Assembly (NCBI GenBank): GCA_963752285.1
Contig: CAVVXN010000005.1
Span: 2,016,001 to 2,080,000 of the forward strand
DNA length: 64,000 nucleotides
DNA from: an uncultured Planctomycetota bacterium
GTDB lineage: Bacteria; Planctomycetota; PLA2; JAEUHO01
Reading direction: 5' to 3'
A program made the translations under genes and the position numbers. The notes under the pieces were generated by a model, which saw nothing but the letters and a program-made list of their open reading frames with translations, did not search any database and was not told the DNA's origin. Positions 1 to 64,000 of the stretch are shown piece by piece. Numbering within the stretch: the first letter of the stretch is position 1; the number at the start of each line of letters is the position of its first letter.

Positions 1-2
1 AC

Positions 3-473
3 TGCCGGAACCTCTCCCGGAACGTCGCGAGCCTCCTCGCCAGATCCGACGGGGTCCTCGCCCGTTGGCCGGCGACGCTCCTGCACGGCGACCTCCACCT
101 CGACAACGTGCTGTTCCTGCCCGGAGGGGAACCCGTCGTCCTCGACTGGGCACGGGTGAGGCGAGGCCCGTGCGTGCTCGACCTCGCCGCGGTCCTCTTC
201 GACCCGGCGCCCCTCGGGGCGATCGCCGAGCTCACCGAGCACTACCGGGTGCGACTGGCCGCGGAGGGGGGGCCGACGCTCGCCGCCGGGGATCTCGCCG
301 AGGGGTTGACCGCCGCGCTCGAGCGCCGGTTCGTCGACTGCACCCTCGGGATCGTGCGCTGGCTGCCGTCCACGGCGCGGGAGGAGCGCCTGATCGACCG
401 CGTCCTCGAGACCGTCCAGGACGCGGTGCGCGCCTGGCGAGCGCTCCATCCCGGCCGCCTGACCGATCCCTGA
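3..473 (+). CDS. Aminoglycoside phosphotransferase/choline kinase-like phosphotransferase (5'-partial)
   Basis: Frame is open from the window edge. LLHGDLHLDNVLF (Brenner HGDxxxxN motif) is followed by VLDW; stop at 471-473. Confidence 0.8.
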   Translation, partial: CRNLSRNVASLLARSDGVLARWPATLLHGDLHLDNVLFLPGGEPVVLDWARVRRGPCVLDLAAVLFDPAPLGAIAELTEHYRVRLAAEGGPTLAAGDLAEGLTAALERRFVDCTLGIVRWLPSTAREERLIDRVLETVQDAVRAWRALHPGRLTDP

Positions 474-542
474 CCCGGCCGCCGGGAGCACGAAGGAGGA
501 CGGAGGGGGGGCGAGAGACCTCCCGCCGTAGATTGGGGCTTC

Positions 543-1749
543 GTGCGGCGGTCCACCGTGATCCTCGTCGGCCTGCTCGTCGCGTCGAACGCGGCCTGGG
601 CGGTCCACGCGCTCGTCGCGGAGCGGTCCGAACCGACCGCCGCACCCGGCGCGCGGCCGCACGAGGTCGCCGGGGCGCCCGATGTACCGACGCCTCCCGG
701 CGAGGCCGCCCACCTCGCGGGTCACCCGGCCGCCGCCGGCGCGAAGGGCGGCGAGGTCGCCACCGAAAAGACGGGCCCGACGCCCGAGGCCGAGCGGGCC
801 GCGGAGGCGACGCGCAGGAAGAAAGAGGAGGCCGAACGGGCGGAGGAGGCTCCCGTGGGCCGAAGGGCAGAAGCGCGCGCAGGGGACGACCGACGCGTGG
901 AAGGCCGACGTCCTCCAGATCCAGGATCCCGATCGCCGTGAGAAGGCGCTTCGGGAGATCGATGCCGGGATCCGCGACCGCGACCCCGCCCTCGCGGCGG
1001 TGAGTCTGCGTCTCCTCTACGCGATTCGCGATGTGTCCTACGACCACGGCCGGTTCAAGGACGCGGTTCGTTCCCGCCTGGACGACGACGATCCCCGCGT
1101 CCGGAGCGCCGCCCTCGGAGCGATGCTCCAGGTCGATCCGACGCCGGCCGACGTGGACGAGTCCCTGCGCGTCCTCGCCAGGCATCCGGAGGACACGAGC
1201 GGGTTGATCACCGTGGCGTGGATGTCGAAGGGGCGCGTGGAGGGCGAGCTGGCCGACCTCTACGTGCAGGCTCTCGCCCACTTTGACGGTCGGGATGCGC
1301 TGAACGTCGCGAACCAGCTCCGCGGCCTGTGGGTCACGGCGGAGGTCGAGAACGCCGTCCTCGACGCCCGGCGCCGGTCCGAGGGGGGCGGACTCTGGCC
1401 GTACGTCCTGGGTCAGATGCGCCCGACGCGCGCGCCCCGCGTGCGCGCCATCTTCGAGGCGCTGAAGAAGGAGGGTCCGAACGGGAGCGACGGGCAGCTC
1501 CTGGAGCGGGCCCTCGGCGAGCGGGAGCTCGACCCCGAGGCCGCGCCGGTCGCCGCGTCCCTCGCCGCCGAGCTCCTCCCCTCGGCGCCGAGCTCCTCCG
1601 TGCGGCAGATGTGTCTCCGGGTGCTCCAGAGCGTCGGGACGAGCGTCCAGTACGACGCCGTCCACGCCTTCGCGACGAACCCGATGGTGGCCGACGACCT
1701 CCGTGCGCAGGCGGGAAGGGTGGCGGACACGCTCGCGCGCCGCCGCTGA
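543..1749 (+). CDS. Secreted or membrane-anchored HEAT-repeat-like protein, frameshifted near 850
   Basis: Signal-like N-terminus (MRRSTVILVGLLVASNAAWA) in ORF 543-941 joins a helical HEAT-like body (LDDDDPRVRSAALGAM) in ORF 682-1749 if one base is removed near gctcccgtgg (849-858). Confidence 0.6.
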
Positions 1750-1758
1750 CTTCGATCG

Positions 1759-3684
1759 CTACTCCCCTTCCTCGATCTTCTCCTCGAGGAACTCCCCGGC
1801 GACGGGCAGGAGGCTCCGGGAACTCAGCATCCCGAGCAGGTGGCCGTCCTTCACGACCGGGAGGCTGCCGAAGCCCTGCGTGCGGATCCGGGCGATCGCC
1901 TCGAGCGTCGAGGTCTCGGGCTCGACGGTCACGAGGTCGCGGCGCATCACGTCGCGCACCGCGAGCGGCACGCCCTCCTTCGGCGGGCGCACCTCGCCGG
2001 TCAGCGTCCGCAGCAGCGCGCGGTACGAGACGAGCCCCACGAGGCGGCCCTCGTCGTCCTCCACGGGCACGTGGCGGATCTTCTCCCAGAGCATCAGGCT
2101 CGCGACGAGGTCGAGCGCGTCCGTCTCGCGCACGGTCACGAAGTCGGTGGACATGAGCTGCTCGACCTTCAGGTAGTTGCTCTTCCAGCCCCCGCCCTCG
2201 ACCAGACGGGCCAGGCTCCACTCCGCGACCGGGCTCCCCTCCCACTGGCGCGCGACCAGGCCCGCGGTGAGCGCGTTCAGCCGTTCGCCCTCCGCGCCGT
2301 GCTCCCCCATGCCGGAGAGCGAACGGAGCATCCAGGACGCGCCCGTCGTCTGGCGAGCGAGTCGCTCCTCGATCACGCCGAGGTAGGTGTCGGCGTCGCC
2401 GTCGTCCACGCCGCCGAGGCGCAGGCCCTCCCGCGCCTGCGGGAGCAGGTGCTCCCGGAGCAGGGTCTGCGCCGGGAGCGCGCGGCCGTCGAGCCACATG
2501 ATCTCGGCGCCCAGACCGAGGCGCGCGGCGGAGATGAAGTTGCTCTTCGCGTCGTCGAAGGCGATGTGCTTGGTGATGTCGGGGTGCTCGTCTACCAGCG
2601 CCGACATGAGCCCGAGCCAGAACGCCGCGTTCGCGATCTCGTCGCGCGGCGTCGGGCCCGACGGCAGCACGCGGTTCTCGATCCGGAGATGCGGCTTCCC
2701 GTCGAGCACGCCGTAGCAGGCGCGGTTCCAGCGGTAGATCGTCCCGTTGTGGAGCCGGAGCGCCTTCAGGGCCGGGACGCCGCCGCGGTCGAGCACCTCG
2801 TTCGGATCCTCCTCGGGCTCGCTGGCGATCAAGATGCGGTGACGCGAGATGTCCTCGCGGTAGATCTCGGCGACCGACTCCCGGACCCAGCCGCGCCCGA
2901 AGTCCACGCGGGGGCTCTGCTGGCGGGTGGAGAGCCCGCTGCTTCGCATGTCCACCGACTGCTGGAAGAGGGCGATCCGCGTCTCGCGCCAGAGCCGCCG
3001 CCCGAAGAGGAGGGGCGAGTTCGTCCCGACGGCGAGCACCGGTGCGGCCGCGACCTGCGCGATGTTGTAGAAGCGCGGGAACTCCTGGGGCGCGACCTGG
3101 AAGTGGACCTGGAAGCTCGCGTTGCAGCTCTCCACCATCACCGAGTCGTGGCGGAGGAGCACCTCGTCCACACCCTTGATGTGGATCTCGTAGTCGCGAC
3201 CTCGAAGCCTCGTCATGGCCTCGTTGAGCGCGCGGTACCGAGGCATCGGCGTCATGCTCTCGAGGCTCAGGTCCGACTTGCGGATCGTGGGGAGGATCCC
3301 CGTGAGCGCGAGGTCCACGCCGAGGTCGCGCGCCGCGGCCCGCCCGCGGTCGAGGAGGCTCACGAGCTGCGCCTCGAGGTGCGAGAGGCAGTTCCCGCCC
3401 CAGAGCACGGGGTCGAGGTTCATCTCGAGGTTGAAGAGGCCGACCTCGGTCGTGAAGTGCGGGTCGTCCACCTTCTCGAGGACGCGGAGCGCCGCCATCG
3501 CGGGCCGCCAGTCCTCGTCGATCAGGAAGGCCTCCTGCTCGGCGCCGATGCGACGCACGCCGGTCTCGAAGCGGCCCTCGGCGATCATCCGCTCGAGCGC
3601 CTGGAGGTCGCGCAGCAGCCGGCGCGTGAACGCGCGGAGCTCGCTGCCCTCGTCCTCGAGATGAGAGACCTGGGATTCGCCCAT
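1759..3684 (-). CDS. Glutamate-cysteine ligase (GCS2/YbdK-like carboxylate-amine ligase) fused to a C-terminal CBS pair
   Basis: IGAEQE, FTTEV..FNLE, SFQVH, NSPLLFG and LRIENRVL motifs; C-terminal CBS repeats (KIRHVPVED..GRLVGLVS; FGSLPVVKDGHLLGML). Confidence 0.85.
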   Translation of the reverse strand: MGESQVSHLEDEGSELRAFTRRLLRDLQALERMIAEGRFETGVRRIGAEQEAFLIDEDWRPAMAALRVLEKVDDPHFTTEVGLFNLEMNLDPVLWGGNCLSHLEAQLVSLLDRGRAAARDLGVDLALTGILPTIRKSDLSLESMTPMPRYRALNEAMTRLRGRDYEIHIKGVDEVLLRHDSVMVESCNASFQVHFQVAPQEFPRFYNIAQVAAAPVLAVGTNSPLLFGRRLWRETRIALFQQSVDMRSSGLSTRQQSPRVDFGRGWVRESVAEIYREDISRHRILIASEPEEDPNEVLDRGGVPALKALRLHNGTIYRWNRACYGVLDGKPHLRIENRVLPSGPTPRDEIANAAFWLGLMSALVDEHPDITKHIAFDDAKSNFISAARLGLGAEIMWLDGRALPAQTLLREHLLPQAREGLRLGGVDDGDADTYLGVIEERLARQTTGASWMLRSLSGMGEHGAEGERLNALTAGLVARQWEGSPVAEWSLARLVEGGGWKSNYLKVEQLMSTDFVTVRETDALDLVASLMLWEKIRHVPVEDDEGRLVGLVSYRALLRTLTGEVRPPKEGVPLAVRDVMRRDLVTVEPETSTLEAIARIRTQGFGSLPVVKDGHLLGMLSSRSLLPVAGEFLEEKIEEGE

Positions 3685-3735
3685 GTGCGCGGGGATCCTA
3701 GCAGGGGAGAACCGAGCTCGGGTAGCGCCAGGGTG

Positions 3736-4953
3736 TCAGCCGGCGAGGAGGTGAAGGTCCGTGCCGACCCGGTCGGCCAGGCGGATGGTGGTCTCGAGGT
3801 CGGGGTGGCGCACGATCAGCCAGCCGTCGGAGAGGAGGGTCTGCTTCCAGTTGCGCCGCGGCGCGCCGACGGGAAGGAGGTCCATGGCGACCAGCGCGTC
3901 GCCGAGGTCGTGCCGGAGGCGGTCCAGGCCCTCGATCCGGAGGATCCGCCCCTGGCCCCGGGCGCGCTTCACCACGATCGCCGCGTTGTACGGACGCGTG
4001 ACGGGACGCTCGAGGCGCCCCGTGAGGACCGCCTCGGCCCACGCCGCGTACACGTCGTAGTCGGCCGCGTAGTTCATGATGTCGGTGCTCCGCGCGCCGG
4101 CCGGTCGGGCCCCGATCTCGCCGAACACCGCCTCGCCCTCGGGCGTGAGGAACCACTCCATGTGCGTGAAGCCGTCCGGGAAGCCGAGCGCCTGGAGCAC
4201 CGCCCGTCCCATCTCGACGCCGCCGGCGAGGCGCGGAGCGTCGACGTCGCGGAGCGCGATGGTCTGCGCCGAGATCCACTCGTTCGTGCGCGCGACCAGC
4301 GGCCGCGGCCGGTACCAGGAGACGTTCGAGAAGCCGATCCGCCCCCCGGCCGAGATCGCGTCGAAGGTGTACTCCTCCCCTTCCACGAACTCCTCGACGC
4401 TCACCTCCTCGACGTGACCCATCCTCTCGAGGACGGTGTCGAGCGCCTCGGCGTCGCCGACTCGGTGCGTGTCGGCCGAGCCCGCGCCGGCGATCGGCTT
4501 GACGATGAGGGGGTAGCCGATCTCCTCGGCCGCCTCGCGAACCTCTCGGACGGTGGTCGCGCGCCGGTGGCGCGGCGTGCGTACGCCGGCGTCGTCCAGG
4601 ACGCGCTTCATGGCCTCCTTGTCCCGGAAGGGGAGCGCGCCCGCGAGGTCGAGACCGGGCACGCCGAGCGCCTCCCGGACACGCGCGGCGAGGAGCACCC
4701 CGGGCTCCCAGAGGCACTCGACCCGGTCCACGCCCCGCGCGGCGGGCCACCTGCCAACCTCCTCCACGACCGCGGCCTCGTCGAAGAGGCTTGGCACGGG
4801 GAGCCACGCGGCGAGCGCCTCGCGGGCGGCGGGCGCGAGGCCCGCGGGGGAGCCCTCCCCCACCCCGAGCACCGCGGCGCCCCGCCGGGCGAGCGCGCGC
4901 GTGAAGTAGCCGAGCTCGAACGGGTATCCGGGACTCAGGACGAGGACCTTCAC
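3736..4953 (-). CDS. ATP-grasp domain protein (L-amino-acid-ligase/carboxylase-like), paralog A
   Basis: FRDKEAMK, GYPLIVKP, EEFVEGEE, THMEWF and EIGARP motifs; 405 aa. Confidence 0.85.
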   Translation of the reverse strand: MKVLVLSPGYPFELGYFTRALARRGAAVLGVGEGSPAGLAPAAREALAAWLPVPSLFDEAAVVEEVGRWPAARGVDRVECLWEPGVLLAARVREALGVPGLDLAGALPFRDKEAMKRVLDDAGVRTPRHRRATTVREVREAAEEIGYPLIVKPIAGAGSADTHRVGDAEALDTVLERMGHVEEVSVEEFVEGEEYTFDAISAGGRIGFSNVSWYRPRPLVARTNEWISAQTIALRDVDAPRLAGGVEMGRAVLQALGFPDGFTHMEWFLTPEGEAVFGEIGARPAGARSTDIMNYAADYDVYAAWAEAVLTGRLERPVTRPYNAAIVVKRARGQGRILRIEGLDRLRHDLGDALVAMDLLPVGAPRRNWKQTLLSDGWLIVRHPDLETTIRLADRVGTDLHLLAG

Positions 4954-5000
4954 GGCCGCGCGCCTCCCACGCGGCGCAGATCATCCCAAACTCGATTGCG

Positions 5001-6221
5001 CTACGCGAGGTCCACCCTCACGAGGGAGACGAGGCGACGGAGAGCCTCCTCGACCACGGCCGTCTCCTCGTGGCGGACGATCACGTACCCCTCGCCCTCG
5101 TACGACCCGGTCGGGGTCTCGCCCCTCCCGGGGAGGCGGGCCTCCACCACGAGGGCGCCGAGCTCCCGCTCCGCCTCCTCGAGGCCCCGGATCGCCGCGA
5201 CCCGGCCCGCGCCCTGGCCGCGGAGGTACGCGGCGCCGGCGGCGTAGCGCCGCGCGGGCGCCTCGAACGTCTTGAACACGACCACGCGGGCCCAGGCGCG
5301 GTAGAAGTCGAAGTCGTTCGCGTAGGAGATGAGCGTCGAGAACTGGGCCCCCGGCGGACGGGCGGCGACCTCGCTCACGGCGACGCTCCCGTCGGGGCGG
5401 CGGAACCACTCCAGGTGCGTGACGCCCGTCTCCATGCCGAGGACGTCGAGCGCCGCGAAGGCGACCCGACGGATGTCGTCGTACCGAGGGTCGTCCACCT
5501 CGCGCGGGACCACGACGACCCACTGGATCCACGGGTTCTGGAGCACCACGAGCGGCGACGGGTGATACCGGCTGATCGAGTGCCACACGGGCCGGCCGTC
5601 GATCGACACCGTGTCGAAGGAGTGCTCCTCGCCCTCGACGAACTCCTCGAGGAGGACCTCGCGTCCCGGGGCGGCGGGGTGCGCCGCGAGGGCGCGGCGG
5701 AGCCCGTCCGCGTCATCGACCCGGAACGTGGCGCGCGCGCCCGCGCCCGCCGGCGGCTTCACGACGAGCGGGAAGCCCACCTCGGAGGCGACGCAAAGCG
5801 CCTCGTCGGCGGACGCGGCGAGCCCGTGTCGCGCGCAGGGGATCCCGGCGGCGCGAAGCGCGGACTTCATGAGCGCCTTGTCGCGAAAACGCGTCGCCGC
5901 CTCGACCCGGAGGCCCGGAAGGCCCAGCGACTCGCGGGTCCGCGCGAGCGGCACCTGGAGCTGCTCGAGCGTCCCCACCAGGCAGGTGACGGGCCCGACC
6001 CGGGCGGCGAGGCGCTCCGTCGCTCCGGCGATCGCCCCCGGGTCGAGCACGTCGTCGAGCCGTTCGTGCCCGTCGAGCCGGGCGCGGAGCGCGGCGGGGA
6101 TCCGCTCCAACGGATCCTGCGTCACGAGCGAGAGCCGGCATCCCTCGAGCGCCGCGACGGCGTCCACGAAGCGGCGGGTGGCGTCCATCAGGAACGGCGC
6201 GACGAAGACGACGTGGGTCAT
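5001..6221 (-). CDS. ATP-grasp domain protein, paralog B
   Basis: Start MTHVVFVAP (ATG 6219-6221); FRDKALMK, GFPLVVKP, EEFVEGEE, THLEWF and EVAARPPG motifs. Confidence 0.85.
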   Translation of the reverse strand: MTHVVFVAPFLMDATRRFVDAVAALEGCRLSLVTQDPLERIPAALRARLDGHERLDDVLDPGAIAGATERLAARVGPVTCLVGTLEQLQVPLARTRESLGLPGLRVEAATRFRDKALMKSALRAAGIPCARHGLAASADEALCVASEVGFPLVVKPPAGAGARATFRVDDADGLRRALAAHPAAPGREVLLEEFVEGEEHSFDTVSIDGRPVWHSISRYHPSPLVVLQNPWIQWVVVVPREVDDPRYDDIRRVAFAALDVLGMETGVTHLEWFRRPDGSVAVSEVAARPPGAQFSTLISYANDFDFYRAWARVVVFKTFEAPARRYAAGAAYLRGQGAGRVAAIRGLEEAERELGALVVEARLPGRGETPTGSYEGEGYVIVRHEETAVVEEALRRLVSLVRVDLA

Positions 6222-6234
6222 GGGTCCCCGCCCG

Positions 6235-6263
6235 TTGATGCCGAGGGCGCTCAAGAGTACCTT
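6235..6263 (+). promoter_or_regulatory. Putative sigma-70 promoter for glgC-glgA
   Basis: TTGATG-N17-TACCTT in the short divergent intergenic region between ATP-grasp B and glgC. Confidence 0.4.
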
Positions 6264-6327
6264 CCCGTCCGATTCGGCGCCGCAGAGAGCGGAGCCGGCC
6301 ACGCCGAGGGAGGGAAGCTGGCGCCGG

Positions 6328-7587
6328 ATGAAGGACGTCGTCACCGCGATCCTCGGCGGGGGGCAGGGCGCGCGCCTCTGGCCCCTGACCCGCCACCGGG
6401 CCAAGCCGGCGGTGCCCGTCGGCGGCAAGTTCCGCCTGATCGACGTCCCGATCTCGAACAGTCTCCACGCCGGCGCGAACCGGATCTACGTGCTGACGCA
6501 GTTCAACAGCGCGAGCCTCCACCGGCACATCGCCCAGTCGTACCGGTTCGACATGTTCTCGGGCGGGTTCGTGGACCTCCTGGCGGCGGAGCAGGGGCTC
6601 GGGGACCGGACCTGGTACCAGGGCACGGCGGACGCGATCCGCCAGAACCTGGGTCGTCTCACGAGCGAGACCACGCGCGACGTCCTCGTCCTGTCCGGGG
6701 ACCACCTCTACCTGATGGACCTCGCGGCGTTCGTCCGGCGTCACCGGGAGTGCGAGGCCGACATCACGATCGCCGTGTCGCCGGTCCCGCGCGCCGAGGC
6801 CCACGCCTTCGGGATCATGCAGCTCGACGCGCGCGGGCGGATCGTCGAGTTCGTGGAGAAGCCGAAGGAGGAGTCGGCGAAGGAGGCGCTCGTACCCGCC
6901 CCGGCGACGCGGGAGGCGCTCGGCGGGGCCGTCCCGCCCGACCACCTGTTGGCGAGCATGGGCATCTACCTGTTCCGGCGCGAGGTGCTCGAGCAGCTGC
7001 TCACGGGAACGGACGGCGCCGACTTCGGCCATCACGTCATCCCCGCCGCCATCGGGTGCCGCGCGGTCTACGCGTTCGCCCACCCCGGCTACTGGCGAGA
7101 CATCGGGACGATCTCCGCGTTCTACGAGGCGAGCCTCGACCTCACGCGCCCCCTGCCGCCCCTGAACCTCTACAGCGCCGAGCGGCCGATCTTCACGCAC
7201 TCGCGGTTCCTGCCGGGCACCAAGATCAACCGGTGCCAGGTCGAGCAGTCGATCCTCTGCGAGGGGAGCATCCTCACGGCGAGCCTGGTGCGGCGCTCGA
7301 TCGTCGGGATCCGGGCGATCGTGCGGGAGGACACCGAGATCGAGTCGAGCATCGTGATGGGAGCCCACGCGTACTCGGCCGAACAGCCGGGGACGCCGCC
7401 CCTGGGGATCGGCCGAGGCTGCACCATCCGGAAGGCGATCGTGGACCTCGGCGCGTACGTGGGCGACGGGTCCCGCCTCGTGAACACGCGGGGCGTGGAG
7501 GAGGAAGACGGCGAGAACCACTGCATCCGCGGTGGCGTCATCGTGGTCCCGCGCGGCGCACGCATCCCCGCCGGCACCGAGATCTGA
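6328..7587 (+). CDS. glgC: Glucose-1-phosphate adenylyltransferase
   Basis: ILGGGQGARLWPLT..RAKPAVP, VLTQFNSASL, WYQGTADA, LSGDHLY, FVEKP, ASMGIY and YWRDIGT motifs; C-terminal beta-helix. Confidence 0.95.
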   Translation: MKDVVTAILGGGQGARLWPLTRHRAKPAVPVGGKFRLIDVPISNSLHAGANRIYVLTQFNSASLHRHIAQSYRFDMFSGGFVDLLAAEQGLGDRTWYQGTADAIRQNLGRLTSETTRDVLVLSGDHLYLMDLAAFVRRHRECEADITIAVSPVPRAEAHAFGIMQLDARGRIVEFVEKPKEESAKEALVPAPATREALGGAVPPDHLLASMGIYLFRREVLEQLLTGTDGADFGHHVIPAAIGCRAVYAFAHPGYWRDIGTISAFYEASLDLTRPLPPLNLYSAERPIFTHSRFLPGTKINRCQVEQSILCEGSILTASLVRRSIVGIRAIVREDTEIESSIVMGAHAYSAEQPGTPPLGIGRGCTIRKAIVDLGAYVGDGSRLVNTRGVEEEDGENHCIRGGVIVVPRGARIPAGTEI

Positions 7588-7594
7588 CGTGCCG

Positions 7595-9079
7595 ATGGGC
7601 CGATCCTCCGTTCCGTTGCGCATCGGGATGGTCTCGGCCGAGATGGCGCCCCTCGCGAAGACGGGCGGCCTCGGCGACGTCGCCGCGGCCCTCGCCCGCT
7701 ACCTCCACGCCGACGGCCAGGACGTGCGGCCGTTCCTGCCGCTCTACGCGACGCTCCGCGTCGATGAGAAGGACCTGGTCCCGGTCTCGTTCCTCCAGGA
7801 CGTGCCCCTGCGGATGGGCGGTCACGCGCTCTCGTTCTCGGTCTACACGACCCCGCTCCCGGTCGGGGACGGGGGCGCCGACCGCGTGCCGGTCTACCTC
7901 GTCTCCTGCCCGCCGCTCTACGCCCGGCGCTCGTACTACCCGGAGGACGGCGACGAGCACCTCCGATTCGCGTTCCTCTCCCGCGCCGCGATCGAGTGCT
8001 GCCAGCGGATGGGGTGGGCGCCCGACGTCTTCCACGTGCACGACTGGCACGCGGCGCTCGTCCCGCTCTACCTCCGGACCGTCTACGCGTGGGACCGCCT
8101 CTTCGCGGCCACACGCACGGTCCTCACGATCCACAACCTCGCGTATCAGGGGGTGTTCGGGGCCCACGTGCTGGCGGACCTCGACCTGGGGATGCAGGCG
8201 GAGCTCTTCCACCAGGACCATCTCCGTGCGGGACGAATCGGCTTCCTCGAGACCGGGATCCTCTACGCGGACGTGATCACCACCGTGAGCGAGACGTACG
8301 CGCGCGAGGTCCAGACGCCCGAGATGGGGATGGGACTCGACGGCCTGCTCCGCGCGCGCGGCGCCGGCGTGGTCGGGATCCCGAACGGGATCGACACGCA
8401 GGAGTGGTCGCCCGAGACCGACCCGCTGATCCCCGTGCGCTACGGCGCCGACGACCTCGCCGGGAAGCGCAGGGACCGCGCGCTGCTGCTCGAGGAGATG
8501 AACCTCCTTGCGGATCCGCGTGGACCGGTGCTCGGGATCGTCTCGCGCCTCGTGTCGCAGAAGGGCTTCGAGCTGCTGTTCGACGTGCTCCCCGCGCTCC
8601 TCGCGAGCCAGGACGTCCGCGTGGCCGTGCTCGGCTCGGGCGAGTCGCGCTACGAGACGTACTTCGCGACCCTCGCCCGCGCGTTCCCCGGTCGTGCCGC
8701 GTGGCGCGGCGGGTACGACAACGCCCTCGCGCACCGGATCGAGGCCGGCGCGGACCTCTTCCTCATGCCGTCGCGCTTCGAGCCGTGCGGCCTGAACCAG
8801 ATGTACAGCCTCCGCTACGGCACCCCGCCCGTCGTGCGGAAGACGGGTGGGCTCGCGGACACCGTGGAGCACTTCGACCCGGCGACGGGACAGGGCACGG
8901 GCTTCGTCTTCGAGCACTTCACGTCGGCCGGCCTCACGTGGGCGCTCGGCCAGGCGCTCCAGGCGTGGCGCCAGCCGAAGGCGTGGCGACGCCTCGTCCG
9001 AAACGGCATGGCGAAGGACTTCTCCTGGGAGGCGCAGATCCGCCGCTACGTGGACCTCTACCGCCGTCTCTCGGGCTGA
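7595..9079 (+). CDS. glgA: Glycogen synthase (GT5)
   Basis: KTGGLGDV, HVHDWH, TIHNLAYQG, MPSRFEPCGLNQM and KTGGLADT motifs. Confidence 0.95.
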   Translation: MGRSSVPLRIGMVSAEMAPLAKTGGLGDVAAALARYLHADGQDVRPFLPLYATLRVDEKDLVPVSFLQDVPLRMGGHALSFSVYTTPLPVGDGGADRVPVYLVSCPPLYARRSYYPEDGDEHLRFAFLSRAAIECCQRMGWAPDVFHVHDWHAALVPLYLRTVYAWDRLFAATRTVLTIHNLAYQGVFGAHVLADLDLGMQAELFHQDHLRAGRIGFLETGILYADVITTVSETYAREVQTPEMGMGLDGLLRARGAGVVGIPNGIDTQEWSPETDPLIPVRYGADDLAGKRRDRALLLEEMNLLADPRGPVLGIVSRLVSQKGFELLFDVLPALLASQDVRVAVLGSGESRYETYFATLARAFPGRAAWRGGYDNALAHRIEAGADLFLMPSRFEPCGLNQMYSLRYGTPPVVRKTGGLADTVEHFDPATGQGTGFVFEHFTSAGLTWALGQALQAWRQPKAWRRLVRNGMAKDFSWEAQIRRYVDLYRRLSG

Positions 9080-9133
9080 GCCGGGTCGCGGCGAGTCGCA
9101 CCCGTCTCGGCCCGCGCGCCACGGGGAGGAGCA

Positions 9134-9435
9134 GGGAGAGCGTGAACGTCCCGTCGAGGACGAGGATCGTTCCGGGCCCGCTCCCGTCGTCGGCGGCCTG
9201 GATCGCGTCCGTGAGCTCGGCGACCGTCGCCACGGTCGCCGTCGCCCCGGTCGGGGCCACGAGGGCCTCGCGGTCGCAGGACGGCAAAGGGTCGGTGGGG
9301 ACCGGCGGATCCGAGAGGTCCTGGGACGAGGCGCCCCCGCCCCCGCACGCGGCGTGGAGGACGGGGACCGCGGGAAGCACACGGCGACGGCGCGCGACGC
9401 GCCCCGGGACCACGCGTCCCGCCCCCCATGTCCAT
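9134..9435 (-). pseudogene. Truncated lipoprotein fragment resembling the N-terminus of a beta-helix (pectate-lyase-like) protein
   Basis: Lipobox-like LHAAC-GGGG, then TVATVAELTDAIQAADDGSGPGTILVLDGTFTL; protein-like sequence then ends and the frame runs into the glgA 3' end. Confidence 0.45.
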
Positions 9436-9580
9436 CGAGTGTCGCTCACGATCACGTTCCGGGCCGCCCCGGGTTCGCGGACCCATCAGAAGTCCCGGTC
9501 GGGGCCTCTCTCGACGGCGGAGGCCGTCGCGAGCGGTGCGCCGCCGGGTCGCGCGCGCACGCCCTCGATACCCTGAGGCC

Positions 9581-10882
9581 ATGGCGCAGAGGATCGTCAT
9601 CCTGGGCGGCGGCTTCGGTGGCGCGTGGTGCGCCCGCGCGCTCGAGCGCCAGGTGCCGGACGCCGACGTCCTGCTCCTCGACCGGAACAACTACTTCGTC
9701 TTCTACCCGCTGCTCGTCGAGGCGGGCACGGGGGCGCTCGAGCCCCGGCACGTCGTGGTGCGCCAACGCTCGCTGCTCCGGCGCGCGCGCTTCCACATGG
9801 GCGAGGTCGTGGGGCTCGACACGGAGCAGCGCGAGGTCCACTACCGGCTGGGCGGGGATGGACGCCCTCGCACGGCCGCGTACGACCATCTGGTGGTCGC
9901 GCTGGGCAGCGTGACGGGCCTGCCTCCCGTGCCGGGCCTCGCGGAGCACGGCTGGGAGATCAAGAGCATCGCCGACGCGATCGCGCTCCAGGACCGTGCG
10001 ATCCGCATGCTCGAGCTCGCGGCCGGGACCGAAGACGACGCGCGTCGCCGCGCGCTCCTGCACTTCGTGATCGTCGGGGGGAGCTTCACCGGCGCGGAGC
10101 TCGCCGGCGAGTACCAGGCCTTCCTCCGGTCGGTGGCGCGGCGCTATCCCCAGCTCGACCCCCGCGCGTGCCGGGTCACGCTCGTGGAGCGCCTGGACCG
10201 GATCCTCCCCGCTCTCTCCCCGTCCCTGTCCGCGTACGCGACGCGGAGGATGCGCCGGCGTGGGATCGACATCCGGCTCGGCCAGAGCGTCGCGAGAATC
10301 GAGGCCGACCGGGTCCACCTCGACGACGGGCAGGTCCTCGACGCGTCCACGACGGTCTGGTGCGCGGGTGTGGCGCCGAACCCCGTCGTGCGGTCCCTGG
10401 GTCTCCCGACGTCGGACGGGGGCTGGATCCGCTGCCGCGAGGACCTCCGGGTGGAGGGCTTCGAGAACGTCTGGGCGATCGGCGACGCCGCGGAGAACCG
10501 CGGTCCCGACGGCCGGCCGTACCCCGCGACGGCGCAACACGCCACCCGGGAGGGCGCGCACCTGGCGAAGAACCTCGCCGCGGCCCTCGCGGGGCGACCG
10601 ACGACGCCGTGCCGGATCGAGAGCGTGGGGTCGCTCGCACCCCTCGGGTGCCGCACGGCCGTCGCGCAGGTATTCGGCCTGAAGGTGTCCGGGTTCCTCG
10701 CCTGGTGGCTCTTCCGCACGGTCTACCTCCTGAAGATGCCGGGTCTCGTCCGCAAGGCCCGCGTGCTCGTGGACTGGAACCTGAACCTCGTCCTGCCGCG
10801 CGAGCCCGTCCAGCTCGGCATCGCGCCCACGTGGGCGCGGCGCCCGCCGGAGACCTTCGCCGGCGGCGACCGCCCCGCCTGA
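9581..10882 (+). CDS. ndh: Type II NADH dehydrogenase / NAD(P)/FAD-dependent oxidoreductase
   Basis: IVILGGGFGG, YDHLVVALGS, IVGGSFTGAELAGE, WAIGDAA and ATAQHA motifs. Confidence 0.85.
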   Translation: MAQRIVILGGGFGGAWCARALERQVPDADVLLLDRNNYFVFYPLLVEAGTGALEPRHVVVRQRSLLRRARFHMGEVVGLDTEQREVHYRLGGDGRPRTAAYDHLVVALGSVTGLPPVPGLAEHGWEIKSIADAIALQDRAIRMLELAAGTEDDARRRALLHFVIVGGSFTGAELAGEYQAFLRSVARRYPQLDPRACRVTLVERLDRILPALSPSLSAYATRRMRRRGIDIRLGQSVARIEADRVHLDDGQVLDASTTVWCAGVAPNPVVRSLGLPTSDGGWIRCREDLRVEGFENVWAIGDAAENRGPDGRPYPATAQHATREGAHLAKNLAAALAGRPTTPCRIESVGSLAPLGCRTAVAQVFGLKVSGFLAWWLFRTVYLLKMPGLVRKARVLVDWNLNLVLPREPVQLGIAPTWARRPPETFAGGDRPA

Positions 10883-10889
10883 CGGCGGG

Positions 10890-11531
10890 TCAGATCAGGC
10901 CGCGACCGAGCGCGGCGAGGGCGGCGCGGGTGCGGTCGCGGACGCCGAGCTTGGAGAGGACGCTCGACACGTGGTTCTTGACGGTGCCCTCGGCGAGCGA
11001 GAGCACCGCGGCGATCTCGACGTTGCTGAAGCCGCGCGCGACGAAGCGGAGGATCTCGATCTCGCGGTCGGTCAGGTCGTTCACGGCTCGCGTCGCGAAG
11101 GCGGGCTCCCCCACCCGGGCGAGGCCGCCGAGGATCCGCTGGCGGGACCCCGGCTGGACCCACGTGCCACCCGCCGCGACCGCGCGGACCGCCTCCACGA
11201 GCTGGTCGATCGACGCGTCCTTGATCAGCCATCCGCGCGCGCCCTCGGCGAGCCCGCGCTCGAGGACCCGGTCGTCGTCGAACGTGGTCAGGAGGATGAC
11301 CGCCGGCGGGTCGGGCCGGCGCGCGAGCGCACGCAGCACGCCGAGGCCGTCGATCCGCGGAAGGCGCACGTCGAGGAGCACGACGTCGGGACGTGCCGCG
11401 GGGATCGCCTCGAGCGCGGCCGCGCCGTCCGCCGCCTGGCCGACGACCTCGAGGCCCTCGGCCAGCGAGAGGAGGCTCGCGAGCCCCGAGCGCACGAGCT
11501 CGTGGTCGTCCACGAGGAAGACGCGGATCAC
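10890..11531 (-). CDS. NarL/LuxR-family response regulator
   Basis: GTG start; REC domain (LVDDH, LLDVRLP, LTTFDDD) and LuxR HTH (LTDREIEIL..SNVEIA..GTVKNHVS). Confidence 0.93.
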   Translation of the reverse strand: MIRVFLVDDHELVRSGLASLLSLAEGLEVVGQAADGAAALEAIPAARPDVVLLDVRLPRIDGLGVLRALARRPDPPAVILLTTFDDDRVLERGLAEGARGWLIKDASIDQLVEAVRAVAAGGTWVQPGSRQRILGGLARVGEPAFATRAVNDLTDREIEILRFVARGFSNVEIAAVLSLAEGTVKNHVSSVLSKLGVRDRTRAALAALGRGLI

Positions 11532-12658
11532 GCGCTCCCTCCCGGCAGCGGGAGCTCCCCGCGCACGAGGAACCCGCCTCCCGGGGCGTTCTCCGCCACG
11601 AAGGTCCCCCCGAGGCGCGTCACGCGCTCCCGCAGGCCGACGAGGCCGGAGCCGCCCGCGCGGGCCTCCGCCCGGCCGTGGCCGTCGTCCCGGACCTCGA
11701 GCACGAGCCGGCCGCCCTCCTCGCGCACCGAGACCCGGACGGCCTCCGCGCCCGCGTGCCGGATCGCGTTGGTGACCGCCTCCTGGACGCAGCGGAGCGC
11801 AGCCTCCGCCGCCGGCCGATCGGCGCGCGCGAGGTCCCCGCTCACGTCGACCTCGATCCTCGGGCGCGGCACCGACGCGGCGATGCCGCGGAGCGCTTCC
11901 ACGAGCGGCACGGCCGCGTCCTCGCGCGTCGCGGAGACGAGCTGACGCAGATCCGCGAGCACGCGGCCCGCGAGCTCGGCGCCCGTCTGAAGATGATCGC
12001 GGGACGTCGCGCCCTCGTGTCGCAGCGCGGCCTCCAGGTTGACGCGGAGGGCGACGAGGTCGTGGCCGATCGCGTCGTGGAGATCGGCCGCGATGCGGTC
12101 GCGCTCCGCGTGTCGGATGTGGTCCGCGGCGAGCGTGCGCTCCGCGGTCAGGGCGACGTACGCCGCCGCCAGGTCGCGGCGCGCGCGCGCCTCTCGTTCG
12201 ACGAGCGCGCCCACGAAGTACGCGAAGAGCATGAACCCCGCGAAGGTGCCCGTCATGGCGACGACGCTCCACGCGGGGGCGTGCCGCCAGAGGAACGCGG
12301 CCGCCGCCGCCTGGGCGGCGATCCAGACGAACGCCGGCGCCGCCGGCAGCGCGAACGGGAGCTGCGCGGCCACGACGACCGTCAGCACGAAGGTCGCGGA
12401 GGAAGGGATGAGCGCGGCGAGGGCGAACGCCGCCAACGTCTCGACGGCGAGAAGGGCGCGGAAGGCCGTGACCGCGCGACGGGGGGACGTCGCCACGAGG
12501 AACGCCCCGAGGAAGACGACGAGGGCGGCCACGCCGCCGAACCGGACGCCGGAGGAGAGATCGAGCGAGACGAGGGGCGGCACGGCGGCGGAGGTGGCGG
12601 CGATCCAGCCGGCGAGTCGCAGGCCGAGGAGCGTGGAGGGGGACGGGCGCGGGGGCAT
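11528..12658 (-). CDS. DesK/NarX-type (HisKA_3) membrane sensor histidine kinase
   Basis: About 5 TM helices; ERDRIAADLHDAIGH H-box, EAVTNAIRHA, DDGHG and GSGLVGLRER motifs; 4-bp overlap with the regulator. Confidence 0.92.
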   Translation of the reverse strand: MPPRPSPSTLLGLRLAGWIAATSAAVPPLVSLDLSSGVRFGGVAALVVFLGAFLVATSPRRAVTAFRALLAVETLAAFALAALIPSSATFVLTVVVAAQLPFALPAAPAFVWIAAQAAAAAFLWRHAPAWSVVAMTGTFAGFMLFAYFVGALVEREARARRDLAAAYVALTAERTLAADHIRHAERDRIAADLHDAIGHDLVALRVNLEAALRHEGATSRDHLQTGAELAGRVLADLRQLVSATREDAAVPLVEALRGIAASVPRPRIEVDVSGDLARADRPAAEAALRCVQEAVTNAIRHAGAEAVRVSVREEGGRLVLEVRDDGHGRAEARAGGSGLVGLRERVTRLGGTFVAENAPGGGFLVRGELPLPGGSA

Positions 12659-12693
12659 GCGGAAGGGATACGGGCTCCGCGGTCTCCCGACCC

Positions 12694-12732
12694 GTGCCGG
12701 AAGTCATGGAAGCGCACCATGACCTCCGGCAC
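12694..12732. promoter_or_regulatory. 16-bp inverted repeat, putative operator of the NarL-type regulator
   Basis: GTGCCGGAAGTCATGG-aagcgca-CCATGACCTCCGGCAC (1 mismatch) between the divergent kinase and TPR genes. Confidence 0.6.
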
Positions 12733-12763
12733 GCGCGCGAGGACGGCTTCTCTAGCAGGATCG

Positions 12764-13634
12764 GTGCACGACGCCCAGACGGAGCCTCCCCATCGAGACG
12801 AAGCCGTTCGCCCTCGGACTCTCCCTGCTCGCGATCGCCCTCGCCGGCGCTGGCGTCGTGGCCGGTCTGGCCGCGGGTTCCCACGTCACGATCTCTCCCT
12901 CCGACGCCGCGCGGACGGCCGATCGGGACGCGCCCAGGACGGCCGAGGCCGCACCGGTGGCGGTCCTCGTCGGGGCGCCGGACGCGCAGCCGTCGGAGGC
13001 GCCCCGCCCGGTGCCGGCGGTCCCGGCGCCGGACGCGGAGTCGCCGACGACCCCGGAGGACGCAGGCCCGACCGCCGACGAGCTGGAGCGGATCGAGAAG
13101 GCGGTCCTCGCCGGAGAGGCGAGCCCCGAGGAGGTCGCGCGGTTCTGGAAGCTCGCGCGGACCTCGCGCGGGCTCGACGACCTGATCCTTCGGCTCGAGA
13201 AGGGCGTCGCCGAGGCGACCGACCCCGTCGCGGCGCGGATGAACCTCGCGCGGGCCTACGTGGCGAAGCTCTACACGGTGCCGAACGGCCCCGAGCGGGG
13301 GGCGTGGGCGAGCCGGGCCGAGACGGAGTGGCGCGCGGTGCTCGCAGAGGACGCGCGAAACGAGGAGGCGCGGATGAGCCTCGCGATCAGCCTCTCCCAG
13401 TGGCCCGACTTCTTCGGGAAGACGCCGGAGGCGATCCGCCAGCTCGAGACCCTCAAGACCCAGCAGGAGGCCGACGCCCCCGAGGCCGGGCAGGCCGCCA
13501 CGTGGCTTCGCCTTTCCGAGCTCTACCTCGGGCGCGGCCGACGAGACGACGCGACACGTCTCCTGCGAGACGGCGCGGCCCGGTTCCCCGACGACACCCG
13601 CTTCGCGGAGGCGCTCCACGCCGCCGGCGGGTAG
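12764..13634 (+). CDS. Membrane-anchored tetratricopeptide-repeat protein (start uncertain)
   Basis: TPR-like helices (ARMNLARAY, EARMSLAISL, TWLRLSELYLGRG). An in-frame hydrophobic anchor (FALGLSLLAIALAGAGVV) extends upstream of the ORF-track start at 12858; the GTG at 12764 is one base out of frame. Confidence 0.65.
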
Positions 13635-13651
13635 CGGCCGAGGGGCGACCC

Positions 13652-15493
13652 TCACTCCGCCTTCGTGCCCTTCACGTACCCCACACCGTTGAAGAACCCG
13701 ATCGCGGCCTCGGCGCCCTGCGAGGGGACCGGGTGCGGCACGTCGAACTCGGCCCAGCGTCCTCCGCCGAGCTCCACGCGGAGCTTCTTCGCCGCGATCT
13801 GATAGCGCACCTCGAGCGTGTGCCACGAGGGCTCGGTCGCCGTCCCGACCGCGAGGGGCTGGTCGTAGGACACGGACCCGAGATTCCGCCAGAGGCCGTT
13901 TCGGAACCAGAAGAGCACGATCCGCTTCGGCAGGACCGCGACCTTCAGGAACTCCTCGCTGTGCCGGCCCTCCCAGAGCACGGGATACACGTCGAGCTGC
14001 TGCTGCCCGGAGGGGTGGAACGAGAACGTCGTCTCGATGCGCGCGCCGTCGGCCCGATCGAGCTCCGCGGGCAGGACGACCCGCGCGGCCACGTCGGGCA
14101 CGCTCACGATCCGCCAGCCGCCCCCGTCGGTGTCGAGGTAGCCCGCCGTCGCGGCGGGCGGTCGGCTCTTCCCGGACCTCGCCGCCGCCTCGACGCGATC
14201 GAGGAGCGTGGCGAGCGACCCGAAGCTGCGGGCCGCCTCCTCGCCCGCGCGGATCGACGCGTCGGGCGCCACGACCTCGGACGAGACGGCGGACACGAGC
14301 GCCGCGAAGGGCTTCGCCTGGGACGCCATCTCGCGGACCAGCAGGTAGGCCGTCGTGTAGTACCCGGTCCGCCCGCTCTGCATCGACCCGCCGAGGAGGT
14401 CCGCGAGCGGGGGCACGGCCCCGACGCGGTCGGCGTGCAGCCAGCCGCCGAGGAAGAGGTCGTGGACCGCGCGGCCGTCGGCCGGCGACTCGGCCGCGAG
14501 CGCGCGCTCGGCACCGACCTCGGCGAGCCCCTCGGCGAACCAGTCGGGCCAGCACGTCGCGCCGCAGGCCCGGCCGGCCACCTGGTGGTGGAGCTCGTGG
14601 AGCACCAGCGCGCGGATCTTGAGAGGGAGCACCGAGGTGGCCAGCGCGTCGTCGTCGCTCCGGGGCCCATAGCGCAGGTAGGACCACCGGGTGATCGACG
14701 AGGTGAACGCCCACGCGTCGTGGAACGCGCCGCCCGTGACGAGCGAGTCGAGTCGATCGTAGGCGTTCGCGTCGGCGACGAGACACAGGTCGTAGGGCCC
14801 GTCGGGCGCGTCCACGCCGAGCAGGTCCGCCTGCACCTTCAACGACGCCGCGGCGGACCGCGCGAGGCGCTCGAGCGCTTCGGGCGCGTGCACGTCGGAG
14901 TGGATCCGGACCGGCCCCGACGTGGTGGTCGCGAGCGGCGAGACGATCGCGTCGTGTCGGTCTCTCGGGACGTAGCGGTAGCCGAGCGAGATCCCCCCGG
15001 CCGAGATCGAGACCTGGACGGCCCCGTCGGCGGCCGACACGGCGCCCGACGCGTCCACCTCGGCCGGGTCCACGATCCAGAAGGGCCGCGCGGCGAGGCG
15101 CCGTCCCGAGGCGTCGTCGAGCACGAGCAAGGGGGCCTTCTCTCCGTACGCGAGGCCGAGGTGGTACGCGCCCCCCGGGACGGCCGTCTCGCAGAACCAG
15201 CCCGGCCCGGGGAGGACGACCCGGGCGACGTCCTCCACCTCGCGCCCCTCGCGAACGACGTCCAGCATGCCGCGGGAGAAGAGCGGCGCGACCCGGACGG
15301 TGAGATCCACGCCGCCCGCCACGGCGTGCCCGCCGAAGCCCGCCGATCGGACGGCGTCGAGGAAGGCCTTCCCCGCCTCCGTCGCGGGCGCGTTGGGCGG
15401 CGGGTCGCCCCGCGCCGCGGGCGTTCGAAGCGCGAGCGTCGCCGCCACCGCGAGGGCGGCGAAGAGGGCGAGGGTGGGCGCTCCTCGGGTCAT
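13652..15493 (-). CDS. Secreted gluzincin-like metallopeptidase-domain protein
   Basis: Signal peptide; HELHH...WFAEGLAE zinc-binding motif; beta-rich C-terminal domain. Confidence 0.7.
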   Translation of the reverse strand: MTRGAPTLALFAALAVAATLALRTPAARGDPPPNAPATEAGKAFLDAVRSAGFGGHAVAGGVDLTVRVAPLFSRGMLDVVREGREVEDVARVVLPGPGWFCETAVPGGAYHLGLAYGEKAPLLVLDDASGRRLAARPFWIVDPAEVDASGAVSAADGAVQVSISAGGISLGYRYVPRDRHDAIVSPLATTTSGPVRIHSDVHAPEALERLARSAAASLKVQADLLGVDAPDGPYDLCLVADANAYDRLDSLVTGGAFHDAWAFTSSITRWSYLRYGPRSDDDALATSVLPLKIRALVLHELHHQVAGRACGATCWPDWFAEGLAEVGAERALAAESPADGRAVHDLFLGGWLHADRVGAVPPLADLLGGSMQSGRTGYYTTAYLLVREMASQAKPFAALVSAVSSEVVAPDASIRAGEEAARSFGSLATLLDRVEAAARSGKSRPPAATAGYLDTDGGGWRIVSVPDVAARVVLPAELDRADGARIETTFSFHPSGQQQLDVYPVLWEGRHSEEFLKVAVLPKRIVLFWFRNGLWRNLGSVSYDQPLAVGTATEPSWHTLEVRYQIAAKKLRVELGGGRWAEFDVPHPVPSQGAEAAIGFFNGVGYVKGTKAE

Positions 15494-15637
15494 CGGTCCT
15501 CCCCGGCGGCGGAGACCCTCCGCCCCCTTCGAACGCTACCCAGGACGCGAACCCCGCGCACGCCTCGAGGCTCGGGGCCCCGGTTGCGGTCGGCAGGCCC
15601 CGCTCCTCCCGGGACGCTGACCGGGGAGGCGACGACC

Positions 15638-16594
15638 TTGGACGTACCGCTCTGGGCATGGATCGCGTTCGGGCTCACCGTGCTCGTTCTCCTGGGGCTC
15701 GATCTGCTCGCCCACCGGGGCGAGAAGGAGGAGTCGTGGCCGCGCGCCGTCACGTGGAGCGGGATCTGGGTGGGCACGGGGCTCCTCTTCGGGGGGTTCG
15801 TCTGGGCCCTCTTGGGCGGCGCCGCGGCGGGCGACTACCTCGCGGCCTGGCTCATCGAGAACTCGCTGAGCATCGACAACCTCTTCGTGTTCCTGATCAT
15901 CTTCCGAAGCCTCGCCGTGCCCCGGAGGTACCAGGCGGACGTCCTCCTCTGGGGCATCTTCGGCGCGGTCGTCTTCCGCGCGGGCTTCATCGTCCTCGGC
16001 GCGGCGGCGCTCGACCGCTGGGCGTGGGTGTCGTACCTGCTCGGTGGGTTCCTCCTGATCGCGGCGTGGCGGGTCGCTCGCGAGGACCCCGAACCGAAGG
16101 AGGAGAACGCGACGGTGCGGTGGCTGTCCAAGCACCTGCCCGTCACGCACGAGATCCACGGCAAGCACTTCGTGGCCCGCGTCGGCGGCCGGCGCGTCCT
16201 CACGCCGCTCCTGGTCGCACTGATCGCCCTCGAGCTGTCGGACGTGCTGTTCGCCGTAGACTCCGTGCCCGCCGCCCTGTCGGTGACCCGCGTCCGGTTC
16301 CTCGTGTACACGTCGAACATCTTCGCGATCCTCGGGCTCCGCGCGATGTACATCGTGCTCGCACGAAGCATCGGCCGCCTGCGCTACCTCCACTACGGCC
16401 TCGCCCTCGTGCTCGCCTTCGCGGCGTTCAAGATGATCGCCGATAGGTGGGTCCACGTCTCGGGCCTCCAGTCGGTCGCCCTCATCGTCGCCATCATCGG
16501 CGCGGCGGCGTGGGCGAGCCTCCGCGCGGACCGGGCCGAGGCGCGGGGGGCGCGCGCCGCGCCCGTGGGCCCCGACGCGTCGGACCCGGAGTAG
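15638..16594 (+). CDS. TerC/Alx-family metal homeostasis membrane protein
   Basis: TTG start after GGGGAGG; ENSLSIDNLFVF, DVLFAVDSVPA and SNIFAILGLRAMY motifs. Confidence 0.92.
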   Translation: MDVPLWAWIAFGLTVLVLLGLDLLAHRGEKEESWPRAVTWSGIWVGTGLLFGGFVWALLGGAAAGDYLAAWLIENSLSIDNLFVFLIIFRSLAVPRRYQADVLLWGIFGAVVFRAGFIVLGAAALDRWAWVSYLLGGFLLIAAWRVAREDPEPKEENATVRWLSKHLPVTHEIHGKHFVARVGGRRVLTPLLVALIALELSDVLFAVDSVPAALSVTRVRFLVYTSNIFAILGLRAMYIVLARSIGRLRYLHYGLALVLAFAAFKMIADRWVHVSGLQSVALIVAIIGAAAWASLRADRAEARGARAAPVGPDASDPE

Positions 16595-16603
16595 CCGAGT
16601 ACC

Positions 16604-18622
16604 TCAGCGGGAGCGGCGCCCCGATTTCAGGTAGCGGTCGAACCAGCGGACGATGTGGCGGAGGCGCTCGATCCGGCGGTCCGTGCGGCCCGTCCGGGAG
16701 AGGCCGTGCGGCTCGTCGGGGAAGCGGACCATCTCGGTGGGGACGCCGAGGCGCTTCAACGCGACGAAGATCTGCTCGCCCTGCTCGATGGCGCAACGCA
16801 GGTCCTGCTCGCTGTGGATCACGAGCGTCGGCGTCTTGGCGTTCCCGATCGACTTCATGGGCGACCGGTCCCAGTACGCCTCGACCGCCTCCCACGGGGC
16901 CTGGTCCCCGACCTCCGCCTGGAAGATCCAGTTGAAGTCGCTCGAACCCCACATGCTGAGCATGTTGCTCACGCTGCGCTGGGTCACCGCCGCGCCAAAC
17001 CGGTCCGTATGCCCGATGATCCAGTTCGTCATGTAGCCGCCATAGCTCCCGCCCGTCACGCCCAGGCGGTTCGCGTCCACGTACGGGAGCTTCGCGACGC
17101 GCTCGGCGAACGCCATGACGTCGTCGTAGTCCACGGTCCCCCACGCGCCCCAGGTCGCCTTCGCGTGCGCCTCGCCGTAGCCGCGTCCGCCTCGCGGGTT
17201 CGAGAACGCCACGACGTAGCCCTGGGCGGCGAGGAGCTGGAACTCGTGCATGAAGATCCGCCCGTACTGGACGAGCGGACCGCCGTGGATCTCGACGATG
17301 GCGGCGTGCTTCTTCTTCGTCCTCGCACCCGGCGGACGGAGGACCCATCCCTGGAGCCGGTGGCCCCCCCCGCCCTCGAACCACAGTTCCTCCGTGCGAC
17401 CGAGGTCCACTCGCCGCAGCCAGGAGTTCGTCCGGGTGAGGACGCGCGTGTCGCCGCTCTCGAGGTCCCTCGTGCGGATCTGGCCCGGGTCGTCCATCTC
17501 GCCGAAGACGTACGTGACCCGACGCTCCTCCGGGTCGAGATCGTAGGCGCCGACCACGCCCGGGTCCCCGACGACGGTCCGAAGGTCGCTCCCGTCCACG
17601 GCCACGGAGAGGAGCTCCGTGTTCCCCTCGCGCGTCACCTGGAAGAAGATACGCGAACCGTCCTTCGACCACCGCGGCGGCGGGAAATCGGGCTCGCCGA
17701 CGTCGTTGATCGTCCACGCGGAGACGTGGACGTCGTAGGCCGCCGTGAGGTTCTGGGCGGGCCCCCTCCCGTCGAAGGGGACGACCCACAGCGCGTCGTT
17801 CCGCCACCACTGGTTCTTCCCCTCGATCCCCACGTACGCGACCCGCTTCCCGTCCGGCGAGACGGCGGGCAGCGTCTTCGCACCGACCGGCGTCGGGATC
17901 CGCCGGGGCTTGCCGCCGCGCGCGGGGATCGCGAAGAGGTCGATCTCCTCCGGGTCCAGATCCGGCTCGTCCGTGCGGTTCGAGACGTACACGAGGTGCT
18001 TCCCGTCGGGCGTGAACGCCGGCGCGAGCTCGTCGTGCACGGGGTCGTCCGTCAACGCCTGCGCACGTCCCGTCCTCGTGTCCACGAGCCACAGGTGCCA
18101 GCGCTCCTTCGGCAAGTGGCCCGCGCCGTCGAGCTTGAAGAACGTGCGCGTGACGTGCCGCGCCACGACGCCGAGCCTCCTCGCGCGCTCGTCCTTGTCG
18201 CGCTGGAGCTCCTCGGCGTCCTTCCTCCGGAAGACGATCACGAGGTGTCGTCCGTCGGGAGACCACTCGAGCGCCTGGAACGCGCCCTTCAGGTCCGTCA
18301 GCGGCCGCGCCTCGCCCCCGCCGAACGGGAGGAGGTGGACCTGGGGCTGCTTCTCGTCCTGCCGGTTCGAGACAAACGCGATCGTGCCCCCGTCGGGCGA
18401 CCACCGCGGCATCGTGTCGACGTGGTCGCCGTAGGTGAACCGCGCGGGGCGCCCGCCTTTCGTCGGGACGACCCAGAGGTCCTGGTATTTCTTCTCGCTC
18501 TCCCGGTCCACGCGCTCCACGGCGTAGACGACGTGCCGACCGTCGGCAGAGAGCCGGCTCCCCGCGATCCGTTCCAGTCGGTACAGGTCCTCGGCCGAGA
18601 TCCGGCGCTTCTTCGTGGGCAT
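16604..18622 (-). CDS. S9 family peptidase (dipeptidyl aminopeptidase/acylaminoacyl peptidase)
   Basis: PD40-like WSPDG propeller repeats; IHGGP; GGSYGG nucleophile; HSEQDLRC (Asp); EPHGLSR (His). Confidence 0.93.
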   Translation of the reverse strand: MPTKKRRISAEDLYRLERIAGSRLSADGRHVVYAVERVDRESEKKYQDLWVVPTKGGRPARFTYGDHVDTMPRWSPDGGTIAFVSNRQDEKQPQVHLLPFGGGEARPLTDLKGAFQALEWSPDGRHLVIVFRRKDAEELQRDKDERARRLGVVARHVTRTFFKLDGAGHLPKERWHLWLVDTRTGRAQALTDDPVHDELAPAFTPDGKHLVYVSNRTDEPDLDPEEIDLFAIPARGGKPRRIPTPVGAKTLPAVSPDGKRVAYVGIEGKNQWWRNDALWVVPFDGRGPAQNLTAAYDVHVSAWTINDVGEPDFPPPRWSKDGSRIFFQVTREGNTELLSVAVDGSDLRTVVGDPGVVGAYDLDPEERRVTYVFGEMDDPGQIRTRDLESGDTRVLTRTNSWLRRVDLGRTEELWFEGGGGHRLQGWVLRPPGARTKKKHAAIVEIHGGPLVQYGRIFMHEFQLLAAQGYVVAFSNPRGGRGYGEAHAKATWGAWGTVDYDDVMAFAERVAKLPYVDANRLGVTGGSYGGYMTNWIIGHTDRFGAAVTQRSVSNMLSMWGSSDFNWIFQAEVGDQAPWEAVEAYWDRSPMKSIGNAKTPTLVIHSEQDLRCAIEQGEQIFVALKRLGVPTEMVRFPDEPHGLSRTGRTDRRIERLRHIVRWFDRYLKSGRRSR

Positions 18623-18673
18623 CGACGCTCCTCGCACGGGGAGCGCGGAGCGTAGCGCGACGCGCCCCCGGCG

Positions 18674-19435
18674 TCACCCGTGCGGCGCGAGGGTCTCGAG
18701 CTCGGCGAGGTACTTCGGGAGCATCGCCCGCCACGTCGTCCAGTCGTGGCGCCACTCGACGCCCCAGGGATCGACTCGGTTGGGGATCCCTCGGCTCCCG
18801 AGGACGTGGGCCATCCGCCACGACTCGGACGGGTCCTCCCACTCGCCTTCGCCGGTCGCCAGGATCAGGAACCGCTCGCGGAGCCGCGAGAGTTGGGCGG
18901 ACGCTCCCAGGTTGGGGAGGAAGTGCATCGGCGAGGAGAAGTAGAGGTCTTGCCCGTGGTCGGCCGGGTCCAGCCACTTCGACGGGTCGTACGTGCCGCT
19001 CATGCCGATCGCGAGGCAGAACAAGTCCGGGTGGCGGCAGAGCGTGGCGACCGCGTTGAACGCCCCGATCGACGCGCCCGCCACGACGATCGAGATGTCG
19101 GGCGTGCGACAGTCCTCACGGATCCACGGGACCAGCTCTCCCGCCACGAACCGGTCGAACGCATTCTGGACGTGCGGGTACCAGCCCGGCGGCCGTTCGC
19201 GCCGGCGTACGAGCGCCTGGCCGGCGAGGCTGTCGCACGAGTAGACCTTGACCCGCCCCGCGTCGATCAGCGGCGCGAGGGCCTGGATCATCAGGAACCG
19301 CTCGCACTCCTCGGCGTCGCCGCCCGCGGTCGGGAAGAGGAGAACCGGCACCCCGAACGTGCCCCACCGGCAGCAGCCGACCTCGCTTGAGAGATGCTGG
19401 GAGGCGATCTGGATCGAAAGCTTCGTGTCGCTCAC
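18674..19435 (-). CDS. Alpha/beta-hydrolase (putative esterase)
   Basis: GTG start overlaps the upstream stop; PVLLFPTAGG, GASIG nucleophile elbow, MSGTYD and HDWTTW motifs. Confidence 0.85.
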   Translation of the reverse strand: MSDTKLSIQIASQHLSSEVGCCRWGTFGVPVLLFPTAGGDAEECERFLMIQALAPLIDAGRVKVYSCDSLAGQALVRRRERPPGWYPHVQNAFDRFVAGELVPWIREDCRTPDISIVVAGASIGAFNAVATLCRHPDLFCLAIGMSGTYDPSKWLDPADHGQDLYFSSPMHFLPNLGASAQLSRLRERFLILATGEGEWEDPSESWRMAHVLGSRGIPNRVDPWGVEWRHDWTTWRAMLPKYLAELETLAPHG

Positions 19436-20673
19436 GAGGGGCGGCCCTCCTCTTCGCGCCAGCGCTGGATGAGCGCCCAGAAGCGGTCCGTGAACTCGTC
19501 GATCTCGTGGCGGGGAAACAAGGCGGCGACCTTCTGGTGCACGGCGTCCTTCGCGAACGCCGCCCCGAACGCCTCCCACGCGACCTCGTCCAGGTGGGCG
19601 AGGTGCCGTGCGCAGAAGGACTCGAACGCGTCCACGTCGAGCCGGGCGCGGGCGATCGCCGCGTACGCGGCGAGCTTCTCGCGCGCGGGGCGGTCCTCCC
19701 GGGCGACCTCGAAGTACGGCTCCCAGTCGGTGGCCTTCTGCATGCGACGGCGCGTCGCGGCCGCGAAGACCGCCCACCGGACCTTCGCCTTCACGAGCCA
19801 CGGAAAGTGGTAGTGGAGGGACGTCACCTGCGAGTCGGGACACGCGTTCGCGAAGTCGATCGGGTAGAAGACGCCGTCCTGTCGGAGGGCCTCGCAGGAG
19901 TTGAAGTCCCAGCCGAAGAAGGTGTTGATCGTGAGCGTCATGTCCTCGAGAAGGGATCGCTCGTCGGGCGTCACGAAGTCCTTGTCGAGCGTGTACCGCT
20001 CGTGGAGCGGCGCGGCGGGGTCGTAGCGCATCACCCGCGTCTGCGGGCCTACCGCGAGGCAGCGCACGAACAGGTCGTGGGGCTCGACCGCGCGCTGGAG
20101 GTGCATCACGCGCTTCCCGCTCTGCTCGTAGGCGGCGCGCAGTCCGGCCTCGTCGTCGATGCGACTCACGCCGACCCAGGCGCCGCCGTCGTACGGCTTC
20201 ATGTAGAGCGGGTATCCGACCTTCTGTCCGATCTCGCCCAGGTCGAAGAGACGCGCGTAGCGGCGCAGCGTCACCTCGAGGTCGTCGCGGGGCTCGTAGT
20301 CCTTCGGCGGGAGCATCCAGGTCGCCGGGACCGGCAGGCCGAGGCGCATCATGGCCACGTACGACGTGTGCTTCTCCATGGACTGGATCGCCCACGGGTT
20401 GTTGAGCACGTACGTGTCGTTCATGAGAACGATCTTCTTGATCCACTCGCGGCTCGTGTGATACCAGTGCGTCAGTCGGTCGAGCACGACGGCGTACCGA
20501 CAGGGCTGGCGCAGGTCGAACGGCTCGATCGTGACGCGTTCGACCTCGAACCGAATGCGCTCGCCGCCCACCGGGATCTCGAGGTCGAGCCGCCGGACGA
20601 TCTCCTCGAAGAGGAGCGGCCAGCAGATGTCGGCCCCGAGCGACAGACCGATCCGCCGCGTGATCGTGCCCAC
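19432..20673 (-). CDS. RimK/glutathione-synthetase-like ATP-grasp protein
   Basis: VLNNPW, EKHTSYVAMMRLGLPVP, GYPLYMKPYDGGAW, FNSCE and IDFANACPD motifs. Confidence 0.85.
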   Translation of the reverse strand: MGTITRRIGLSLGADICWPLLFEEIVRRLDLEIPVGGERIRFEVERVTIEPFDLRQPCRYAVVLDRLTHWYHTSREWIKKIVLMNDTYVLNNPWAIQSMEKHTSYVAMMRLGLPVPATWMLPPKDYEPRDDLEVTLRRYARLFDLGEIGQKVGYPLYMKPYDGGAWVGVSRIDDEAGLRAAYEQSGKRVMHLQRAVEPHDLFVRCLAVGPQTRVMRYDPAAPLHERYTLDKDFVTPDERSLLEDMTLTINTFFGWDFNSCEALRQDGVFYPIDFANACPDSQVTSLHYHFPWLVKAKVRWAVFAAATRRRMQKATDWEPYFEVAREDRPAREKLAAYAAIARARLDVDAFESFCARHLAHLDEVAWEAFGAAFAKDAVHQKVAALFPRHEIDEFTDRFWALIQRWREEEGRPS

Positions 20674-20699
20674 GAGTCCCTCCGCGCCGTCCCGAGCGC

Positions 20700-21839
20700 T
20701 CAATCGTAGACGAGGCCCAGTGGCCCGGGGAAGAGCCAGCTCAGGCTCTCGCGCAGGCGGTCGCGCCAGTTCTCCCAGTTGTGACCGTCCCGCGCCTCGA
20801 CGTACCGGACGTCCATGGCGGTCTGCTGCAGGAGGGAGACCAGGGAGCGGTTCTCGTAGATCAGCGCCTCGTACGTGCCGCACGTGACGAAGATGCGTTC
20901 GGAGAAGCGCCCGGGTGCGGCGCGGAACCCGTTCACGAACCGCACGATCGGGTCGAAGGCCGGCGGCCGGGCGCTCCGCCCGATGTCGGTGAAGGCGAAC
21001 GACCCCGACTGGAGCAGGAGCCGCCCCACGACGCCCGGATGTCGCCACGCGGCGTACAGGGCGGCCACCGCGCCGAGGCTTGCGCCCATGAGCCCGAGGG
21101 AGGCGCGGCCGGGACGGACGGGGTAGCGCGAGGAGAGGAGCGGAACGAGCTCCTCCACGACGTGGCGGGCGTGGTCGGGGTTCGCCGCGTACTCCACCAT
21201 CCGGTCGGCCGGACGGCAGAGCGCCACGACCATCGGCGCGACCTCGTTGCGGTAGATCAGGTTGTCGAGGACGATCCGGAGCCCCGCGTACTCGACGTAC
21301 TCGGGCCCGTCGAACACCACGAGCAGCGGGTAACGCCGCGACCTCCGCAGCCGGCGCGGGAGGTAGACGTGGACCTCGCGCTGCCCGTTCAGGGAGGGGG
21401 CGGGCACCATGATCTTCTCGACGCGCCCGCCTTCGACCGACGGGTCCGGTCGGATCCACGACGGCGTCTCGTAGCCGCTCCCCTGGCAGACCGAGTTCGC
21501 GCCGAAGGGGTCGCGCGCGAGGAGCGGGTTCAGAGGATCCCGGATCCACGTCGTCTCGGCGCCCCGGACGACCTCGAGCTTGTACTCGATCCGCGACCCG
21601 GGCGGAACGTCCACGACGAGGTACCAGAGCGTCGTGCTCGCCACCCGGAGGAAGGGCTGCGAGGTCGGGAGGCCGTACACGAAGTGACGGAGGCGGACGT
21701 CGTCGGCGTCGCCACGGTAGAGGAACGTGATCGACGGCCCTTCCACGATCGGCACCGCGCGGTCCGCGAGGAAGCGGTCTACCGCCGCCTCGTCGAGGGG
21801 GCCCTCGCCCTCCAGGAAGTCGAGGATCGCGACGGTCAT
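20700..21839 (-). CDS. Enterochelin-esterase-like alpha/beta-hydrolase with an N-terminal Ig-like (CBM48-like) domain
   Basis: N-terminal ITFLYRG..RIEYKL..IRDPLNP..FGANS; VYLP..YPLLVVFDG; GASLG elbow; GHNWENW. Confidence 0.85.
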   Translation of the reverse strand: MTVAILDFLEGEGPLDEAAVDRFLADRAVPIVEGPSITFLYRGDADDVRLRHFVYGLPTSQPFLRVASTTLWYLVVDVPPGSRIEYKLEVVRGAETTWIRDPLNPLLARDPFGANSVCQGSGYETPSWIRPDPSVEGGRVEKIMVPAPSLNGQREVHVYLPRRLRRSRRYPLLVVFDGPEYVEYAGLRIVLDNLIYRNEVAPMVVALCRPADRMVEYAANPDHARHVVEELVPLLSSRYPVRPGRASLGLMGASLGAVAALYAAWRHPGVVGRLLLQSGSFAFTDIGRSARPPAFDPIVRFVNGFRAAPGRFSERIFVTCGTYEALIYENRSLVSLLQQTAMDVRYVEARDGHNWENWRDRLRESLSWLFPGPLGLVYD

Positions 21840-22804
21840 CGCCCGCGCGCGTCCTCGAGCGTCTCCTCCAAGGCGTCCTCGAGCGTGCCGTCGAGGCCGA
21901 GGCGCCAGGCGCCGCCCGCCGCGCTCGTGATGCGCTCGCCGTCGATCCGCACGCCGCACCCGGGGTCGAGGACGATCCCCCGCTCGGGAAGGAGGCGGCG
22001 CGCGAGCGTCTCGACGCGTGTCCGGTCCTCGATCGCGAGTCGCGCGCTCGCGTCCGGGAGCAGCACGACGCCCGAGACGAGCGCGAGGCCCCGGCCCATC
22101 ACCTCGGCGTGGCCCTCGCCCTGCGGGGGGCGGTCGTGGAAGAGGAGGATCCGCTCGGCGAGGGCCATCGCGCCGCCGGACCACGCGAAGCAAGGGCGCG
22201 TCGCCAGCGCGTCGGCGAGCCCGAAGAGGCGGAGCCGGTTCCTGAGGATCGGCACGTGTCCGCCCGCGACGAGCACCGCGGCCGCGCCGTCGATCACGCG
22301 TCGCATCTGCTCCGCCGGCACCCGGATCGCGTCGCGCTCGCCCGGCCGCCACCGATCGGCGAACTCGGTCTCGATCGCCTCCGCCCGCTCGAGGTGCCCT
22401 CGGTCGAGCGCACGCACCATCTCGAGGGCGTCGGAGAGCTCCCCCGCGAGCACACGGGACGGCCCCCCCGCGACCCGGAGCTCCGCCCGCGCCACGAGGA
22501 GGTGCCCGAGCCGGGTCCGGTACGCGGCCTGGGACGCGCGGAGGAGCGCACGCCGGGCCCGATACGCCTCGAGCAGCTCCCGGTCCCGGGCGAAGGCGAT
22601 CTCCGCGGCGTGGTGCAGGCGGAGGTTCTCGACGGGGCGTCCCACGGCGCGGTCCAGGCGCTCGGTCTCGCCCTCGCGATCCTCCCAGCCGGCCGTGATC
22701 GCCGCCAGGGGCCCCGCGACGCCGGCGGCGGCGAGCGCCGCGGGGAGCGTCGGGTCCGAACGCTGTGGGCCGAGCAGGACGACCGTGGGGGGTACCGCAT
22801 GCAC
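21836..22804 (-). CDS. Peptidase S51 (peptidase E/cyanophycinase-like, GATase-1 fold)
   Basis: AAITAGW, LVAGGH and AWSGGAMAL nucleophile-elbow motifs; 4-bp overlap with the downstream esterase. Confidence 0.65.
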   Translation of the reverse strand: MHAVPPTVVLLGPQRSDPTLPAALAAAGVAGPLAAITAGWEDREGETERLDRAVGRPVENLRLHHAAEIAFARDRELLEAYRARRALLRASQAAYRTRLGHLLVARAELRVAGGPSRVLAGELSDALEMVRALDRGHLERAEAIETEFADRWRPGERDAIRVPAEQMRRVIDGAAAVLVAGGHVPILRNRLRLFGLADALATRPCFAWSGGAMALAERILLFHDRPPQGEGHAEVMGRGLALVSGVVLLPDASARLAIEDRTRVETLARRLLPERGIVLDPGCGVRIDGERITSAAGGAWRLGLDGTLEDALEETLEDARGR

Positions 22805-22907
22805 GGGCGAGATGGTAGATCACGCTTCCCCCGCGGGAAGGGACGCTCTCGGCGGCCCGGCTCGTGGCCTCGGCCAGGCGCCTCGCGGGGTGGACGGGAG
22901 GCCCGCC

Positions 22908-24128
22908 GTGCACGTCGTCTTCGTGGAGCCGCGCTTTCCCTCGAACCAGCGCGAGTTCGTGCGCGGGCTCGCGTCCGTGGGCGCGCGCGTGACCGGGATC
23001 GGCGAGGCGCCGGTCGAGCACCTGGACCCGGAGCTCAAGGGCTGGCTCTCGGACTACGTGCGCGTGGGGTCGGTCTGCCACGAGGACGAGATGCTCGAGG
23101 CCGTGCGCCGGATCCAGGCGGCGGGCTGGGTGGACCGCCTCGAGGCTACGGTCGAGGCGCACATCCTTCCCGTGGCGCGCGTGCGCGAGGCCACGAAGAT
23201 CCCGGGAACGTCCGTTCGCACGGCGTATCTCTGTCGCGACAAGCCCGCGATGAAGGAAGCGCTCCGCGAGGCCGGGGTCGCCACCGCGCGGTCCACCGGC
23301 GCCGCCTCCTCGGACGACGTGCGCCGCTTCGCGAAGGAGGTCGGCTACCCGCTCATCTTGAAGCCGCCGAGCGCCGCGGGGGCCGCGGGGACGATCCGCG
23401 TGGACGACGAAGGAGCGCTCACGCGCGCGCTCGCCGAGACCGGCGTGGACCGCGGCCAAACGGTCGCGGTCGAGGAGTTCGTCGAGGGCCACGAGGCGTT
23501 CTACGACACGCTCGCAATCGACGGCCACGTAGGGCACGACTTCATCTCGCACTACTACCCCGGCGTGCTCGAGGCGATGCGCACGCGATGGATCTCTCCG
23601 CAGATCGTGGTGACGAACCGCATGGACGCACCGGCGTACCAGGAGGTCCGCGCGCTCGGGCTTCGCGTGATCGAGGCGCTCGGCATCGGCACCTCGGCGA
23701 CCCACATGGAGTGGTTCTTCGGACCGAAGGGCCTCAAGTTCTCCGAGATCGGGTGCCGCCCGCCGGGCGTCGGGCAGTGGGACCTCTACTGCGCGGCGAA
23801 CGAGATGGACCTGTATCGCGAGTGGGCCATGGCGGTCGTCCACGGCCGGACCGACGCCCGGCCCACCCGTCGCTACGCGGCGGGCATGATCGCGCTCCGA
23901 CCCGACCGGGACGGGCGGATCGTGGGCTACGACGGCGCGGAGCGGGTGTTCGAGCAGATCCGCGACCACGTGATCCACGCCCACCTGCCGGCCCCCGGCA
24001 CCCCCACGCAGCCGGTGGAGGCGGGATACAAGGCGAACGCCTGGATCCAGGTGCGCCACCCCGACTACGACGAGGTCCGCCGGATCCTCGACTTCGTGGG
24101 CGAGAACCTGAAGGTCCGCGCCGCGTAG
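22908..24128 (+). CDS. ATP-grasp domain protein, paralog C
   Basis: GTG start after GGGAGG; CRDKPAMK, GYPLILKP, EEFVEGHE, THMEWF and EIGCRPPG motifs. Confidence 0.85.
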   Translation: MHVVFVEPRFPSNQREFVRGLASVGARVTGIGEAPVEHLDPELKGWLSDYVRVGSVCHEDEMLEAVRRIQAAGWVDRLEATVEAHILPVARVREATKIPGTSVRTAYLCRDKPAMKEALREAGVATARSTGAASSDDVRRFAKEVGYPLILKPPSAAGAAGTIRVDDEGALTRALAETGVDRGQTVAVEEFVEGHEAFYDTLAIDGHVGHDFISHYYPGVLEAMRTRWISPQIVVTNRMDAPAYQEVRALGLRVIEALGIGTSATHMEWFFGPKGLKFSEIGCRPPGVGQWDLYCAANEMDLYREWAMAVVHGRTDARPTRRYAAGMIALRPDRDGRIVGYDGAERVFEQIRDHVIHAHLPAPGTPTQPVEAGYKANAWIQVRHPDYDEVRRILDFVGENLKVRAA

Positions 24129-24228
24129 GCTCGCGGCCCGGTTCGGTGGACTACACCGGCGAGGCGGCGCGTCGTATCCTCCGGGAAGGTCCCGTCGTCC
24201 TCGGGACCGGACCGGGAGGAGAGGCGCG

Positions 24229-27200
24229 ATGCGGCGATGGCTCCCCTGGCTCCTCGTGCTCGCGGCCGGCGCCGCGGTCGCGTTCCTCGCGCTTCCCATG
24301 CTCGAAGGGAGCCGGCCGGCGCCGGGAAGCCCCGACCTCCGAGGGGACGCCGCCACCGCGAAGGAGACCGAGGGCGCAACGCTGCGGGGAACCGGTGAGG
24401 CCGGCCCGGGGACCTCGGCGTCCGACGCTCGGTACCGGGTCCTGGGTCGGGTGATCGACGAGGAGGGCCACCCCGCGGCCGGCGTGCGTGTCACGATCGA
24501 GCGCGGGGCCCACGTAGAGGGCAAGGCGGGATGGCTCCGCTGGTACCTCCAACGGGTCGTCACGGGCGACTCCGACCCGGTAGAGCAGGTCGGGGAAGCG
24601 ACCTCGGCGGCGGACGGCTCGTTCTCGTTCGCCCTCGCGGAGGGCGGTTCGCTCCGCGTCTTCGCGAAGCCCGACCCGCCGCGGTGCGGGTCGCGGTCCT
24701 CGGTGTGGGTCTCGGACGAGCAGACGGGAGCGAAAGTCACGCTCCACGTCACCGCCGGCGTCTCGCTCGCGGGTCGCGTCGTGGACGAAGCCGGACACGG
24801 CGTCGCGGCCCAGGTGTCGGCCTCCCTCGCCGTCCAGAACGTGTGGTACCAGACCCGACCCGTGACGGCGGCCGCTGCGGACGGAACGTTTCACCTCTTC
24901 GGGATGCCCGCCGGGACGTGGCGGCTGGCGATCTCGATCCCGCCTCGCCTGCAGCTCGCGGGGATCGAGGTCCAGGTCCCGCGCGACGGCGAGTTCGTCT
25001 ATCGCCTCGGCGAGGGAACGGGCGGCGTCGGCGGTCGCGTGACGAACGAGAGCGGGGCGGCGGTGGCCCACGCGGAGGTCTTGGTCCAGACGACCGCCGT
25101 CGAGGCCGGGGGCGCCTCGCCGAGCGCCTCCGAGCGCGCCGCCACGGACGCGGACGGCCGCTACGAGGTCCGGGGCGTCGTCGCGGGAAGGATCTCGATG
25201 GTGGGCGTCGAGGCGGACGGGCTGCTCCCCTACCTCGAGACCCCGCCCCGTGCGCCGTGGAGCGGCGCGGCGGTGAAGGCGGGCGAACGCACCGAGATCG
25301 ACATCGTCCTGCGCGCCGGCGCGGCGGTCACCGGACGGGTCTTCGACGAGAAGACGAACGCGGGCCTCTCGGGCGCGGACGTCCGCGCGTTTTCCGCCCG
25401 CGGCTACGGCGGGAGGCGATGGGGCGGCGAGACCGATCTCGCCGCCACGACGGATGCGAGCGGGCACTACCGGATCGAAGGGCTCGTGGCGGGGACGTAC
25501 CTGCTCGTCGCGCACCACGCCACGCACTACCTGCCGGGGCTCTTCGCGCCTCGGACGATCCAGGTCCATCGCCCGGGGCTGGTGGCGCAGGTGAACGTCC
25601 CGCCTCCGACCCTCGAGGTGGTGATCTCGGGTGGCACGAAGCAGGTCGAGCGCGACCTCGCGATGCGCGCAGGCTGCTCGGTTCACGGGACGGTGCTCGG
25701 CCCGGACGACCAGCCGGTGGAGGGCGCGCGTCTCCGCTCGGGCGACGCCGCCCTCGGCAACGCGGTGGCGAACCTGGGCTACGACGCGGGCAACGATCTC
25801 TGGACCCTGGGGACGACCGACGCATCGGGACGCTTCGAGATGCACGACCTCCCGGCGCGCCCGGGGCTCGTCCTCGTCGCCACCCACGAGGGATACGTGG
25901 CCGGCGCGTCGGACTCGCTGGCCCTCGACGCGTCGAGCGAGCCGCCCGCGATCGAGATCCACCTCGGTCACGGGGCGACGATCCTCGGCCGGTACCTCGA
26001 CGCGAACGGCCAGGGCGCAGAGGGAGAGGTGTACGCCTACGCCACGCAGTACGAAGGGGTCTTCACCTCGGGCCCGCGGGAAGCCACGGACGCCGACGGG
26101 AGCTTCCGGCTCGAGGACGTTCCCCCGGGAACGGTTCGGCTGAGCGCGTGGGGCTCGGCGGGGTCGCTCCAGCTGCTGGTCGAGAAGCTCCAGCCGGGTG
26201 AGACGCGGGAGGGCGTCGTGCTCCAGGTCGCGGCCGGCGTCCGCGTCTCCGGCGTCGTCGTCGACCCGGACGGAGCGCCGGTCCCGGGCCGCAACCTGAC
26301 GCTCACGCCGAGCGGCGATCCGAACGGCGGCGCGAACCGGAGCGCCACGACCGACGCGCAGGGCCGGTTCACGTTCGAGAACGCCCCCGCCGGCAAGGTA
26401 CAGATCCAGGTCTCGGAGCTGAGCGAGGAAGGGTACGGGCAGAACGTGAACCTGGGTCCGGCGTTCGAGGCGCCGGCGGACGACGTACGGCTCGTCTACA
26501 CGCCCGTCCCGAAGCTCGACGTGAGCGGCCGTGTGCTGGATCCCCGGGGCGCGCCCGTGCCCATCTGTCGGGTCACGATCGAGGCATCGGGCTCGCGGCG
26601 CCAGAACTACGGCTGGAACGGCTACCGGGGAGGCGACGAGGTGGTGGACGGGACCTTCCGTCGCCGGGTCGATGGGACGTTCCCCATCTCGGTCACCGTC
26701 TCGGAGGCGCGGGACGCCGCCGGCGCGCCCCTCAACGTGCGCGGCCAGACGACGCGGGTGGAGGACGCCGCGGGCCTGCCCGTGACGATCCGGCTCGAGT
26801 CCGGCCTGGAAGTCACGGGTCGGGTCCTCGGACCCTCGGGCCAGGGCGTACCGGAAGTCGTGGTGCAATCGACCGGGCAGCGCGCGTGGACCGACGCGGA
26901 CGGCCGGTTCACGCTCCCGGGCGTGGACGACGGCGCGGACACCCTCGAGGTCTCGGCGCCCGAGGACTACGTGCAGCCCCAGAACATCGCTCTCACCGCG
27001 GGTCAACGCACGGTCGAGATCCGGCTGGAGCGGGCCCTCGCGATCTCCGGCTCGGTGGAGGGACCGGACGGGAAGCCGGTCACGAGCTGCTGGGTGCAGG
27101 CTCGGTGGCATCGCCGAGACGAGAAGGAGGAGAAGTTCCTCGGCGCCCAGGTCGAGGGAGGACGGTTCGAGGTCAGGGGCCTGCCCGAAGGCGCCGTCGC

Positions 27201-28050
27201 CCGCCTCGAGGTCCAGACGTGGGGGACGACCTCGCTACGGAAGGTGATCGACGACGTGACCGCCGGGACGACGGGCCTCGTGATCCGCCTGGATGCCGGC
27301 GTGAGCATTCGCGGCCGGGTCGTGAGGTCGGACGGGAACCCGGCGAGCGGTGGGTACGTACGGCTCTGGCCCGAAGGGAAGCAGGACAGTGACACGAGCT
27401 GGGCCCAGATCCAGTCGGACGGGACCTTCGAGGCAGAAGGCCTCGTCCCGGGCGCGTACCGGCTCCTCCCTCGCACCGAGAGCGGTCTCGAGGCCGCGGA
27501 GGGGACGCTCGTCGCCGCGCCGGCCGAGGACGTGCGTCTCGTCCTCCCCGAGTCGCGCTCGATCCGCGGTCGCCTCACGGGCGCGCCGGACCTCCAGGGC
27601 TACTCGGTCTGGGCCAGCACCGCCGACGCGCCGTCGGGCTCGCGTCACGCCACGAGCTCGGGCGCCGACGGCACCTTCACGATCGACGGCGTCGCCGACG
27701 GCACGTACGTGCTGCGCGCGCGCGCCTCGAAGGGCGACGGGTACGGCGTGGTCAAGACCGTCCGTGCGGGAGCGTCCGACGTCGAGATCCCGCTCCAGCG
27801 CGGCCTCGCGATCGAGGGGACGGCCCTCGCCCCGAACGGAGAGCCGATCGAGGACGGCTGGGTCATGGCGCAGGACGACGGGTGGACCGGACAGGCCAAG
27901 GTCGATCACGGCGCGTTCCGGATCGGCGGGCTCCCTCCGGGCCGATACCGGCTGACCGTGTACCAGAAGGTGGGAACGACCTACGAGACCGCCAAGGACG
28001 TGTCGGAAGCCGACGCGGGAGCGACGAGCGTGCGCCTCCGCATGCCCTGA
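24229..28050 (+). CDS. Large membrane-anchored protein with many carboxypeptidase-regulatory-like (Ig/Cna-B) repeats
   Basis: N-terminal TM segment; recurring G.V.D..G.P / TDADG.F / GL.PG.Y motifs across 1273 aa. Confidence 0.85.
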   Translation: MRRWLPWLLVLAAGAAVAFLALPMLEGSRPAPGSPDLRGDAATAKETEGATLRGTGEAGPGTSASDARYRVLGRVIDEEGHPAAGVRVTIERGAHVEGKAGWLRWYLQRVVTGDSDPVEQVGEATSAADGSFSFALAEGGSLRVFAKPDPPRCGSRSSVWVSDEQTGAKVTLHVTAGVSLAGRVVDEAGHGVAAQVSASLAVQNVWYQTRPVTAAAADGTFHLFGMPAGTWRLAISIPPRLQLAGIEVQVPRDGEFVYRLGEGTGGVGGRVTNESGAAVAHAEVLVQTTAVEAGGASPSASERAATDADGRYEVRGVVAGRISMVGVEADGLLPYLETPPRAPWSGAAVKAGERTEIDIVLRAGAAVTGRVFDEKTNAGLSGADVRAFSARGYGGRRWGGETDLAATTDASGHYRIEGLVAGTYLLVAHHATHYLPGLFAPRTIQVHRPGLVAQVNVPPPTLEVVISGGTKQVERDLAMRAGCSVHGTVLGPDDQPVEGARLRSGDAALGNAVANLGYDAGNDLWTLGTTDASGRFEMHDLPARPGLVLVATHEGYVAGASDSLALDASSEPPAIEIHLGHGATILGRYLDANGQGAEGEVYAYATQYEGVFTSGPREATDADGSFRLEDVPPGTVRLSAWGSAGSLQLLVEKLQPGETREGVVLQVAAGVRVSGVVVDPDGAPVPGRNLTLTPSGDPNGGANRSATTDAQGRFTFENAPAGKVQIQVSELSEEGYGQNVNLGPAFEAPADDVRLVYTPVPKLDVSGRVLDPRGAPVPICRVTIEASGSRRQNYGWNGYRGGDEVVDGTFRRRVDGTFPISVTVSEARDAAGAPLNVRGQTTRVEDAAGLPVTIRLESGLEVTGRVLGPSGQGVPEVVVQSTGQRAWTDADGRFTLPGVDDGADTLEVSAPEDYVQPQNIALTAGQRTVEIRLERALAISGSVEGPDGKPVTSCWVQARWHRRDEKEEKFLGAQVEGGRFEVRGLPEGAVARLEVQTWGTTSLRKVIDDVTAGTTGLVIRLDAGVSIRGRVVRSDGNPASGGYVRLWPEGKQDSDTSWAQIQSDGTFEAEGLVPGAYRLLPRTESGLEAAEGTLVAAPAEDVRLVLPESRSIRGRLTGAPDLQGYSVWASTADAPSGSRHATSSGADGTFTIDGVADGTYVLRARASKGDGYGVVKTVRAGASDVEIPLQRGLAIEGTALAPNGEPIEDGWVMAQDDGWTGQAKVDHGAFRIGGLPPGRYRLTVYQKVGTTYETAKDVSEADAGATSVRLRMP

Positions 28051-28060
28051 CGGCCCCCCC

Positions 28061-30127
28061 ATGAGCGCGAAGCCCGTCGTCTGGCTCGATCGCCTCGGCC
28101 TCGACGGCGCGACGGCAGGTCGTCTTTGCGACGCCGTCGAGGCGTCGGACGGGGACGTCCTCTTGCCCGACGCCCCGGGCGACGCCGCGGCGCTGATCGG
28201 GGCGGGCGTGGTCGCGGCCCGGGACCGGTCCCTCGTCGAGACGGCGCTTCCCGCGATCGTGGCGGACCTTGCCTCACGCGAGTCGTCGCTCGACCCGTTC
28301 CCCCGCGGCGTGTACTGGCACCTCGCGGGGATCGCGGCCTGGCACGCGACGAACGACGTGGCCCGCGCGACCACGTGCTTCAACCGGAGCCTCGCCGACC
28401 TGGAGTCCGCGGGCGGGCCGGCCCGCGCGTACCACCCTCGGGTCCTGGACACGCTCGGTCAGATGCTGCAGCACCAGGGCCTGCTCGACGACGCGCGCCT
28501 CGAGTACGAACGCGCGCTCGAAGGCAAGGAGGCGGTCGGCGACGTCGAGGGCCAGGCGATCACGCTCGGGAACCTCGGCCGCCTCTGCCTCGAGCTCGGC
28601 GACTTCGCAGCCGCGCGGGATCACCTCGTGAAGGACCTGGCGCACGTCGAGCGGTCGAACCCGGCGAACGCGAGGCTCCAGGCGCTCCTCGGGACCCAGA
28701 TCGCGACGGCGCTCCTCGAGACGGGCGAGCTCGACGAGGCGGAGCGAAGGCTCGCGGCGAGCCGCACGCTCGCCGAGGAGGCCGACGACCCCGTGGGCGT
28801 CGCGTTCGCGTCGCTCACCCAGGCGCGCCTCGCGCTCCTCCGGGGCGAGATCGAGATCGCCGGGCGCGAGGTCCACCGGGTCCTCGGGCTCCTGGGCGAT
28901 CGACCGGCTGCACGTCTGCCCGAGGTCGAGGGCCTGGTCCTCGAGCTCGAGGCCGAGGTCGAACGGCGCCGCGGCGCGCCGGGGGCCGCGCGGTCGCTCT
29001 TCGAGCGGGCGTTTGCGAAGTACACGAAGGCCACGCGGATCTCGCCGGTCGAGTGGGCGGAGCTCCTCCGGTCGTGGGCGCTCGCGTGCGAAGAGGACGG
29101 CGCGACGAAGGAGGCGGCGGATCTCCTCCGACGCGCGCTCCGGGCCCTCGACAGGACGAGCGCCGACGAGCTGAGACAGCGTCTCGACCGGCGCCTGTGC
29201 GCGCTCGACGAGTCGGCGTGGTGGCTGCACGGCGCGGGACGGTTCGTCGGCCACCGTGAGATCGAGTCGCTGATCGAGGCGTCGGGCGGGCAGGGCTTTC
29301 GCGGGCACGCCGAGGACGTGGTGGTGCTCTTCTCCGACCTGCGTGGCTTCACGAGCATCAGCGAGCGCCTTCCCCCCGCTACGCTCGTCGAGGTGCTGAA
29401 CGCATACCTCGCGCACATGGTGCGCTGCGTCGAGCACTACGGCGGCAGCGTGGACAAGTTCGTGGGCGACGCGGTGATGGCCGTCTTCTCGGGGTCGTGG
29501 GCCGGCGGCGCCGACGCCGACGCCGCGGTCCACGCCGCGCTCTACATGCAGGCCGAGCTCGAGCGCTTCAACCGCACGCTCTCGCCGGACCTGCCCCGCC
29601 TCGCCGCGGGCGTCGGCGTCCACGCCGGGCCCGTCGTGAAGGGACTCGTGGGGTCGCCGCAGAAGCGCTCCGTGACGGTGCTCGGCGACACCGTCAACAC
29701 GGCCTCGCGACTCGAGGGCATGACGAAGCCCCTGGGCTCCCGCTGCCTGGTGAGCGGGGAGGTCGTCCGGCGGCTCGAGCGTCCCGGCGAGCTGGTCCTC
29801 GCCCCCCTCGGGCCCTTCCGCCCGGCGGGACGCCGGCGCGCCCTCGATGTCCACCACCTCCTCGGCCGCCGGGACGGGAGCGTCGAGGCCCAGAGGCTCG
29901 AGACGGAGGCCGGGGGCGCCCGCGCGGCGCTCGCGCTCCGGGTCTCGGGGGCGGGACCGCAGGCCCGTGAAGCCTATCTTTCCCTCGCCGCGACGTGTCT
30001 CGACCCCGTCCGCGGCCAGGGCTACGAATGGATCGCGGCCCGGGTCGATAGGGTCGGGAGCGCCACCGAGCGCGGTGGGGCGATCCCTGCCCTCGGGGCG
30101 GGAACGATCGAGATGACGGAGAAGTGA
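28061..30127 (+). CDS. TPR-containing class III adenylate/guanylate cyclase
   Basis: TPR helices (LDTLGQML, ITLGNLGRL); cyclase motifs LFSDLRGFT, DKFVGDAVM and TVLGDTVNTASRLE; no TM segment. Confidence 0.9.
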   Translation: MSAKPVVWLDRLGLDGATAGRLCDAVEASDGDVLLPDAPGDAAALIGAGVVAARDRSLVETALPAIVADLASRESSLDPFPRGVYWHLAGIAAWHATNDVARATTCFNRSLADLESAGGPARAYHPRVLDTLGQMLQHQGLLDDARLEYERALEGKEAVGDVEGQAITLGNLGRLCLELGDFAAARDHLVKDLAHVERSNPANARLQALLGTQIATALLETGELDEAERRLAASRTLAEEADDPVGVAFASLTQARLALLRGEIEIAGREVHRVLGLLGDRPAARLPEVEGLVLELEAEVERRRGAPGAARSLFERAFAKYTKATRISPVEWAELLRSWALACEEDGATKEAADLLRRALRALDRTSADELRQRLDRRLCALDESAWWLHGAGRFVGHREIESLIEASGGQGFRGHAEDVVVLFSDLRGFTSISERLPPATLVEVLNAYLAHMVRCVEHYGGSVDKFVGDAVMAVFSGSWAGGADADAAVHAALYMQAELERFNRTLSPDLPRLAAGVGVHAGPVVKGLVGSPQKRSVTVLGDTVNTASRLEGMTKPLGSRCLVSGEVVRRLERPGELVLAPLGPFRPAGRRRALDVHHLLGRRDGSVEAQRLETEAGGARAALALRVSGAGPQAREAYLSLAATCLDPVRGQGYEWIAARVDRVGSATERGGAIPALGAGTIEMTEK

Positions 30128-32535
30128 TGACGATTCTCACCTCGGCAGGCCTGCGTCCGGTGATCGAGCGGGCCCTCGCCCGAGTGCTCGAGCGCGTCTC
30201 CCCGGGCGAGCCGCCCGCGGACCTCGCGGCACAGGCCACGCGCTACGCCCGAACGAAGGGCGAACGCGGAGCCGCGCCGATCGCGGCCGAGCTCGGGCTC
30301 GAGCGCGCGGAGCTCCAGGAGCTCGAGTCGGCGCTCCAGGACGCCGTGCGCACCGCGGCGAGCGTGGACTCGGGCGAGACGGCTTCCGAGCGGAACGCGG
30401 TGCTGGCCTCCGTGCGTCTCCTCTCGTGGTTCGAGACCATCGCCCAGCGCGTCCCGGAGCTGGGGCTCGAGCCCTCGACCGACGCCCTCGCCGCGGAGGA
30501 GCTCGGGCGAAAGCAGGTCCGGGCCCTCGAGCTGATCGTGAGGAGCCTCGTCACCGAGAGCTACGGCAGCCAGGACGCCCTGGTCGCGCGGCTTCGCGCG
30601 GCGCTCGACCAGCGCGTCGTGGAACGTTGGCAGAAGACCGCCGACCCGGGCGACGTGCTGAGCGGCTGCTCCTTCTCGGAGCTCGCCAGCCTCTTCACGA
30701 GCTCGGAGGAGTTCCAGCGCTACGAGAAGCTGTACGAGGACACGCCGTTCCTCACGCTCCTCCGCGAGCGGCGCCGAACGATCCAGGCGTTCCTCGACGA
30801 CGTGCGGCGCATCCGCAACGTCCTCGCGCACCACAAGCGGGTCACGAACCTGCAGCTCACCCTCCTCGACCTCTACTACGACGAGATCGTCGCGCCCGTC
30901 CGGACCGCGCACGAGCGCGGCGAGACGAAGGTGGACCCGGCGCGATTCCTCGACGTTTCGAAGGAGGAGCTCGAGGCGTGGTTCTCGGGACTCGAGGAGG
31001 ACCTCCGCGAGGTGAAGGACGACCTCCGTTCGCTTCGCGCGTCGCTGCTGGCGTCGCTCGGGCGAGTCGAGGGCGACGTCTCGGAGATCCGCCGCCGGAG
31101 CGTCGGGACGAGCCGTCGCCTCGGCTGGGTCGGCGCGGGGCTGGTGGTCGTGCTGGGACTCTCAGCTTGGCTCGTCCTCCGCGGCGGGAAGACCGAGGAG
31201 ATGGTCGCGCACGCCGGCGATGCGGCCACGCGCGCGGCGGAGGCCGGCGAGGCGGCGGCGAGCACGGCCCGCGACACCGCCGCGCGCGTCGAGCAGGGCG
31301 TGGAGCGCACCGCCGTGGCGACCGCGAAGCTCGCCGAGACCCTCGACGAGCTGCGCGACGGCTTCAAGTCGATCGCCCACTCCGGCGGCGTGGTGGCCGA
31401 ACCCACCCGCCCGCAGGAGTGGTACCACAACGCACGCACGTTCGAGCAGCGCGGCGACGTCGTGCAGGCGCTCGACGCTTACCGCCACTACTTCGCGTAC
31501 GCCGAGCTCCCCTTCGTGGACCCCCACCAGGAGTACCAGTCCCTCGTGAAGCTCCAGAACGGCATCGGCGGCGCGCGCGAGGTCTATGACCAGATGCGCC
31601 GCCGCGAGGGCGCCTCGCCCGTCTTCGAGCTGATGTGGGACGTGCTCCTCGAGCACGACCAGCGCGTGGCCGCCCTCGGCCGGTTCATCGAGAAGAACCC
31701 CGACTGGGCGCCCGCGGTCTACGAGCTGAGCCTCGACTACTCGGAGGCGCGCCTCGGCTCGCAGTCGCTCGAGGACAAGAAGGAGGAACGGGACCTCCTC
31801 CAGGAGTTCCTGACGCTCCACGACGAGGGACACCTGCTCGGCTACTTCCTCGACCAGAGCGTCGCGGCTGAGGAGATCGCCGACGCGCGGCGCCGGCTCG
31901 CGCGCCTCGCCACGCTCGCGCCCGAGGTCGTGGAGAAGCCGGTCCGGCTCACGGCCATGCACAGCGGCCAGGGGTGGATGGTCACCCTCTCGATCGCGGA
32001 GCTGGCGAAGGAGATCTTCGTCCGGGTCGGGGACGAGGGCGCGTTCAAGAGCACGGGCTTCGTCCCGGGCGTCGTGTCGGTCTCGGGGCTCCCCGTCCCC
32101 CGTCCCCTCGTGGAGCTCTCGGGCTCGGAGCCGACGGTACTCCACGTGAAGTACGTGGACGCGCACGGCGGCGAGCACGGTCCCTACGACGTCCCCTTCG
32201 ACCCCGACGTGCAGATGCTCGAGGGCACGAAGAACGTCCTCGAGATGACCAAGAACTCGTGGCTCGCCTTCGGCGACCAGGACTCCGGTAAGGTCCTGCT
32301 CTACTTCACGCACCTGCTCTCGTGGCGGGCCGGCGTCGCCGAGATCCACTACGCGCTCGACGCGGACACCCCCGAGACTTCGTTCCCCGTGCCCGCGGTG
32401 GACCCCAAGAACCCGAACGCCATCGGCCCGGACGACCAGGTCTACGTCGAAGTCCCCCCCGAGACGAGGTACGCGACGGTCCAGGTCACGTTCCGCGACG
32501 GCACGACGTCCGACGTGGTGAAGATCACCCGCTGA
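30124..32535 (+). CDS. Membrane-anchored HEPN-domain protein (STY4199/Swt1-like HEPN, TM, extracytoplasmic TPR-like and beta domains)
   Basis: ALELIVRSLV...FSEL...RRIRNVLAHH (RxxxxH at 30814-30831); TM at ~31120-31179; start overlaps the cyclase stop. Confidence 0.7.
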   Translation: MMTILTSAGLRPVIERALARVLERVSPGEPPADLAAQATRYARTKGERGAAPIAAELGLERAELQELESALQDAVRTAASVDSGETASERNAVLASVRLLSWFETIAQRVPELGLEPSTDALAAEELGRKQVRALELIVRSLVTESYGSQDALVARLRAALDQRVVERWQKTADPGDVLSGCSFSELASLFTSSEEFQRYEKLYEDTPFLTLLRERRRTIQAFLDDVRRIRNVLAHHKRVTNLQLTLLDLYYDEIVAPVRTAHERGETKVDPARFLDVSKEELEAWFSGLEEDLREVKDDLRSLRASLLASLGRVEGDVSEIRRRSVGTSRRLGWVGAGLVVVLGLSAWLVLRGGKTEEMVAHAGDAATRAAEAGEAAASTARDTAARVEQGVERTAVATAKLAETLDELRDGFKSIAHSGGVVAEPTRPQEWYHNARTFEQRGDVVQALDAYRHYFAYAELPFVDPHQEYQSLVKLQNGIGGAREVYDQMRRREGASPVFELMWDVLLEHDQRVAALGRFIEKNPDWAPAVYELSLDYSEARLGSQSLEDKKEERDLLQEFLTLHDEGHLLGYFLDQSVAAEEIADARRRLARLATLAPEVVEKPVRLTAMHSGQGWMVTLSIAELAKEIFVRVGDEGAFKSTGFVPGVVSVSGLPVPRPLVELSGSEPTVLHVKYVDAHGGEHGPYDVPFDPDVQMLEGTKNVLEMTKNSWLAFGDQDSGKVLLYFTHLLSWRAGVAEIHYALDADTPETSFPVPAVDPKNPNAIGPDDQVYVEVPPETRYATVQVTFRDGTTSDVVKITR

Positions 32536-32589
32536 CCGCGCGTCGCCCGTGATCACCCGGCCGCCGCCCGCGTAGCGACGCACGGGGGG

Positions 32590-32810
32590 ATTCCCTGCTC
32601 GCGTCACCGGGCGTCGCGACGCTCGGCGACGCGGATCGCCACGCCGATGTCCTCGAGGACGTGCTCGGTGGGATTCCCGATCTCGCCGGCAACCCCTGGT
32701 ACGACCCCCACACGGCGGTCCTCGTGCGAGAGCATGGGATCCGGGGCATCGCCACGCGTGACACCGACTTCCATCGGTTGCGATTCTTGGAGGCGTTCGA
32801 CCCCCCGTGC
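32590..32810 (+). pseudogene. C-terminal remnant of a PIN-domain (VapC) toxin
   Basis: LLASPG..RHADV..LAGNPWYDPHTAVLVREHGIRGIATRDTDFHRLRFL resembles a VapC C-terminus; the N-terminal half and antitoxin are absent. Confidence 0.65.
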
Positions 32811-32928
32811 CTGGAGGCGATCCCTCTCGTGGCGAGCTCGTGCGGGCTGCGGGTTGGCGAGCGCGTCGAGCCTGGGGACCTGGCCGGCGCCGGTTCGGCA
32901 GCGCCGAGGGCCATGAGAGGATCTCCGC

Positions 32929-33378
32929 ATGCACGACGTCTTCGACGCAGCCCAGGGAGAGAGCATCGTCGCCCGGCTCGAGGCCCTCCGCCCGAACGCC
33001 GTCCGGGCGTGGGGGAAGATGGACGTCGCGCAGATGCTCGCCCACTGCGCCGTCGCGGTCGAGGCGGCGAACGGCGATCGGCCGATGAAGCAGATCTTCC
33101 TCGGCAAGATCCTCCGTCCCTTCGTGTGGAAGTCCTTCGTCGGCCCGAAGCCGTACGCCCGGAACGCGCCGACGGGTCGCGCGCTCCTCGTGAGCGACGA
33201 GCGGGACTTCGCGACCGAGAAGGCCCGTCTCCTGGCAGCGCTCCAGCGGCTCCGCGAGGCCGGACCCGAGCGTGCGGCACAGTATCCCCACGGCTTCCTC
33301 GGCAAGCTGACCGGCGAAGAGTGGGGATGCGTCCAGTGGAAGCACCTGGACCATCATCTGCGCCAGTTCGGCGCCTGA
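32929..33378 (+). CDS. DUF1569 (DinB-like) protein
   Basis: WGKMDVAQMLAHC, HGFLGKLT..EW and KHLDHHLRQFG motifs. Confidence 0.88.
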   Translation: MHDVFDAAQGESIVARLEALRPNAVRAWGKMDVAQMLAHCAVAVEAANGDRPMKQIFLGKILRPFVWKSFVGPKPYARNAPTGRALLVSDERDFATEKARLLAALQRLREAGPERAAQYPHGFLGKLTGEEWGCVQWKHLDHHLRQFGA

Positions 33379-33498
33379 CCCGTCCCGGATGCGCCTGTCC
33401 GGCGCGATGAAGACCCTCGACCCCCGGAGTCGCCCGGCGCGGGAGAACGCCCCGGCCCCCGGCCCAACGACGCTCCTTCCCGGGCCGTGCCCTCGCCC

Positions 33499-34341
33499 TC
33501 AGCAGCGCGTGCGCATCGACTCGCGCGCGCGCTCCGCGGCGGCCGGGGAGTCGAACTTCTTGGCTCGCTCCCACAGCTTCGCGATGTGGGCCACCGCGTC
33601 CGGGGTCTTGCACGCGGTCTCGCCGTGGTCCACCGCGACGGGGCCGATACGCTTCGCGGCGGCCGTCGAGAGCTTGCGCAGGGCCGCGCTGCGTCCGCCG
33701 ATCGCGATCAGCGCCGCGTTCATCGCCGCACGCTCGACGCTGGGCGCCTCGTGGATCTTCGTTTCGATCTCCACGAGACGCTTCGCGAACCGTTCGTCGG
33801 ATGCCTTCTCGTCGAGGTTCGCCAGCGAGGCGATCAGGGTCCAGCCCACCGCCCGCAGCTCCGGATCGGACGAGGCGAGCCACTCGCGCTCCTTCGTGGC
33901 TCCGAGCGGCCCCTCCGCCGCCAGCGCTGCGATGTACATGCTGCACATGCGCATGCTGTTCTCCTTCGCCCAGCGGTCGAGGTCGGACGAGCGGATCCTG
34001 GCCGGGTCGGCGATCTTCATCGCCAAGTTGCGCGCGTCCTGGTTCTTCGTCTTCCACAGAGCCAGCGCGAGCTCCTGGTCCACGCCGATCCGGTCGAGGA
34101 GCACCTTGAGCGTCCCGAACTGGACGCCGAACATCGGCTCCTTCGCGCCGTGGCGCGCGTAGATCTTCTTCGTCTTCTCGGACCCGGCCTTCTCGAGCGC
34201 ACGCATCACCTCGTCGAGGGTCATGCGCGCGGCCGCGGGCCTCCCGGCCGACTTGGCGGCCGACTTGGCGGCCGGATTCGCGGCCTTCCCCGAGGGCTTC
34301 TTGGTCTGCTTCGTCTGCTTGCCGGTTCGTGCGGTGGCCAT
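33499..34341 (-). CDS. DNA alkylation repair (AlkD-like HEAT) protein
   Basis: IYARHGA..MFGV..L, LALALW..DARNLA and VDHGETACKTPDA motifs; Lys/Ala-rich N-terminal tail. Confidence 0.85.
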   Translation of the reverse strand: MATARTGKQTKQTKKPSGKAANPAAKSAAKSAGRPAAARMTLDEVMRALEKAGSEKTKKIYARHGAKEPMFGVQFGTLKVLLDRIGVDQELALALWKTKNQDARNLAMKIADPARIRSSDLDRWAKENSMRMCSMYIAALAAEGPLGATKEREWLASSDPELRAVGWTLIASLANLDEKASDERFAKRLVEIETKIHEAPSVERAAMNAALIAIGGRSAALRKLSTAAAKRIGPVAVDHGETACKTPDAVAHIAKLWERAKKFDSPAAAERARESMRTRC

Positions 34342-34554
34342 TCCGGGATTCTACGGGGCCGCGTGCATCCGCTGGCCGACCCCGCGCGCGGGACGGTCAG
34401 ACCCTCGCGGATCGCGATGCCCTGGCCGCCGACGCGAGCCACGCCCCGGTCCACGCGAGGTCCCGCGACGGCACGCCGTCCGGGGGGCGGGGGGGCGCCC
34501 ACGGACCGCCCGCCCTCCGCCCGGCTCGGCGCGCGGGCGCCCGGACGGCCGGGG

Positions 34555-35583
34555 CTACTTCGCCTGTGCGAAGTGCTCCTGGAGCCCCCCGAGGACCTGC
34601 GGCCAGGCGTTCGCGAAGTAGGCTCGGGTCTGGCGCCACTCGTCGGCGCGGTCGGGGTCGGCGGCCGCGCGGTCGGCGAAGCCCTCGTGCGTGAGGCGGA
34701 CCCGGGTGCGCCCGGGCGCCTCCGTCTCGAGCTCGAGCACGACGAGCGTCCGCGCGGCGCGCGCGTGCGGGAACTTCGGCGGCGCGTTCCACGTGAACGA
34801 GAGCATGCGCCCGGGGAGCCACGACTGGACGGTGCAGCCCTCCGACCCGCGGCGGCCCTCCGGGGCGTTCGGGACGAAGAGGATCTCGAAACGCCCGCCG
34901 GGGGCGAGGTCGATCCGGGCCTCGACGCCGAGGAAGGCCTTCCAGCCCTCCGCGGTCGAGAGCGCGCGGAACACCTCGTCCTGTGATCCGGCCACGACCG
35001 CCGTGGCCTCGATGGGGTCGAGCGCGTCGTCGGCCCCGTCCGCGTGCGGGGGTGGATAGCGCGACGCGAGGTGCTCGAGGACCTCGGCGTTCCCCCGCTC
35101 GAAGAAGGCGCGCATCTGCCGGGACGCCTCGTCCGTTCCGTATCCGTAGCCTCGAAGCGTCAGACGAGTCCGGCCCTCGCCGAGGTCGTTCAGCGTCACG
35201 ACCGACCACATCCGGTCGAGCACGTCCTGCGGGAACGGGAAGCCCTTCGGCGCCCGCGTCGCCTGGAACGCGAACGTGCGCAGCGGCTCGTACGCGAGGA
35301 TCGTGTTCTCGATCGTGTGCTCGTCGCCCAGCGTGGCCTGCGGGTCGTAGGTCGTGAGGATCTTCCCGCCGACACGGAAGTCGACGCGCGCCTTCGCGAC
35401 GCCGAGGGCTTTCCATCCGTCCGCCGTGGCGAAGAGGTCCCAGACCTGCTCCAGCGTGGCGCCGAGCTCGACCTCCGCCACGGCCGGCGCGGGATCGGGC
35501 TCCGGGCCCCCTCCCGGCGCCGCCGCGGCGACGGGAACGAAAAGGAGGAGGGCGACGAACAGAGCGACGGTGGCCGGTCTCAT
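34555..35583 (-). CDS. Secreted tandem SRPBCC/AHSA1-domain protein
   Basis: Signal peptide; two repeats of V(W/F)....ADGWKA..G..A.(V/I)D...GG; RTRLTL and RTRVRLTH strands. Confidence 0.8.
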   Translation of the reverse strand: MRPATVALFVALLLFVPVAAAAPGGGPEPDPAPAVAEVELGATLEQVWDLFATADGWKALGVAKARVDFRVGGKILTTYDPQATLGDEHTIENTILAYEPLRTFAFQATRAPKGFPFPQDVLDRMWSVVTLNDLGEGRTRLTLRGYGYGTDEASRQMRAFFERGNAEVLEHLASRYPPPHADGADDALDPIEATAVVAGSQDEVFRALSTAEGWKAFLGVEARIDLAPGGRFEILFVPNAPEGRRGSEGCTVQSWLPGRMLSFTWNAPPKFPHARAARTLVVLELETEAPGRTRVRLTHEGFADRAAADPDRADEWRQTRAYFANAWPQVLGGLQEHFAQAK

Positions 35584-36227
35584 GGTCGGGTTCCCTTCCG
35601 CGGCCGGCGTGCGCTCCCCCGCGTGCCGCGCGGGGGGCGCGCGGACGCCTGGAGGAGCTCGAGGTGGCCGCGCAGCACGGCGACGGACTGGTCGAAGGGG
35701 CGAAGCGACCCGGACGCCCGGACCTGCATCACGCCCCCCTCCATGACGGTGAGCACGAACGTCGCGAGGGCCTCCCGATCGGTTCGCGGCGGCAGCCGAT
35801 CGCCGGCCTCCTCGAGCCAGCGCTGGACGGTCTCGCGCCAGCGTCTGAAGTTCTGCTCGATGAGCGGCCGGACGTCCGGATGGTCGTCGCTCACTTCGAG
35901 CGCGAGGTTCCCGATCGGACATCCCATCCGACAGCCGCTTCGGACGAGCTCCGACCGGTAGAAGGCGAGCAGCGCGAGGACCCGGAGGAGAGGATCCCGC
36001 TCGGCGCGTTCCACGGGCGCGGTGACGATCGGCTCGAGCAGCGTCGTGTAGTGCTCGAGGACGCCCTGGAGGAGCGCCTCCTTGGAGGGGAAGAAGTGGT
36101 AGAGGCTCCCGGGATGGGCCCCGGACTCGCGGAGGATCGTGGCGATGCCCGTGGCCGCGTACCCCTGCTCGTGAAACAGGCGGCGCGCGGCATCGAGGAT
36201 GGCGGTCCGGGTCTCGCTCTCGGTCAC
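35580..36227 (-). CDS. TetR/AcrR-family transcriptional regulator (NemR/LmrA-like)
   Basis: ILDAARRLFHEQGYAATGI..GSLYHFFPSKE HTH; GCPIGNLALE motif. Confidence 0.92.
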   Translation of the reverse strand: MTESETRTAILDAARRLFHEQGYAATGIATILRESGAHPGSLYHFFPSKEALLQGVLEHYTTLLEPIVTAPVERAERDPLLRVLALLAFYRSELVRSGCRMGCPIGNLALEVSDDHPDVRPLIEQNFRRWRETVQRWLEEAGDRLPPRTDREALATFVLTVMEGGVMQVRASGSLRPFDQSVAVLRGHLELLQASARPPRGTRGSARRPRKGTRP

Positions 36228-36234
36228 GACGGAC

Positions 36235-36250
36235 TTGAACGATCGCTCAA
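36235..36250. promoter_or_regulatory. Putative TetR autoregulatory operator
   Basis: Palindrome TTGAACGATCGCTCAA (7 of 8 pairs) lies 7 bp upstream of the TetR start. Confidence 0.6.
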
Positions 36251-36470
36251 CACCGCCGAAAGGTCAAGCGCGCGGGTTCGGTGGAGAGGGGGGCCTCCTG
36301 GGCCCCCGCCCCGCCGGCCACGTCCGCGGCGCGGGCGAGAGCGGCCCGTACGCGGCGAGCCATAGCCCGACCCGTGCCCCCGCCGTCGCCCGGCCCGAAC
36401 CGGCGCCGGCATCGCCTACCAGGGCCCGGGCCGCGCTCGACCCGGCCCGCCGCTCTGTGAAGACGCGGTC

Positions 36471-36621
36471 CGCGCCGAACGTTCGGCCATGCCGACCGGT
36501 CCGTCGGGATTGGGCGGACTCCGCTCCGGCACGTCGCACGAAACAGGGCTCTGGCCTCGATTGTAAAGATGCGCCCCGCGCCGAACGTTCGGCAATACCG
36601 ACCGGTCGGTCGGGATTGGGC
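36471..36621. repeat. Two 45-bp direct repeats, each holding two palindromes
   Basis: Copies at 36471-36515 and 36577-36621 are 42/45 identical with a 61-bp spacer; they contain GCCGAACGTTCGGC and (A)CCGACCGGTCGG(T). Confidence 0.85.
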
Positions 36622-36783
36622 CCCGGCGTCCGGACGAGCCCACGTGGTCGGCGTGCTTCGCCGCACCCCACCGCGAGGATCGCGGGGCACTCGGCCGGCC
36701 CGTCCGACGGGGTCCACGTCGTCGTGGCCCTCGCGTCGCCTGAACCGGATCCGGGACCGCGGCCCACTACCTTCTGAGCGACC

Positions 36784-37480
36784 ATGGCCGTCCGTTCGGT
36801 TCCTCCGCCCGATGCACGGGTCCGGCACACGGACTTCGTCCGTGCGGCCGCCCGCGCGGCCCTGGGCGGGGACGAGTGGGTCGACGACGTCGTCCAGGAG
36901 ACCTGGCTCGTGGCCCTTCGCGGCGGGGCCCGTCGGGCTCGCGTGCTCCGGGCGGGGCTGGGCGGCGTGGCCTGGCGACAGGCGAAGGCCGTGCTCCGTC
37001 AACGGACGGCCGAGCGCAGGCGCGACCGGCGCGCGGCCCGTGCGGCGCACGCCGAATCCACGTCGGACGCCGTCGTGCGAGCCGAGACGGGGCGGCGCCT
37101 CGTCGCGGCGGTCCTGGCGCTCGAGGAGCCCTACCGGACCGCCGTGCTGCTCCGCTACCAAGACGACCTGCCTCCCCGGGAGATCGCACACCCGCGGGGG
37201 TCCCCGTCGAGGCCGAGTTCATCGACGCGCGAAGCATGGAGCCGATCTCGGGACCGCTCCAGGTCGAGTTGCACCCCGCCGGGGGACGGGGCTGGGCCCT
37301 CATGGTGCCCGTCCCGGGAACGCCGGGCCTTTGCCGTTCCGTCGAGCCGTTCGCCCCGGGCGAGCACGTGGTCCGGGCTTCGGGGAAGGGCTGGCGACCG
37401 CTCGACGCCCACGTCCCCTGGGCGTGGGGTGCAGGAATCCCCCGCGCACGCATGCCGATGGAGCGCGAGGAGCCGCCGAA
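36784..37480 (+). pseudogene. Degenerate ECF sigma factor fused by frameshift/deletion to a C-terminal fragment
   Basis: DDVVQETWLVAL (sigma2) and LALEEPYRTAVLLRY..LPPREIA (sigma4); GVPVE continues in another frame, then the HTH is replaced by unrelated beta-rich sequence. Confidence 0.7.
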
Positions 37481-37558
37481 CGCGCCGGGCTGGGGCTCCC
37501 GGCGAAGACCGCGCCCTCCGGAAGGACGAGGACGGCGGCGACGCGCCCGGTCGGATCG

Positions 37559-39793
37559 TCAGGTGCGCGCCTTGTAGCCCAGGACGAGGAGCGCGCAGGT
37601 GGACGCCCGCGCGACGCGCAGGACGAAGCCCGAGAGCTTGAGCCGGCGACCCGTCTCCTGGTAGAGGCCGAGCACGATCAGGTCGCACTCCGCCGCGCGG
37701 CGGAGGATCTCGCCGGCGGGGTCCGCTCCCCGCTCGACGACCACCTGGGCCGCGCCGCCCATCTCGTCCTCGGCGAGCACGCCGATCCGACGGCGCATGC
37801 GGTGGACGGCCTCGTCGGACGCTTCGGGGGGGAGGACGCACAGGTACGTCGTCTCGGGGCGCGTGAGGCGCCGCAGGCTGCCGAGCAGCCGCGCGCGGAG
37901 CGGGCTGTGGCGTCCGCGTCCCCCGATCGGGACGAGGACCCGGGTCGCCTCGCGAAAGCGCCACCCGCGCGGCGCGCGCAGGAGCAGGACGTCGCAGGGG
38001 ACGCGGTTCAGGAAGCGGTCGAAGCCCACGTCGTCGGCCGAGTCGGAGAGGTCGCGCAGGCCGACGAGGACGCTCGCGCAGTGGTGCGCCACGGCCACGC
38101 GCGAGATCTCGTCGAGCGGCGTGCGGGCCACCGTCAACATCGCCTGGGGCGTCAGCCCCTCGGCGAAGGAGGCCGTCAGCGCCTCGCGCACGACCTGCTC
38201 GGCCTGGAGCAGGCTCGGCGGCGGCGCGGCCGGGTCCCACACGTCGGGTGGGCGCACCACGTTCAGGAGCATCACGCGACTGAACCCGGGCGGCGAGACG
38301 GCGTGGGCTACGGCCACCATCGATGCGGCGTTCGCCGCGTTGCTCAAGGGGACGAGCACGAGCGGGCTGCGACCGCGCGACTTGACGAGCGCGGGGTCAG
38401 TCGCCTCGGCGGACGCGTCGAAGGTCGCGGCGCGGCCGGCGAAGCGGAGGACGTAGAGGGCGGAGCCGAGGACGAGCCAGGCGAGCGCGATCGCGCCGGC
38501 CAGCGGCACCGAGACGCCCTGGTACACGGCGAGGGCGAGGCAGGCGAGGCCGCCGACGACGGGCACGAGCGGGAAGAGCCGCACGCGGAAGGGGATCCGG
38601 TCGGCGTCGGTCCGGTGTCGAAACAGGACGTTGATCACGTGGGCGAGGAAGAACGTGACGAGGAAGATCAGCGAGGCGGCGGCGCCGGCCGTCGCGACGT
38701 CGGGGACGACGGCGAGGATCAGGAGCACGAGGCCCGTCACCACCAGCACGGCGAGCCGCGGGACGCCCCGTTCGCGGTCGAGGTTCCCGAGGATGGGCGA
38801 GAGCGTCCGGTCGCGCGCCATGGCGAAGGCGACCCGGGACGCGGCGAAGAGGTTCGCCTGGAGCGCGGAGAGCATGGCGAGCACGCCGGCCACCACCACG
38901 AGCCAGTAGCCGAAGTCGCCGAGGAACCGGCGTGCGGCGATCGCAACGACCCCCTCGGGGTTCTCGTGGCCCATCTCGAGGACGGACCGGCCGGGGGGCG
39001 TTCCGACCGTCGCGACCAGGAAGAGGAGCGGCAGGTAGATCACGAGGGCGATGCCGAGCGAGCCGAGCATCGCGCGGGGGAGGTTTCGCTCCGGGTGTTC
39101 GACCTCGCCCGCGACGGCCGCGATCAGGTCGAAGCCCTGGAGCGCGATGAAGGTGAACCCCATCGCCTGGAACAGTCCCGCCGCGCCGCGGGGGAGGAAC
39201 GGGGTCAGGCGTTCGCCGATCTCGCCGCCGGTCGCCCGCGTCAGCGCAACGAGCCCGCCCGCGATCAGGACCGCGAAGACCGTCGTCTTGGCGAGGTTGA
39301 TCCACCGTCCGCCGCCGGCCCCGCGCCGGAGGAGCCCGAGGGAGAAGTAGCTCGTCGCCAAGGCGCCGAGCACGGGAGGGAGCCACGTCGCGGCGAGCCA
39401 CGAGGGCGCGGCGCCGAAGAGCAGAAGGGCCGCCTCGCGGGCGAGGAGCACGGCGAACGTGCCGAAGCCGAGCGCGTAGAGGACCCCCGCGACGAGCGAC
39501 GCGAACCAGACGATCCAGCCGACCCCGAACGCGACACGCACGCTGAGGAAGCGCTTCGCGAAGCTGTACGTGCCGCCGGACTCGGGGTAGGCGGCGGACA
39601 TCTCCGCGAAGCTGAGCGCCGTGAGGAGAGCGATCCCGCCGTTCAGGGCGAAGGCGAGGAGCGCGGAGGGGCCGGTCGTCTCGAACGCGACGCCGGCGAG
39701 CGCGAGGATGCCTCCGCCGACGATCGCGCCGACGCCCACGCCGGTCGCGCCGGCGAGGCCCAGGGTTCTCGGAACGGGACCTTCCTGCCCCAT
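37559..39793 (-). CDS. APC-family amino acid permease with C-terminal universal-stress-protein-like domains
   Basis: GVGAIVGGGI, ESGGTY and FIALQGFD motifs; ~12 TM; C-terminal VLVPL / PCDVLLLR / DLIVLG USP motifs. Confidence 0.88.
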   Translation of the reverse strand: MGQEGPVPRTLGLAGATGVGVGAIVGGGILALAGVAFETTGPSALLAFALNGGIALLTALSFAEMSAAYPESGGTYSFAKRFLSVRVAFGVGWIVWFASLVAGVLYALGFGTFAVLLAREAALLLFGAAPSWLAATWLPPVLGALATSYFSLGLLRRGAGGGRWINLAKTTVFAVLIAGGLVALTRATGGEIGERLTPFLPRGAAGLFQAMGFTFIALQGFDLIAAVAGEVEHPERNLPRAMLGSLGIALVIYLPLLFLVATVGTPPGRSVLEMGHENPEGVVAIAARRFLGDFGYWLVVVAGVLAMLSALQANLFAASRVAFAMARDRTLSPILGNLDRERGVPRLAVLVVTGLVLLILAVVPDVATAGAAASLIFLVTFFLAHVINVLFRHRTDADRIPFRVRLFPLVPVVGGLACLALAVYQGVSVPLAGAIALAWLVLGSALYVLRFAGRAATFDASAEATDPALVKSRGRSPLVLVPLSNAANAASMVAVAHAVSPPGFSRVMLLNVVRPPDVWDPAAPPPSLLQAEQVVREALTASFAEGLTPQAMLTVARTPLDEISRVAVAHHCASVLVGLRDLSDSADDVGFDRFLNRVPCDVLLLRAPRGWRFREATRVLVPIGGRGRHSPLRARLLGSLRRLTRPETTYLCVLPPEASDEAVHRMRRRIGVLAEDEMGGAAQVVVERGADPAGEILRRAAECDLIVLGLYQETGRRLKLSGFVLRVARASTCALLVLGYKART

Positions 39794-39884
39794 GGGGGCC
39801 ACAGGGTACGGGACGTCCCGAAGGGCGCGCCGCGCGGTCCGCGCGCCCTCGGCGGATCCCGCCGTCGCCCCCTGGATTTGCCGC

Positions 39885-41102
39885 TCACGCCGCGTCGGGC
39901 GGCGGGCCCGCACGGGCCGTGGCGAGGATCGCGATCGCGAGGAGGGCCAGGCCGGCGCCGGCAGAGAACGCCGCGGCGGGGCCCATCGTCATCCAGAGCC
40001 AGCCGGCGAGCAGGCTCGCGGGCAGCGCGGTGACGCTCGTGACGCCGTGGAAGAGGCCGAACGCGCGGCCCCGCTCGCCGGCGGGGTGCAGGTCGGCGAC
40101 CCACGCGCGCTCGGCGCCCTCCGTCAGGCCGTGGACGACGCCGTAGAGGAGCATCAGGAGCACCATGTGCCAGGCCGCGTCCGCCGCCGCGAGGCCCGCG
40201 TACACGACCGCGTAGACCGTCCAGCCGGCGAGGATCAGGCGGCGCCGCCCCACGCGGTCGCTCAGCGCGCCGGCCGGCCGCGCCACGAGGGCCTTCACGC
40301 CGTTGAACCCCGCCCAGAGGAGGGGCAGCCCGACCTCGGGGATGCCGAGCGACGACGCGCGGAGGAGCAGGAACGCGTCGGACGAGTTGCCGAGCGTGAA
40401 GATCCCGAACGCGAGGAGGTAGCGGCGAAAGCCGGCCGTCGGGCAGTAGCCCTCCGCATCGGCCGCGCGCGGCCCGTCGAGGCGGTCGGGCGCCTCGACC
40501 TCCCGCGCCCCCACCACGAGGACGACCACCGAGAGCACGGCCGGCACGAACGCGAGGGCGAACACGACGCGGAGGTCGTCCGTCATCCACGCGAGCAGCG
40601 CGAAGGCGAGGAGCGGACCCGCGACCGCGCCCGCGTTGTCCATGGCGCGTTGCCACCCGAACGCCTCTCCGCGCCGCTCCCGCGAAATCGAGCTCGCGAG
40701 GAGCGCGTCTCGCGGCGAGGTCCGGAGCCCCTTCCCCACCCGGTCCAGGAAGCGCGCGCCGAGGACGTGCCATCCCGCCGCCGCGACGGCGACGAGCGGC
40801 CGCGTCGCGGCGCTGAGCCCGTAGCCGAGGATCGCGAAGGGCAGCCGCCGCCGCACGCGGTCCGACCACCAGCCCGACGCGACCTTGATCAGCGCCGCGG
40901 TGCTCTCGGCGATCCCCTCCACGAGGCCGACGAACACCGTGCTCGCGCCCAGGGTCACGGTGAGAAACGTGGGCAGGAGCGGGTAGATCGCGTCCGTCGA
41001 CACGTCGGTCAAGAAGCTCGTCCAGCCGAACGCGCGGACGTTTCGCGGCAGCGGCTCGCGCGCGCGACTCCGATCGGGACGCGAACCGGTCGCGGCGCTC
41101 AT
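39885..41102 (-). CDS. MFS transporter
   Basis: GWWSDRVRRR and GALSDRVGRR motif A; DRVGKGLRTSPRDALL; GNSSDAFL. Confidence 0.92.
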   Translation of the reverse strand: MSAATGSRPDRSRAREPLPRNVRAFGWTSFLTDVSTDAIYPLLPTFLTVTLGASTVFVGLVEGIAESTAALIKVASGWWSDRVRRRLPFAILGYGLSAATRPLVAVAAAGWHVLGARFLDRVGKGLRTSPRDALLASSISRERRGEAFGWQRAMDNAGAVAGPLLAFALLAWMTDDLRVVFALAFVPAVLSVVVLVVGAREVEAPDRLDGPRAADAEGYCPTAGFRRYLLAFGIFTLGNSSDAFLLLRASSLGIPEVGLPLLWAGFNGVKALVARPAGALSDRVGRRRLILAGWTVYAVVYAGLAAADAAWHMVLLMLLYGVVHGLTEGAERAWVADLHPAGERGRAFGLFHGVTSVTALPASLLAGWLWMTMGPAAAFSAGAGLALLAIAILATARAGPPPDAA

Positions 41103-42028
41103 CGCGGCGCGTACGAGAAGCTCTGGGTGAAGGTGACCTTGCCGTCGCCGACCCACTCGAAGCTCATGAGGTTCGAGCCCAGGTGGGTGAAGTGGACGTC
41201 GTTCCGCACGTTCTGGAGGAGCACGTAGACGGGCGGGAGCGACGAGAACGTGGCGTGGTGGCGCTTCACGAAGTACGGGTCTACCGGGACCCACCCGAGG
41301 TCGCCGAGGTAGACCTCCGCGAGGTCGTGCTCGGAGGTGTCTCCCGGTCCGACCGGAAGCGCGACGTGGCAGGTCCAGACGCGCGCCGGAAGGTGCGCGG
41401 CGCGACAGAGCGCGACGTACAGGTTGGTGAACTCGGTGCAGTCGCCCCGCCGCGCGACGAGAGCCCAGAGCGCGCCGTGGGGACGGCTGTCGTACCCGCC
41501 GGACGCGAGGTGATCGGTCACGAAATCGAGGACGCGACGCGCCGTGGCGGCCGGGTCCTTCCCCTCGAGGCCCTTCGCGGCCTCCTCGATCGCGGGATCG
41601 CACGCCTCGATCCACATCTCCTCGTCGAGGTCTCGTGCGAGGTCCTCGGGCCGCGCGATCCGCCGGGCGCCCGGGTGCGCGCGGACCCAGGAGAGACCGC
41701 CGGGGTAGAGCCGCACGTCCGAGACCACCCGCACCTCCACCGGATGGTCGAGCGGTGAAGCGAACGAGAACCACGCGTAGCGCATGCCGCCCGCGTCCCT
41801 CGTCTGCCGGGGCCTCGGCTCGTACTCGGTCGAGAGCACGTCCTGGCGACCGAGGACGTCGGTCGGGACCGCGGCCTTGACGCTCAGCCGGTCCACCGGG
41901 CCCGACGGCGTGAACGCGTACGCGAGCGTCGCGCGGACGACCACGCCGCCCTCGCTCCCGGCGCCGCTCGCCGGCCGATGCGCGCCGAGGGCGAACACGA
42001 GCGCGAGGACGATCGAGGTCCGGGTCAT
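41099..42028 (-). CDS. Secreted transglutaminase-like domain protein
   Basis: GDCTEF (Cys) and HDLAEVYLGDLGWVPVDP (His, Asp) triad; signal peptide. Confidence 0.85.
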   Translation of the reverse strand: MTRTSIVLALVFALGAHRPASGAGSEGGVVVRATLAYAFTPSGPVDRLSVKAAVPTDVLGRQDVLSTEYEPRPRQTRDAGGMRYAWFSFASPLDHPVEVRVVSDVRLYPGGLSWVRAHPGARRIARPEDLARDLDEEMWIEACDPAIEEAAKGLEGKDPAATARRVLDFVTDHLASGGYDSRPHGALWALVARRGDCTEFTNLYVALCRAAHLPARVWTCHVALPVGPGDTSEHDLAEVYLGDLGWVPVDPYFVKRHHATFSSLPPVYVLLQNVRNDVHFTHLGSNLMSFEWVGDGKVTFTQSFSYAPR

Positions 42029-42227
42029 CTGCCTCCGCCCGAGAGCGGGATGCTACGCGGCCGAACGGGCGGACGGGAGGAGGCCCCATCGCGCCCGACG
42101 GCGGTGGGGACCGCGCGTCGCCGAATCGAGCCCGACGCGGGCGCCCGGACCGGGCGATCGGCCGCGCGAGGCGCCTCCGGCCGGGCGCGCCGGGGTACAG
42201 TTGGGGATTCGGACGACGGAGCGTGGC

Positions 42228-43022
42228 GTGACCCCGAGAGAGACCCGTGCCGGGACGGTCGGCGTGTTGCTCGCGGGCGGCTCCGGGATGCGGATGCGCC
42301 CGTTGACGCTCCACACGAACAAGCACCTCATCCCCGTCCACATGCGGCCGATGATCGAGTACCCGCTCGGGACCCTGCTCTCGCTGGGGATCCGAGAGGT
42401 CCTCGTGATCACCGGACGCGAGCACATGGGCCGCGTCGTGGAGGTCCTGGGCAGCGGCCGCGCGTACGGCGACGGCGTGGACCTGACGTACAAGGTCCAG
42501 GACGAGGCCCAGGGCATCGCACACGCCCTGGGCCTCGCCGAGGCGTTCGCGGCGGGCCGTCGAGTCGCGGTCGTGCTGGGCGACAACGTCTTCGACGACG
42601 ACTCGATCGCGCCCGTCGCCCGCGCCTTCGCAAAGGCGGAGCCCCCTTTGGCGGTCAACTTCCTCGCGCGGGTCCCGAACCCGGGGGCCTACGGCGTCGC
42701 CGAGGTGGCCGACGGCCGGGTGAAGGCCATCGTCGAGAAGCCGGAGGTGCCGTCGTCCGATCTCGCGGTGACCGGTCTCTATCTCTACCCGCCGGACGTC
42801 TTCGAGCGCGTGCGCCGGCTCGAGCCCTCCGCGCGCGGCGAGCTCGAGATCACCGACGTGAACAACGCGTACGCCGCCGAGGGGCGCCTCCTCGGACACG
42901 AGGTCTCGCGCTGGTTCGACGCGGGCGAGCCGGAACCGTGGATGCGCGCGCAGGCGTGGGTCACGGCGAACCCCGCGCGCTTCGGGCCCGGACGGTTCCG
43001 GCTCGGGAACGGTGTCTCGTGA
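42228..43022 (+). CDS. rmlA: Glucose-1-phosphate thymidylyltransferase (RmlA/SpsI-like)
   Basis: LLAGGSGMRMRPLT..NKHLIPV, VLGDN, IVEKP, AVTGLYLY and SARGELEITD motifs. Confidence 0.85.
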   Translation: MTPRETRAGTVGVLLAGGSGMRMRPLTLHTNKHLIPVHMRPMIEYPLGTLLSLGIREVLVITGREHMGRVVEVLGSGRAYGDGVDLTYKVQDEAQGIAHALGLAEAFAAGRRVAVVLGDNVFDDDSIAPVARAFAKAEPPLAVNFLARVPNPGAYGVAEVADGRVKAIVEKPEVPSSDLAVTGLYLYPPDVFERVRRLEPSARGELEITDVNNAYAAEGRLLGHEVSRWFDAGEPEPWMRAQAWVTANPARFGPGRFRLGNGVS

Positions 43023-43858
43023 GCCGGCGCGTCCTGATCTTCGGACACGGCTGGCTCGGGAGCACGTGGTCCGGACGACTCCCCGACGTGGTCGTCACCG
43101 ACGCCGACATCGCCGACGCGCACGCCGTCGAAGAGGCGTTCGACGCGGTCCGCCCCGATCGCGTGGTGAACGCCGCGGGCAAGACGGGACACCCCAACGT
43201 GGACGCGCTCGAGGGCGAGCCGGCCCTCGCCTACCGGAGCAACGTGATCGGCCCGCTCGTGCTCGCGACGTCGTGCCGGCGCCGCGGCATCCACATGACG
43301 CACCTGTCGAGCGGCTGCGTGTACACCGGCGACAACGAGGGAAGGGGCTACGGGGAGGAGGACCCCCCGAACTTCTCCGGCAGCCTCTACGCGAGGACCA
43401 AGATCCTCGCCGAGCGCGCGCTTCGTGACTTCGGGGTGCTCCAGCTGCGGGTGCGCATGCCTCTCTCGTCGTTCCCCCACGCGAGGAACCTCCTCACGAA
43501 GCTGCTCGGGTACGAGCGGACCGTGAGCATCCCGAACAGCGTCACGGTGCTCGAGGACGCGTGGCCGGTCGCCGAGGCGTTGATGGAGCAGGGCCGCACG
43601 GGCGTGTGGAACCTCGTGAACGACGGCGTCGAGCGCCACGACGAGCTGCTGCACCTGTGGCGCGAGCGCGTGGAGCCCGAACGCCGCGTGGAGGTCGTCC
43701 CCGAGGCGGCGCTCGGCCTCAAGGCCGGACGGTCGAACTGCGTGCTCTCGACCGCGAAGCTGCACGCCGCGGGCCTCGCGCTCCGTCCGCTCTCGGAGAG
43801 CCTGCCCGAGCTCGTGGACGCCTACGCGCGCCACCTCGAGGGCAGCCCCCGTCTCTGA
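43019..43858 (+). CDS. NDP-4-keto-6-deoxyglucose 3,5-epimerase/4-reductase (RmlD superfamily, NRS/ER-like)
   Basis: GHGWLG, NAAGKTGHPNVD, SSGCVY, YARTK, LRVRMP and RNLLTKL motifs; GTG start overlaps the rmlA stop. Confidence 0.75.
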   Translation: MSRRVLIFGHGWLGSTWSGRLPDVVVTDADIADAHAVEEAFDAVRPDRVVNAAGKTGHPNVDALEGEPALAYRSNVIGPLVLATSCRRRGIHMTHLSSGCVYTGDNEGRGYGEEDPPNFSGSLYARTKILAERALRDFGVLQLRVRMPLSSFPHARNLLTKLLGYERTVSIPNSVTVLEDAWPVAEALMEQGRTGVWNLVNDGVERHDELLHLWRERVEPERRVEVVPEAALGLKAGRSNCVLSTAKLHAAGLALRPLSESLPELVDAYARHLEGSPRL

Positions 43859-43957
43859 CCCCGCGCGGGACGGAGCGCCGGAGCGCCGCGGCCCGGTCGC
43901 GCTTTGACTCGGGCTCGCGGCAGGGCTACGTTCCCCCGTTCTTCCCCGGAACCCACC

Positions 43958-46900
43958 ATGCCCCGAGCGCTCGCCACGACGTACGAACCCGGACCGACCC
44001 AGTCGAGCGTGATGCGCCGCTGGGTCGAGGCCGACGCGTTCGCCGCCGTCCCCGACGGACGCGGACCGGACGAGCGCTACGTCATCATGATGCCCCTGCC
44101 GAACGTCACGGGCGCGCTCCACATGGGGCACGCCATGGACAACGTGATGCAGGACCTCCTGATCCGCTGGCGGCGGATGCAGGGGCGAAACGTGCTCTGG
44201 CAGCCGGGCACCGACCACGCCGGCATCGGGACCCAGGCCGTGGTCGAGAAGCGCCTCCTCGAGCTCGAGGGGAAGACGCGCCACGACATCGGCCGGGACG
44301 CGCTCGTGGAGCGGATCCTGGCCTGGAAGGACGAGTACCAGCAGCGGATCGTCCGGCAGCAGCAGGAGATGGGCTGCTCCGCCGACTGGAAGCGCCAACG
44401 ATTCACCATGGACCCCGTGTGCACGCGGGCCGTGCGCGAGGCGTTCTTCCGTCTGTTCCAGGACGGCCTCGTCACGCTCGGCGACCGGCTCGTCAACTGG
44501 GACTGTCTCCTCCAGACCGCCGTCTCCGACGACGAGGTCTATCACGAGACGGTGCAGGGCCACTTCTGGCATCTCCGCTACCCCGTGATCGACCCGAAGC
44601 CGGGCGAACCGACGCACGTGACCGTGGCGACGACCCGTCCCGAGACGATGCTCGGCGACACCGCCGTCGCGTGCCATCCCGACCCGGAGCGGGCGCTCGA
44701 GACGGCGATCGAAGCCGCGCGCGCGGCCGCGCTCGCCGCGCCGTCGAAGGAGCGCGCCGAGAAGCAGGCCGAGCTCGAGCGCCTCGAGGCGCGGCGCGAG
44801 ACCCACCTCCCCACGCTCCTGCGTCTCGTCGAGATGGCGAAGGACGGGCGGCACGTGATGCTCCCGCTCCTCGACCGCGCGATCCCGCTGATCCTCGACG
44901 CGTGGGCGAAGCCCGAGCTCGGCTCGGGTTGCGTCAAGATCACGCCGGCGCACGACCCGAACGACCACGCGGTGTGGGAGCGCCACCGGGACCAGATCGG
45001 CCGGATCAACATCCTGAACCCCGACGGGACGCTCGACGCGGAGGCAGGGCCGTACGCCGGCATGGACCGCTTCGAGGCGAGAGACGCCGTGGTGTCGGAC
45101 CTCGAGAAGGAGGGCCTCCTCGAGGCCGTCGAGGACCGCGAGGTCGAGGTGGGCCACAGCGAGCGCTCGCGGAGCCCGATCGAACCGTACCTCTCGAAGC
45201 AGTGGTTCGTGCGCATGGGCGACGTCGAGGGCGGCGTGGTGTTCGGGCGCGGCACGCCGAACGAGTTCAGAGCCGCCGGCCTCGCAGAGATCGCGAGCGA
45301 CGCGGCCTTGGGCTCGTGGACCTCACCGACGGGCCGCGCGCTCGCCTTCCACCCCGCGCGGTACCTGGGGCCCTACGCGAGCTGGCTCTCCGAGAAGCGC
45401 GACTGGTGCATCAGCCGCCAGCTCTGGTGGGGCCACCGGATCCCGGTGTGGTCCCGAACCCTCGAGACGCGAGCGCAGACGCTCGGCGTCCTCGCCGAGA
45501 TCCCCCACGCCGACGGGGACGGGCTCGCGACGTGGATCGTGGACGCGTCGGGCACCGCGCGGGGCCCCACCGAGGCGCACGGCCTCCCGTCCGACGGCCC
45601 GTTCACGATCCAGGTCTGCCTCCGCGGCAGCGAGGCCGACCGCGCCTACGCCGCGCGGATCGAGGCGGCGGGCCTCGCCCAGGATCCGGACGTGCTCGAC
45701 ACGTGGTTCTCGTCGGCGTGCTGGCCCTTCAGCACCCTCGGGTGGCCCGACCCCGAGACCGCGCCCGTCGAACCCGGTCAGCGCGCCCTCGGCGCGTCGA
45801 AGGACGGTCCCGACTCGTTCGCGTTCTACTACCCCGGCTCCTGCCTGGTGACGGGACGCGACATCATCACGCTCTGGGTCGCGCGAATGCTCGTGTTCGG
45901 GCTCTACCTCCACGGCGACGTGCCCTTCACCGACTGCTTCGTCCACGCCAACATCCTCGACGGCAAGGGCGTGCGCATGTCGAAGAGCCGCGGGAACGGC
46001 ATCGACCCCGTGGACATCATCGAGGGCTACGGGGCCGACGCGATGCGCTATCTCCTCGCCGATCTCGAGACGGGGAACCAGGACGTGCGCCTGCCCGTGC
46101 AGGCGCGGTGCCCGTCGTGCGAGGCGCTGGTCGAGCTCGCCGAGGCGCGCCACGGGAAGACGATCTTCACGTACCTCTGCACCGCGTGCAGCGCGGAGTT
46201 CGACGTGCTCGGCACGATGTCCGACGTGCCGCCGGCGACCATCACCAGCGATCGCTTCGAGGCCGGGCGGAACTTCTGCAACAAGCTCTGGAACGCCGCG
46301 CGCTTCGTGTTCCTGAACCTCGGGGAGCGGCTCGAGCACCGCCCCCTCGCCCCCGAGGACCTCGCGCCCGAGGACCGCTGGATCCTCTCGCGCCTCGCGC
46401 GCGCCGTCGGTCGCGTGACCGAGGGCCTCGAGGCGTACGCGCCCTCCACCGCCATCGGCGCCGCGCGCGACTTCTTCTGGAACGAGCTCTGCGACTGGTA
46501 CCTGGAGCTCGTGAAGCCCCGCCTGAAGCCCGAGGCCGCGGGCGGGACGGCGCGCCAGGTGCTCGGGTTCGTGCTCGACCAGGTGCTCCGGCTGCTCCAC
46601 CCCTTCGTCCCGTTCATCACGGAGTCCCTGTGGGAGCACCTCGGGGAGATCGCGCCGGCCCGCGGGATCGAGCGCGCGATCGAGGTGCCCTCGCTCCTGA
46701 TCCACGCGCCCTGGCCGTCGCCGCGTACGACCGACCTCGACGAGGCCCTCGAGGCCGAGATCGACCGGCTCCAGGGCACGATCCGCCGCCTTCGCGACCT
46801 TCGCGCGCGCTACGCCGTGCCGCCGCGGAAGGACCTCCCCGTCGCGATCCGCGCGCCGGCCGCTCTCTCGGAGACGCTCGGCCGCCAGGCGCACCTGCTC

Positions 46901-47209
46901 CGGGACCAGGCGCGGATCTCCGAGCTCCGCCTCGGCCCCGACGCCGAGCCCCCGGCGAACGCGGCCACGCAGGTCTTCGAGGAGATGGAGATCTTCCTCG
47001 GCGGCGTGCTCGACCCCGAGAAGGAGCGCGCCCGCCTCGGGAAGGAACGCGCCAAGCTCTTGGAGCGGATCCAGGGCGGCGAGAAGCGCCTCCAGAACCC
47101 GGGCTTCGTCGAACGCGCGCCCGCCAAGGTGGTCGAGGCCGAGCGGACGCGTCTCGAGGACCTCCGCCGGGAGCTCGAGCTCCTCGAGCGAAACCTCGCC
47201 GCCCTCTGA
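43958..47209 (+). CDS. valS: Valine--tRNA ligase
   Basis: PNVTGALHMGH (HIGH), DHAGI, ATTRPET, DWCISRQLWWGH, DVLDTWFSS and RMSKS motifs; C-terminal coiled coil. Confidence 0.97.
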   Translation: MPRALATTYEPGPTQSSVMRRWVEADAFAAVPDGRGPDERYVIMMPLPNVTGALHMGHAMDNVMQDLLIRWRRMQGRNVLWQPGTDHAGIGTQAVVEKRLLELEGKTRHDIGRDALVERILAWKDEYQQRIVRQQQEMGCSADWKRQRFTMDPVCTRAVREAFFRLFQDGLVTLGDRLVNWDCLLQTAVSDDEVYHETVQGHFWHLRYPVIDPKPGEPTHVTVATTRPETMLGDTAVACHPDPERALETAIEAARAAALAAPSKERAEKQAELERLEARRETHLPTLLRLVEMAKDGRHVMLPLLDRAIPLILDAWAKPELGSGCVKITPAHDPNDHAVWERHRDQIGRINILNPDGTLDAEAGPYAGMDRFEARDAVVSDLEKEGLLEAVEDREVEVGHSERSRSPIEPYLSKQWFVRMGDVEGGVVFGRGTPNEFRAAGLAEIASDAALGSWTSPTGRALAFHPARYLGPYASWLSEKRDWCISRQLWWGHRIPVWSRTLETRAQTLGVLAEIPHADGDGLATWIVDASGTARGPTEAHGLPSDGPFTIQVCLRGSEADRAYAARIEAAGLAQDPDVLDTWFSSACWPFSTLGWPDPETAPVEPGQRALGASKDGPDSFAFYYPGSCLVTGRDIITLWVARMLVFGLYLHGDVPFTDCFVHANILDGKGVRMSKSRGNGIDPVDIIEGYGADAMRYLLADLETGNQDVRLPVQARCPSCEALVELAEARHGKTIFTYLCTACSAEFDVLGTMSDVPPATITSDRFEAGRNFCNKLWNAARFVFLNLGERLEHRPLAPEDLAPEDRWILSRLARAVGRVTEGLEAYAPSTAIGAARDFFWNELCDWYLELVKPRLKPEAAGGTARQVLGFVLDQVLRLLHPFVPFITESLWEHLGEIAPARGIERAIEVPSLLIHAPWPSPRTTDLDEALEAEIDRLQGTIRRLRDLRARYAVPPRKDLPVAIRAPAALSETLGRQAHLLRDQARISELRLGPDAEPPANAATQVFEEMEIFLGGVLDPEKERARLGKERAKLLERIQGGEKRLQNPGFVERAPAKVVEAERTRLEDLRRELELLERNLAAL

Positions 47210-47254
47210 GGGAGGCCGCCAGCTACGGAGGCGCGCACGATCCACCACGCTTCG

Positions 47255-49556
47255 ATGACGCCGCGCCACCCGCGCCCCCGTCCGAGGTCCTTCCTCGTTC
47301 CTTGCGCCCGCGCGGTCGGCCTCGTCCTCCTGGTCCTCGCCGCCGCGCGCGCCGACGACGGTTCGCCGCCCCTCGTACCCGCCCACGACGCGATGGCCGT
47401 CGAGGGCGTCGTCCGGCTCGCGCCGGGGGACCACACCGTCACGGAGCGCGACGGCCGGGGGGTCCTTCGGATCACGAAGGACCACACCGTGCTCGACCTC
47501 GGCGGCGCGACCCTTTGCGGCGCGCCGAAGGACACGCGCCCCGACGCCCTCACCGGAGTCGGGATCCTCGTGGACGGCGCGAAGGGCGTGATCGTCAGAA
47601 ACGGCCGGGTCTCGGGCTTCCGGGTGGGCGTCCGGGCGGTGGACGCCACGGACCTCCTCCTGGAGGACGTGGACGCCTCCGGGTGCTTCCGCCAGCACCT
47701 CGCGAGCACACCCGAGGAGGAAGACGAGTCCGACTGGCTCTGGCCCCACCACGACGACGAGGGCGAGTGGGAGACTACGTACGGCGCGGGTTTCTCGCTC
47801 ACCGGCGTGCGAGCGGGCGACCGTCCGGCGCTGCCGCGTGCGCCGCGGACAGAACGGGCTCCTCCTCACCCGCTGCCGGGGCTGCGCGGCCTACGACGAC
47901 GACTTCTCCTTCCTCTCGGGCTGGGGCGTCGCGCTTTGGCGGTCCTCGCGCTGCGAGGTCTCGCACGACCGGCTCGACTTCTGCGTCCGCGGCTACAGCG
48001 ACGGCGTGTACGCGCGCGGGCAGGACTCGGCCGCGATCCTCGTGTTCGAGCAGAGCTCGAACAACCTGTTCGCGAGGAACTCGGCCACCCACTCGGGCGA
48101 CGGCTTCTTCCTCTACGCCGGCCACGAGACGACCCAGCGCACGGGCCGCGGCGGCTCGAACGACAACGTCGTCGTCGGGAACGACTTCCGCTTCGCGGTC
48201 GCCAACGGCATCGAGGCGACGTTCAGCTCGGGGAACGTCTTCGACGGGAACGACGGCTCGGGCTCGGACTACGGGATCTGGGCGGGGTACTCCCGCGACT
48301 CGAGGTTTACGCGAAACGTGCTCCGCGACTGCCGGACGGCCGGGGTCGCGATCGAGCACGGAAACGGCAACATGATCGCCGAGAACGACATGGCGGGCGC
48401 GCGATACGGCGTGCGCCTCTGGTGGGACGACGACCCCGACCTCGTCGGCGGCGTCTACGGGCAGCACCAGGACACGTCTTCGGGGCGAAACGTCCTCCTC
48501 GCGAACCAGATCGCCGCGACCGACGCCGCCGTCTCGCTCGAGAGCGACGTCGGAACGCGCCTCCTCGGGAACCGGTTCCCCGGTCCGGCGACGCAGATCC
48601 GCCTCGCCGGGACCACCACGCTCTCGGACGTCCTCTGGGGCGAGGTCTCGGGCGATCTCGTGGTCGAGAACCGGACGGGCCACGCGGTCCGGCTCGCGAG
48701 TCCCGACCTCGCGCCGGGGCGCGTGCGGACGGAAGGGGACCCCGTGTCGTTCGTGGCCCTCGCGTCGCCCGGTTCGGCGCCGCCCGTCCCGCCGCCCCCG
48801 ACGCCGTCCGTCCGCGGCACGCTCGACACCCAGCTCCCTGCGGACCTCCCGGCCGGCCGCGCCTCGATGCGGATCGACGCGTGGGGCCCCGTGGACCCGC
48901 GCGAGACGCGGCTCTTCCCCACGCACGTCTCGGCCCCGGGCCCCGAAGCGCGTCTCCACCTCCTCGGCGCGAAGTCGTTCCGGGTGGTCGAGACGAGCCC
49001 GGGCGTCTCGGTCGAGCCGAGGGAGGGCACGGCGCCGGCGACGATCGTGGTCCGCGCGTCGGGCGACGGGCCGAGCCTGCGGCCGTTTCGCGTGGTCGTC
49101 GCGTCGGCCAGCGCGAGGTACACGAGCGAGGGGACGCTCCTCGTCCTTCCGTGGGACGTCCGCTTCTTCACCTGGGACGACGCGACGGACCCGCTCGCGC
49201 ACCCCGACGCCTTCGCGGCGCTCCTCCGATCGGACGCGCCGCGCGAGGTCCACTTGGACGCGCTCGACTTCCCGTGGCGCGCGGGCGGCCCGGAGGGCGT
49301 CGCGACCGACCGCTTCGCGACGCGCGCGGAGGCGACGGCGACGCTCCCCGCGGGCCGCTACCGCCTGCGGGTGGTCTCGGACGACGGCGTCCGCGCGTAC
49401 GTGGACGAGAAGAAGGTGATCGAGCGCTGGGACCGCCACGGCCCGACGGAGGACACGGCCGACCTCGACCTCGCGGCGGGCGCGCACGCGATCCGCATCG
49501 AGCACTTCGAGATCGACGGCTGGTCGTGGCTCTCGGCCCGCCTCGAACCCCGTTGA
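47255..49556 (+). CDS. Right-handed beta-helix (NosD-like) protein with a C-terminal PA14 domain, frameshifted near 47807
   Basis: Signal peptide and beta-helix repeats; removing one G in ggcGtgc (47807) joins ORF 47255 to ORF 47838; PA14 motif SDDGVRAYVD..W..H. Confidence 0.75.
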
Positions 49557-49575
49557 GCGGGCGATCGGGGGACCG

Positions 49576-50685
49576 TCAGCGCGGCGCCACGAGGATCGCG
49601 TCGATCGGGGCCTGACCTCGGCGGACGCGGATCTCGTAGCGCCGGCCGGGGTGCGAGGCCTGGAACGCGAGCTCGACGTCGTCCAGCGCCTCCGTCGGGA
49701 GCCGGTCGATCTCGAGGAGCAGGTCGCCCGCGCGAAGCCCCGCGCGGTCCGCGGCCGAGCCGGGCGCGACCGCCTGCACCAGGAGCCGCCGACCGTCGTC
49801 CTCGACCGAGAGCCCGATGTCCTGGAGGCGGAGCGGGACGACGGCGAGATCCTCTCCCTCCTCGCCGACGGGCGATCCAGGCGATGGTTCCGCGGGCGCG
49901 CACGCCGCCACGGGCGGTCGCACCGGGGCGGGGCGCTCGGGCGTCGGCGGAGGCAACGGATTCCGCGGGGCCGCGCCTCCGAGCGCCCGACGGAGCAGCG
50001 CGCCCACGTCGTCGGCGGGGATCGCGAAGGCGATCCCGTTCGCGCTCGGGAGGATCGACGTGTTGATCCCGATCAGCTCGCCGTCCAAGTTGAGGAGCGG
50101 ACCGCCGGAGTTCCCCGAGTTGATCGAGGCGTCGGTCTGGATCAGGTTCGCGATCGTGCCGCCGCTCGCGACCTTCGCCGAGCGCCGCACCGCCGACACG
50201 ACCCCGACCGTGATCGAGTCGCCGAGGCCGCGAGGGTTCCCGATCGCGATCGCGCTCTCGCCGAGGATGACGTCTCCCGTGGGCGCGAGCGATACGTAGG
50301 GCCACGTGCGACGTCCCTCGACCTGGAGCACGGCCAGGTCGCCGCGCGGGTCGTCGGCGATCAGGCGCGCCCGGACGACCTCGCGCGAGCGGAACGGCAC
50401 GACCGTGATGCGGTCCGCGCCCCGGATCACGTGCGAGTTCGTCACGACGAACCCCGCGGGGTTGACGATCACGCCAGATCCCGCGCTCCGGGTGCGCGCC
50501 TGGGTCCGCCAGGCGTTCACGCTGACCATCGCGGGCGCCGCGTGGTCCACGGCCTCCACGACCGCCGTCCGGCGCCGTTCGGCCAGCCGGGCCGAGGCCG
50601 ACGCCTGGCCCCACTGGAACGCGCCGACGACGAGCACGGCCGCGAGGACGAGGAAGGCTCCGATCGGCTCGGCGCGTCTTCGCAT
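49576..50685 (-). CDS. HtrA/DegP-like trypsin serine protease with a PDZ domain
   Basis: TNSHV (His), DLAVL (Asp) and GNSGG (Ser) triad; C-terminal PGSAADRAGLRAGD PDZ. Confidence 0.9.
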   Translation of the reverse strand: MRRRAEPIGAFLVLAAVLVVGAFQWGQASASARLAERRRTAVVEAVDHAAPAMVSVNAWRTQARTRSAGSGVIVNPAGFVVTNSHVIRGADRITVVPFRSREVVRARLIADDPRGDLAVLQVEGRRTWPYVSLAPTGDVILGESAIAIGNPRGLGDSITVGVVSAVRRSAKVASGGTIANLIQTDASINSGNSGGPLLNLDGELIGINTSILPSANGIAFAIPADDVGALLRRALGGAAPRNPLPPPTPERPAPVRPPVAACAPAEPSPGSPVGEEGEDLAVVPLRLQDIGLSVEDDGRRLLVQAVAPGSAADRAGLRAGDLLLEIDRLPTEALDDVELAFQASHPGRRYEIRVRRGQAPIDAILVAPR

Positions 50686-50846
50686 GACGTCTCCCGGGGG
50701 ACGGAAAGGAGCCTCCCCGCTTCGGGAATCGGTCGGATCCCGCCTCGGGTAAAGGGCGCGGGCCCGACGTCCCGCCCGACCCGGGTCGCCGTACACTCCC
50801 GTCCCCGGGGCCCGACGAGAGACCCCCGCCGAGACCGGAGGGCCCC

Positions 50847-52574
50847 TTGACCTCGGAGAGCGCGTCGCCGCCCGCCCCGCTCTCCCCTCGGGGCCCGGCG
50901 GCCGCCCCCGTTCTTTCCGGGGCCCCCGGCCCGGACGCGCCGGCGTCGCGCGCGCTCCGGCTCCTCGCGCGCCACCCGTTCGCGGTGCTCTTCGCCGTCG
51001 TCCTCGTCCAGGCGATCCCGACGCTCTACAGCCGCGAGTACTGGGCGTTCGACGAGGTCCGCCACGCGAGCGTGCTCCGGGAGCTCGTGGACCACGGGCA
51101 CTGGCTCTCGCTCCACATGAACGGCCAGACCTATCCGGACAAGCCGCCCGTCTACTTCTGGCTCGTGGCCCTCGCGTCGCGCGTCCTCTCGACGGACGGC
51201 CCCGCGGCGTTCTTCCTCGTCTCCGCGTTCGGCGGGTTCGTCTTCCTCACGGGCACGTACGTGCTGGCCCGCGTCACGCTCGCGAAGGGCCGCCCGACGC
51301 TCGCCCTCCTCGCGCCCCTCCTCGCCACCGCGACGCCGATGTACCAGCTCCTGCTCCGCACCACGCGGATGGACCTCCTCTTCGCCGGCGTGATCGTCTG
51401 GGCCGTCGCGCTCCTCTGGCGCGGGCTCGCCCGCGAGCGTCCGAACGGCGGGGTGGTCCTCGGGCTCCTCCTCTCGGGTCTCGCGACGGTCGTGAAGGGA
51501 CCGCTCGGGCTCGGCTTTCCCCTCGCCGGGCTCCTCGCGTGGTGCCTCCTGACCCGCCGGGGGCGGCGCCTCTTCCGCTGGGACGTCGGGCTCGGGCTCG
51601 CCGCCGCCCTCGCCCCGGTCACGCTGTGGCTCGCGGCCCTCGCCTCCCTCGAAGGACCGGGCTACGTCCGCGAGCTCCTCACGGGGCAGGTCGTGGGCCG
51701 CGCCCTCGCGGGTCACGGGCACGGGTACGGGCCGTGGTTCTATCTCGCGGTGCTCCCCGCCGCCGTGATGCCGTGGCCGATCCTCCTCGTCGCCGCGCCG
51801 TGGCGCCGCCTCCGAGACCGGCGGGTGTGGGACGCGTTCCGGCCGCAGGCTCGCGACGACCGCGACGGCAGGATCTTCCTCGCCGCCACGTTCCTGGCCG
51901 GGTTCGTCGTTCTCTCCGCCGCCCGGAGCAAGCTCGTCATCTACGTGATGCCGCTGCTCGGTCCGCTGGCCGTCCTCGCCGCGGACTGGATCTCGCGCCT
52001 TCCCGCGGCGCGGGAGCGGCGCGCGGGAACGGCGCTCGGCGCGGGCGCGCTCCTCGCGTCGTGTGCCGCGGCGCTCGGGAACGCGTTCGTCCCGTTCCCC
52101 CAGGTCCGTCTTCACGGTCTCCTGCCCCTCGCGCTCGTCTTCGCCGGGACCGGCGCCCTCGTGTTCGCGTTCCGTCGTCGCGCGGTCGAGGTCACCGTGC
52201 TCGGCCTGCTCGTGGCGAACACGCTCGTCGCCGCCCTCGTCGTGCCGAGCCTCGACCCCGTGATGAGCCCGCGCGCCGAGGCCGAGGCGATGCGTCGCCT
52301 CGCCGACCGGGGCTGGTCGCCGCTGATGTTCCGCGCGTACCCGGGCGCGTTCACGTACTACGCGGGACGAACGCTTCCGGAGACCCGCGACCTCGACGCG
52401 CTCCGCGCGTACCTCCACGATCACGAGAAGGTGGTCGTCGCGACGCCGCGGCACTATCTCGAGCGCTTCCCCGACGAGCTCGGCGGCCTCACGGTCGTAG
52501 ACGAACGTCGGATCGAGGGCGCGCCGTTCGTGCTCCTCGCCCGTCCCTCGCCACCGGAGGTCCCCCGCCGATGA
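50847..52574 (+). CDS. ArnT-like GT-C glycosyltransferase (PMT_2/GT83)
   Basis: DEVRH, YPDKPPVYFW, VKGPLG and SKLVIYVMP motifs; multi-TM. Confidence 0.85.
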   Translation: MTSESASPPAPLSPRGPAAAPVLSGAPGPDAPASRALRLLARHPFAVLFAVVLVQAIPTLYSREYWAFDEVRHASVLRELVDHGHWLSLHMNGQTYPDKPPVYFWLVALASRVLSTDGPAAFFLVSAFGGFVFLTGTYVLARVTLAKGRPTLALLAPLLATATPMYQLLLRTTRMDLLFAGVIVWAVALLWRGLARERPNGGVVLGLLLSGLATVVKGPLGLGFPLAGLLAWCLLTRRGRRLFRWDVGLGLAAALAPVTLWLAALASLEGPGYVRELLTGQVVGRALAGHGHGYGPWFYLAVLPAAVMPWPILLVAAPWRRLRDRRVWDAFRPQARDDRDGRIFLAATFLAGFVVLSAARSKLVIYVMPLLGPLAVLAADWISRLPAARERRAGTALGAGALLASCAAALGNAFVPFPQVRLHGLLPLALVFAGTGALVFAFRRRAVEVTVLGLLVANTLVAALVVPSLDPVMSPRAEAEAMRRLADRGWSPLMFRAYPGAFTYYAGRTLPETRDLDALRAYLHDHEKVVVATPRHYLERFPDELGGLTVVDERRIEGAPFVLLARPSPPEVPRR

Positions 52575-53215
52575 ACGACGTCCTCGCGCGCCTACAGGCC
52601 TGGGACGCGTCGGCGTTCCTGGCCGTGAACTCCTGGCTCCACCACCTGACGCACCGCAACGAGGAGATCGAGAACGTCCTCCGCGCGGCGAACGAGCTCG
52701 GCAGCGGATGGATCCTCCTCTTCGTGCTGCTCGCGCTCGTGGGCGCGGAGGTCTCGTTTTGCCGCGCTGCGCGGCGTCTCGCCGAGATCGGTCTCGCCGC
52801 GCTCACCGCGGGCCTCGGCACGTGGTTCGTGAAGCGGTGGGTGGACCGGCCACGTCCGGGCGAGGCCCTCGCGGAGGCCTTCCGGGACGGGCGCGCCCAC
52901 TTCGCGTTCGGGATTCACCTGCGGGACGCGGGCTGGCCGTCCGGCCACGCCGCGGGCGCGTTCGCGCTCGCCGTGGTGGTCTGGTGGTGGGCGGCCGAGA
53001 CCCCCGACGCCTGGCGCCGGGTCTTCGTGCGCGTCGGGATCGTGCTCATGGCGTCTCTGACCGCCCTGGCACGCGTGTACGGAGGCGCCCACTACCCCGG
53101 CGACGTGCTCTGCGGCGCCGTGTTCGGCGTGGTCGTGGGCTGGCTCACGGTGGCCACGTCCCGCGCGCTGGCCGGGCCGTACCGACGCCCCGCCCCCCGC
53201 GACCCGGCGCGCTGA
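52571..53215 (+). CDS. PAP2-family phosphatase (undecaprenyl-PP/lipid A phosphatase-like)
   Basis: KRWVDRPRP, PSGH and ARVYGGAHYPGDV motifs; ATGA overlap with the ArnT gene. Confidence 0.88.
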   Translation: MNDVLARLQAWDASAFLAVNSWLHHLTHRNEEIENVLRAANELGSGWILLFVLLALVGAEVSFCRAARRLAEIGLAALTAGLGTWFVKRWVDRPRPGEALAEAFRDGRAHFAFGIHLRDAGWPSGHAAGAFALAVVVWWWAAETPDAWRRVFVRVGIVLMASLTALARVYGGAHYPGDVLCGAVFGVVVGWLTVATSRALAGPYRRPAPRDPAR

Positions 53216-53234
53216 GCCCGACCCGACGCGACCG

Positions 53235-55352
53235 CTACCCGAAGGCGTGCCAGGGCAGCGACGCGAACACCTTCACGATCAGCGGCGCGAAGACGAGCGA
53301 GATGATCGCCATCAGCTTCAGCAGGATGTTGATGGAGGGGCCCGAGGTGTCCTTGAAGGGATCGCCGACGGTGTCGCCCACGACCGCGGCCTTGTGGCGC
53401 GCTCCGCCCTTCCCGCCCGACTTCTCGATGTACTTCTTCGCGTTGTCCCACGCGCCGCCGGCGTTCGCCAGCATGACGGCGAGCGGCACGCCGGAGACGA
53501 GCGAGCCGGCGAGGAGGCCGCCAAGCGCGTTGGGGCCGAGGAAGAAGCCGACGGCGAGCGGGATGGCCACGGCGAGGATGCCCGGACGGAGCATCTCGCG
53601 GATCGCGCTCTGCGTCGTGATGTCCACGCAACGCGCGTAGTCGGGCTTCGCGTCGGGCAGCCCCTCCTTGAGCCCGGGAACCTCCCGGAACTGACGCTGG
53701 ACCTCGTGGATCACCTTCTGGGCCGCGCGACCGACCGCCTGCATCGTGTCGGCCGTGAAGAGGAAGGGCACCACGCCGCCGATCAGGAGGCCCGCGAGGA
53801 CGATCGGGTTGCCCACGCGCATGTCGAGCTCCGTGCCGAGCCCCTGGAGCGCGGTCCGGTACGCGACGAAGAGCGCGAGGGCGGTCAGCGCGGCGGAGCC
53901 GATCGCGAAGCCCTTCGCGATGGCCGCCGTCGTGTTGCCCGCGGCGTCGAGCGAGTCGGTGCGCTCGCGGACCTCGGGCGGGCAGTGCGCCATCTCGGCG
54001 ATGCCGCCCGCGTTGTCGGCGATCGGCCCGTACGCGTCCACGCCGACCGTGATGCCGAGCGTGCCGAGCATCCCGACCGCCGCGAGGGTGACGCCGTACA
54101 TGCCGGCGAGCAGGTACCCGGCGAGGATCGCGGCGGCGATGATGAGGAGCGGGAAGACGGCCGAGCGGAAGCCGATCGCGATGCCGGCGATGATGTTCGT
54201 CGGCACCGTGTCGCTCTGGTCCGCGAGATCGCGGACGGTCTTGCCGGACGTGTAGTACTCGGCCGTGAATCCGATGCCCATGCCGGCGACGAGCCCGGCA
54301 ACGACCGCGATCGCCCAGTGGAGGAGGTTCACCGCCTGGCTGCCCTCGACGGCCCCTGCGCCCAGCGCGGGGAACACCGCCGGGGACACCACGAGCGCCA
54401 CGACGAACACCAGGGCCGCGAAGAGCAGGCCCGAGACGATCGTGCCCCGTCGGAGCGCGGCCTGCGGGTCGCCGCCCTCCTTCACGCGCACGGAGAACAC
54501 GCCGACGATCGAGGCGAGGACGCCGGCCGCCAGCACGGCGAACACGAAGCCCACGGCCCAGATCGCGGCGTCGCCCTTGAACGAGTCCACCGCGATCACG
54601 ACGGCGCCGAGGATCGCGCCCACGAACGACTCGAAGAGGTCCGCACCCATGCCAGCGACGTCGCCGACGTTGTCGCCGACGTTGTCCGCGATCACCGCCG
54701 GGTTCCGAGGGTCGTCCTCGGGGATGCCCGCCTCGACCTTGCCCACCAGGTCGGCGCCGACGTCGGCCGCCTTCGTGTAGATGCCACCGCCGACGCGCGC
54801 GAAGAGCGCGATCGACGAGGCCCCCATCGAGAAGCCAGCGATGATCGTGGCGGCCTTCGCGACGTCGCCCTCCATGCCGCTGAAGAGGACGAAGAGCAGC
54901 GAGATGCCCAGGATCCCGAGGCTCATCACGAGCATGCCCATCACGACCCCGCCGGGGAACGCGACGTTCAAGGCCTCGTTGAACGACCGGGTCGCGGCCT
55001 GGGTCGTCCTCGCGTTGGCCGCGGTGGCGACCTGCATGCCGCCGAAACCGCAGAGCGTCGAGAGCGCCGCGCCGACGGCGAACGCGATGGCGGTCTTCCA
55101 GCCGAGGCCGACCACGTCGGAGCCCGACAGGAAGACGCAGAGCACCACCGCCACCGCGAGGACGAAGAACACGAGGGTCCGGTACTCGCGACGGAGGAAC
55201 GCCATCGCGCCCTCGCGGATGTGGTCCTGGATCTCCCGCATACGTTCGGTGCCGCGGTCCTTCGAGAGCACCCGCTTCGCGGTGATCCCCGCGAAGATGA
55301 GCCCTACGGCCCCGGCCGCCAACGCCCAGAACACCGTCCCGGGAAGCTGCAT
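53235..55352 (-). CDS. hppA: Membrane-bound ion-translocating pyrophosphatase (K+-dependent, probably Na+-pumping)
   Basis: [48 protein letters not shown] and [10 protein letters not shown] motifs. Confidence 0.95.
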
Positions 55353-55487
55353 TCCTGCTCTCCTTCGGCCCTCGACGGCGGGGGGCGAGGGGCGCCAGGC
55401 CCGCCCTCCCCGGCGCCGGAGGCCGAAGAGTGTACGGGGTTCGGACGGCGGCCGGCACGGATTGGCGGCGCGCCCGGGCGCGGGCGG

Positions 55488-55880
55488 TCAGGTCTCCTCC
55501 CCAGCCTCGCCCGCGCCGGCGAGCCTCGCGTGGGCGTACCGCCAGAGGACGCCCCGCTCGCCGTCCGCACGCGGGTCGCCCACGGGCCCTCCGCCGATGG
55601 CGTACCGGTGCCCCACCCGGCCCTCGGCCATCGGGGTCCTCGCGATCTCGAGGACGACGCGGGTCCGGCTTCCGTCCCGGGGGTCGGGACCGGCCCGCCC
55701 GTGCTCCTCGAGGAGCCAGGTCAGGGCCCGCAGGTGGAAGGCGCCCGGCGCCTCCCCCTCGACCACCCGCCACGAGGGCCGGCCGTCGGGCCCGGTCCGC
55801 TCCTCCAGCACCACCCGGCGGACCTCGGCGCCCGGCGGCGGCCAGGCCCGGGGTCTCGGAGAGGGCTCGGCCGGGTTCAT
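55488..55880 (-). CDS. Hypothetical protein
   Basis: 130-aa ORF with protein-like composition filling the gap upstream of hppA; no family recognised. Confidence 0.45.
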   Translation of the reverse strand: MNPAEPSPRPRAWPPPGAEVRRVVLEERTGPDGRPSWRVVEGEAPGAFHLRALTWLLEEHGRAGPDPRDGSRTRVVLEIARTPMAEGRVGHRYAIGGGPVGDPRADGERGVLWRYAHARLAGAGEAGEET

Positions 55881-55951
55881 GGGGAGGTGGTTCAGAAGCC
55901 CTACAGAGGGCCGCGGCGGGCGGCCGACAGGGAAACCGGAGGTTCCCTTCC

Positions 55952-56344
55952 GTGGCGGCCCGCGTCAACAGCCCCCTCAAGACGTTCGTGCTCTTCCTCC
56001 TGGTCGGGGGATTCGGCTGGCTCTGCTACGAGTACGTCTACGTGCGCCGGATCTTCCAGACCCAGGAGGAGAAGTTCGTCCCCGACGCCGAGCTGAAGCG
56101 CGTCCGCGACGCGGTCCTGGAGACGTACGGGAACGACAAGTGCCTCCTCGAGCTCGGGATGGTCCAGTATCGGATGCGCGAGGGGCGCTACCGCATCGAC
56201 ATCGTCGTGGACGACGGCTGCGAGGAGCAGGCCAAGCGGATGTGCCAGGAGATCTCCGAGTTCGTCGAGGATCGGATCGGGCACGAGGCGGAGGTGTTCG
56301 CTTACACCTCCGGAATGATCCAAATGACCCGCTACATCCCATAG
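55952..56344 (+). CDS. Small membrane-anchored hypothetical protein
   Basis: GTG start after GGAGG; N-terminal TM (FVLFLLVGGFGWL); strongly GC3-biased codons. Confidence 0.7.
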   Translation: MAARVNSPLKTFVLFLLVGGFGWLCYEYVYVRRIFQTQEEKFVPDAELKRVRDAVLETYGNDKCLLELGMVQYRMREGRYRIDIVVDDGCEEQAKRMCQEISEFVEDRIGHEAEVFAYTSGMIQMTRYIP

Positions 56345-56465
56345 GTCGGCGCGCTGAGGGCCCCGTTCGCGGCCCTTCCTCCTCCTTGCGTGCATTCGCA
56401 CGCGGCGTCGTCGTCAGGACCACTCCTTGGGGCCCTCAGCGCGCCGATGGCGTGCGGACGGGTGT

Positions 56466-56785
56466 GGGCGGGCTCGCGGGCCCGCCTTCGGCGGGGCCCG
56501 CATCGCGGGGGGCGGCGCGGGGGCGGGCTCGCGGGCCCGCCTTTGGCGGGGCCGCTTCGCGGGGGGCGGCGCGGGGGCGGGCTCGCGGGCCCGCCTTTGG
56601 CGGGGCCGCTTCGCGGGGGGCGGCGCGGGGGCGGGCTCGCGGGCCCGCCTTTGGCGGGGCCGCTTCGCGGGGGCGGCGGGGGGGCGGGCTCGCGGGCCCG
56701 CCTTTGGCGGGGCCGCTTCGCGGGGGCGGCGCGGGGGCGGGCTTGCGGGCCCGCCTTTGGCGGGGCCGCTTCGCGGGGGCGGGGC
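56466..56785. repeat. Tandem array of six ~54-bp palindromic units (REP/BIME-like)
   Basis: Units start at 56466, 56521, 56575, 56629, 56682 and 56735; consensus GGGCGGGCTCGCGGGCCCGCCTTTGGCGGGGCCGCTTCGCGGGGGGCGGCGCGG. Confidence 0.92.
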
Positions 56786-58773
56786 TACGGGGTGGGGAGG
56801 GCCGAGGCTTGGACGGCGCGGCCTGTGGCGCGGTCTTCCACGGCGTCTACGCGGACGGAGCCTTCGGCGGCGAGGAGGTGGACCGCGCGTACGGGGCCCG
56901 TCGCGTCGGAGGCGGTCTTGAAGGTGTGGCCCGTGCCCACGAGGCCGAGGAGCGTCACGCGGGCGGGCGTCGTGCTCGAGACCGCGGCGGCCGTCGCGCG
57001 CGCGGACTGTGCCCGGGACCTCGCCCGCTGCTGGGAGGGGATCGCGCGCTCGCACGTGTAGCCCACGAGGAGGCGGGCGAGGAGGTCGGCCGCCGCCTCC
57101 CGCGGGAGGTCGCTCGCCTCGATGCCCACGAGCGCGCCGACGTCGTCCGTCACCACGAAGCCGGCGCTCGCGCGCTGGTTCAGGAGCGAGGTCCAGCTCG
57201 TGACCGCGCGGCGCACGGTCGGCGCGTCGTAGAACCCGAGGAGGCTGTACGCGTCCGGGCCGCGCGGCTCGACCTCGCGGTCCACCGCCGCCATCACCGA
57301 GTCGCGGCTCGTCGCGCGGGCCAGGACGTCTCTCATCGTCGGCCCGGCCAGAACCCCCACCGCGCGGATCGGGGGCGCCTCGCCGCGCCGCGGGCTCCCG
57401 ACCGGGAAGCACGTCACGGCGAACCGCTCCTCGCCCCGTACGGCGTGGATCCAGACCGGGCGCGCGACCGCGCGGTCCACCCTCCCGCCGGCGAGCAGCT
57501 CGCCCACGGGGAGGAAGATCGGGTGGCGCGATCCCTTGACGATCGCCACGACGTCGTCCTCGACGCCGTCTTTCAGCTCGACGACGCCGTCGTCGATCGC
57601 GCGGCGGAGGTCGTACACCTGCGGGGCACCGCCCGCGGGCGCGGACGCGCCGCCGCCCGGCCCGGTGTCGGTCGCGAGCAGGTGCACGTCGATGCCGATG
57701 CCCGCGAGGTGGAGCGCGCCGTCGGAGAGGAGACGGTCCACCGCCTCGCGACCGCGCGGGAGCCCGACCAGGTCGGGAACGTGGCGACCCGTGTCCACCC
57801 ACGTGCGGGGCTCGGCGTAGTGGTGCGCGTCGGCGAGCGCACGACCCGTGGTCGCCCCGAACCGGTCTCCGAGCCAGTGGAGGTAGCCCTCCACGCCTCC
57901 GGCACCGTGCGCCTGGAGGCACGCGAGCGCGCCGAGCGAGATGCGCCGCGCGTCGCCGGTCCGCGGGTCGATCCAGGGGACGCCGGGCTCGCCGACGCCC
58001 CTCTCGAACGCCCGTTCCACGCGGTCGGCGAGGGCCAGTCGGACGAGCGGCTCGCGCATCGCCTCCCGCTGGTCGTCGCCGAGCGGCAGGAGCGCGCCCG
58101 CTTCCACCGGGCCGAGCGCGGCCAGCGCAGAGGGAGGGAGCGGGGCGGTGGGGTACGGGGCGGTGGGGTACGGGGCGGCGGGGTACGGGGCGGGTGGGAG
58201 TGAGGCGGCGGGGTACGGGGCGGGTGGGAGTGAGGCGGCGGGGTACGGGGCGGGTGGGAGTGAGGCGGCGGCGAGCGGGGCGGGCGGCGGCGCCTGCGGG
58301 ACCGTGGAGCCCCGCGTCGACCCGGAGGACGGCGGGCCGGCGCGCGCGATCGTTCCCGCGTCCGGGCCGGCGACCGCGCTTCCCGCGCCGGGCGTCGCGA
58401 GCAGCGACGCCAGCCCCAGCACGACGAGGACGGACGCCGCCATCGCGAGCGTGCCGTAGCGCACGCGGCGGACCTCGGCCCGGCGAAGGCGCGCGGCCTC
58501 GAGCACCGCGGACCGGATCTCGACGCGGAGGCGGTGCGGCGCGCGGACGTTCGACACGCGCTCCGCGTCCCAGCGCTTCAGCACGCGCGAGACGCCTTCG
58601 GCCTCGCGCGCGAGCCGGCGGCACGACGGGCAGAGGTCCAGGTGGCGCTCGAGCGCGTCGATCTCGGCGGCGGGCAGCTCGCGGTCCACGCGGAGCAGTG
58701 CGGCCTCCTCGAAGCGCTCGCACGGCGACGCGCCCGGATGGGACGGCGGCACGGGGAGGCCGGGCCGCGTCAC
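56785..58773 (-). CDS. Zinc-finger (zf-HC2) anti-sigma factor with TM, Pro-rich linker and a C-terminal ARPP-1/DUF6569-like domain
   Basis: HLDLCPSC (HxxxCxxC); TM LAMAASVLVVLGLASLL; C-terminal LRRAIDDGVVEL...PIFLPVGELLAGG..DR; start overlaps the sigma stop. Confidence 0.7.
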   Translation of the reverse strand: MTRPGLPVPPSHPGASPCERFEEAALLRVDRELPAAEIDALERHLDLCPSCRRLAREAEGVSRVLKRWDAERVSNVRAPHRLRVEIRSAVLEAARLRRAEVRRVRYGTLAMAASVLVVLGLASLLATPGAGSAVAGPDAGTIARAGPPSSGSTRGSTVPQAPPPAPLAAASLPPAPYPAASLPPAPYPAASLPPAPYPAAPYPTAPYPTAPLPPSALAALGPVEAGALLPLGDDQREAMREPLVRLALADRVERAFERGVGEPGVPWIDPRTGDARRISLGALACLQAHGAGGVEGYLHWLGDRFGATTGRALADAHHYAEPRTWVDTGRHVPDLVGLPRGREAVDRLLSDGALHLAGIGIDVHLLATDTGPGGGASAPAGGAPQVYDLRRAIDDGVVELKDGVEDDVVAIVKGSRHPIFLPVGELLAGGRVDRAVARPVWIHAVRGEERFAVTCFPVGSPRRGEAPPIRAVGVLAGPTMRDVLARATSRDSVMAAVDREVEPRGPDAYSLLGFYDAPTVRRAVTSWTSLLNQRASAGFVVTDDVGALVGIEASDLPREAAADLLARLLVGYTCERAIPSQQRARSRAQSARATAAAVSSTTPARVTLLGLVGTGHTFKTASDATGPVRAVHLLAAEGSVRVDAVEDRATGRAVQASALPTP
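58144..58263 (-). repeat. Coding tandem repeats (3 x 30 bp plus 2 x 15 bp) encoding a Pro-rich linker
   Basis: GGCGGCGGGGTACGGGGCGGGTGGGAGTGA x3 and GGCGGTGGGGTACGG x2, encoding (AASLPPAPYP)3 and (PYPTA)2. Confidence 0.9.
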
Positions 58774-59435
58774 GAGAGGCCTCCCCCGAGGCGCGGCGGC
58801 GGGACGTCGTCGGCGGGATTCGCCCACTCGCGACCGACCGGCGTATCGGCGAGGTGACGCGCGAGAAGCTTCCGGCCGCGGTGCAGCAGCACCTTCACCT
58901 CGTTCAGCGAGCGTTCCATCACCACCGCGATCTCGCGGTAGCGGAGCCCCTCGAACTCGCGGAGCTCGAGCGCCTTGCGCACCTCCTGCGGCAGCCGCTC
59001 GAGCGCGTCGTGGACCGCGTCCTTCGCCTCGTCGCGACGCAGGCCGGAGGCGGGGTCCACGGGGGCGGCGAGCGGCTCGAGCTCGGTCCCCTCGCAGGCG
59101 ATCGGGTCGATCTGCACCCCCTGGACCTTGCGGCGGCGCTTCTTCTTCCTCAGCGCGTCGAAGCAGAGGTTCGCGAGGACGCGGTAGAACCAGGTCGTGA
59201 AGTGCCCGCGCGGCTGGTAGTGGGTCGCGCTCCGGAAGACCTTCAGGAAGAAGTCCTGCGTCATGTCCTCCGCGGTGTGGTGGTCCCGGAAGATGCGCCA
59301 GCAGTAGCGGTACGCCGCGTCCTGGTGCCGGAGCAGGAGGACCTCGAGCGAAGGCACGTCGCCCCGCGCCAGACGGACCATCAGCTGGTCGTCCGTGAGG
59401 CCGGAGGGAGCGCGGAGCGGGAGGGGCGGTGCCAT
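58770..59435 (-). CDS. ECF (sigma-70 family) RNA polymerase sigma factor
   Basis: DDQLM, AEDMTQDFF, FTTWFYRVLANLCFD and LRYREIA..VKVLLHRGR motifs. Confidence 0.92.
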   Translation of the reverse strand: MAPPLPLRAPSGLTDDQLMVRLARGDVPSLEVLLLRHQDAAYRYCWRIFRDHHTAEDMTQDFFLKVFRSATHYQPRGHFTTWFYRVLANLCFDALRKKKRRRKVQGVQIDPIACEGTELEPLAAPVDPASGLRRDEAKDAVHDALERLPQEVRKALELREFEGLRYREIAVVMERSLNEVKVLLHRGRKLLARHLADTPVGREWANPADDVPPPRLGGGLS

Positions 59436-59701
59436 GGCCTCTCTTCGAAACGCCGCCGGGAACCGGTCGCCTCGGGCGGACCGTCCCCGGGGCTCGGACC
59501 GAGCGCCCGGACGCCCCGGCGCCGGTCCGGCGGACCCGTTCCGACCGGGGTTCGGCCTCCGCCCGGCGGCCCGGGCCGCCGGCAGGTGGAGCCTACCCCC
59601 GGACCGCCCCGACGGCCGGCGCCGGGCGGGGTCCGGGGAACCGGTCCGAGTATCCTCCCCAACTCCGGAGCCGGCCAGCGGTTCCGTCACCCGGGGGGTG
59701 C

Positions 59702-61057
59702 GTGAAGATCCTGATCGTCGACGACGAGGTCGCCATCCGGGAGAGCCTCGACCTGGTGCTCCGGTACGAGCGGCACGAGACGGTGCTCGCGGAGAACGGG
59801 GACCGCGCGCTCGAGCTCCTGCAGGACCACCCTGACATCGACCTGACCTTCCTGGACATCAAGATGCCGGGGACCGACGGCCTCGACGTGCTCTCCGAGG
59901 TCGTCCGGCGCCGCCCCGACGCGGTCGTGGTGATGATCTCGGGGCACGGCACGATCGAGACCGCGGTCGAGGCGACGAAGCGAGGCGCGTTCGACTTCAT
60001 CGAGAAGCCGCTCGACCGGGACCGCGTGCTCCTCGTGGTCCGAAACGCCTCCCGGCTCCGCCGGCTCGCGGGCGAGAACGTGGAGCTTCGCGGCCGCCTC
60101 GCCGACAGCTCGCAGCGGATGCTCGGCCAGAGCCCCGGTCTCGAGGCGCTCCGGCGCCTCGTCCAGAAGGTCGCGCCGACGCCGGCGCGCGTGTTGATCC
60201 AGGGCGAGAACGGGTCGGGCAAGGAGCTCGTCGCGCGGATGATCCACGAGATGAGCGACCGCGCGGCGGGCCCGTTCGTGGACGTGAACTGCGCCGCGAT
60301 CCCGAAGGAGCTCCTCGAGAGCGAGCTCTTCGGACACGAGAAGGGCTCGTTCACGGGCGCCACGGAGCGGCGCAAGGGCAAGTTCGAGCAGGCGCACACG
60401 GGGACGCTCTTCCTCGACGAGGTCGGCGACATGTCGACCGACGCGCAGGCCAAGGTGCTGCGCGTGATCGAGGAACAGCGCGTGCAGCGCGTAGGGGGGA
60501 CGGAGCCGATCCCCGTGGACGTGCGGCTCGTCGCGGCGACGAACAAGGACCTGGAGAAGGAGGCCGAGACGGGCGGCTTCCGCGAGGACCTCTACTACCG
60601 GCTCGCCGTCGTCCCCATGCGCGTCCCGCCCCTCCGGGAGCGACCGGACGACGTGCCGATCCTCACGAAGCACTTCCTCCGCCACTTCGCGGCCACCCTC
60701 GGCCGGCCGGGGCTCGAGCCGACCGAGCCGGCGCTCGGGTGGCTCGCCCGCCAGCCGTGGCCCGGCAACATCCGGCAGCTGAGGAACCTGATGGAGCGCG
60801 CGACGATCCTCCTCGAGGGGGAGAAGCTCGACGTACGCGACCTCGAGCGCCTGACCGGCCCGGACGCCTCCGGCGGCACCCCCATGGACGTGTTCAAGAC
60901 CTGCGCCACGTTCGAGGAGTTCAAGGAGACCGCGGAGCGGCTCTTCCTCCAGCAGCGCCTGGCCGAGAACGACTGGAACGTGAAGCGGACGGCCGAGCTG
61001 CTGGGGATGCAGCGGAGCAACCTCTACAAGAAGATCGAGAGGTACGGCCTGAAGTAG
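59702..61057 (+). CDS. Sigma-54-dependent response regulator (NtrC/NtrX family)
   Basis: REC domain; GENGSGKE Walker A; ESELFGHEKGSFTGA; LFLDE; FREDLYYRL; WPGNIRQL; Fis-type HTH. Confidence 0.95.
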   Translation: MKILIVDDEVAIRESLDLVLRYERHETVLAENGDRALELLQDHPDIDLTFLDIKMPGTDGLDVLSEVVRRRPDAVVVMISGHGTIETAVEATKRGAFDFIEKPLDRDRVLLVVRNASRLRRLAGENVELRGRLADSSQRMLGQSPGLEALRRLVQKVAPTPARVLIQGENGSGKELVARMIHEMSDRAAGPFVDVNCAAIPKELLESELFGHEKGSFTGATERRKGKFEQAHTGTLFLDEVGDMSTDAQAKVLRVIEEQRVQRVGGTEPIPVDVRLVAATNKDLEKEAETGGFREDLYYRLAVVPMRVPPLRERPDDVPILTKHFLRHFAATLGRPGLEPTEPALGWLARQPWPGNIRQLRNLMERATILLEGEKLDVRDLERLTGPDASGGTPMDVFKTCATFEEFKETAERLFLQQRLAENDWNVKRTAELLGMQRSNLYKKIERYGLK

Positions 61058-61209
61058 GGCGCGGCGCGTCCGCGATCCCCGTGAGGGGACACACGAGCGT
61101 CCACGGTCGGGGAACGCCCGCCGCCTTGGACCCGCGACGGGACGGCGGCGGCTTCCGAGGCGGGCGAGCGGTATCGTGGTCCGCCGGTACCGGCCCGGAT
61201 CGCGGGGCG

Positions 61210-61225
61210 CGGCACCGACTTTGCG
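61210..61225 (+). promoter_or_regulatory. Putative sigma-54 (-24/-12) promoter
   Basis: CGGCAC-CGACT-TTGC, giving GG(61211)-N10-GC(61223), upstream of a GGAGG RBS and the ATG at 61257. Confidence 0.6.
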
Positions 61226-61256
61226 GTCCCGAAAGGTCCTCGGAGGACCCTCCCTC

Positions 61257-61742
61257 ATGCCGGCCGGCCGCCCGCCGCTCCCTGGCTTGGCCCGGACCCT
61301 CGGTCTGGCGGCCGGGCTGCTGTTCCTGTCCGCGCTCCCGGCGCGGGCCACGGAGGACGGCGCCGACCGGGCATTCCACACCGTCGTCACGGCGTGGAAG
61401 ACCCGGTGCGCGGGCGACGTCGCCCAGGCGATGGAGGACGAGGGGTCGCTCCGGATCGGGCTCCTCTCCCCGCGCGTCACCGGCACGTACCGGAGCGCGC
61501 AGGCGAAGCGGACGCTCGGCGACTATTTCGACCGGGTCTCGGCGGTCACGCTGAAGGACGTGACCCCGCGCGGGCAGAAGGACGCGCGCGGCTACCGGGT
61601 CCGGACCTTCGAGTACCGCTACCAGCCGCAGGGCCAGGACCCGCAGACGGCGCTCCTCGCGATCACGCTGAAGGCGGACCGAGGGCAGCGCTGGCACCTC
61701 GTGGCCGTGGAGGAACGCCCGGCGCGTCGGGACGTGGGTTGA
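61257..61742 (+). CDS. Secreted DUF4783-like (NTF2-like) protein
   Basis: Signal peptide; GTYRSAQAKRTLGDYF resembles the DUF4783 Y-S-x-x-Q-A..L..FF motif. Confidence 0.55.
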   Translation: MPAGRPPLPGLARTLGLAAGLLFLSALPARATEDGADRAFHTVVTAWKTRCAGDVAQAMEDEGSLRIGLLSPRVTGTYRSAQAKRTLGDYFDRVSAVTLKDVTPRGQKDARGYRVRTFEYRYQPQGQDPQTALLAITLKADRGQRWHLVAVEERPARRDVG

Positions 61743-64000
61743 CCCCGCTCCGGCCTCGGCGGCTCGCGGTCCTCGTGCCCGCGACCCTCCTCGTGGTGGC
61801 GGCGGGCATCGAGCTGCTCGGCCTCGGCTCGAGCTCCGTCGAGGCGTGGAGGGACGACCTGCTCTCCCGCGCGGCGGACGGGATCGAGCGGGACCTCGCC
61901 CGCCAGGTCCGCCGGCTCTCGGCCGCGCTGCGGGAGGCCCCCGCCGGCCTCGACGTACCGCGCGGCCGCATGGCGGCCCTGGAGGCGGTTCGCGAGAGGA
62001 CGCACGTAGACGGCCTCGACTGGGCGGGACCCGACGGCCGCCACGCGTGGGCGGGACGCCCCGTGGACGGGCCCGACGACCCGCCGCCCCTTCCCTGGCG
62101 CGACTCCTTCCGGCACGGCGGCCTTCTCTACCACCGCGGCCCGTACCTCGCGGCCCTGACCGCGGGTCCCGTCCCCGCCGCCGGCGGAGCCCTCGAGGCG
62201 ACCGTCGTGCTCGAGGCCACCGGACCGAGCGAGCGGCAGCGGCCCTACGAAGAGCGGTGGCTCGCGCCGTACGGCCTCGAACGGGTCGAGGTCCTCCCGC
62301 CCGACCGGCCCCTGGCCGCCGAGGAGGGCACGCTCGACTTCCTCGTGCGCGGACCGCCCGACCCCAAGGCCGGGCCCGGCGGGGAGGGCGAGCCCGCGCT
62401 TCGCGTGCGCCTGGTCGCGCCGGGCGACGCGGCCATCCTGGACCGGATCGACGAGGCGCGGCGCGGGTGGACGGGCCTCGCGTGGCTCCTCCTCTCTACC
62501 GCGCTCGGCGTGCTCGCGACGGGCCTCCTCCTCCGCTACGTGCGGGCGGGCGCCGGGCGCCGCCTCGTCCTCGCGGTCCTCGTCCTCGTCCTCCGGGGCC
62601 TGCTCGTGCCGATCGACCTCCCCGGTCGTTGGCCCGCGCTCGCGGCGGCGTTCGACCCCTCGGACTTCGGCATCCCCGGCGCGCTCGGCTGGCTCGCCTC
62701 GCCCGCGGACCTCGCGCTCTCCGGCGCGGCCCTGCTCGCCGCGTTCGCGCTCGCCGCGGCGGCCCTCGTCCACGTCCGGCCGCCCCGGCGTCCGGCGCTC
62801 CGCGCGAGCTTCGCCATCGGGGGCCCGCTCCTCTGCGGTGGTCTCACGGCGCTCCACCTCGACCTCGTGCGCGTGGTCGTGGTGCAGAGCCAGGCCCCGT
62901 TCTTCGAGACCACGTCCTTCCTCCCGTCGCTCCCCTCGGCGCTCCTCCTGCTCGGGCTCGTGGCCTGGACCGCGACCGCGTGGGTGATCGCGGCGACGAC
63001 ACTCTGGCTCGCGACGCTCGCCCTGCCGCGCCTCGCCCACCCGCTCCGGATCCTCCTCCCCGCCCTCCTGGCCGTCGGTGTCGCGTTCCTCCTCGCGGAC
63101 GGCCCCCTTCCGGCGTGGGCGCCGTGCCTCCTTCCCCTCTCGACGCTCTTCGCGCGCCTGCGCCCCGGCGACGAGGCGGTCACGACGGTGCCGAGCGCGA
63201 GTCTGCTCGTGGGCGTGCTCGCCACGTTCCTGCTCTTCCCGCTGCTCTGGTCGGAGGTGTGCGCGCGGCGCGTCTTCACGCTCGCAACGACCCTCGACGA
63301 CCTGCTCCGGAAGGAGGCGTCGCTTCGCGGCGCGACGCTCTACGAGCTCGAGTCGGCGCGAGGCGACGCGACGCTGAAGAACGTGCTCCGGGCGGCGCGG
63401 GACGGCCCGACGCCGGAAGCCCTCGGCCTCTACCTCTGGCGGCGTTCGTTCCTCGCGGAGCCCGGCGAGCACGGCGTGGTGAGCGTGCTCTACCCCGACG
63501 GCCGCCTCCTCGACGACTTCTCGCTCACGCCGCTGCCGCGCGGACGGGTCCCCCTCCCGGCGCCGCCGGCCGAAGGGGCCGGGGACGTGCAGGTGGTGAC
63601 GGCGCGCGGCGACGGCAACGACCTGCGGGCGGTCGTGGGCCGCGCGCTCGTCCGCGACGAGGACGGCACGCCGCTCGGCGTGGTGGTCCTCACGGTGCCC
63701 GAGCCGATCGACCTGGCCTTCCTCGGTCCCGAGGTGCTCGGCGGCGCGACCGGCGACGCGCCGACGCAGGCCGGCGTGCGCGCGTTCGACCTGGCGTTCG
63801 CGATGCTCGTGGACGGTCGCGTCGTCCGTGCGAGCGACCCGACGGTGGCGCAGCGCGCGGACACGTTCGGCCCGCCGCTCCTCCGCGAGGTGGGACCCGC
63901 GCGGTCCACCCTCACGTGGCAGAACGGCGACGAGGAGGGACACGCGGTGTGGTCGCCCGAGCGGGGGGCGGTCGTGGCGGTCCGCCGTGACGCGCCGAGC
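61739..64000 (+). CDS. Large multi-pass membrane protein, probably an NtrY-like sensor kinase (3'-partial)
   Basis: TTG start overlaps the upstream stop; reading frame with many TM segments appears to run off the window end. Kinase identity is inferred from context only. Confidence 0.55.
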   Translation, partial: MTPLRPRRLAVLVPATLLVVAAGIELLGLGSSSVEAWRDDLLSRAADGIERDLARQVRRLSAALREAPAGLDVPRGRMAALEAVRERTHVDGLDWAGPDGRHAWAGRPVDGPDDPPPLPWRDSFRHGGLLYHRGPYLAALTAGPVPAAGGALEATVVLEATGPSERQRPYEERWLAPYGLERVEVLPPDRPLAAEEGTLDFLVRGPPDPKAGPGGEGEPALRVRLVAPGDAAILDRIDEARRGWTGLAWLLLSTALGVLATGLLLRYVRAGAGRRLVLAVLVLVLRGLLVPIDLPGRWPALAAAFDPSDFGIPGALGWLASPADLALSGAALLAAFALAAAALVHVRPPRRPALRASFAIGGPLLCGGLTALHLDLVRVVVVQSQAPFFETTSFLPSLPSALLLLGLVAWTATAWVIAATTLWLATLALPRLAHPLRILLPALLAVGVAFLLADGPLPAWAPCLLPLSTLFARLRPGDEAVTTVPSASLLVGVLATFLLFPLLWSEVCARRVFTLATTLDDLLRKEASLRGATLYELESARGDATLKNVLRAARDGPTPEALGLYLWRRSFLAEPGEHGVVSVLYPDGRLLDDFSLTPLPRGRVPLPAPPAEGAGDVQVVTARGDGNDLRAVVGRALVRDEDGTPLGVVVLTVPEPIDLAFLGPEVLGGATGDAPTQAGVRAFDLAFAMLVDGRVVRASDPTVAQRADTFGPPLLREVGPARSTLTWQNGDEEGHAVWSPERGAVVAVRRDAPS

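Follow-up and report, generated by a model that had tools for sequence, protein, structure and literature searches.

Gene content and organisation of the locus

The window (the whole stretch of DNA that was analysed, 64,000 nucleotides) holds two blocks of genes for ligases, hydrolases and glycogen synthesis. In the first, the genes for ATP-grasp paralogs A and B and a GCS2-CBS fusion (minus strand) diverge from glgC-glgA (plus strand), and in the second the gene for paralog C (plus strand) diverges from those for an S51-like protein, esterase A, a RimK-fold enzyme and esterase B (minus strand), the start of esterase B overlapping the upstream stop by 4 nt. Every gene that an earlier sequence-only reading had named in the two blocks was found as an open frame at the position given for it. 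The features are listed below, with the basis of each assignment in brackets.

1759..3684, minus strand: GCS2-type carboxylate-amine ligase fused to a CBS pair, 641 aa (Pfam GCS2 and 2 CBS)
3736..4953, minus strand: ATP-grasp paralog A, L-amino-acid-ligase type, 405 aa (nearest solved chains BL00235, RizA, BacD)
5001..6221, minus strand: ATP-grasp paralog B, L-amino-acid-ligase type, 406 aa (Pfam ATP-grasp)
6328..7587, plus strand: glgC, ADP-glucose pyrophosphorylase (PRK02862 and TIGR02091 scores)
7595..9079, plus strand: glgA, glycogen synthase of the ligase-linked clade (TIGR02095)
9080..18673, no strand: insert between the convergent glgA and esterase B genes, outside the system (Pfam; junction compared in relatives)
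16604..18622, minus strand: S9 peptidase, part of the insert (Pfam)
18674..19435, minus strand: esterase B, single-domain serine alpha/beta-hydrolase, 253 aa (Pfam Esterase PF00756)
19432..20673, minus strand: RimK-fold ATP-grasp enzyme with a helical C-terminal extension of ~100 residues, 413 aa (predicted structure)
20700..21839, minus strand: esterase A, Ig-like domain and serine alpha/beta-hydrolase, 379 aa, Fes/CE1 architecture (predicted structure)
21836..22804, minus strand: S51-like protein (peptidase E/cyanophycinase fold) with a long insertion (profile matches; family Pfam S51)
22908..24128, plus strand: ATP-grasp paralog C, L-amino-acid-ligase type, 406 aa (nearest solved chains RizA, BacD, BL00235)

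The two blocks, which had been proposed to belong together, form a single contiguous cluster with identical gene order in relatives (loci L046, L049 and L051); they are halves of one conserved cluster, split in the window by a 9.6-kb insert. The insert carries genes for NDH-2, a LuxR regulator with a histidine kinase, a TPR protein, a 613-aa protein without assignment, TerC and the S9 peptidase, and at the same junction in relatives these are missing or other genes stand in their place. The S9 peptidase, previously counted with the system, has a homolog (24-28% identity) in 1 of 80 loci and is no member of it. Scanning for promoters and terminators gave no signal above shuffled sequence.

The gene set is common, being present in eight bacterial phyla and in at least 576 matching stretches of a GTDB species scan, while the RimK-fold protein belongs to an Atlas cluster of 8,601 members. 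In the phylum, the long RimK-fold ligase and the paralog trio occur together in the same 35 of 201 genomes, as do that ligase and paralog C taken singly; because these genomes are related, such counts overstate independence. We counted members per locus in 80 neighbourhoods around homologs of the RimK-fold gene and found esterase A in 70, the S51-like protein in 60 and esterase B in 52; in 19, glgC lay no more than 10 kb from the RimK-fold gene. The cluster is layered, its core being the RimK-fold ligase, the two serine esterases and the S51-like protein. The expectation that ligases, esterases and glg genes would stay linked across homolog neighbourhoods was thus borne out, an absence of linkage being clearly contradicted, and the neighbourhood and co-occurrence counts support a single conserved system of ligases and hydrolases, as yet uncharacterised, with a link to glycogen genes. 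Beyond it lies a distant family of single-copy ligase and esterase pairs, including proteins of Streptococcus and Pasteurellaceae, in which an esterase B homolog flanks the ligase in 44 of 45 loci.

Ligases and hydrolases

Paralogs A, B and C (405-406 aa, 36-40% mutual identity) are the sole copies of such ATP-grasp paralogs in the genome, and the RDKxxMK, EEFVEG, THxEWF and ExxxRP motifs ascribed to them earlier occur in all three. They fall into three separate orthologous clades (support 99 for A, 100 for B and 100 for C), with the ATP-, metal- and carboxylate-binding residues (K, K, E, H-x-E, E, R) invariant in each alignment; the catalytic-type K112, K152, H264, E266, E279 and R283 of paralog A are kept in 38/38 sequences and H269, E271, E284 and R288 of paralog B in 44/44. 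Their nearest solved chains are L-amino-acid ligases (profile E of 3e-27 to 5e-16 for A and 6e-23 to 3e-13 for C). The paralogs share with these enzymes (BacD/YwfE, RizA, BL00235) the length class and the H-x-E, E and R residues, but differ in an R-P-P-G signature and in occurring, along with esterases and GlgA, as a fixed set of three orthologous clades. Curated scores fall far below the cut-offs for both BacD (29-40 bits against 850) and DdaF (24-29 bits against 840). In the column of the BacD T-E-T-S-H glutamate, which binds the alpha-amine, the paralogs have S in 41/42 (A), Q in 44/44 (B) and S in 42/45 (C), and in the profile alignment RizA has no Glu there either.

The fourth ligase is predicted with a pLDDT of 92.8, and in a structure comparison of the model its residues 4-307 superpose on RimK with a Z of 19.9 (rmsd 2.8, 264 aligned); the top Foldseek matches are D-Ala ligases and RimK. 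K101, K159, R204, C260, E261, D273, N276 and C278 are kept in 89/89 sequences. No Pfam family matched at E 0.01 and NCBIfam gave weak D-Ala ligase matches alone. Membership of the RimK/LysX family was rejected, as no RimK-family model matched. The fold is common to RimK, LysX and ArgX, from which the enzyme differs in its D-F-A-N metal segment, invariant cysteines, helical extension and esterase partners. Among long proteins in the best 150 representatives there was no real fusion of ligase and esterase; those found look like frameshift or assembly joins.

Esterase A (pLDDT 94.4) resembles Fes (Z 33.8, 21% identity) and the CBM48-CE1 feruloyl esterases (Z 27.9, 19% identity), sharing their two-domain architecture and Ser-His-acid triad (S254 in 70/70, H353 in 69/70 and E324 in 68/70). 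Fes acts on amino-acid lactones, and the CE1 enzymes among the nearest folds act on sugar esters. Membership of Fes itself was rejected, the PRK10439 score being 91 bits against a cut-off of 222, and no siderophore or xylan genes were among the recurrent neighbours of the cluster. The Ig domain had been likened to CBM48, a label that gives way to the Fes-type Enterochelin_N domain (matched by 67/70 members, compared with 26/70 for CBM20 and 10/70 for CBM48). Candidate residues of starch-binding site 1 are K87 (70/70), W98 (37/70) and W/F53 (67/70), and the domain matches the glucoamylase SBD at E 0.004. E85-Y86-K87 and W98 align with E576-K578 and W590 of CBM20, while position 53 lies outside the aligned stretch; PMC9069913 gives W543, K578 and W590 as key for binding, and in PMC8040265 the CBM48 domains appended to CE1 did not bind starch. 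Esterase B matches Pfam Esterase PF00756 (47 bits), its GxSxG serine and HDW histidine being kept in 57/57.

The S51-like protein of the window retains Ser209 but has Asp251 at the position of the catalytic His and no match to Pfam S51 at E 0.05, so the working S51 peptidase previously assumed for this genome is not borne out. Its homologs have His at that column in 50/63 rows and have lost it in 13/63; Pfam S51 is matched by 56/62 members of the family alignment, and the profile matches PepE-type chains (E 0.017-0.021). In placing an ATP-grasp ligase beside an S51-fold hydrolase, with a possible reserve role, the cluster recalls the cyanophycin system (CphA and the S51 enzyme CphB), from which it differs in that the S51-like protein is closer to PepE by profile, its His is missing in the window copy, and the two esterases and GlgA have no counterpart there. 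A cyanophycin system was rejected, there being no CphA (a two-domain synthetase of ~870 aa); the ligases are single ATP-grasp proteins of 405-413 aa that score 34-43 bits against cut-offs of 850 and 877.

GCS2-CBS passes the Pfam GCS2 cut-off (28.6 bits against 21) and carries 2 CBS domains, which are adenylate sensors. The metal- and ATP-binding residues of GCS2/YbdK carboxylate-amine ligases are intact in this predicted ligase (E49, E51, E80, E87, H194, R334, E336 and R338 in 12/12 homologs); a phmmer search with the GCS2 domain matched no solved chain. Present in 34/35 system genomes and in 18/166 others of the phylum, GCS2-CBS is a loosely linked member.

Link to the glycogen genes

The glgC product scores 514.6 bits with PRK02862 (cut-off 537) and 410 with TIGR02091 (cut-off 424.9) and is the single close copy in the genome. 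As in bacterial GlgC-GlgA glycogen synthesis, GlgA, the genome's sole copy, passes TIGR02095 (528.6 bits against 328.45) with intact catalytic motifs (KTGGL, R..K and E), and the genome has glgB, glgP, malQ-like and debranching genes at other places. Unlike in the usual glg operon, GlgA in the window adjoins ligases, and it is one of a clade that spans phyla and is confined to genomes with the trio. This ligase-linked clade comprises 46 rows and has an SH-aLRT of 100 in a tree from a quick search that included 19 outgroup rows. Its specific conserved residues include C105, Q137, W166, D167 and F170, and 17 of 22 diagnostic positions lie within residues 43-217, in the N-terminal half, which binds the acceptor.

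Within the phylum a clade GlgA (at least 51% identity) occurs in 25 of the 201 genomes, namely in 25/35 system genomes and 0/166 others, and is missing from 10/35 system genomes. All 25 have paralog C, with GlgA on the same contig and at most about 13 kb from a trio gene. Among 50 genomes outside that set, clade-type GlgA occurred with a trio member in 34/34, and trio-less genomes (n=5) were without it. The clade copy is kept beside an ordinary glgA in seven genomes (G056, G062, G080, G111, G155, G177 and G230). In many others, the window's included, it is the sole GlgA, which fits ordinary glycogen synthesis. GlgA from outside the clade also adjoins trio genes (L034, L085, L095, L107 and L194), so the link between GlgA and the trio arose more than once.

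Glucan genes were found in 27/31 loci of at least 19 kb with a trio gene compared with 1/15 without one, the chance of a glucan gene in such a stretch being 1.5% (70 of 4538 windows of this genome), and where clusters are broken, as here, glgA remains with trio genes. Of 17 actinobacterial loci with the RimK-fold/esterase core, 2 have glucan genes nearby. The proposal that the ligases and hydrolases as a whole are tied to glgC-glgA is thus upheld for the trio and fails for the core: the glycogen link is a property of the paralog trio and its dedicated GlgA clade, with the core mostly away from glucan genes. Distant Firmicutes ligase and esterase genes were also considered as members of glg operons and rejected, a glucan gene being near the pair in 1/45 loci, which indicates that the basic chemistry needs no adjacent glucan gene.

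Possible function of the system

Sequence, fold and genomic context give five ligases whose catalytic-type residues are intact (four ATP-grasp, one GCS2), two serine esterases of the Fes/CE1 group and a GlgA clade of the trio's own, with intact catalytic motifs and inherited along with it. On this basis we tentatively propose, at somewhat short of an even chance, a cytoplasmic build-and-remove pathway that would place amino-acid or short-peptide acyl groups on alpha-1,4-glucan and reverse this by means of the esterases. GlgC and GlgA would supply the glucan or malto-oligosaccharide acceptor, and the three paralogs would form acyl-phosphates from carboxylates and build up a short peptide, one step per paralog. 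The peptide could then pass to a sugar hydroxyl, either directly by a ligase or via an acyl-serine of an esterase acting as transacylase. Removal would fall to esterase A, with the Ig domain as a guide, and esterase B, while the S51-like protein, where active, may trim the peptide and GCS2-CBS may serve as an energy-sensing accessory ligase. The older ligase and esterase core would acylate another small acceptor, the trio and GlgA being its glucan-specialised form. In favour of the proposal are the glucan genes in most long loci with a trio gene, the confinement of the GlgA clade to trio genomes and its retention next to an ordinary glgA, the N-terminal placing of its diagnostic positions, the constancy of esterases as hydrolase partners, and the likeness of esterase A to Fes and CE1 folds and of its Ig-domain residues to those of CBM20. 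It is conceivable, though somewhat less likely than not, that many soil and sediment phyla make such an amino-acid- or peptide-esterified alpha-glucan with a dedicated GlgA and three ligases, possibly in complex, from which Fes-like esterases strip the groups.

Against acylation of glucan, the nearest solved relatives of the trio form amide bonds between free amino acids, W98 of the Ig domain is present in just over half of the members and Enterochelin_N is the domain's best match. It is also weakened by the system genomes that lack the GlgA clade, by those in which the clade copy is the sole GlgA, by the rarity of glucan genes near the core and the distant pair, and by the CE1-appended CBM48 domains that did not bind starch. 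A GlgA clade would equally arise if a block of stress genes were transferred horizontally as a unit.

The ligases might instead make a free non-ribosomal peptide or N-acyl peptide, serving as nitrogen reserve, compatible solute or stress metabolite and recycled by the hydrolases, the tie to glycogen being shared regulation and joint transfer only; we regard this as the main alternative, also below even odds. The L-amino-acid-ligase type of the trio and the RimK/ArgX fold of the fourth ligase agree with it, as do the position of the core and of the distant ligase and esterase pair, mostly away from glucan genes, and the locus variants that bring extra amide ligases and peptidases (YbdK-type GCS2, CP-ATP-grasp-like, M29, AstE/AspA and BesA-like). 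Streptococcal and Actinobacillus ATP-grasp proteins reportedly have dipeptide ligase activity in vitro (Senoo et al. 2010), and the distant family includes Streptococcus and Pasteurellaceae proteins. A free peptide leaves unexplained, however, why the constant hydrolase partners across loci are esterases and not peptidases, why the GlgA clade is found nowhere but in trio genomes and is retained alongside an ordinary glgA, and why the sole peptidase-fold member has lost its His in some homologs and in this genome too.

It is unlikely that the system is a protein-modification switch, in which glycogen synthesis is controlled by ligases that tail a protein such as GlgA or GlgC in the manner of RimK, or bind it, and by hydrolases that reverse this. 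Such a switch would suit the RimK fold match of the fourth ligase, the adenylate-sensing CBS domains and the clade-specific residue set of the linked GlgA, but of all parts the RimK-fold gene has the weakest tie to glgA, and amide-linked tails are not removable by esterases. Paralog A residues that are invariant in loci linked to GlgA and vary in others (R222, 1.00 vs 0.33; M293, 1.00 vs 0.44) also point this way, in a comparison of 33 with 9 rows that is confounded by kinship. It is very improbable that the RimK-fold enzyme belongs to the ITPK1/synapsin branch as a kinase of small molecules or glucan, with the core phosphorylating a polyol or sugar: synapsin (Z 19.1 and 18.9), ArgX (Z 19.1) and ITPK1 (Z 18.9) lie within 1 Z of RimK and the metal-binding segment D273-F-A-N276 begins with Asp where the E-x-N motif of RimK has Glu, but the partners are carboxylesterase-type hydrolases and not phosphatases, further amide ligases and peptidases turn up in related loci, and Foldseek ranks D-Ala ligases and RimK first.

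A literature search (including ATP-grasp with glycogen) found no paper on this cluster, the work of Iyer et al. 2009 lying outside what was searchable. That survey is said to have grouped ATP-grasp and COOH-NH2 ligases with peptidases as predicted systems of peptide synthesis and turnover; the present cluster is alike in its grouping of ligase and peptidase and may already be listed there. We know of no described pathway that brings a glycogen synthase lineage of its own together with ATP-grasp amide or ester ligases and esterases of the Fes/CE1 type. If glucan acylation is the correct reading, the decorated glucan would be a new storage chemistry that links carbon and nitrogen storage covalently, and its esterification a reversible modification of glycogen for which no bacterial precedent is described. 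A free peptide would still be an undescribed compound for reserve or stress, the product of four or five new ligases, and the system one more form of ligase-hydrolase peptide systems, so that novelty in kind depends on the acylation of glucan. Thanks to this layering, a few small soluble enzymes would suffice to test the question. In plasmid records the RimK-fold protein had no match, and three distant trio-like proteins were matched.

Organization and conservation of the cluster

Six-frame translation and codon-position GC confirmed every gene named at this locus by the sequence-only reading, in two blocks:

Genes of the cluster in the window
1759-3684, minus: GCS2-CBS, a carboxylate-amine ligase fused to a CBS pair (block 1)
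3736-4953, minus: ATP-grasp A (block 1)
5001-6221, minus: ATP-grasp B (block 1)
6328-7587, plus: glgC, divergent from the minus-strand genes of block 1
7595-9079, plus: glgA, divergent from the minus-strand genes of block 1
18674-19435, minus: esterase B (block 2)
19432-20673, minus: RimK-fold ATP-grasp (block 2)
20700-21839, minus: esterase A (block 2)
21836-22804, minus: S51-like protein (block 2)
22908-24128, plus: ATP-grasp C, divergent from the minus-strand genes of block 2

ATP-grasps A, B and C (the trio) are 36-40% identical and carry all four motifs claimed for them, and two gene junctions in block 2 are 4-nt overlaps. Each cluster gene is single-copy in this genome, which holds no further close copies of glgC or glgA; branching enzyme, phosphorylase, debranching and malQ-like genes lie elsewhere in it, away from the cluster. 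No signal peptide was seen by eye at the N-terminus of any cluster member.

Comparison of the RimK-fold protein with GTDB species gave at least 576 matching stretches, the best 80 of which (62-73% identity) are assigned by record title to eight phyla (Acidobacteriota, Planctomycetota, Gemmatimonadota, Actinomycetota, Ca. Eisenbacteria, Pseudomonadota, Myxococcota and Chloroflexota). Up to 10 kb around the RimK-fold gene in these 80 loci, many of them short, we found esterase A in 70, the S51-like gene in 60 and esterase B in 52, trio members C, A and B in 38, 34 and 33, and glgA, glgC and GCS2-CBS in 38, 19 and 10, respectively, so that the proposed neighbourhood of ligases, esterases and glgA does recur across phyla. 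All ten genes are contiguous, in the order of the window, at three loci (L046, L049 and L051), which bears out the suggested linkage of the two blocks. In the window 9.6 kb separates glgA from esterase B; this is an insert at the convergent glgA/esterase-B junction, where other genomes carry other inserts. The S9 peptidase, previously counted as a member, is part of the insert, occurs in 1 of the 80 best loci and must be removed from the cluster. Also in the insert is a 613-aa protein (13652-15493, minus) with a signal-like N-terminus, a HELHH motif and a weak flagellinolysin HExxH match, for which Pfam gave no match.

Further recurrent neighbours (100 loci, some duplicates) are phosphorylase (12), branching enzyme (11), debranching enzyme (5), GH57 groups (5 and 4), GH77 (4) and an AstE/AspA hydrolase (5), the last often directly after GCS2-CBS. 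A further ligase gene of the cluster, BesA/PGM1-like and of ~518 aa (187 bits against the BesA model, cut-off 750), adjoins A in L044 (16089-17645), L082 and L085. The 1273-aa protein directly after C (24229-28050, plus), with about ten carboxypeptidase-regulatory-like repeats, is not among the recurrent neighbours in relatives' loci.

Ligases and hydrolases

The nearest solved relatives of the trio are the L-amino acid ligases (LALs) BL00235, RizA and BacD, and the catalytic-type residues are invariant in the homolog alignments, although trio scores fall far under the curated LAL-family cut-offs. The general LAL mechanism proceeds via a phosphorylated carboxylate, according to PMC9486568. Pfam gave no match for the fourth ligase, whose model (pLDDT 92.8) has a RimK-like fold with an added helical extension (RimK alignment Z 19.9, tied with synapsin, ArgX and ITPK1); it is only distant kin of the trio (HHalign 95.8%, 113 columns).

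The esterase A model (pLDDT 94.4) is closest to ferric enterobactin esterase (Fes; Z 33.8), followed by CBM48-CE1 esterases (Z 27.9), and both esterases retain Ser and His. The Ig domain of esterase A, described earlier as Ig/CBM48-like, is present, but its most frequent match is Enterochelin_N (67 of 70 members), ahead of CBM20 (26) and CBM48 (10); the counterparts of CBM20 residues K578 and W590 are kept in 70/70 and 37/70. CBM48 domains appended to CE1 did not bind starch in PMC8040265. The S51 assignment stands for the family, with a Pfam S51 match in 56 of 62 members; the window copy, however, has Asp in place of the His found in 50 of 63 rows (two of them duplicates) and may therefore be inactive or non-catalytic.

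Association with glucan genes

In a phylum sample of 201 genomes, the long RimK-fold protein (at least 42% identity) and C (at least 57%) are co-inherited, occurring in exactly the same 35 genomes, unlinked cases included. GCS2-CBS accompanies them in 34 genomes but is also found in 18 of the remaining 166, which makes it a loose member; in the window's own family, 6 of 8 sampled members have it with no trio, RimK-fold or GlgA match, indicating a role apart from the cluster. GlgA of any kind occurs in 141 of the 201 genomes, whereas GlgA at least 51% identical to that of the window occurs in 25, all within the 35, and each of these copies lies no more than ~13 kb from a trio gene. More than one GlgA match was found in 8 of the 25, and in 4 the second is full-length (33-45%) and located elsewhere. 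Of the genomes in a second sample (50 of the best 80 loci, those with the longest contigs), 45 have trio members, 37 have GCS2-CBS and 48 have a GlgA of some kind; a near full-length GlgA of at least 49% identity occurs in 34, each of which also has a trio member, and the 5 trio-less genomes have distant GlgA only. These counts are descriptions rather than statistics, since several genomes belong to both samples and related genomes are not independent.

For GlgA we built a quick maximum-likelihood tree of 65 rows, chosen for their similarity to the window's protein and with a small outgroup. It places 46 rows, including the window's, in one clade from several phyla (SH-aLRT 100), to which the second copies of three genomes (G056, G062 and G080) do not belong. 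Comparison with 18 rows from outside the clade yields 22 diagnostic positions, of which 17 lie within residues 43-217 (including C105, Q137, W166, D167 and F170), and the catalytic motifs of the window's GlgA match E. coli glycogen synthase. Non-clade GlgA also adjoins trio genes, at four Gemmatimonadota loci and at L194 (genome G086, 13284-17350), where a GlgA of 28% identity, far outside the clade and with intact catalytic motifs, lies directly upstream of A and two copies of B; here glgA was recruited independently.

Of the 46 loci that reach at least 19 kb, 31 have a trio gene and 27 of these also have a glucan gene, compared with 1 of the 15 that lack the trio; as a chance level, 70 of 4538 windows of that size in this genome contain a glucan gene. 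The RimK-fold family occurs in 30 of 251 Actinomycetota genomes (a tally that includes four unpublished ones, G273, G319, G329 and G381, on which nothing else here depends), and most of 17 actinobacterial long-form loci retrieved are an esterase A-esterase B-ligase triad, with a glucan gene in 2 and trio genes in 1. In a FastTree phylogeny of 65 rows, with 14 sampled homologs for each paralog, A, B and C each have a clade of their own (support 99-100), and these clades group together apart from a distant single-copy ligase family (23-32% identity to the trio; Peptoclostridium, Pararhizobium, Streptococcus, Pasteurellaceae). An esterase-B homolog stands beside the distant ligase in 44 of 45 loci of at least 9 kb and glucan genes in 1, L275 (7989-16352), where a Pasteurellaceae-type ligase-esterase-esterase triad converges on glgP-glgA-glgC. 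A shorter RimK-fold clade (~310-340 aa, ~30% identity; L124-L128, L245, L246) is a sister system partnered variously by esterase B, a YbdK-type GCS2 ligase, an M29 peptidase or a CP-ATP-grasp/GSP-synthase-like protein, with glgB and glgC in one locus. This distribution therefore identifies ligase plus esterase as an old unit, and the trio plus GlgA as a derived, glucan-linked layer.

Possible function

The ligase-hydrolase pathway envisaged from the sequence is partly borne out: it corresponds to a real, widespread, conserved and glycogen-linked gene set that is uncharacterised, less its S9 peptidase and with Asp for the usual His in the window's S51-like copy. A full-text search, covering few subscription papers and not the survey by Iyer et al. 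2009, found no publication on the cluster. Iyer et al. 2009 reportedly surveyed neighbourhoods of such ligases, and Senoo et al. 2010 reportedly observed in-vitro ligation of amino acids by distant homologs from streptococci and Actinobacillus.

As to the chemistry, all of which we infer, we tentatively favour acylation of alpha-glucan: the ligases would attach amino acids or a short peptide as acyl groups and the esterases would take them off again, which would account for the constant esterase partners and for a GlgA clade found in trio genomes alone. Almost as probable is a free peptide reserve whose genes are regulated and transferred together with those for glycogen; this reading better explains the glucan-independent core and the trio's LAL kinship, though not the constant esterase partners or the GlgA clade. 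That the system modifies or binds GlgA/GlgC as proteins is unlikely, and a kinase activity of the RimK-fold enzyme is highly improbable.

Elsewhere in the window, at 28061-32535 (plus), a gene for a TPR plus adenylate/guanylate cyclase protein runs into the beginning of a gene for an 803-aa protein. The latter combines an STY4199-like HEPN domain (Pfam, 156 bits) with a probable membrane segment and a C-terminal domain; the two are possibly a conflict or signalling pair. An ordinary membrane H+-translocating pyrophosphatase (Pfam H_PPase, 849 bits) lies at 53235-55352 (minus).
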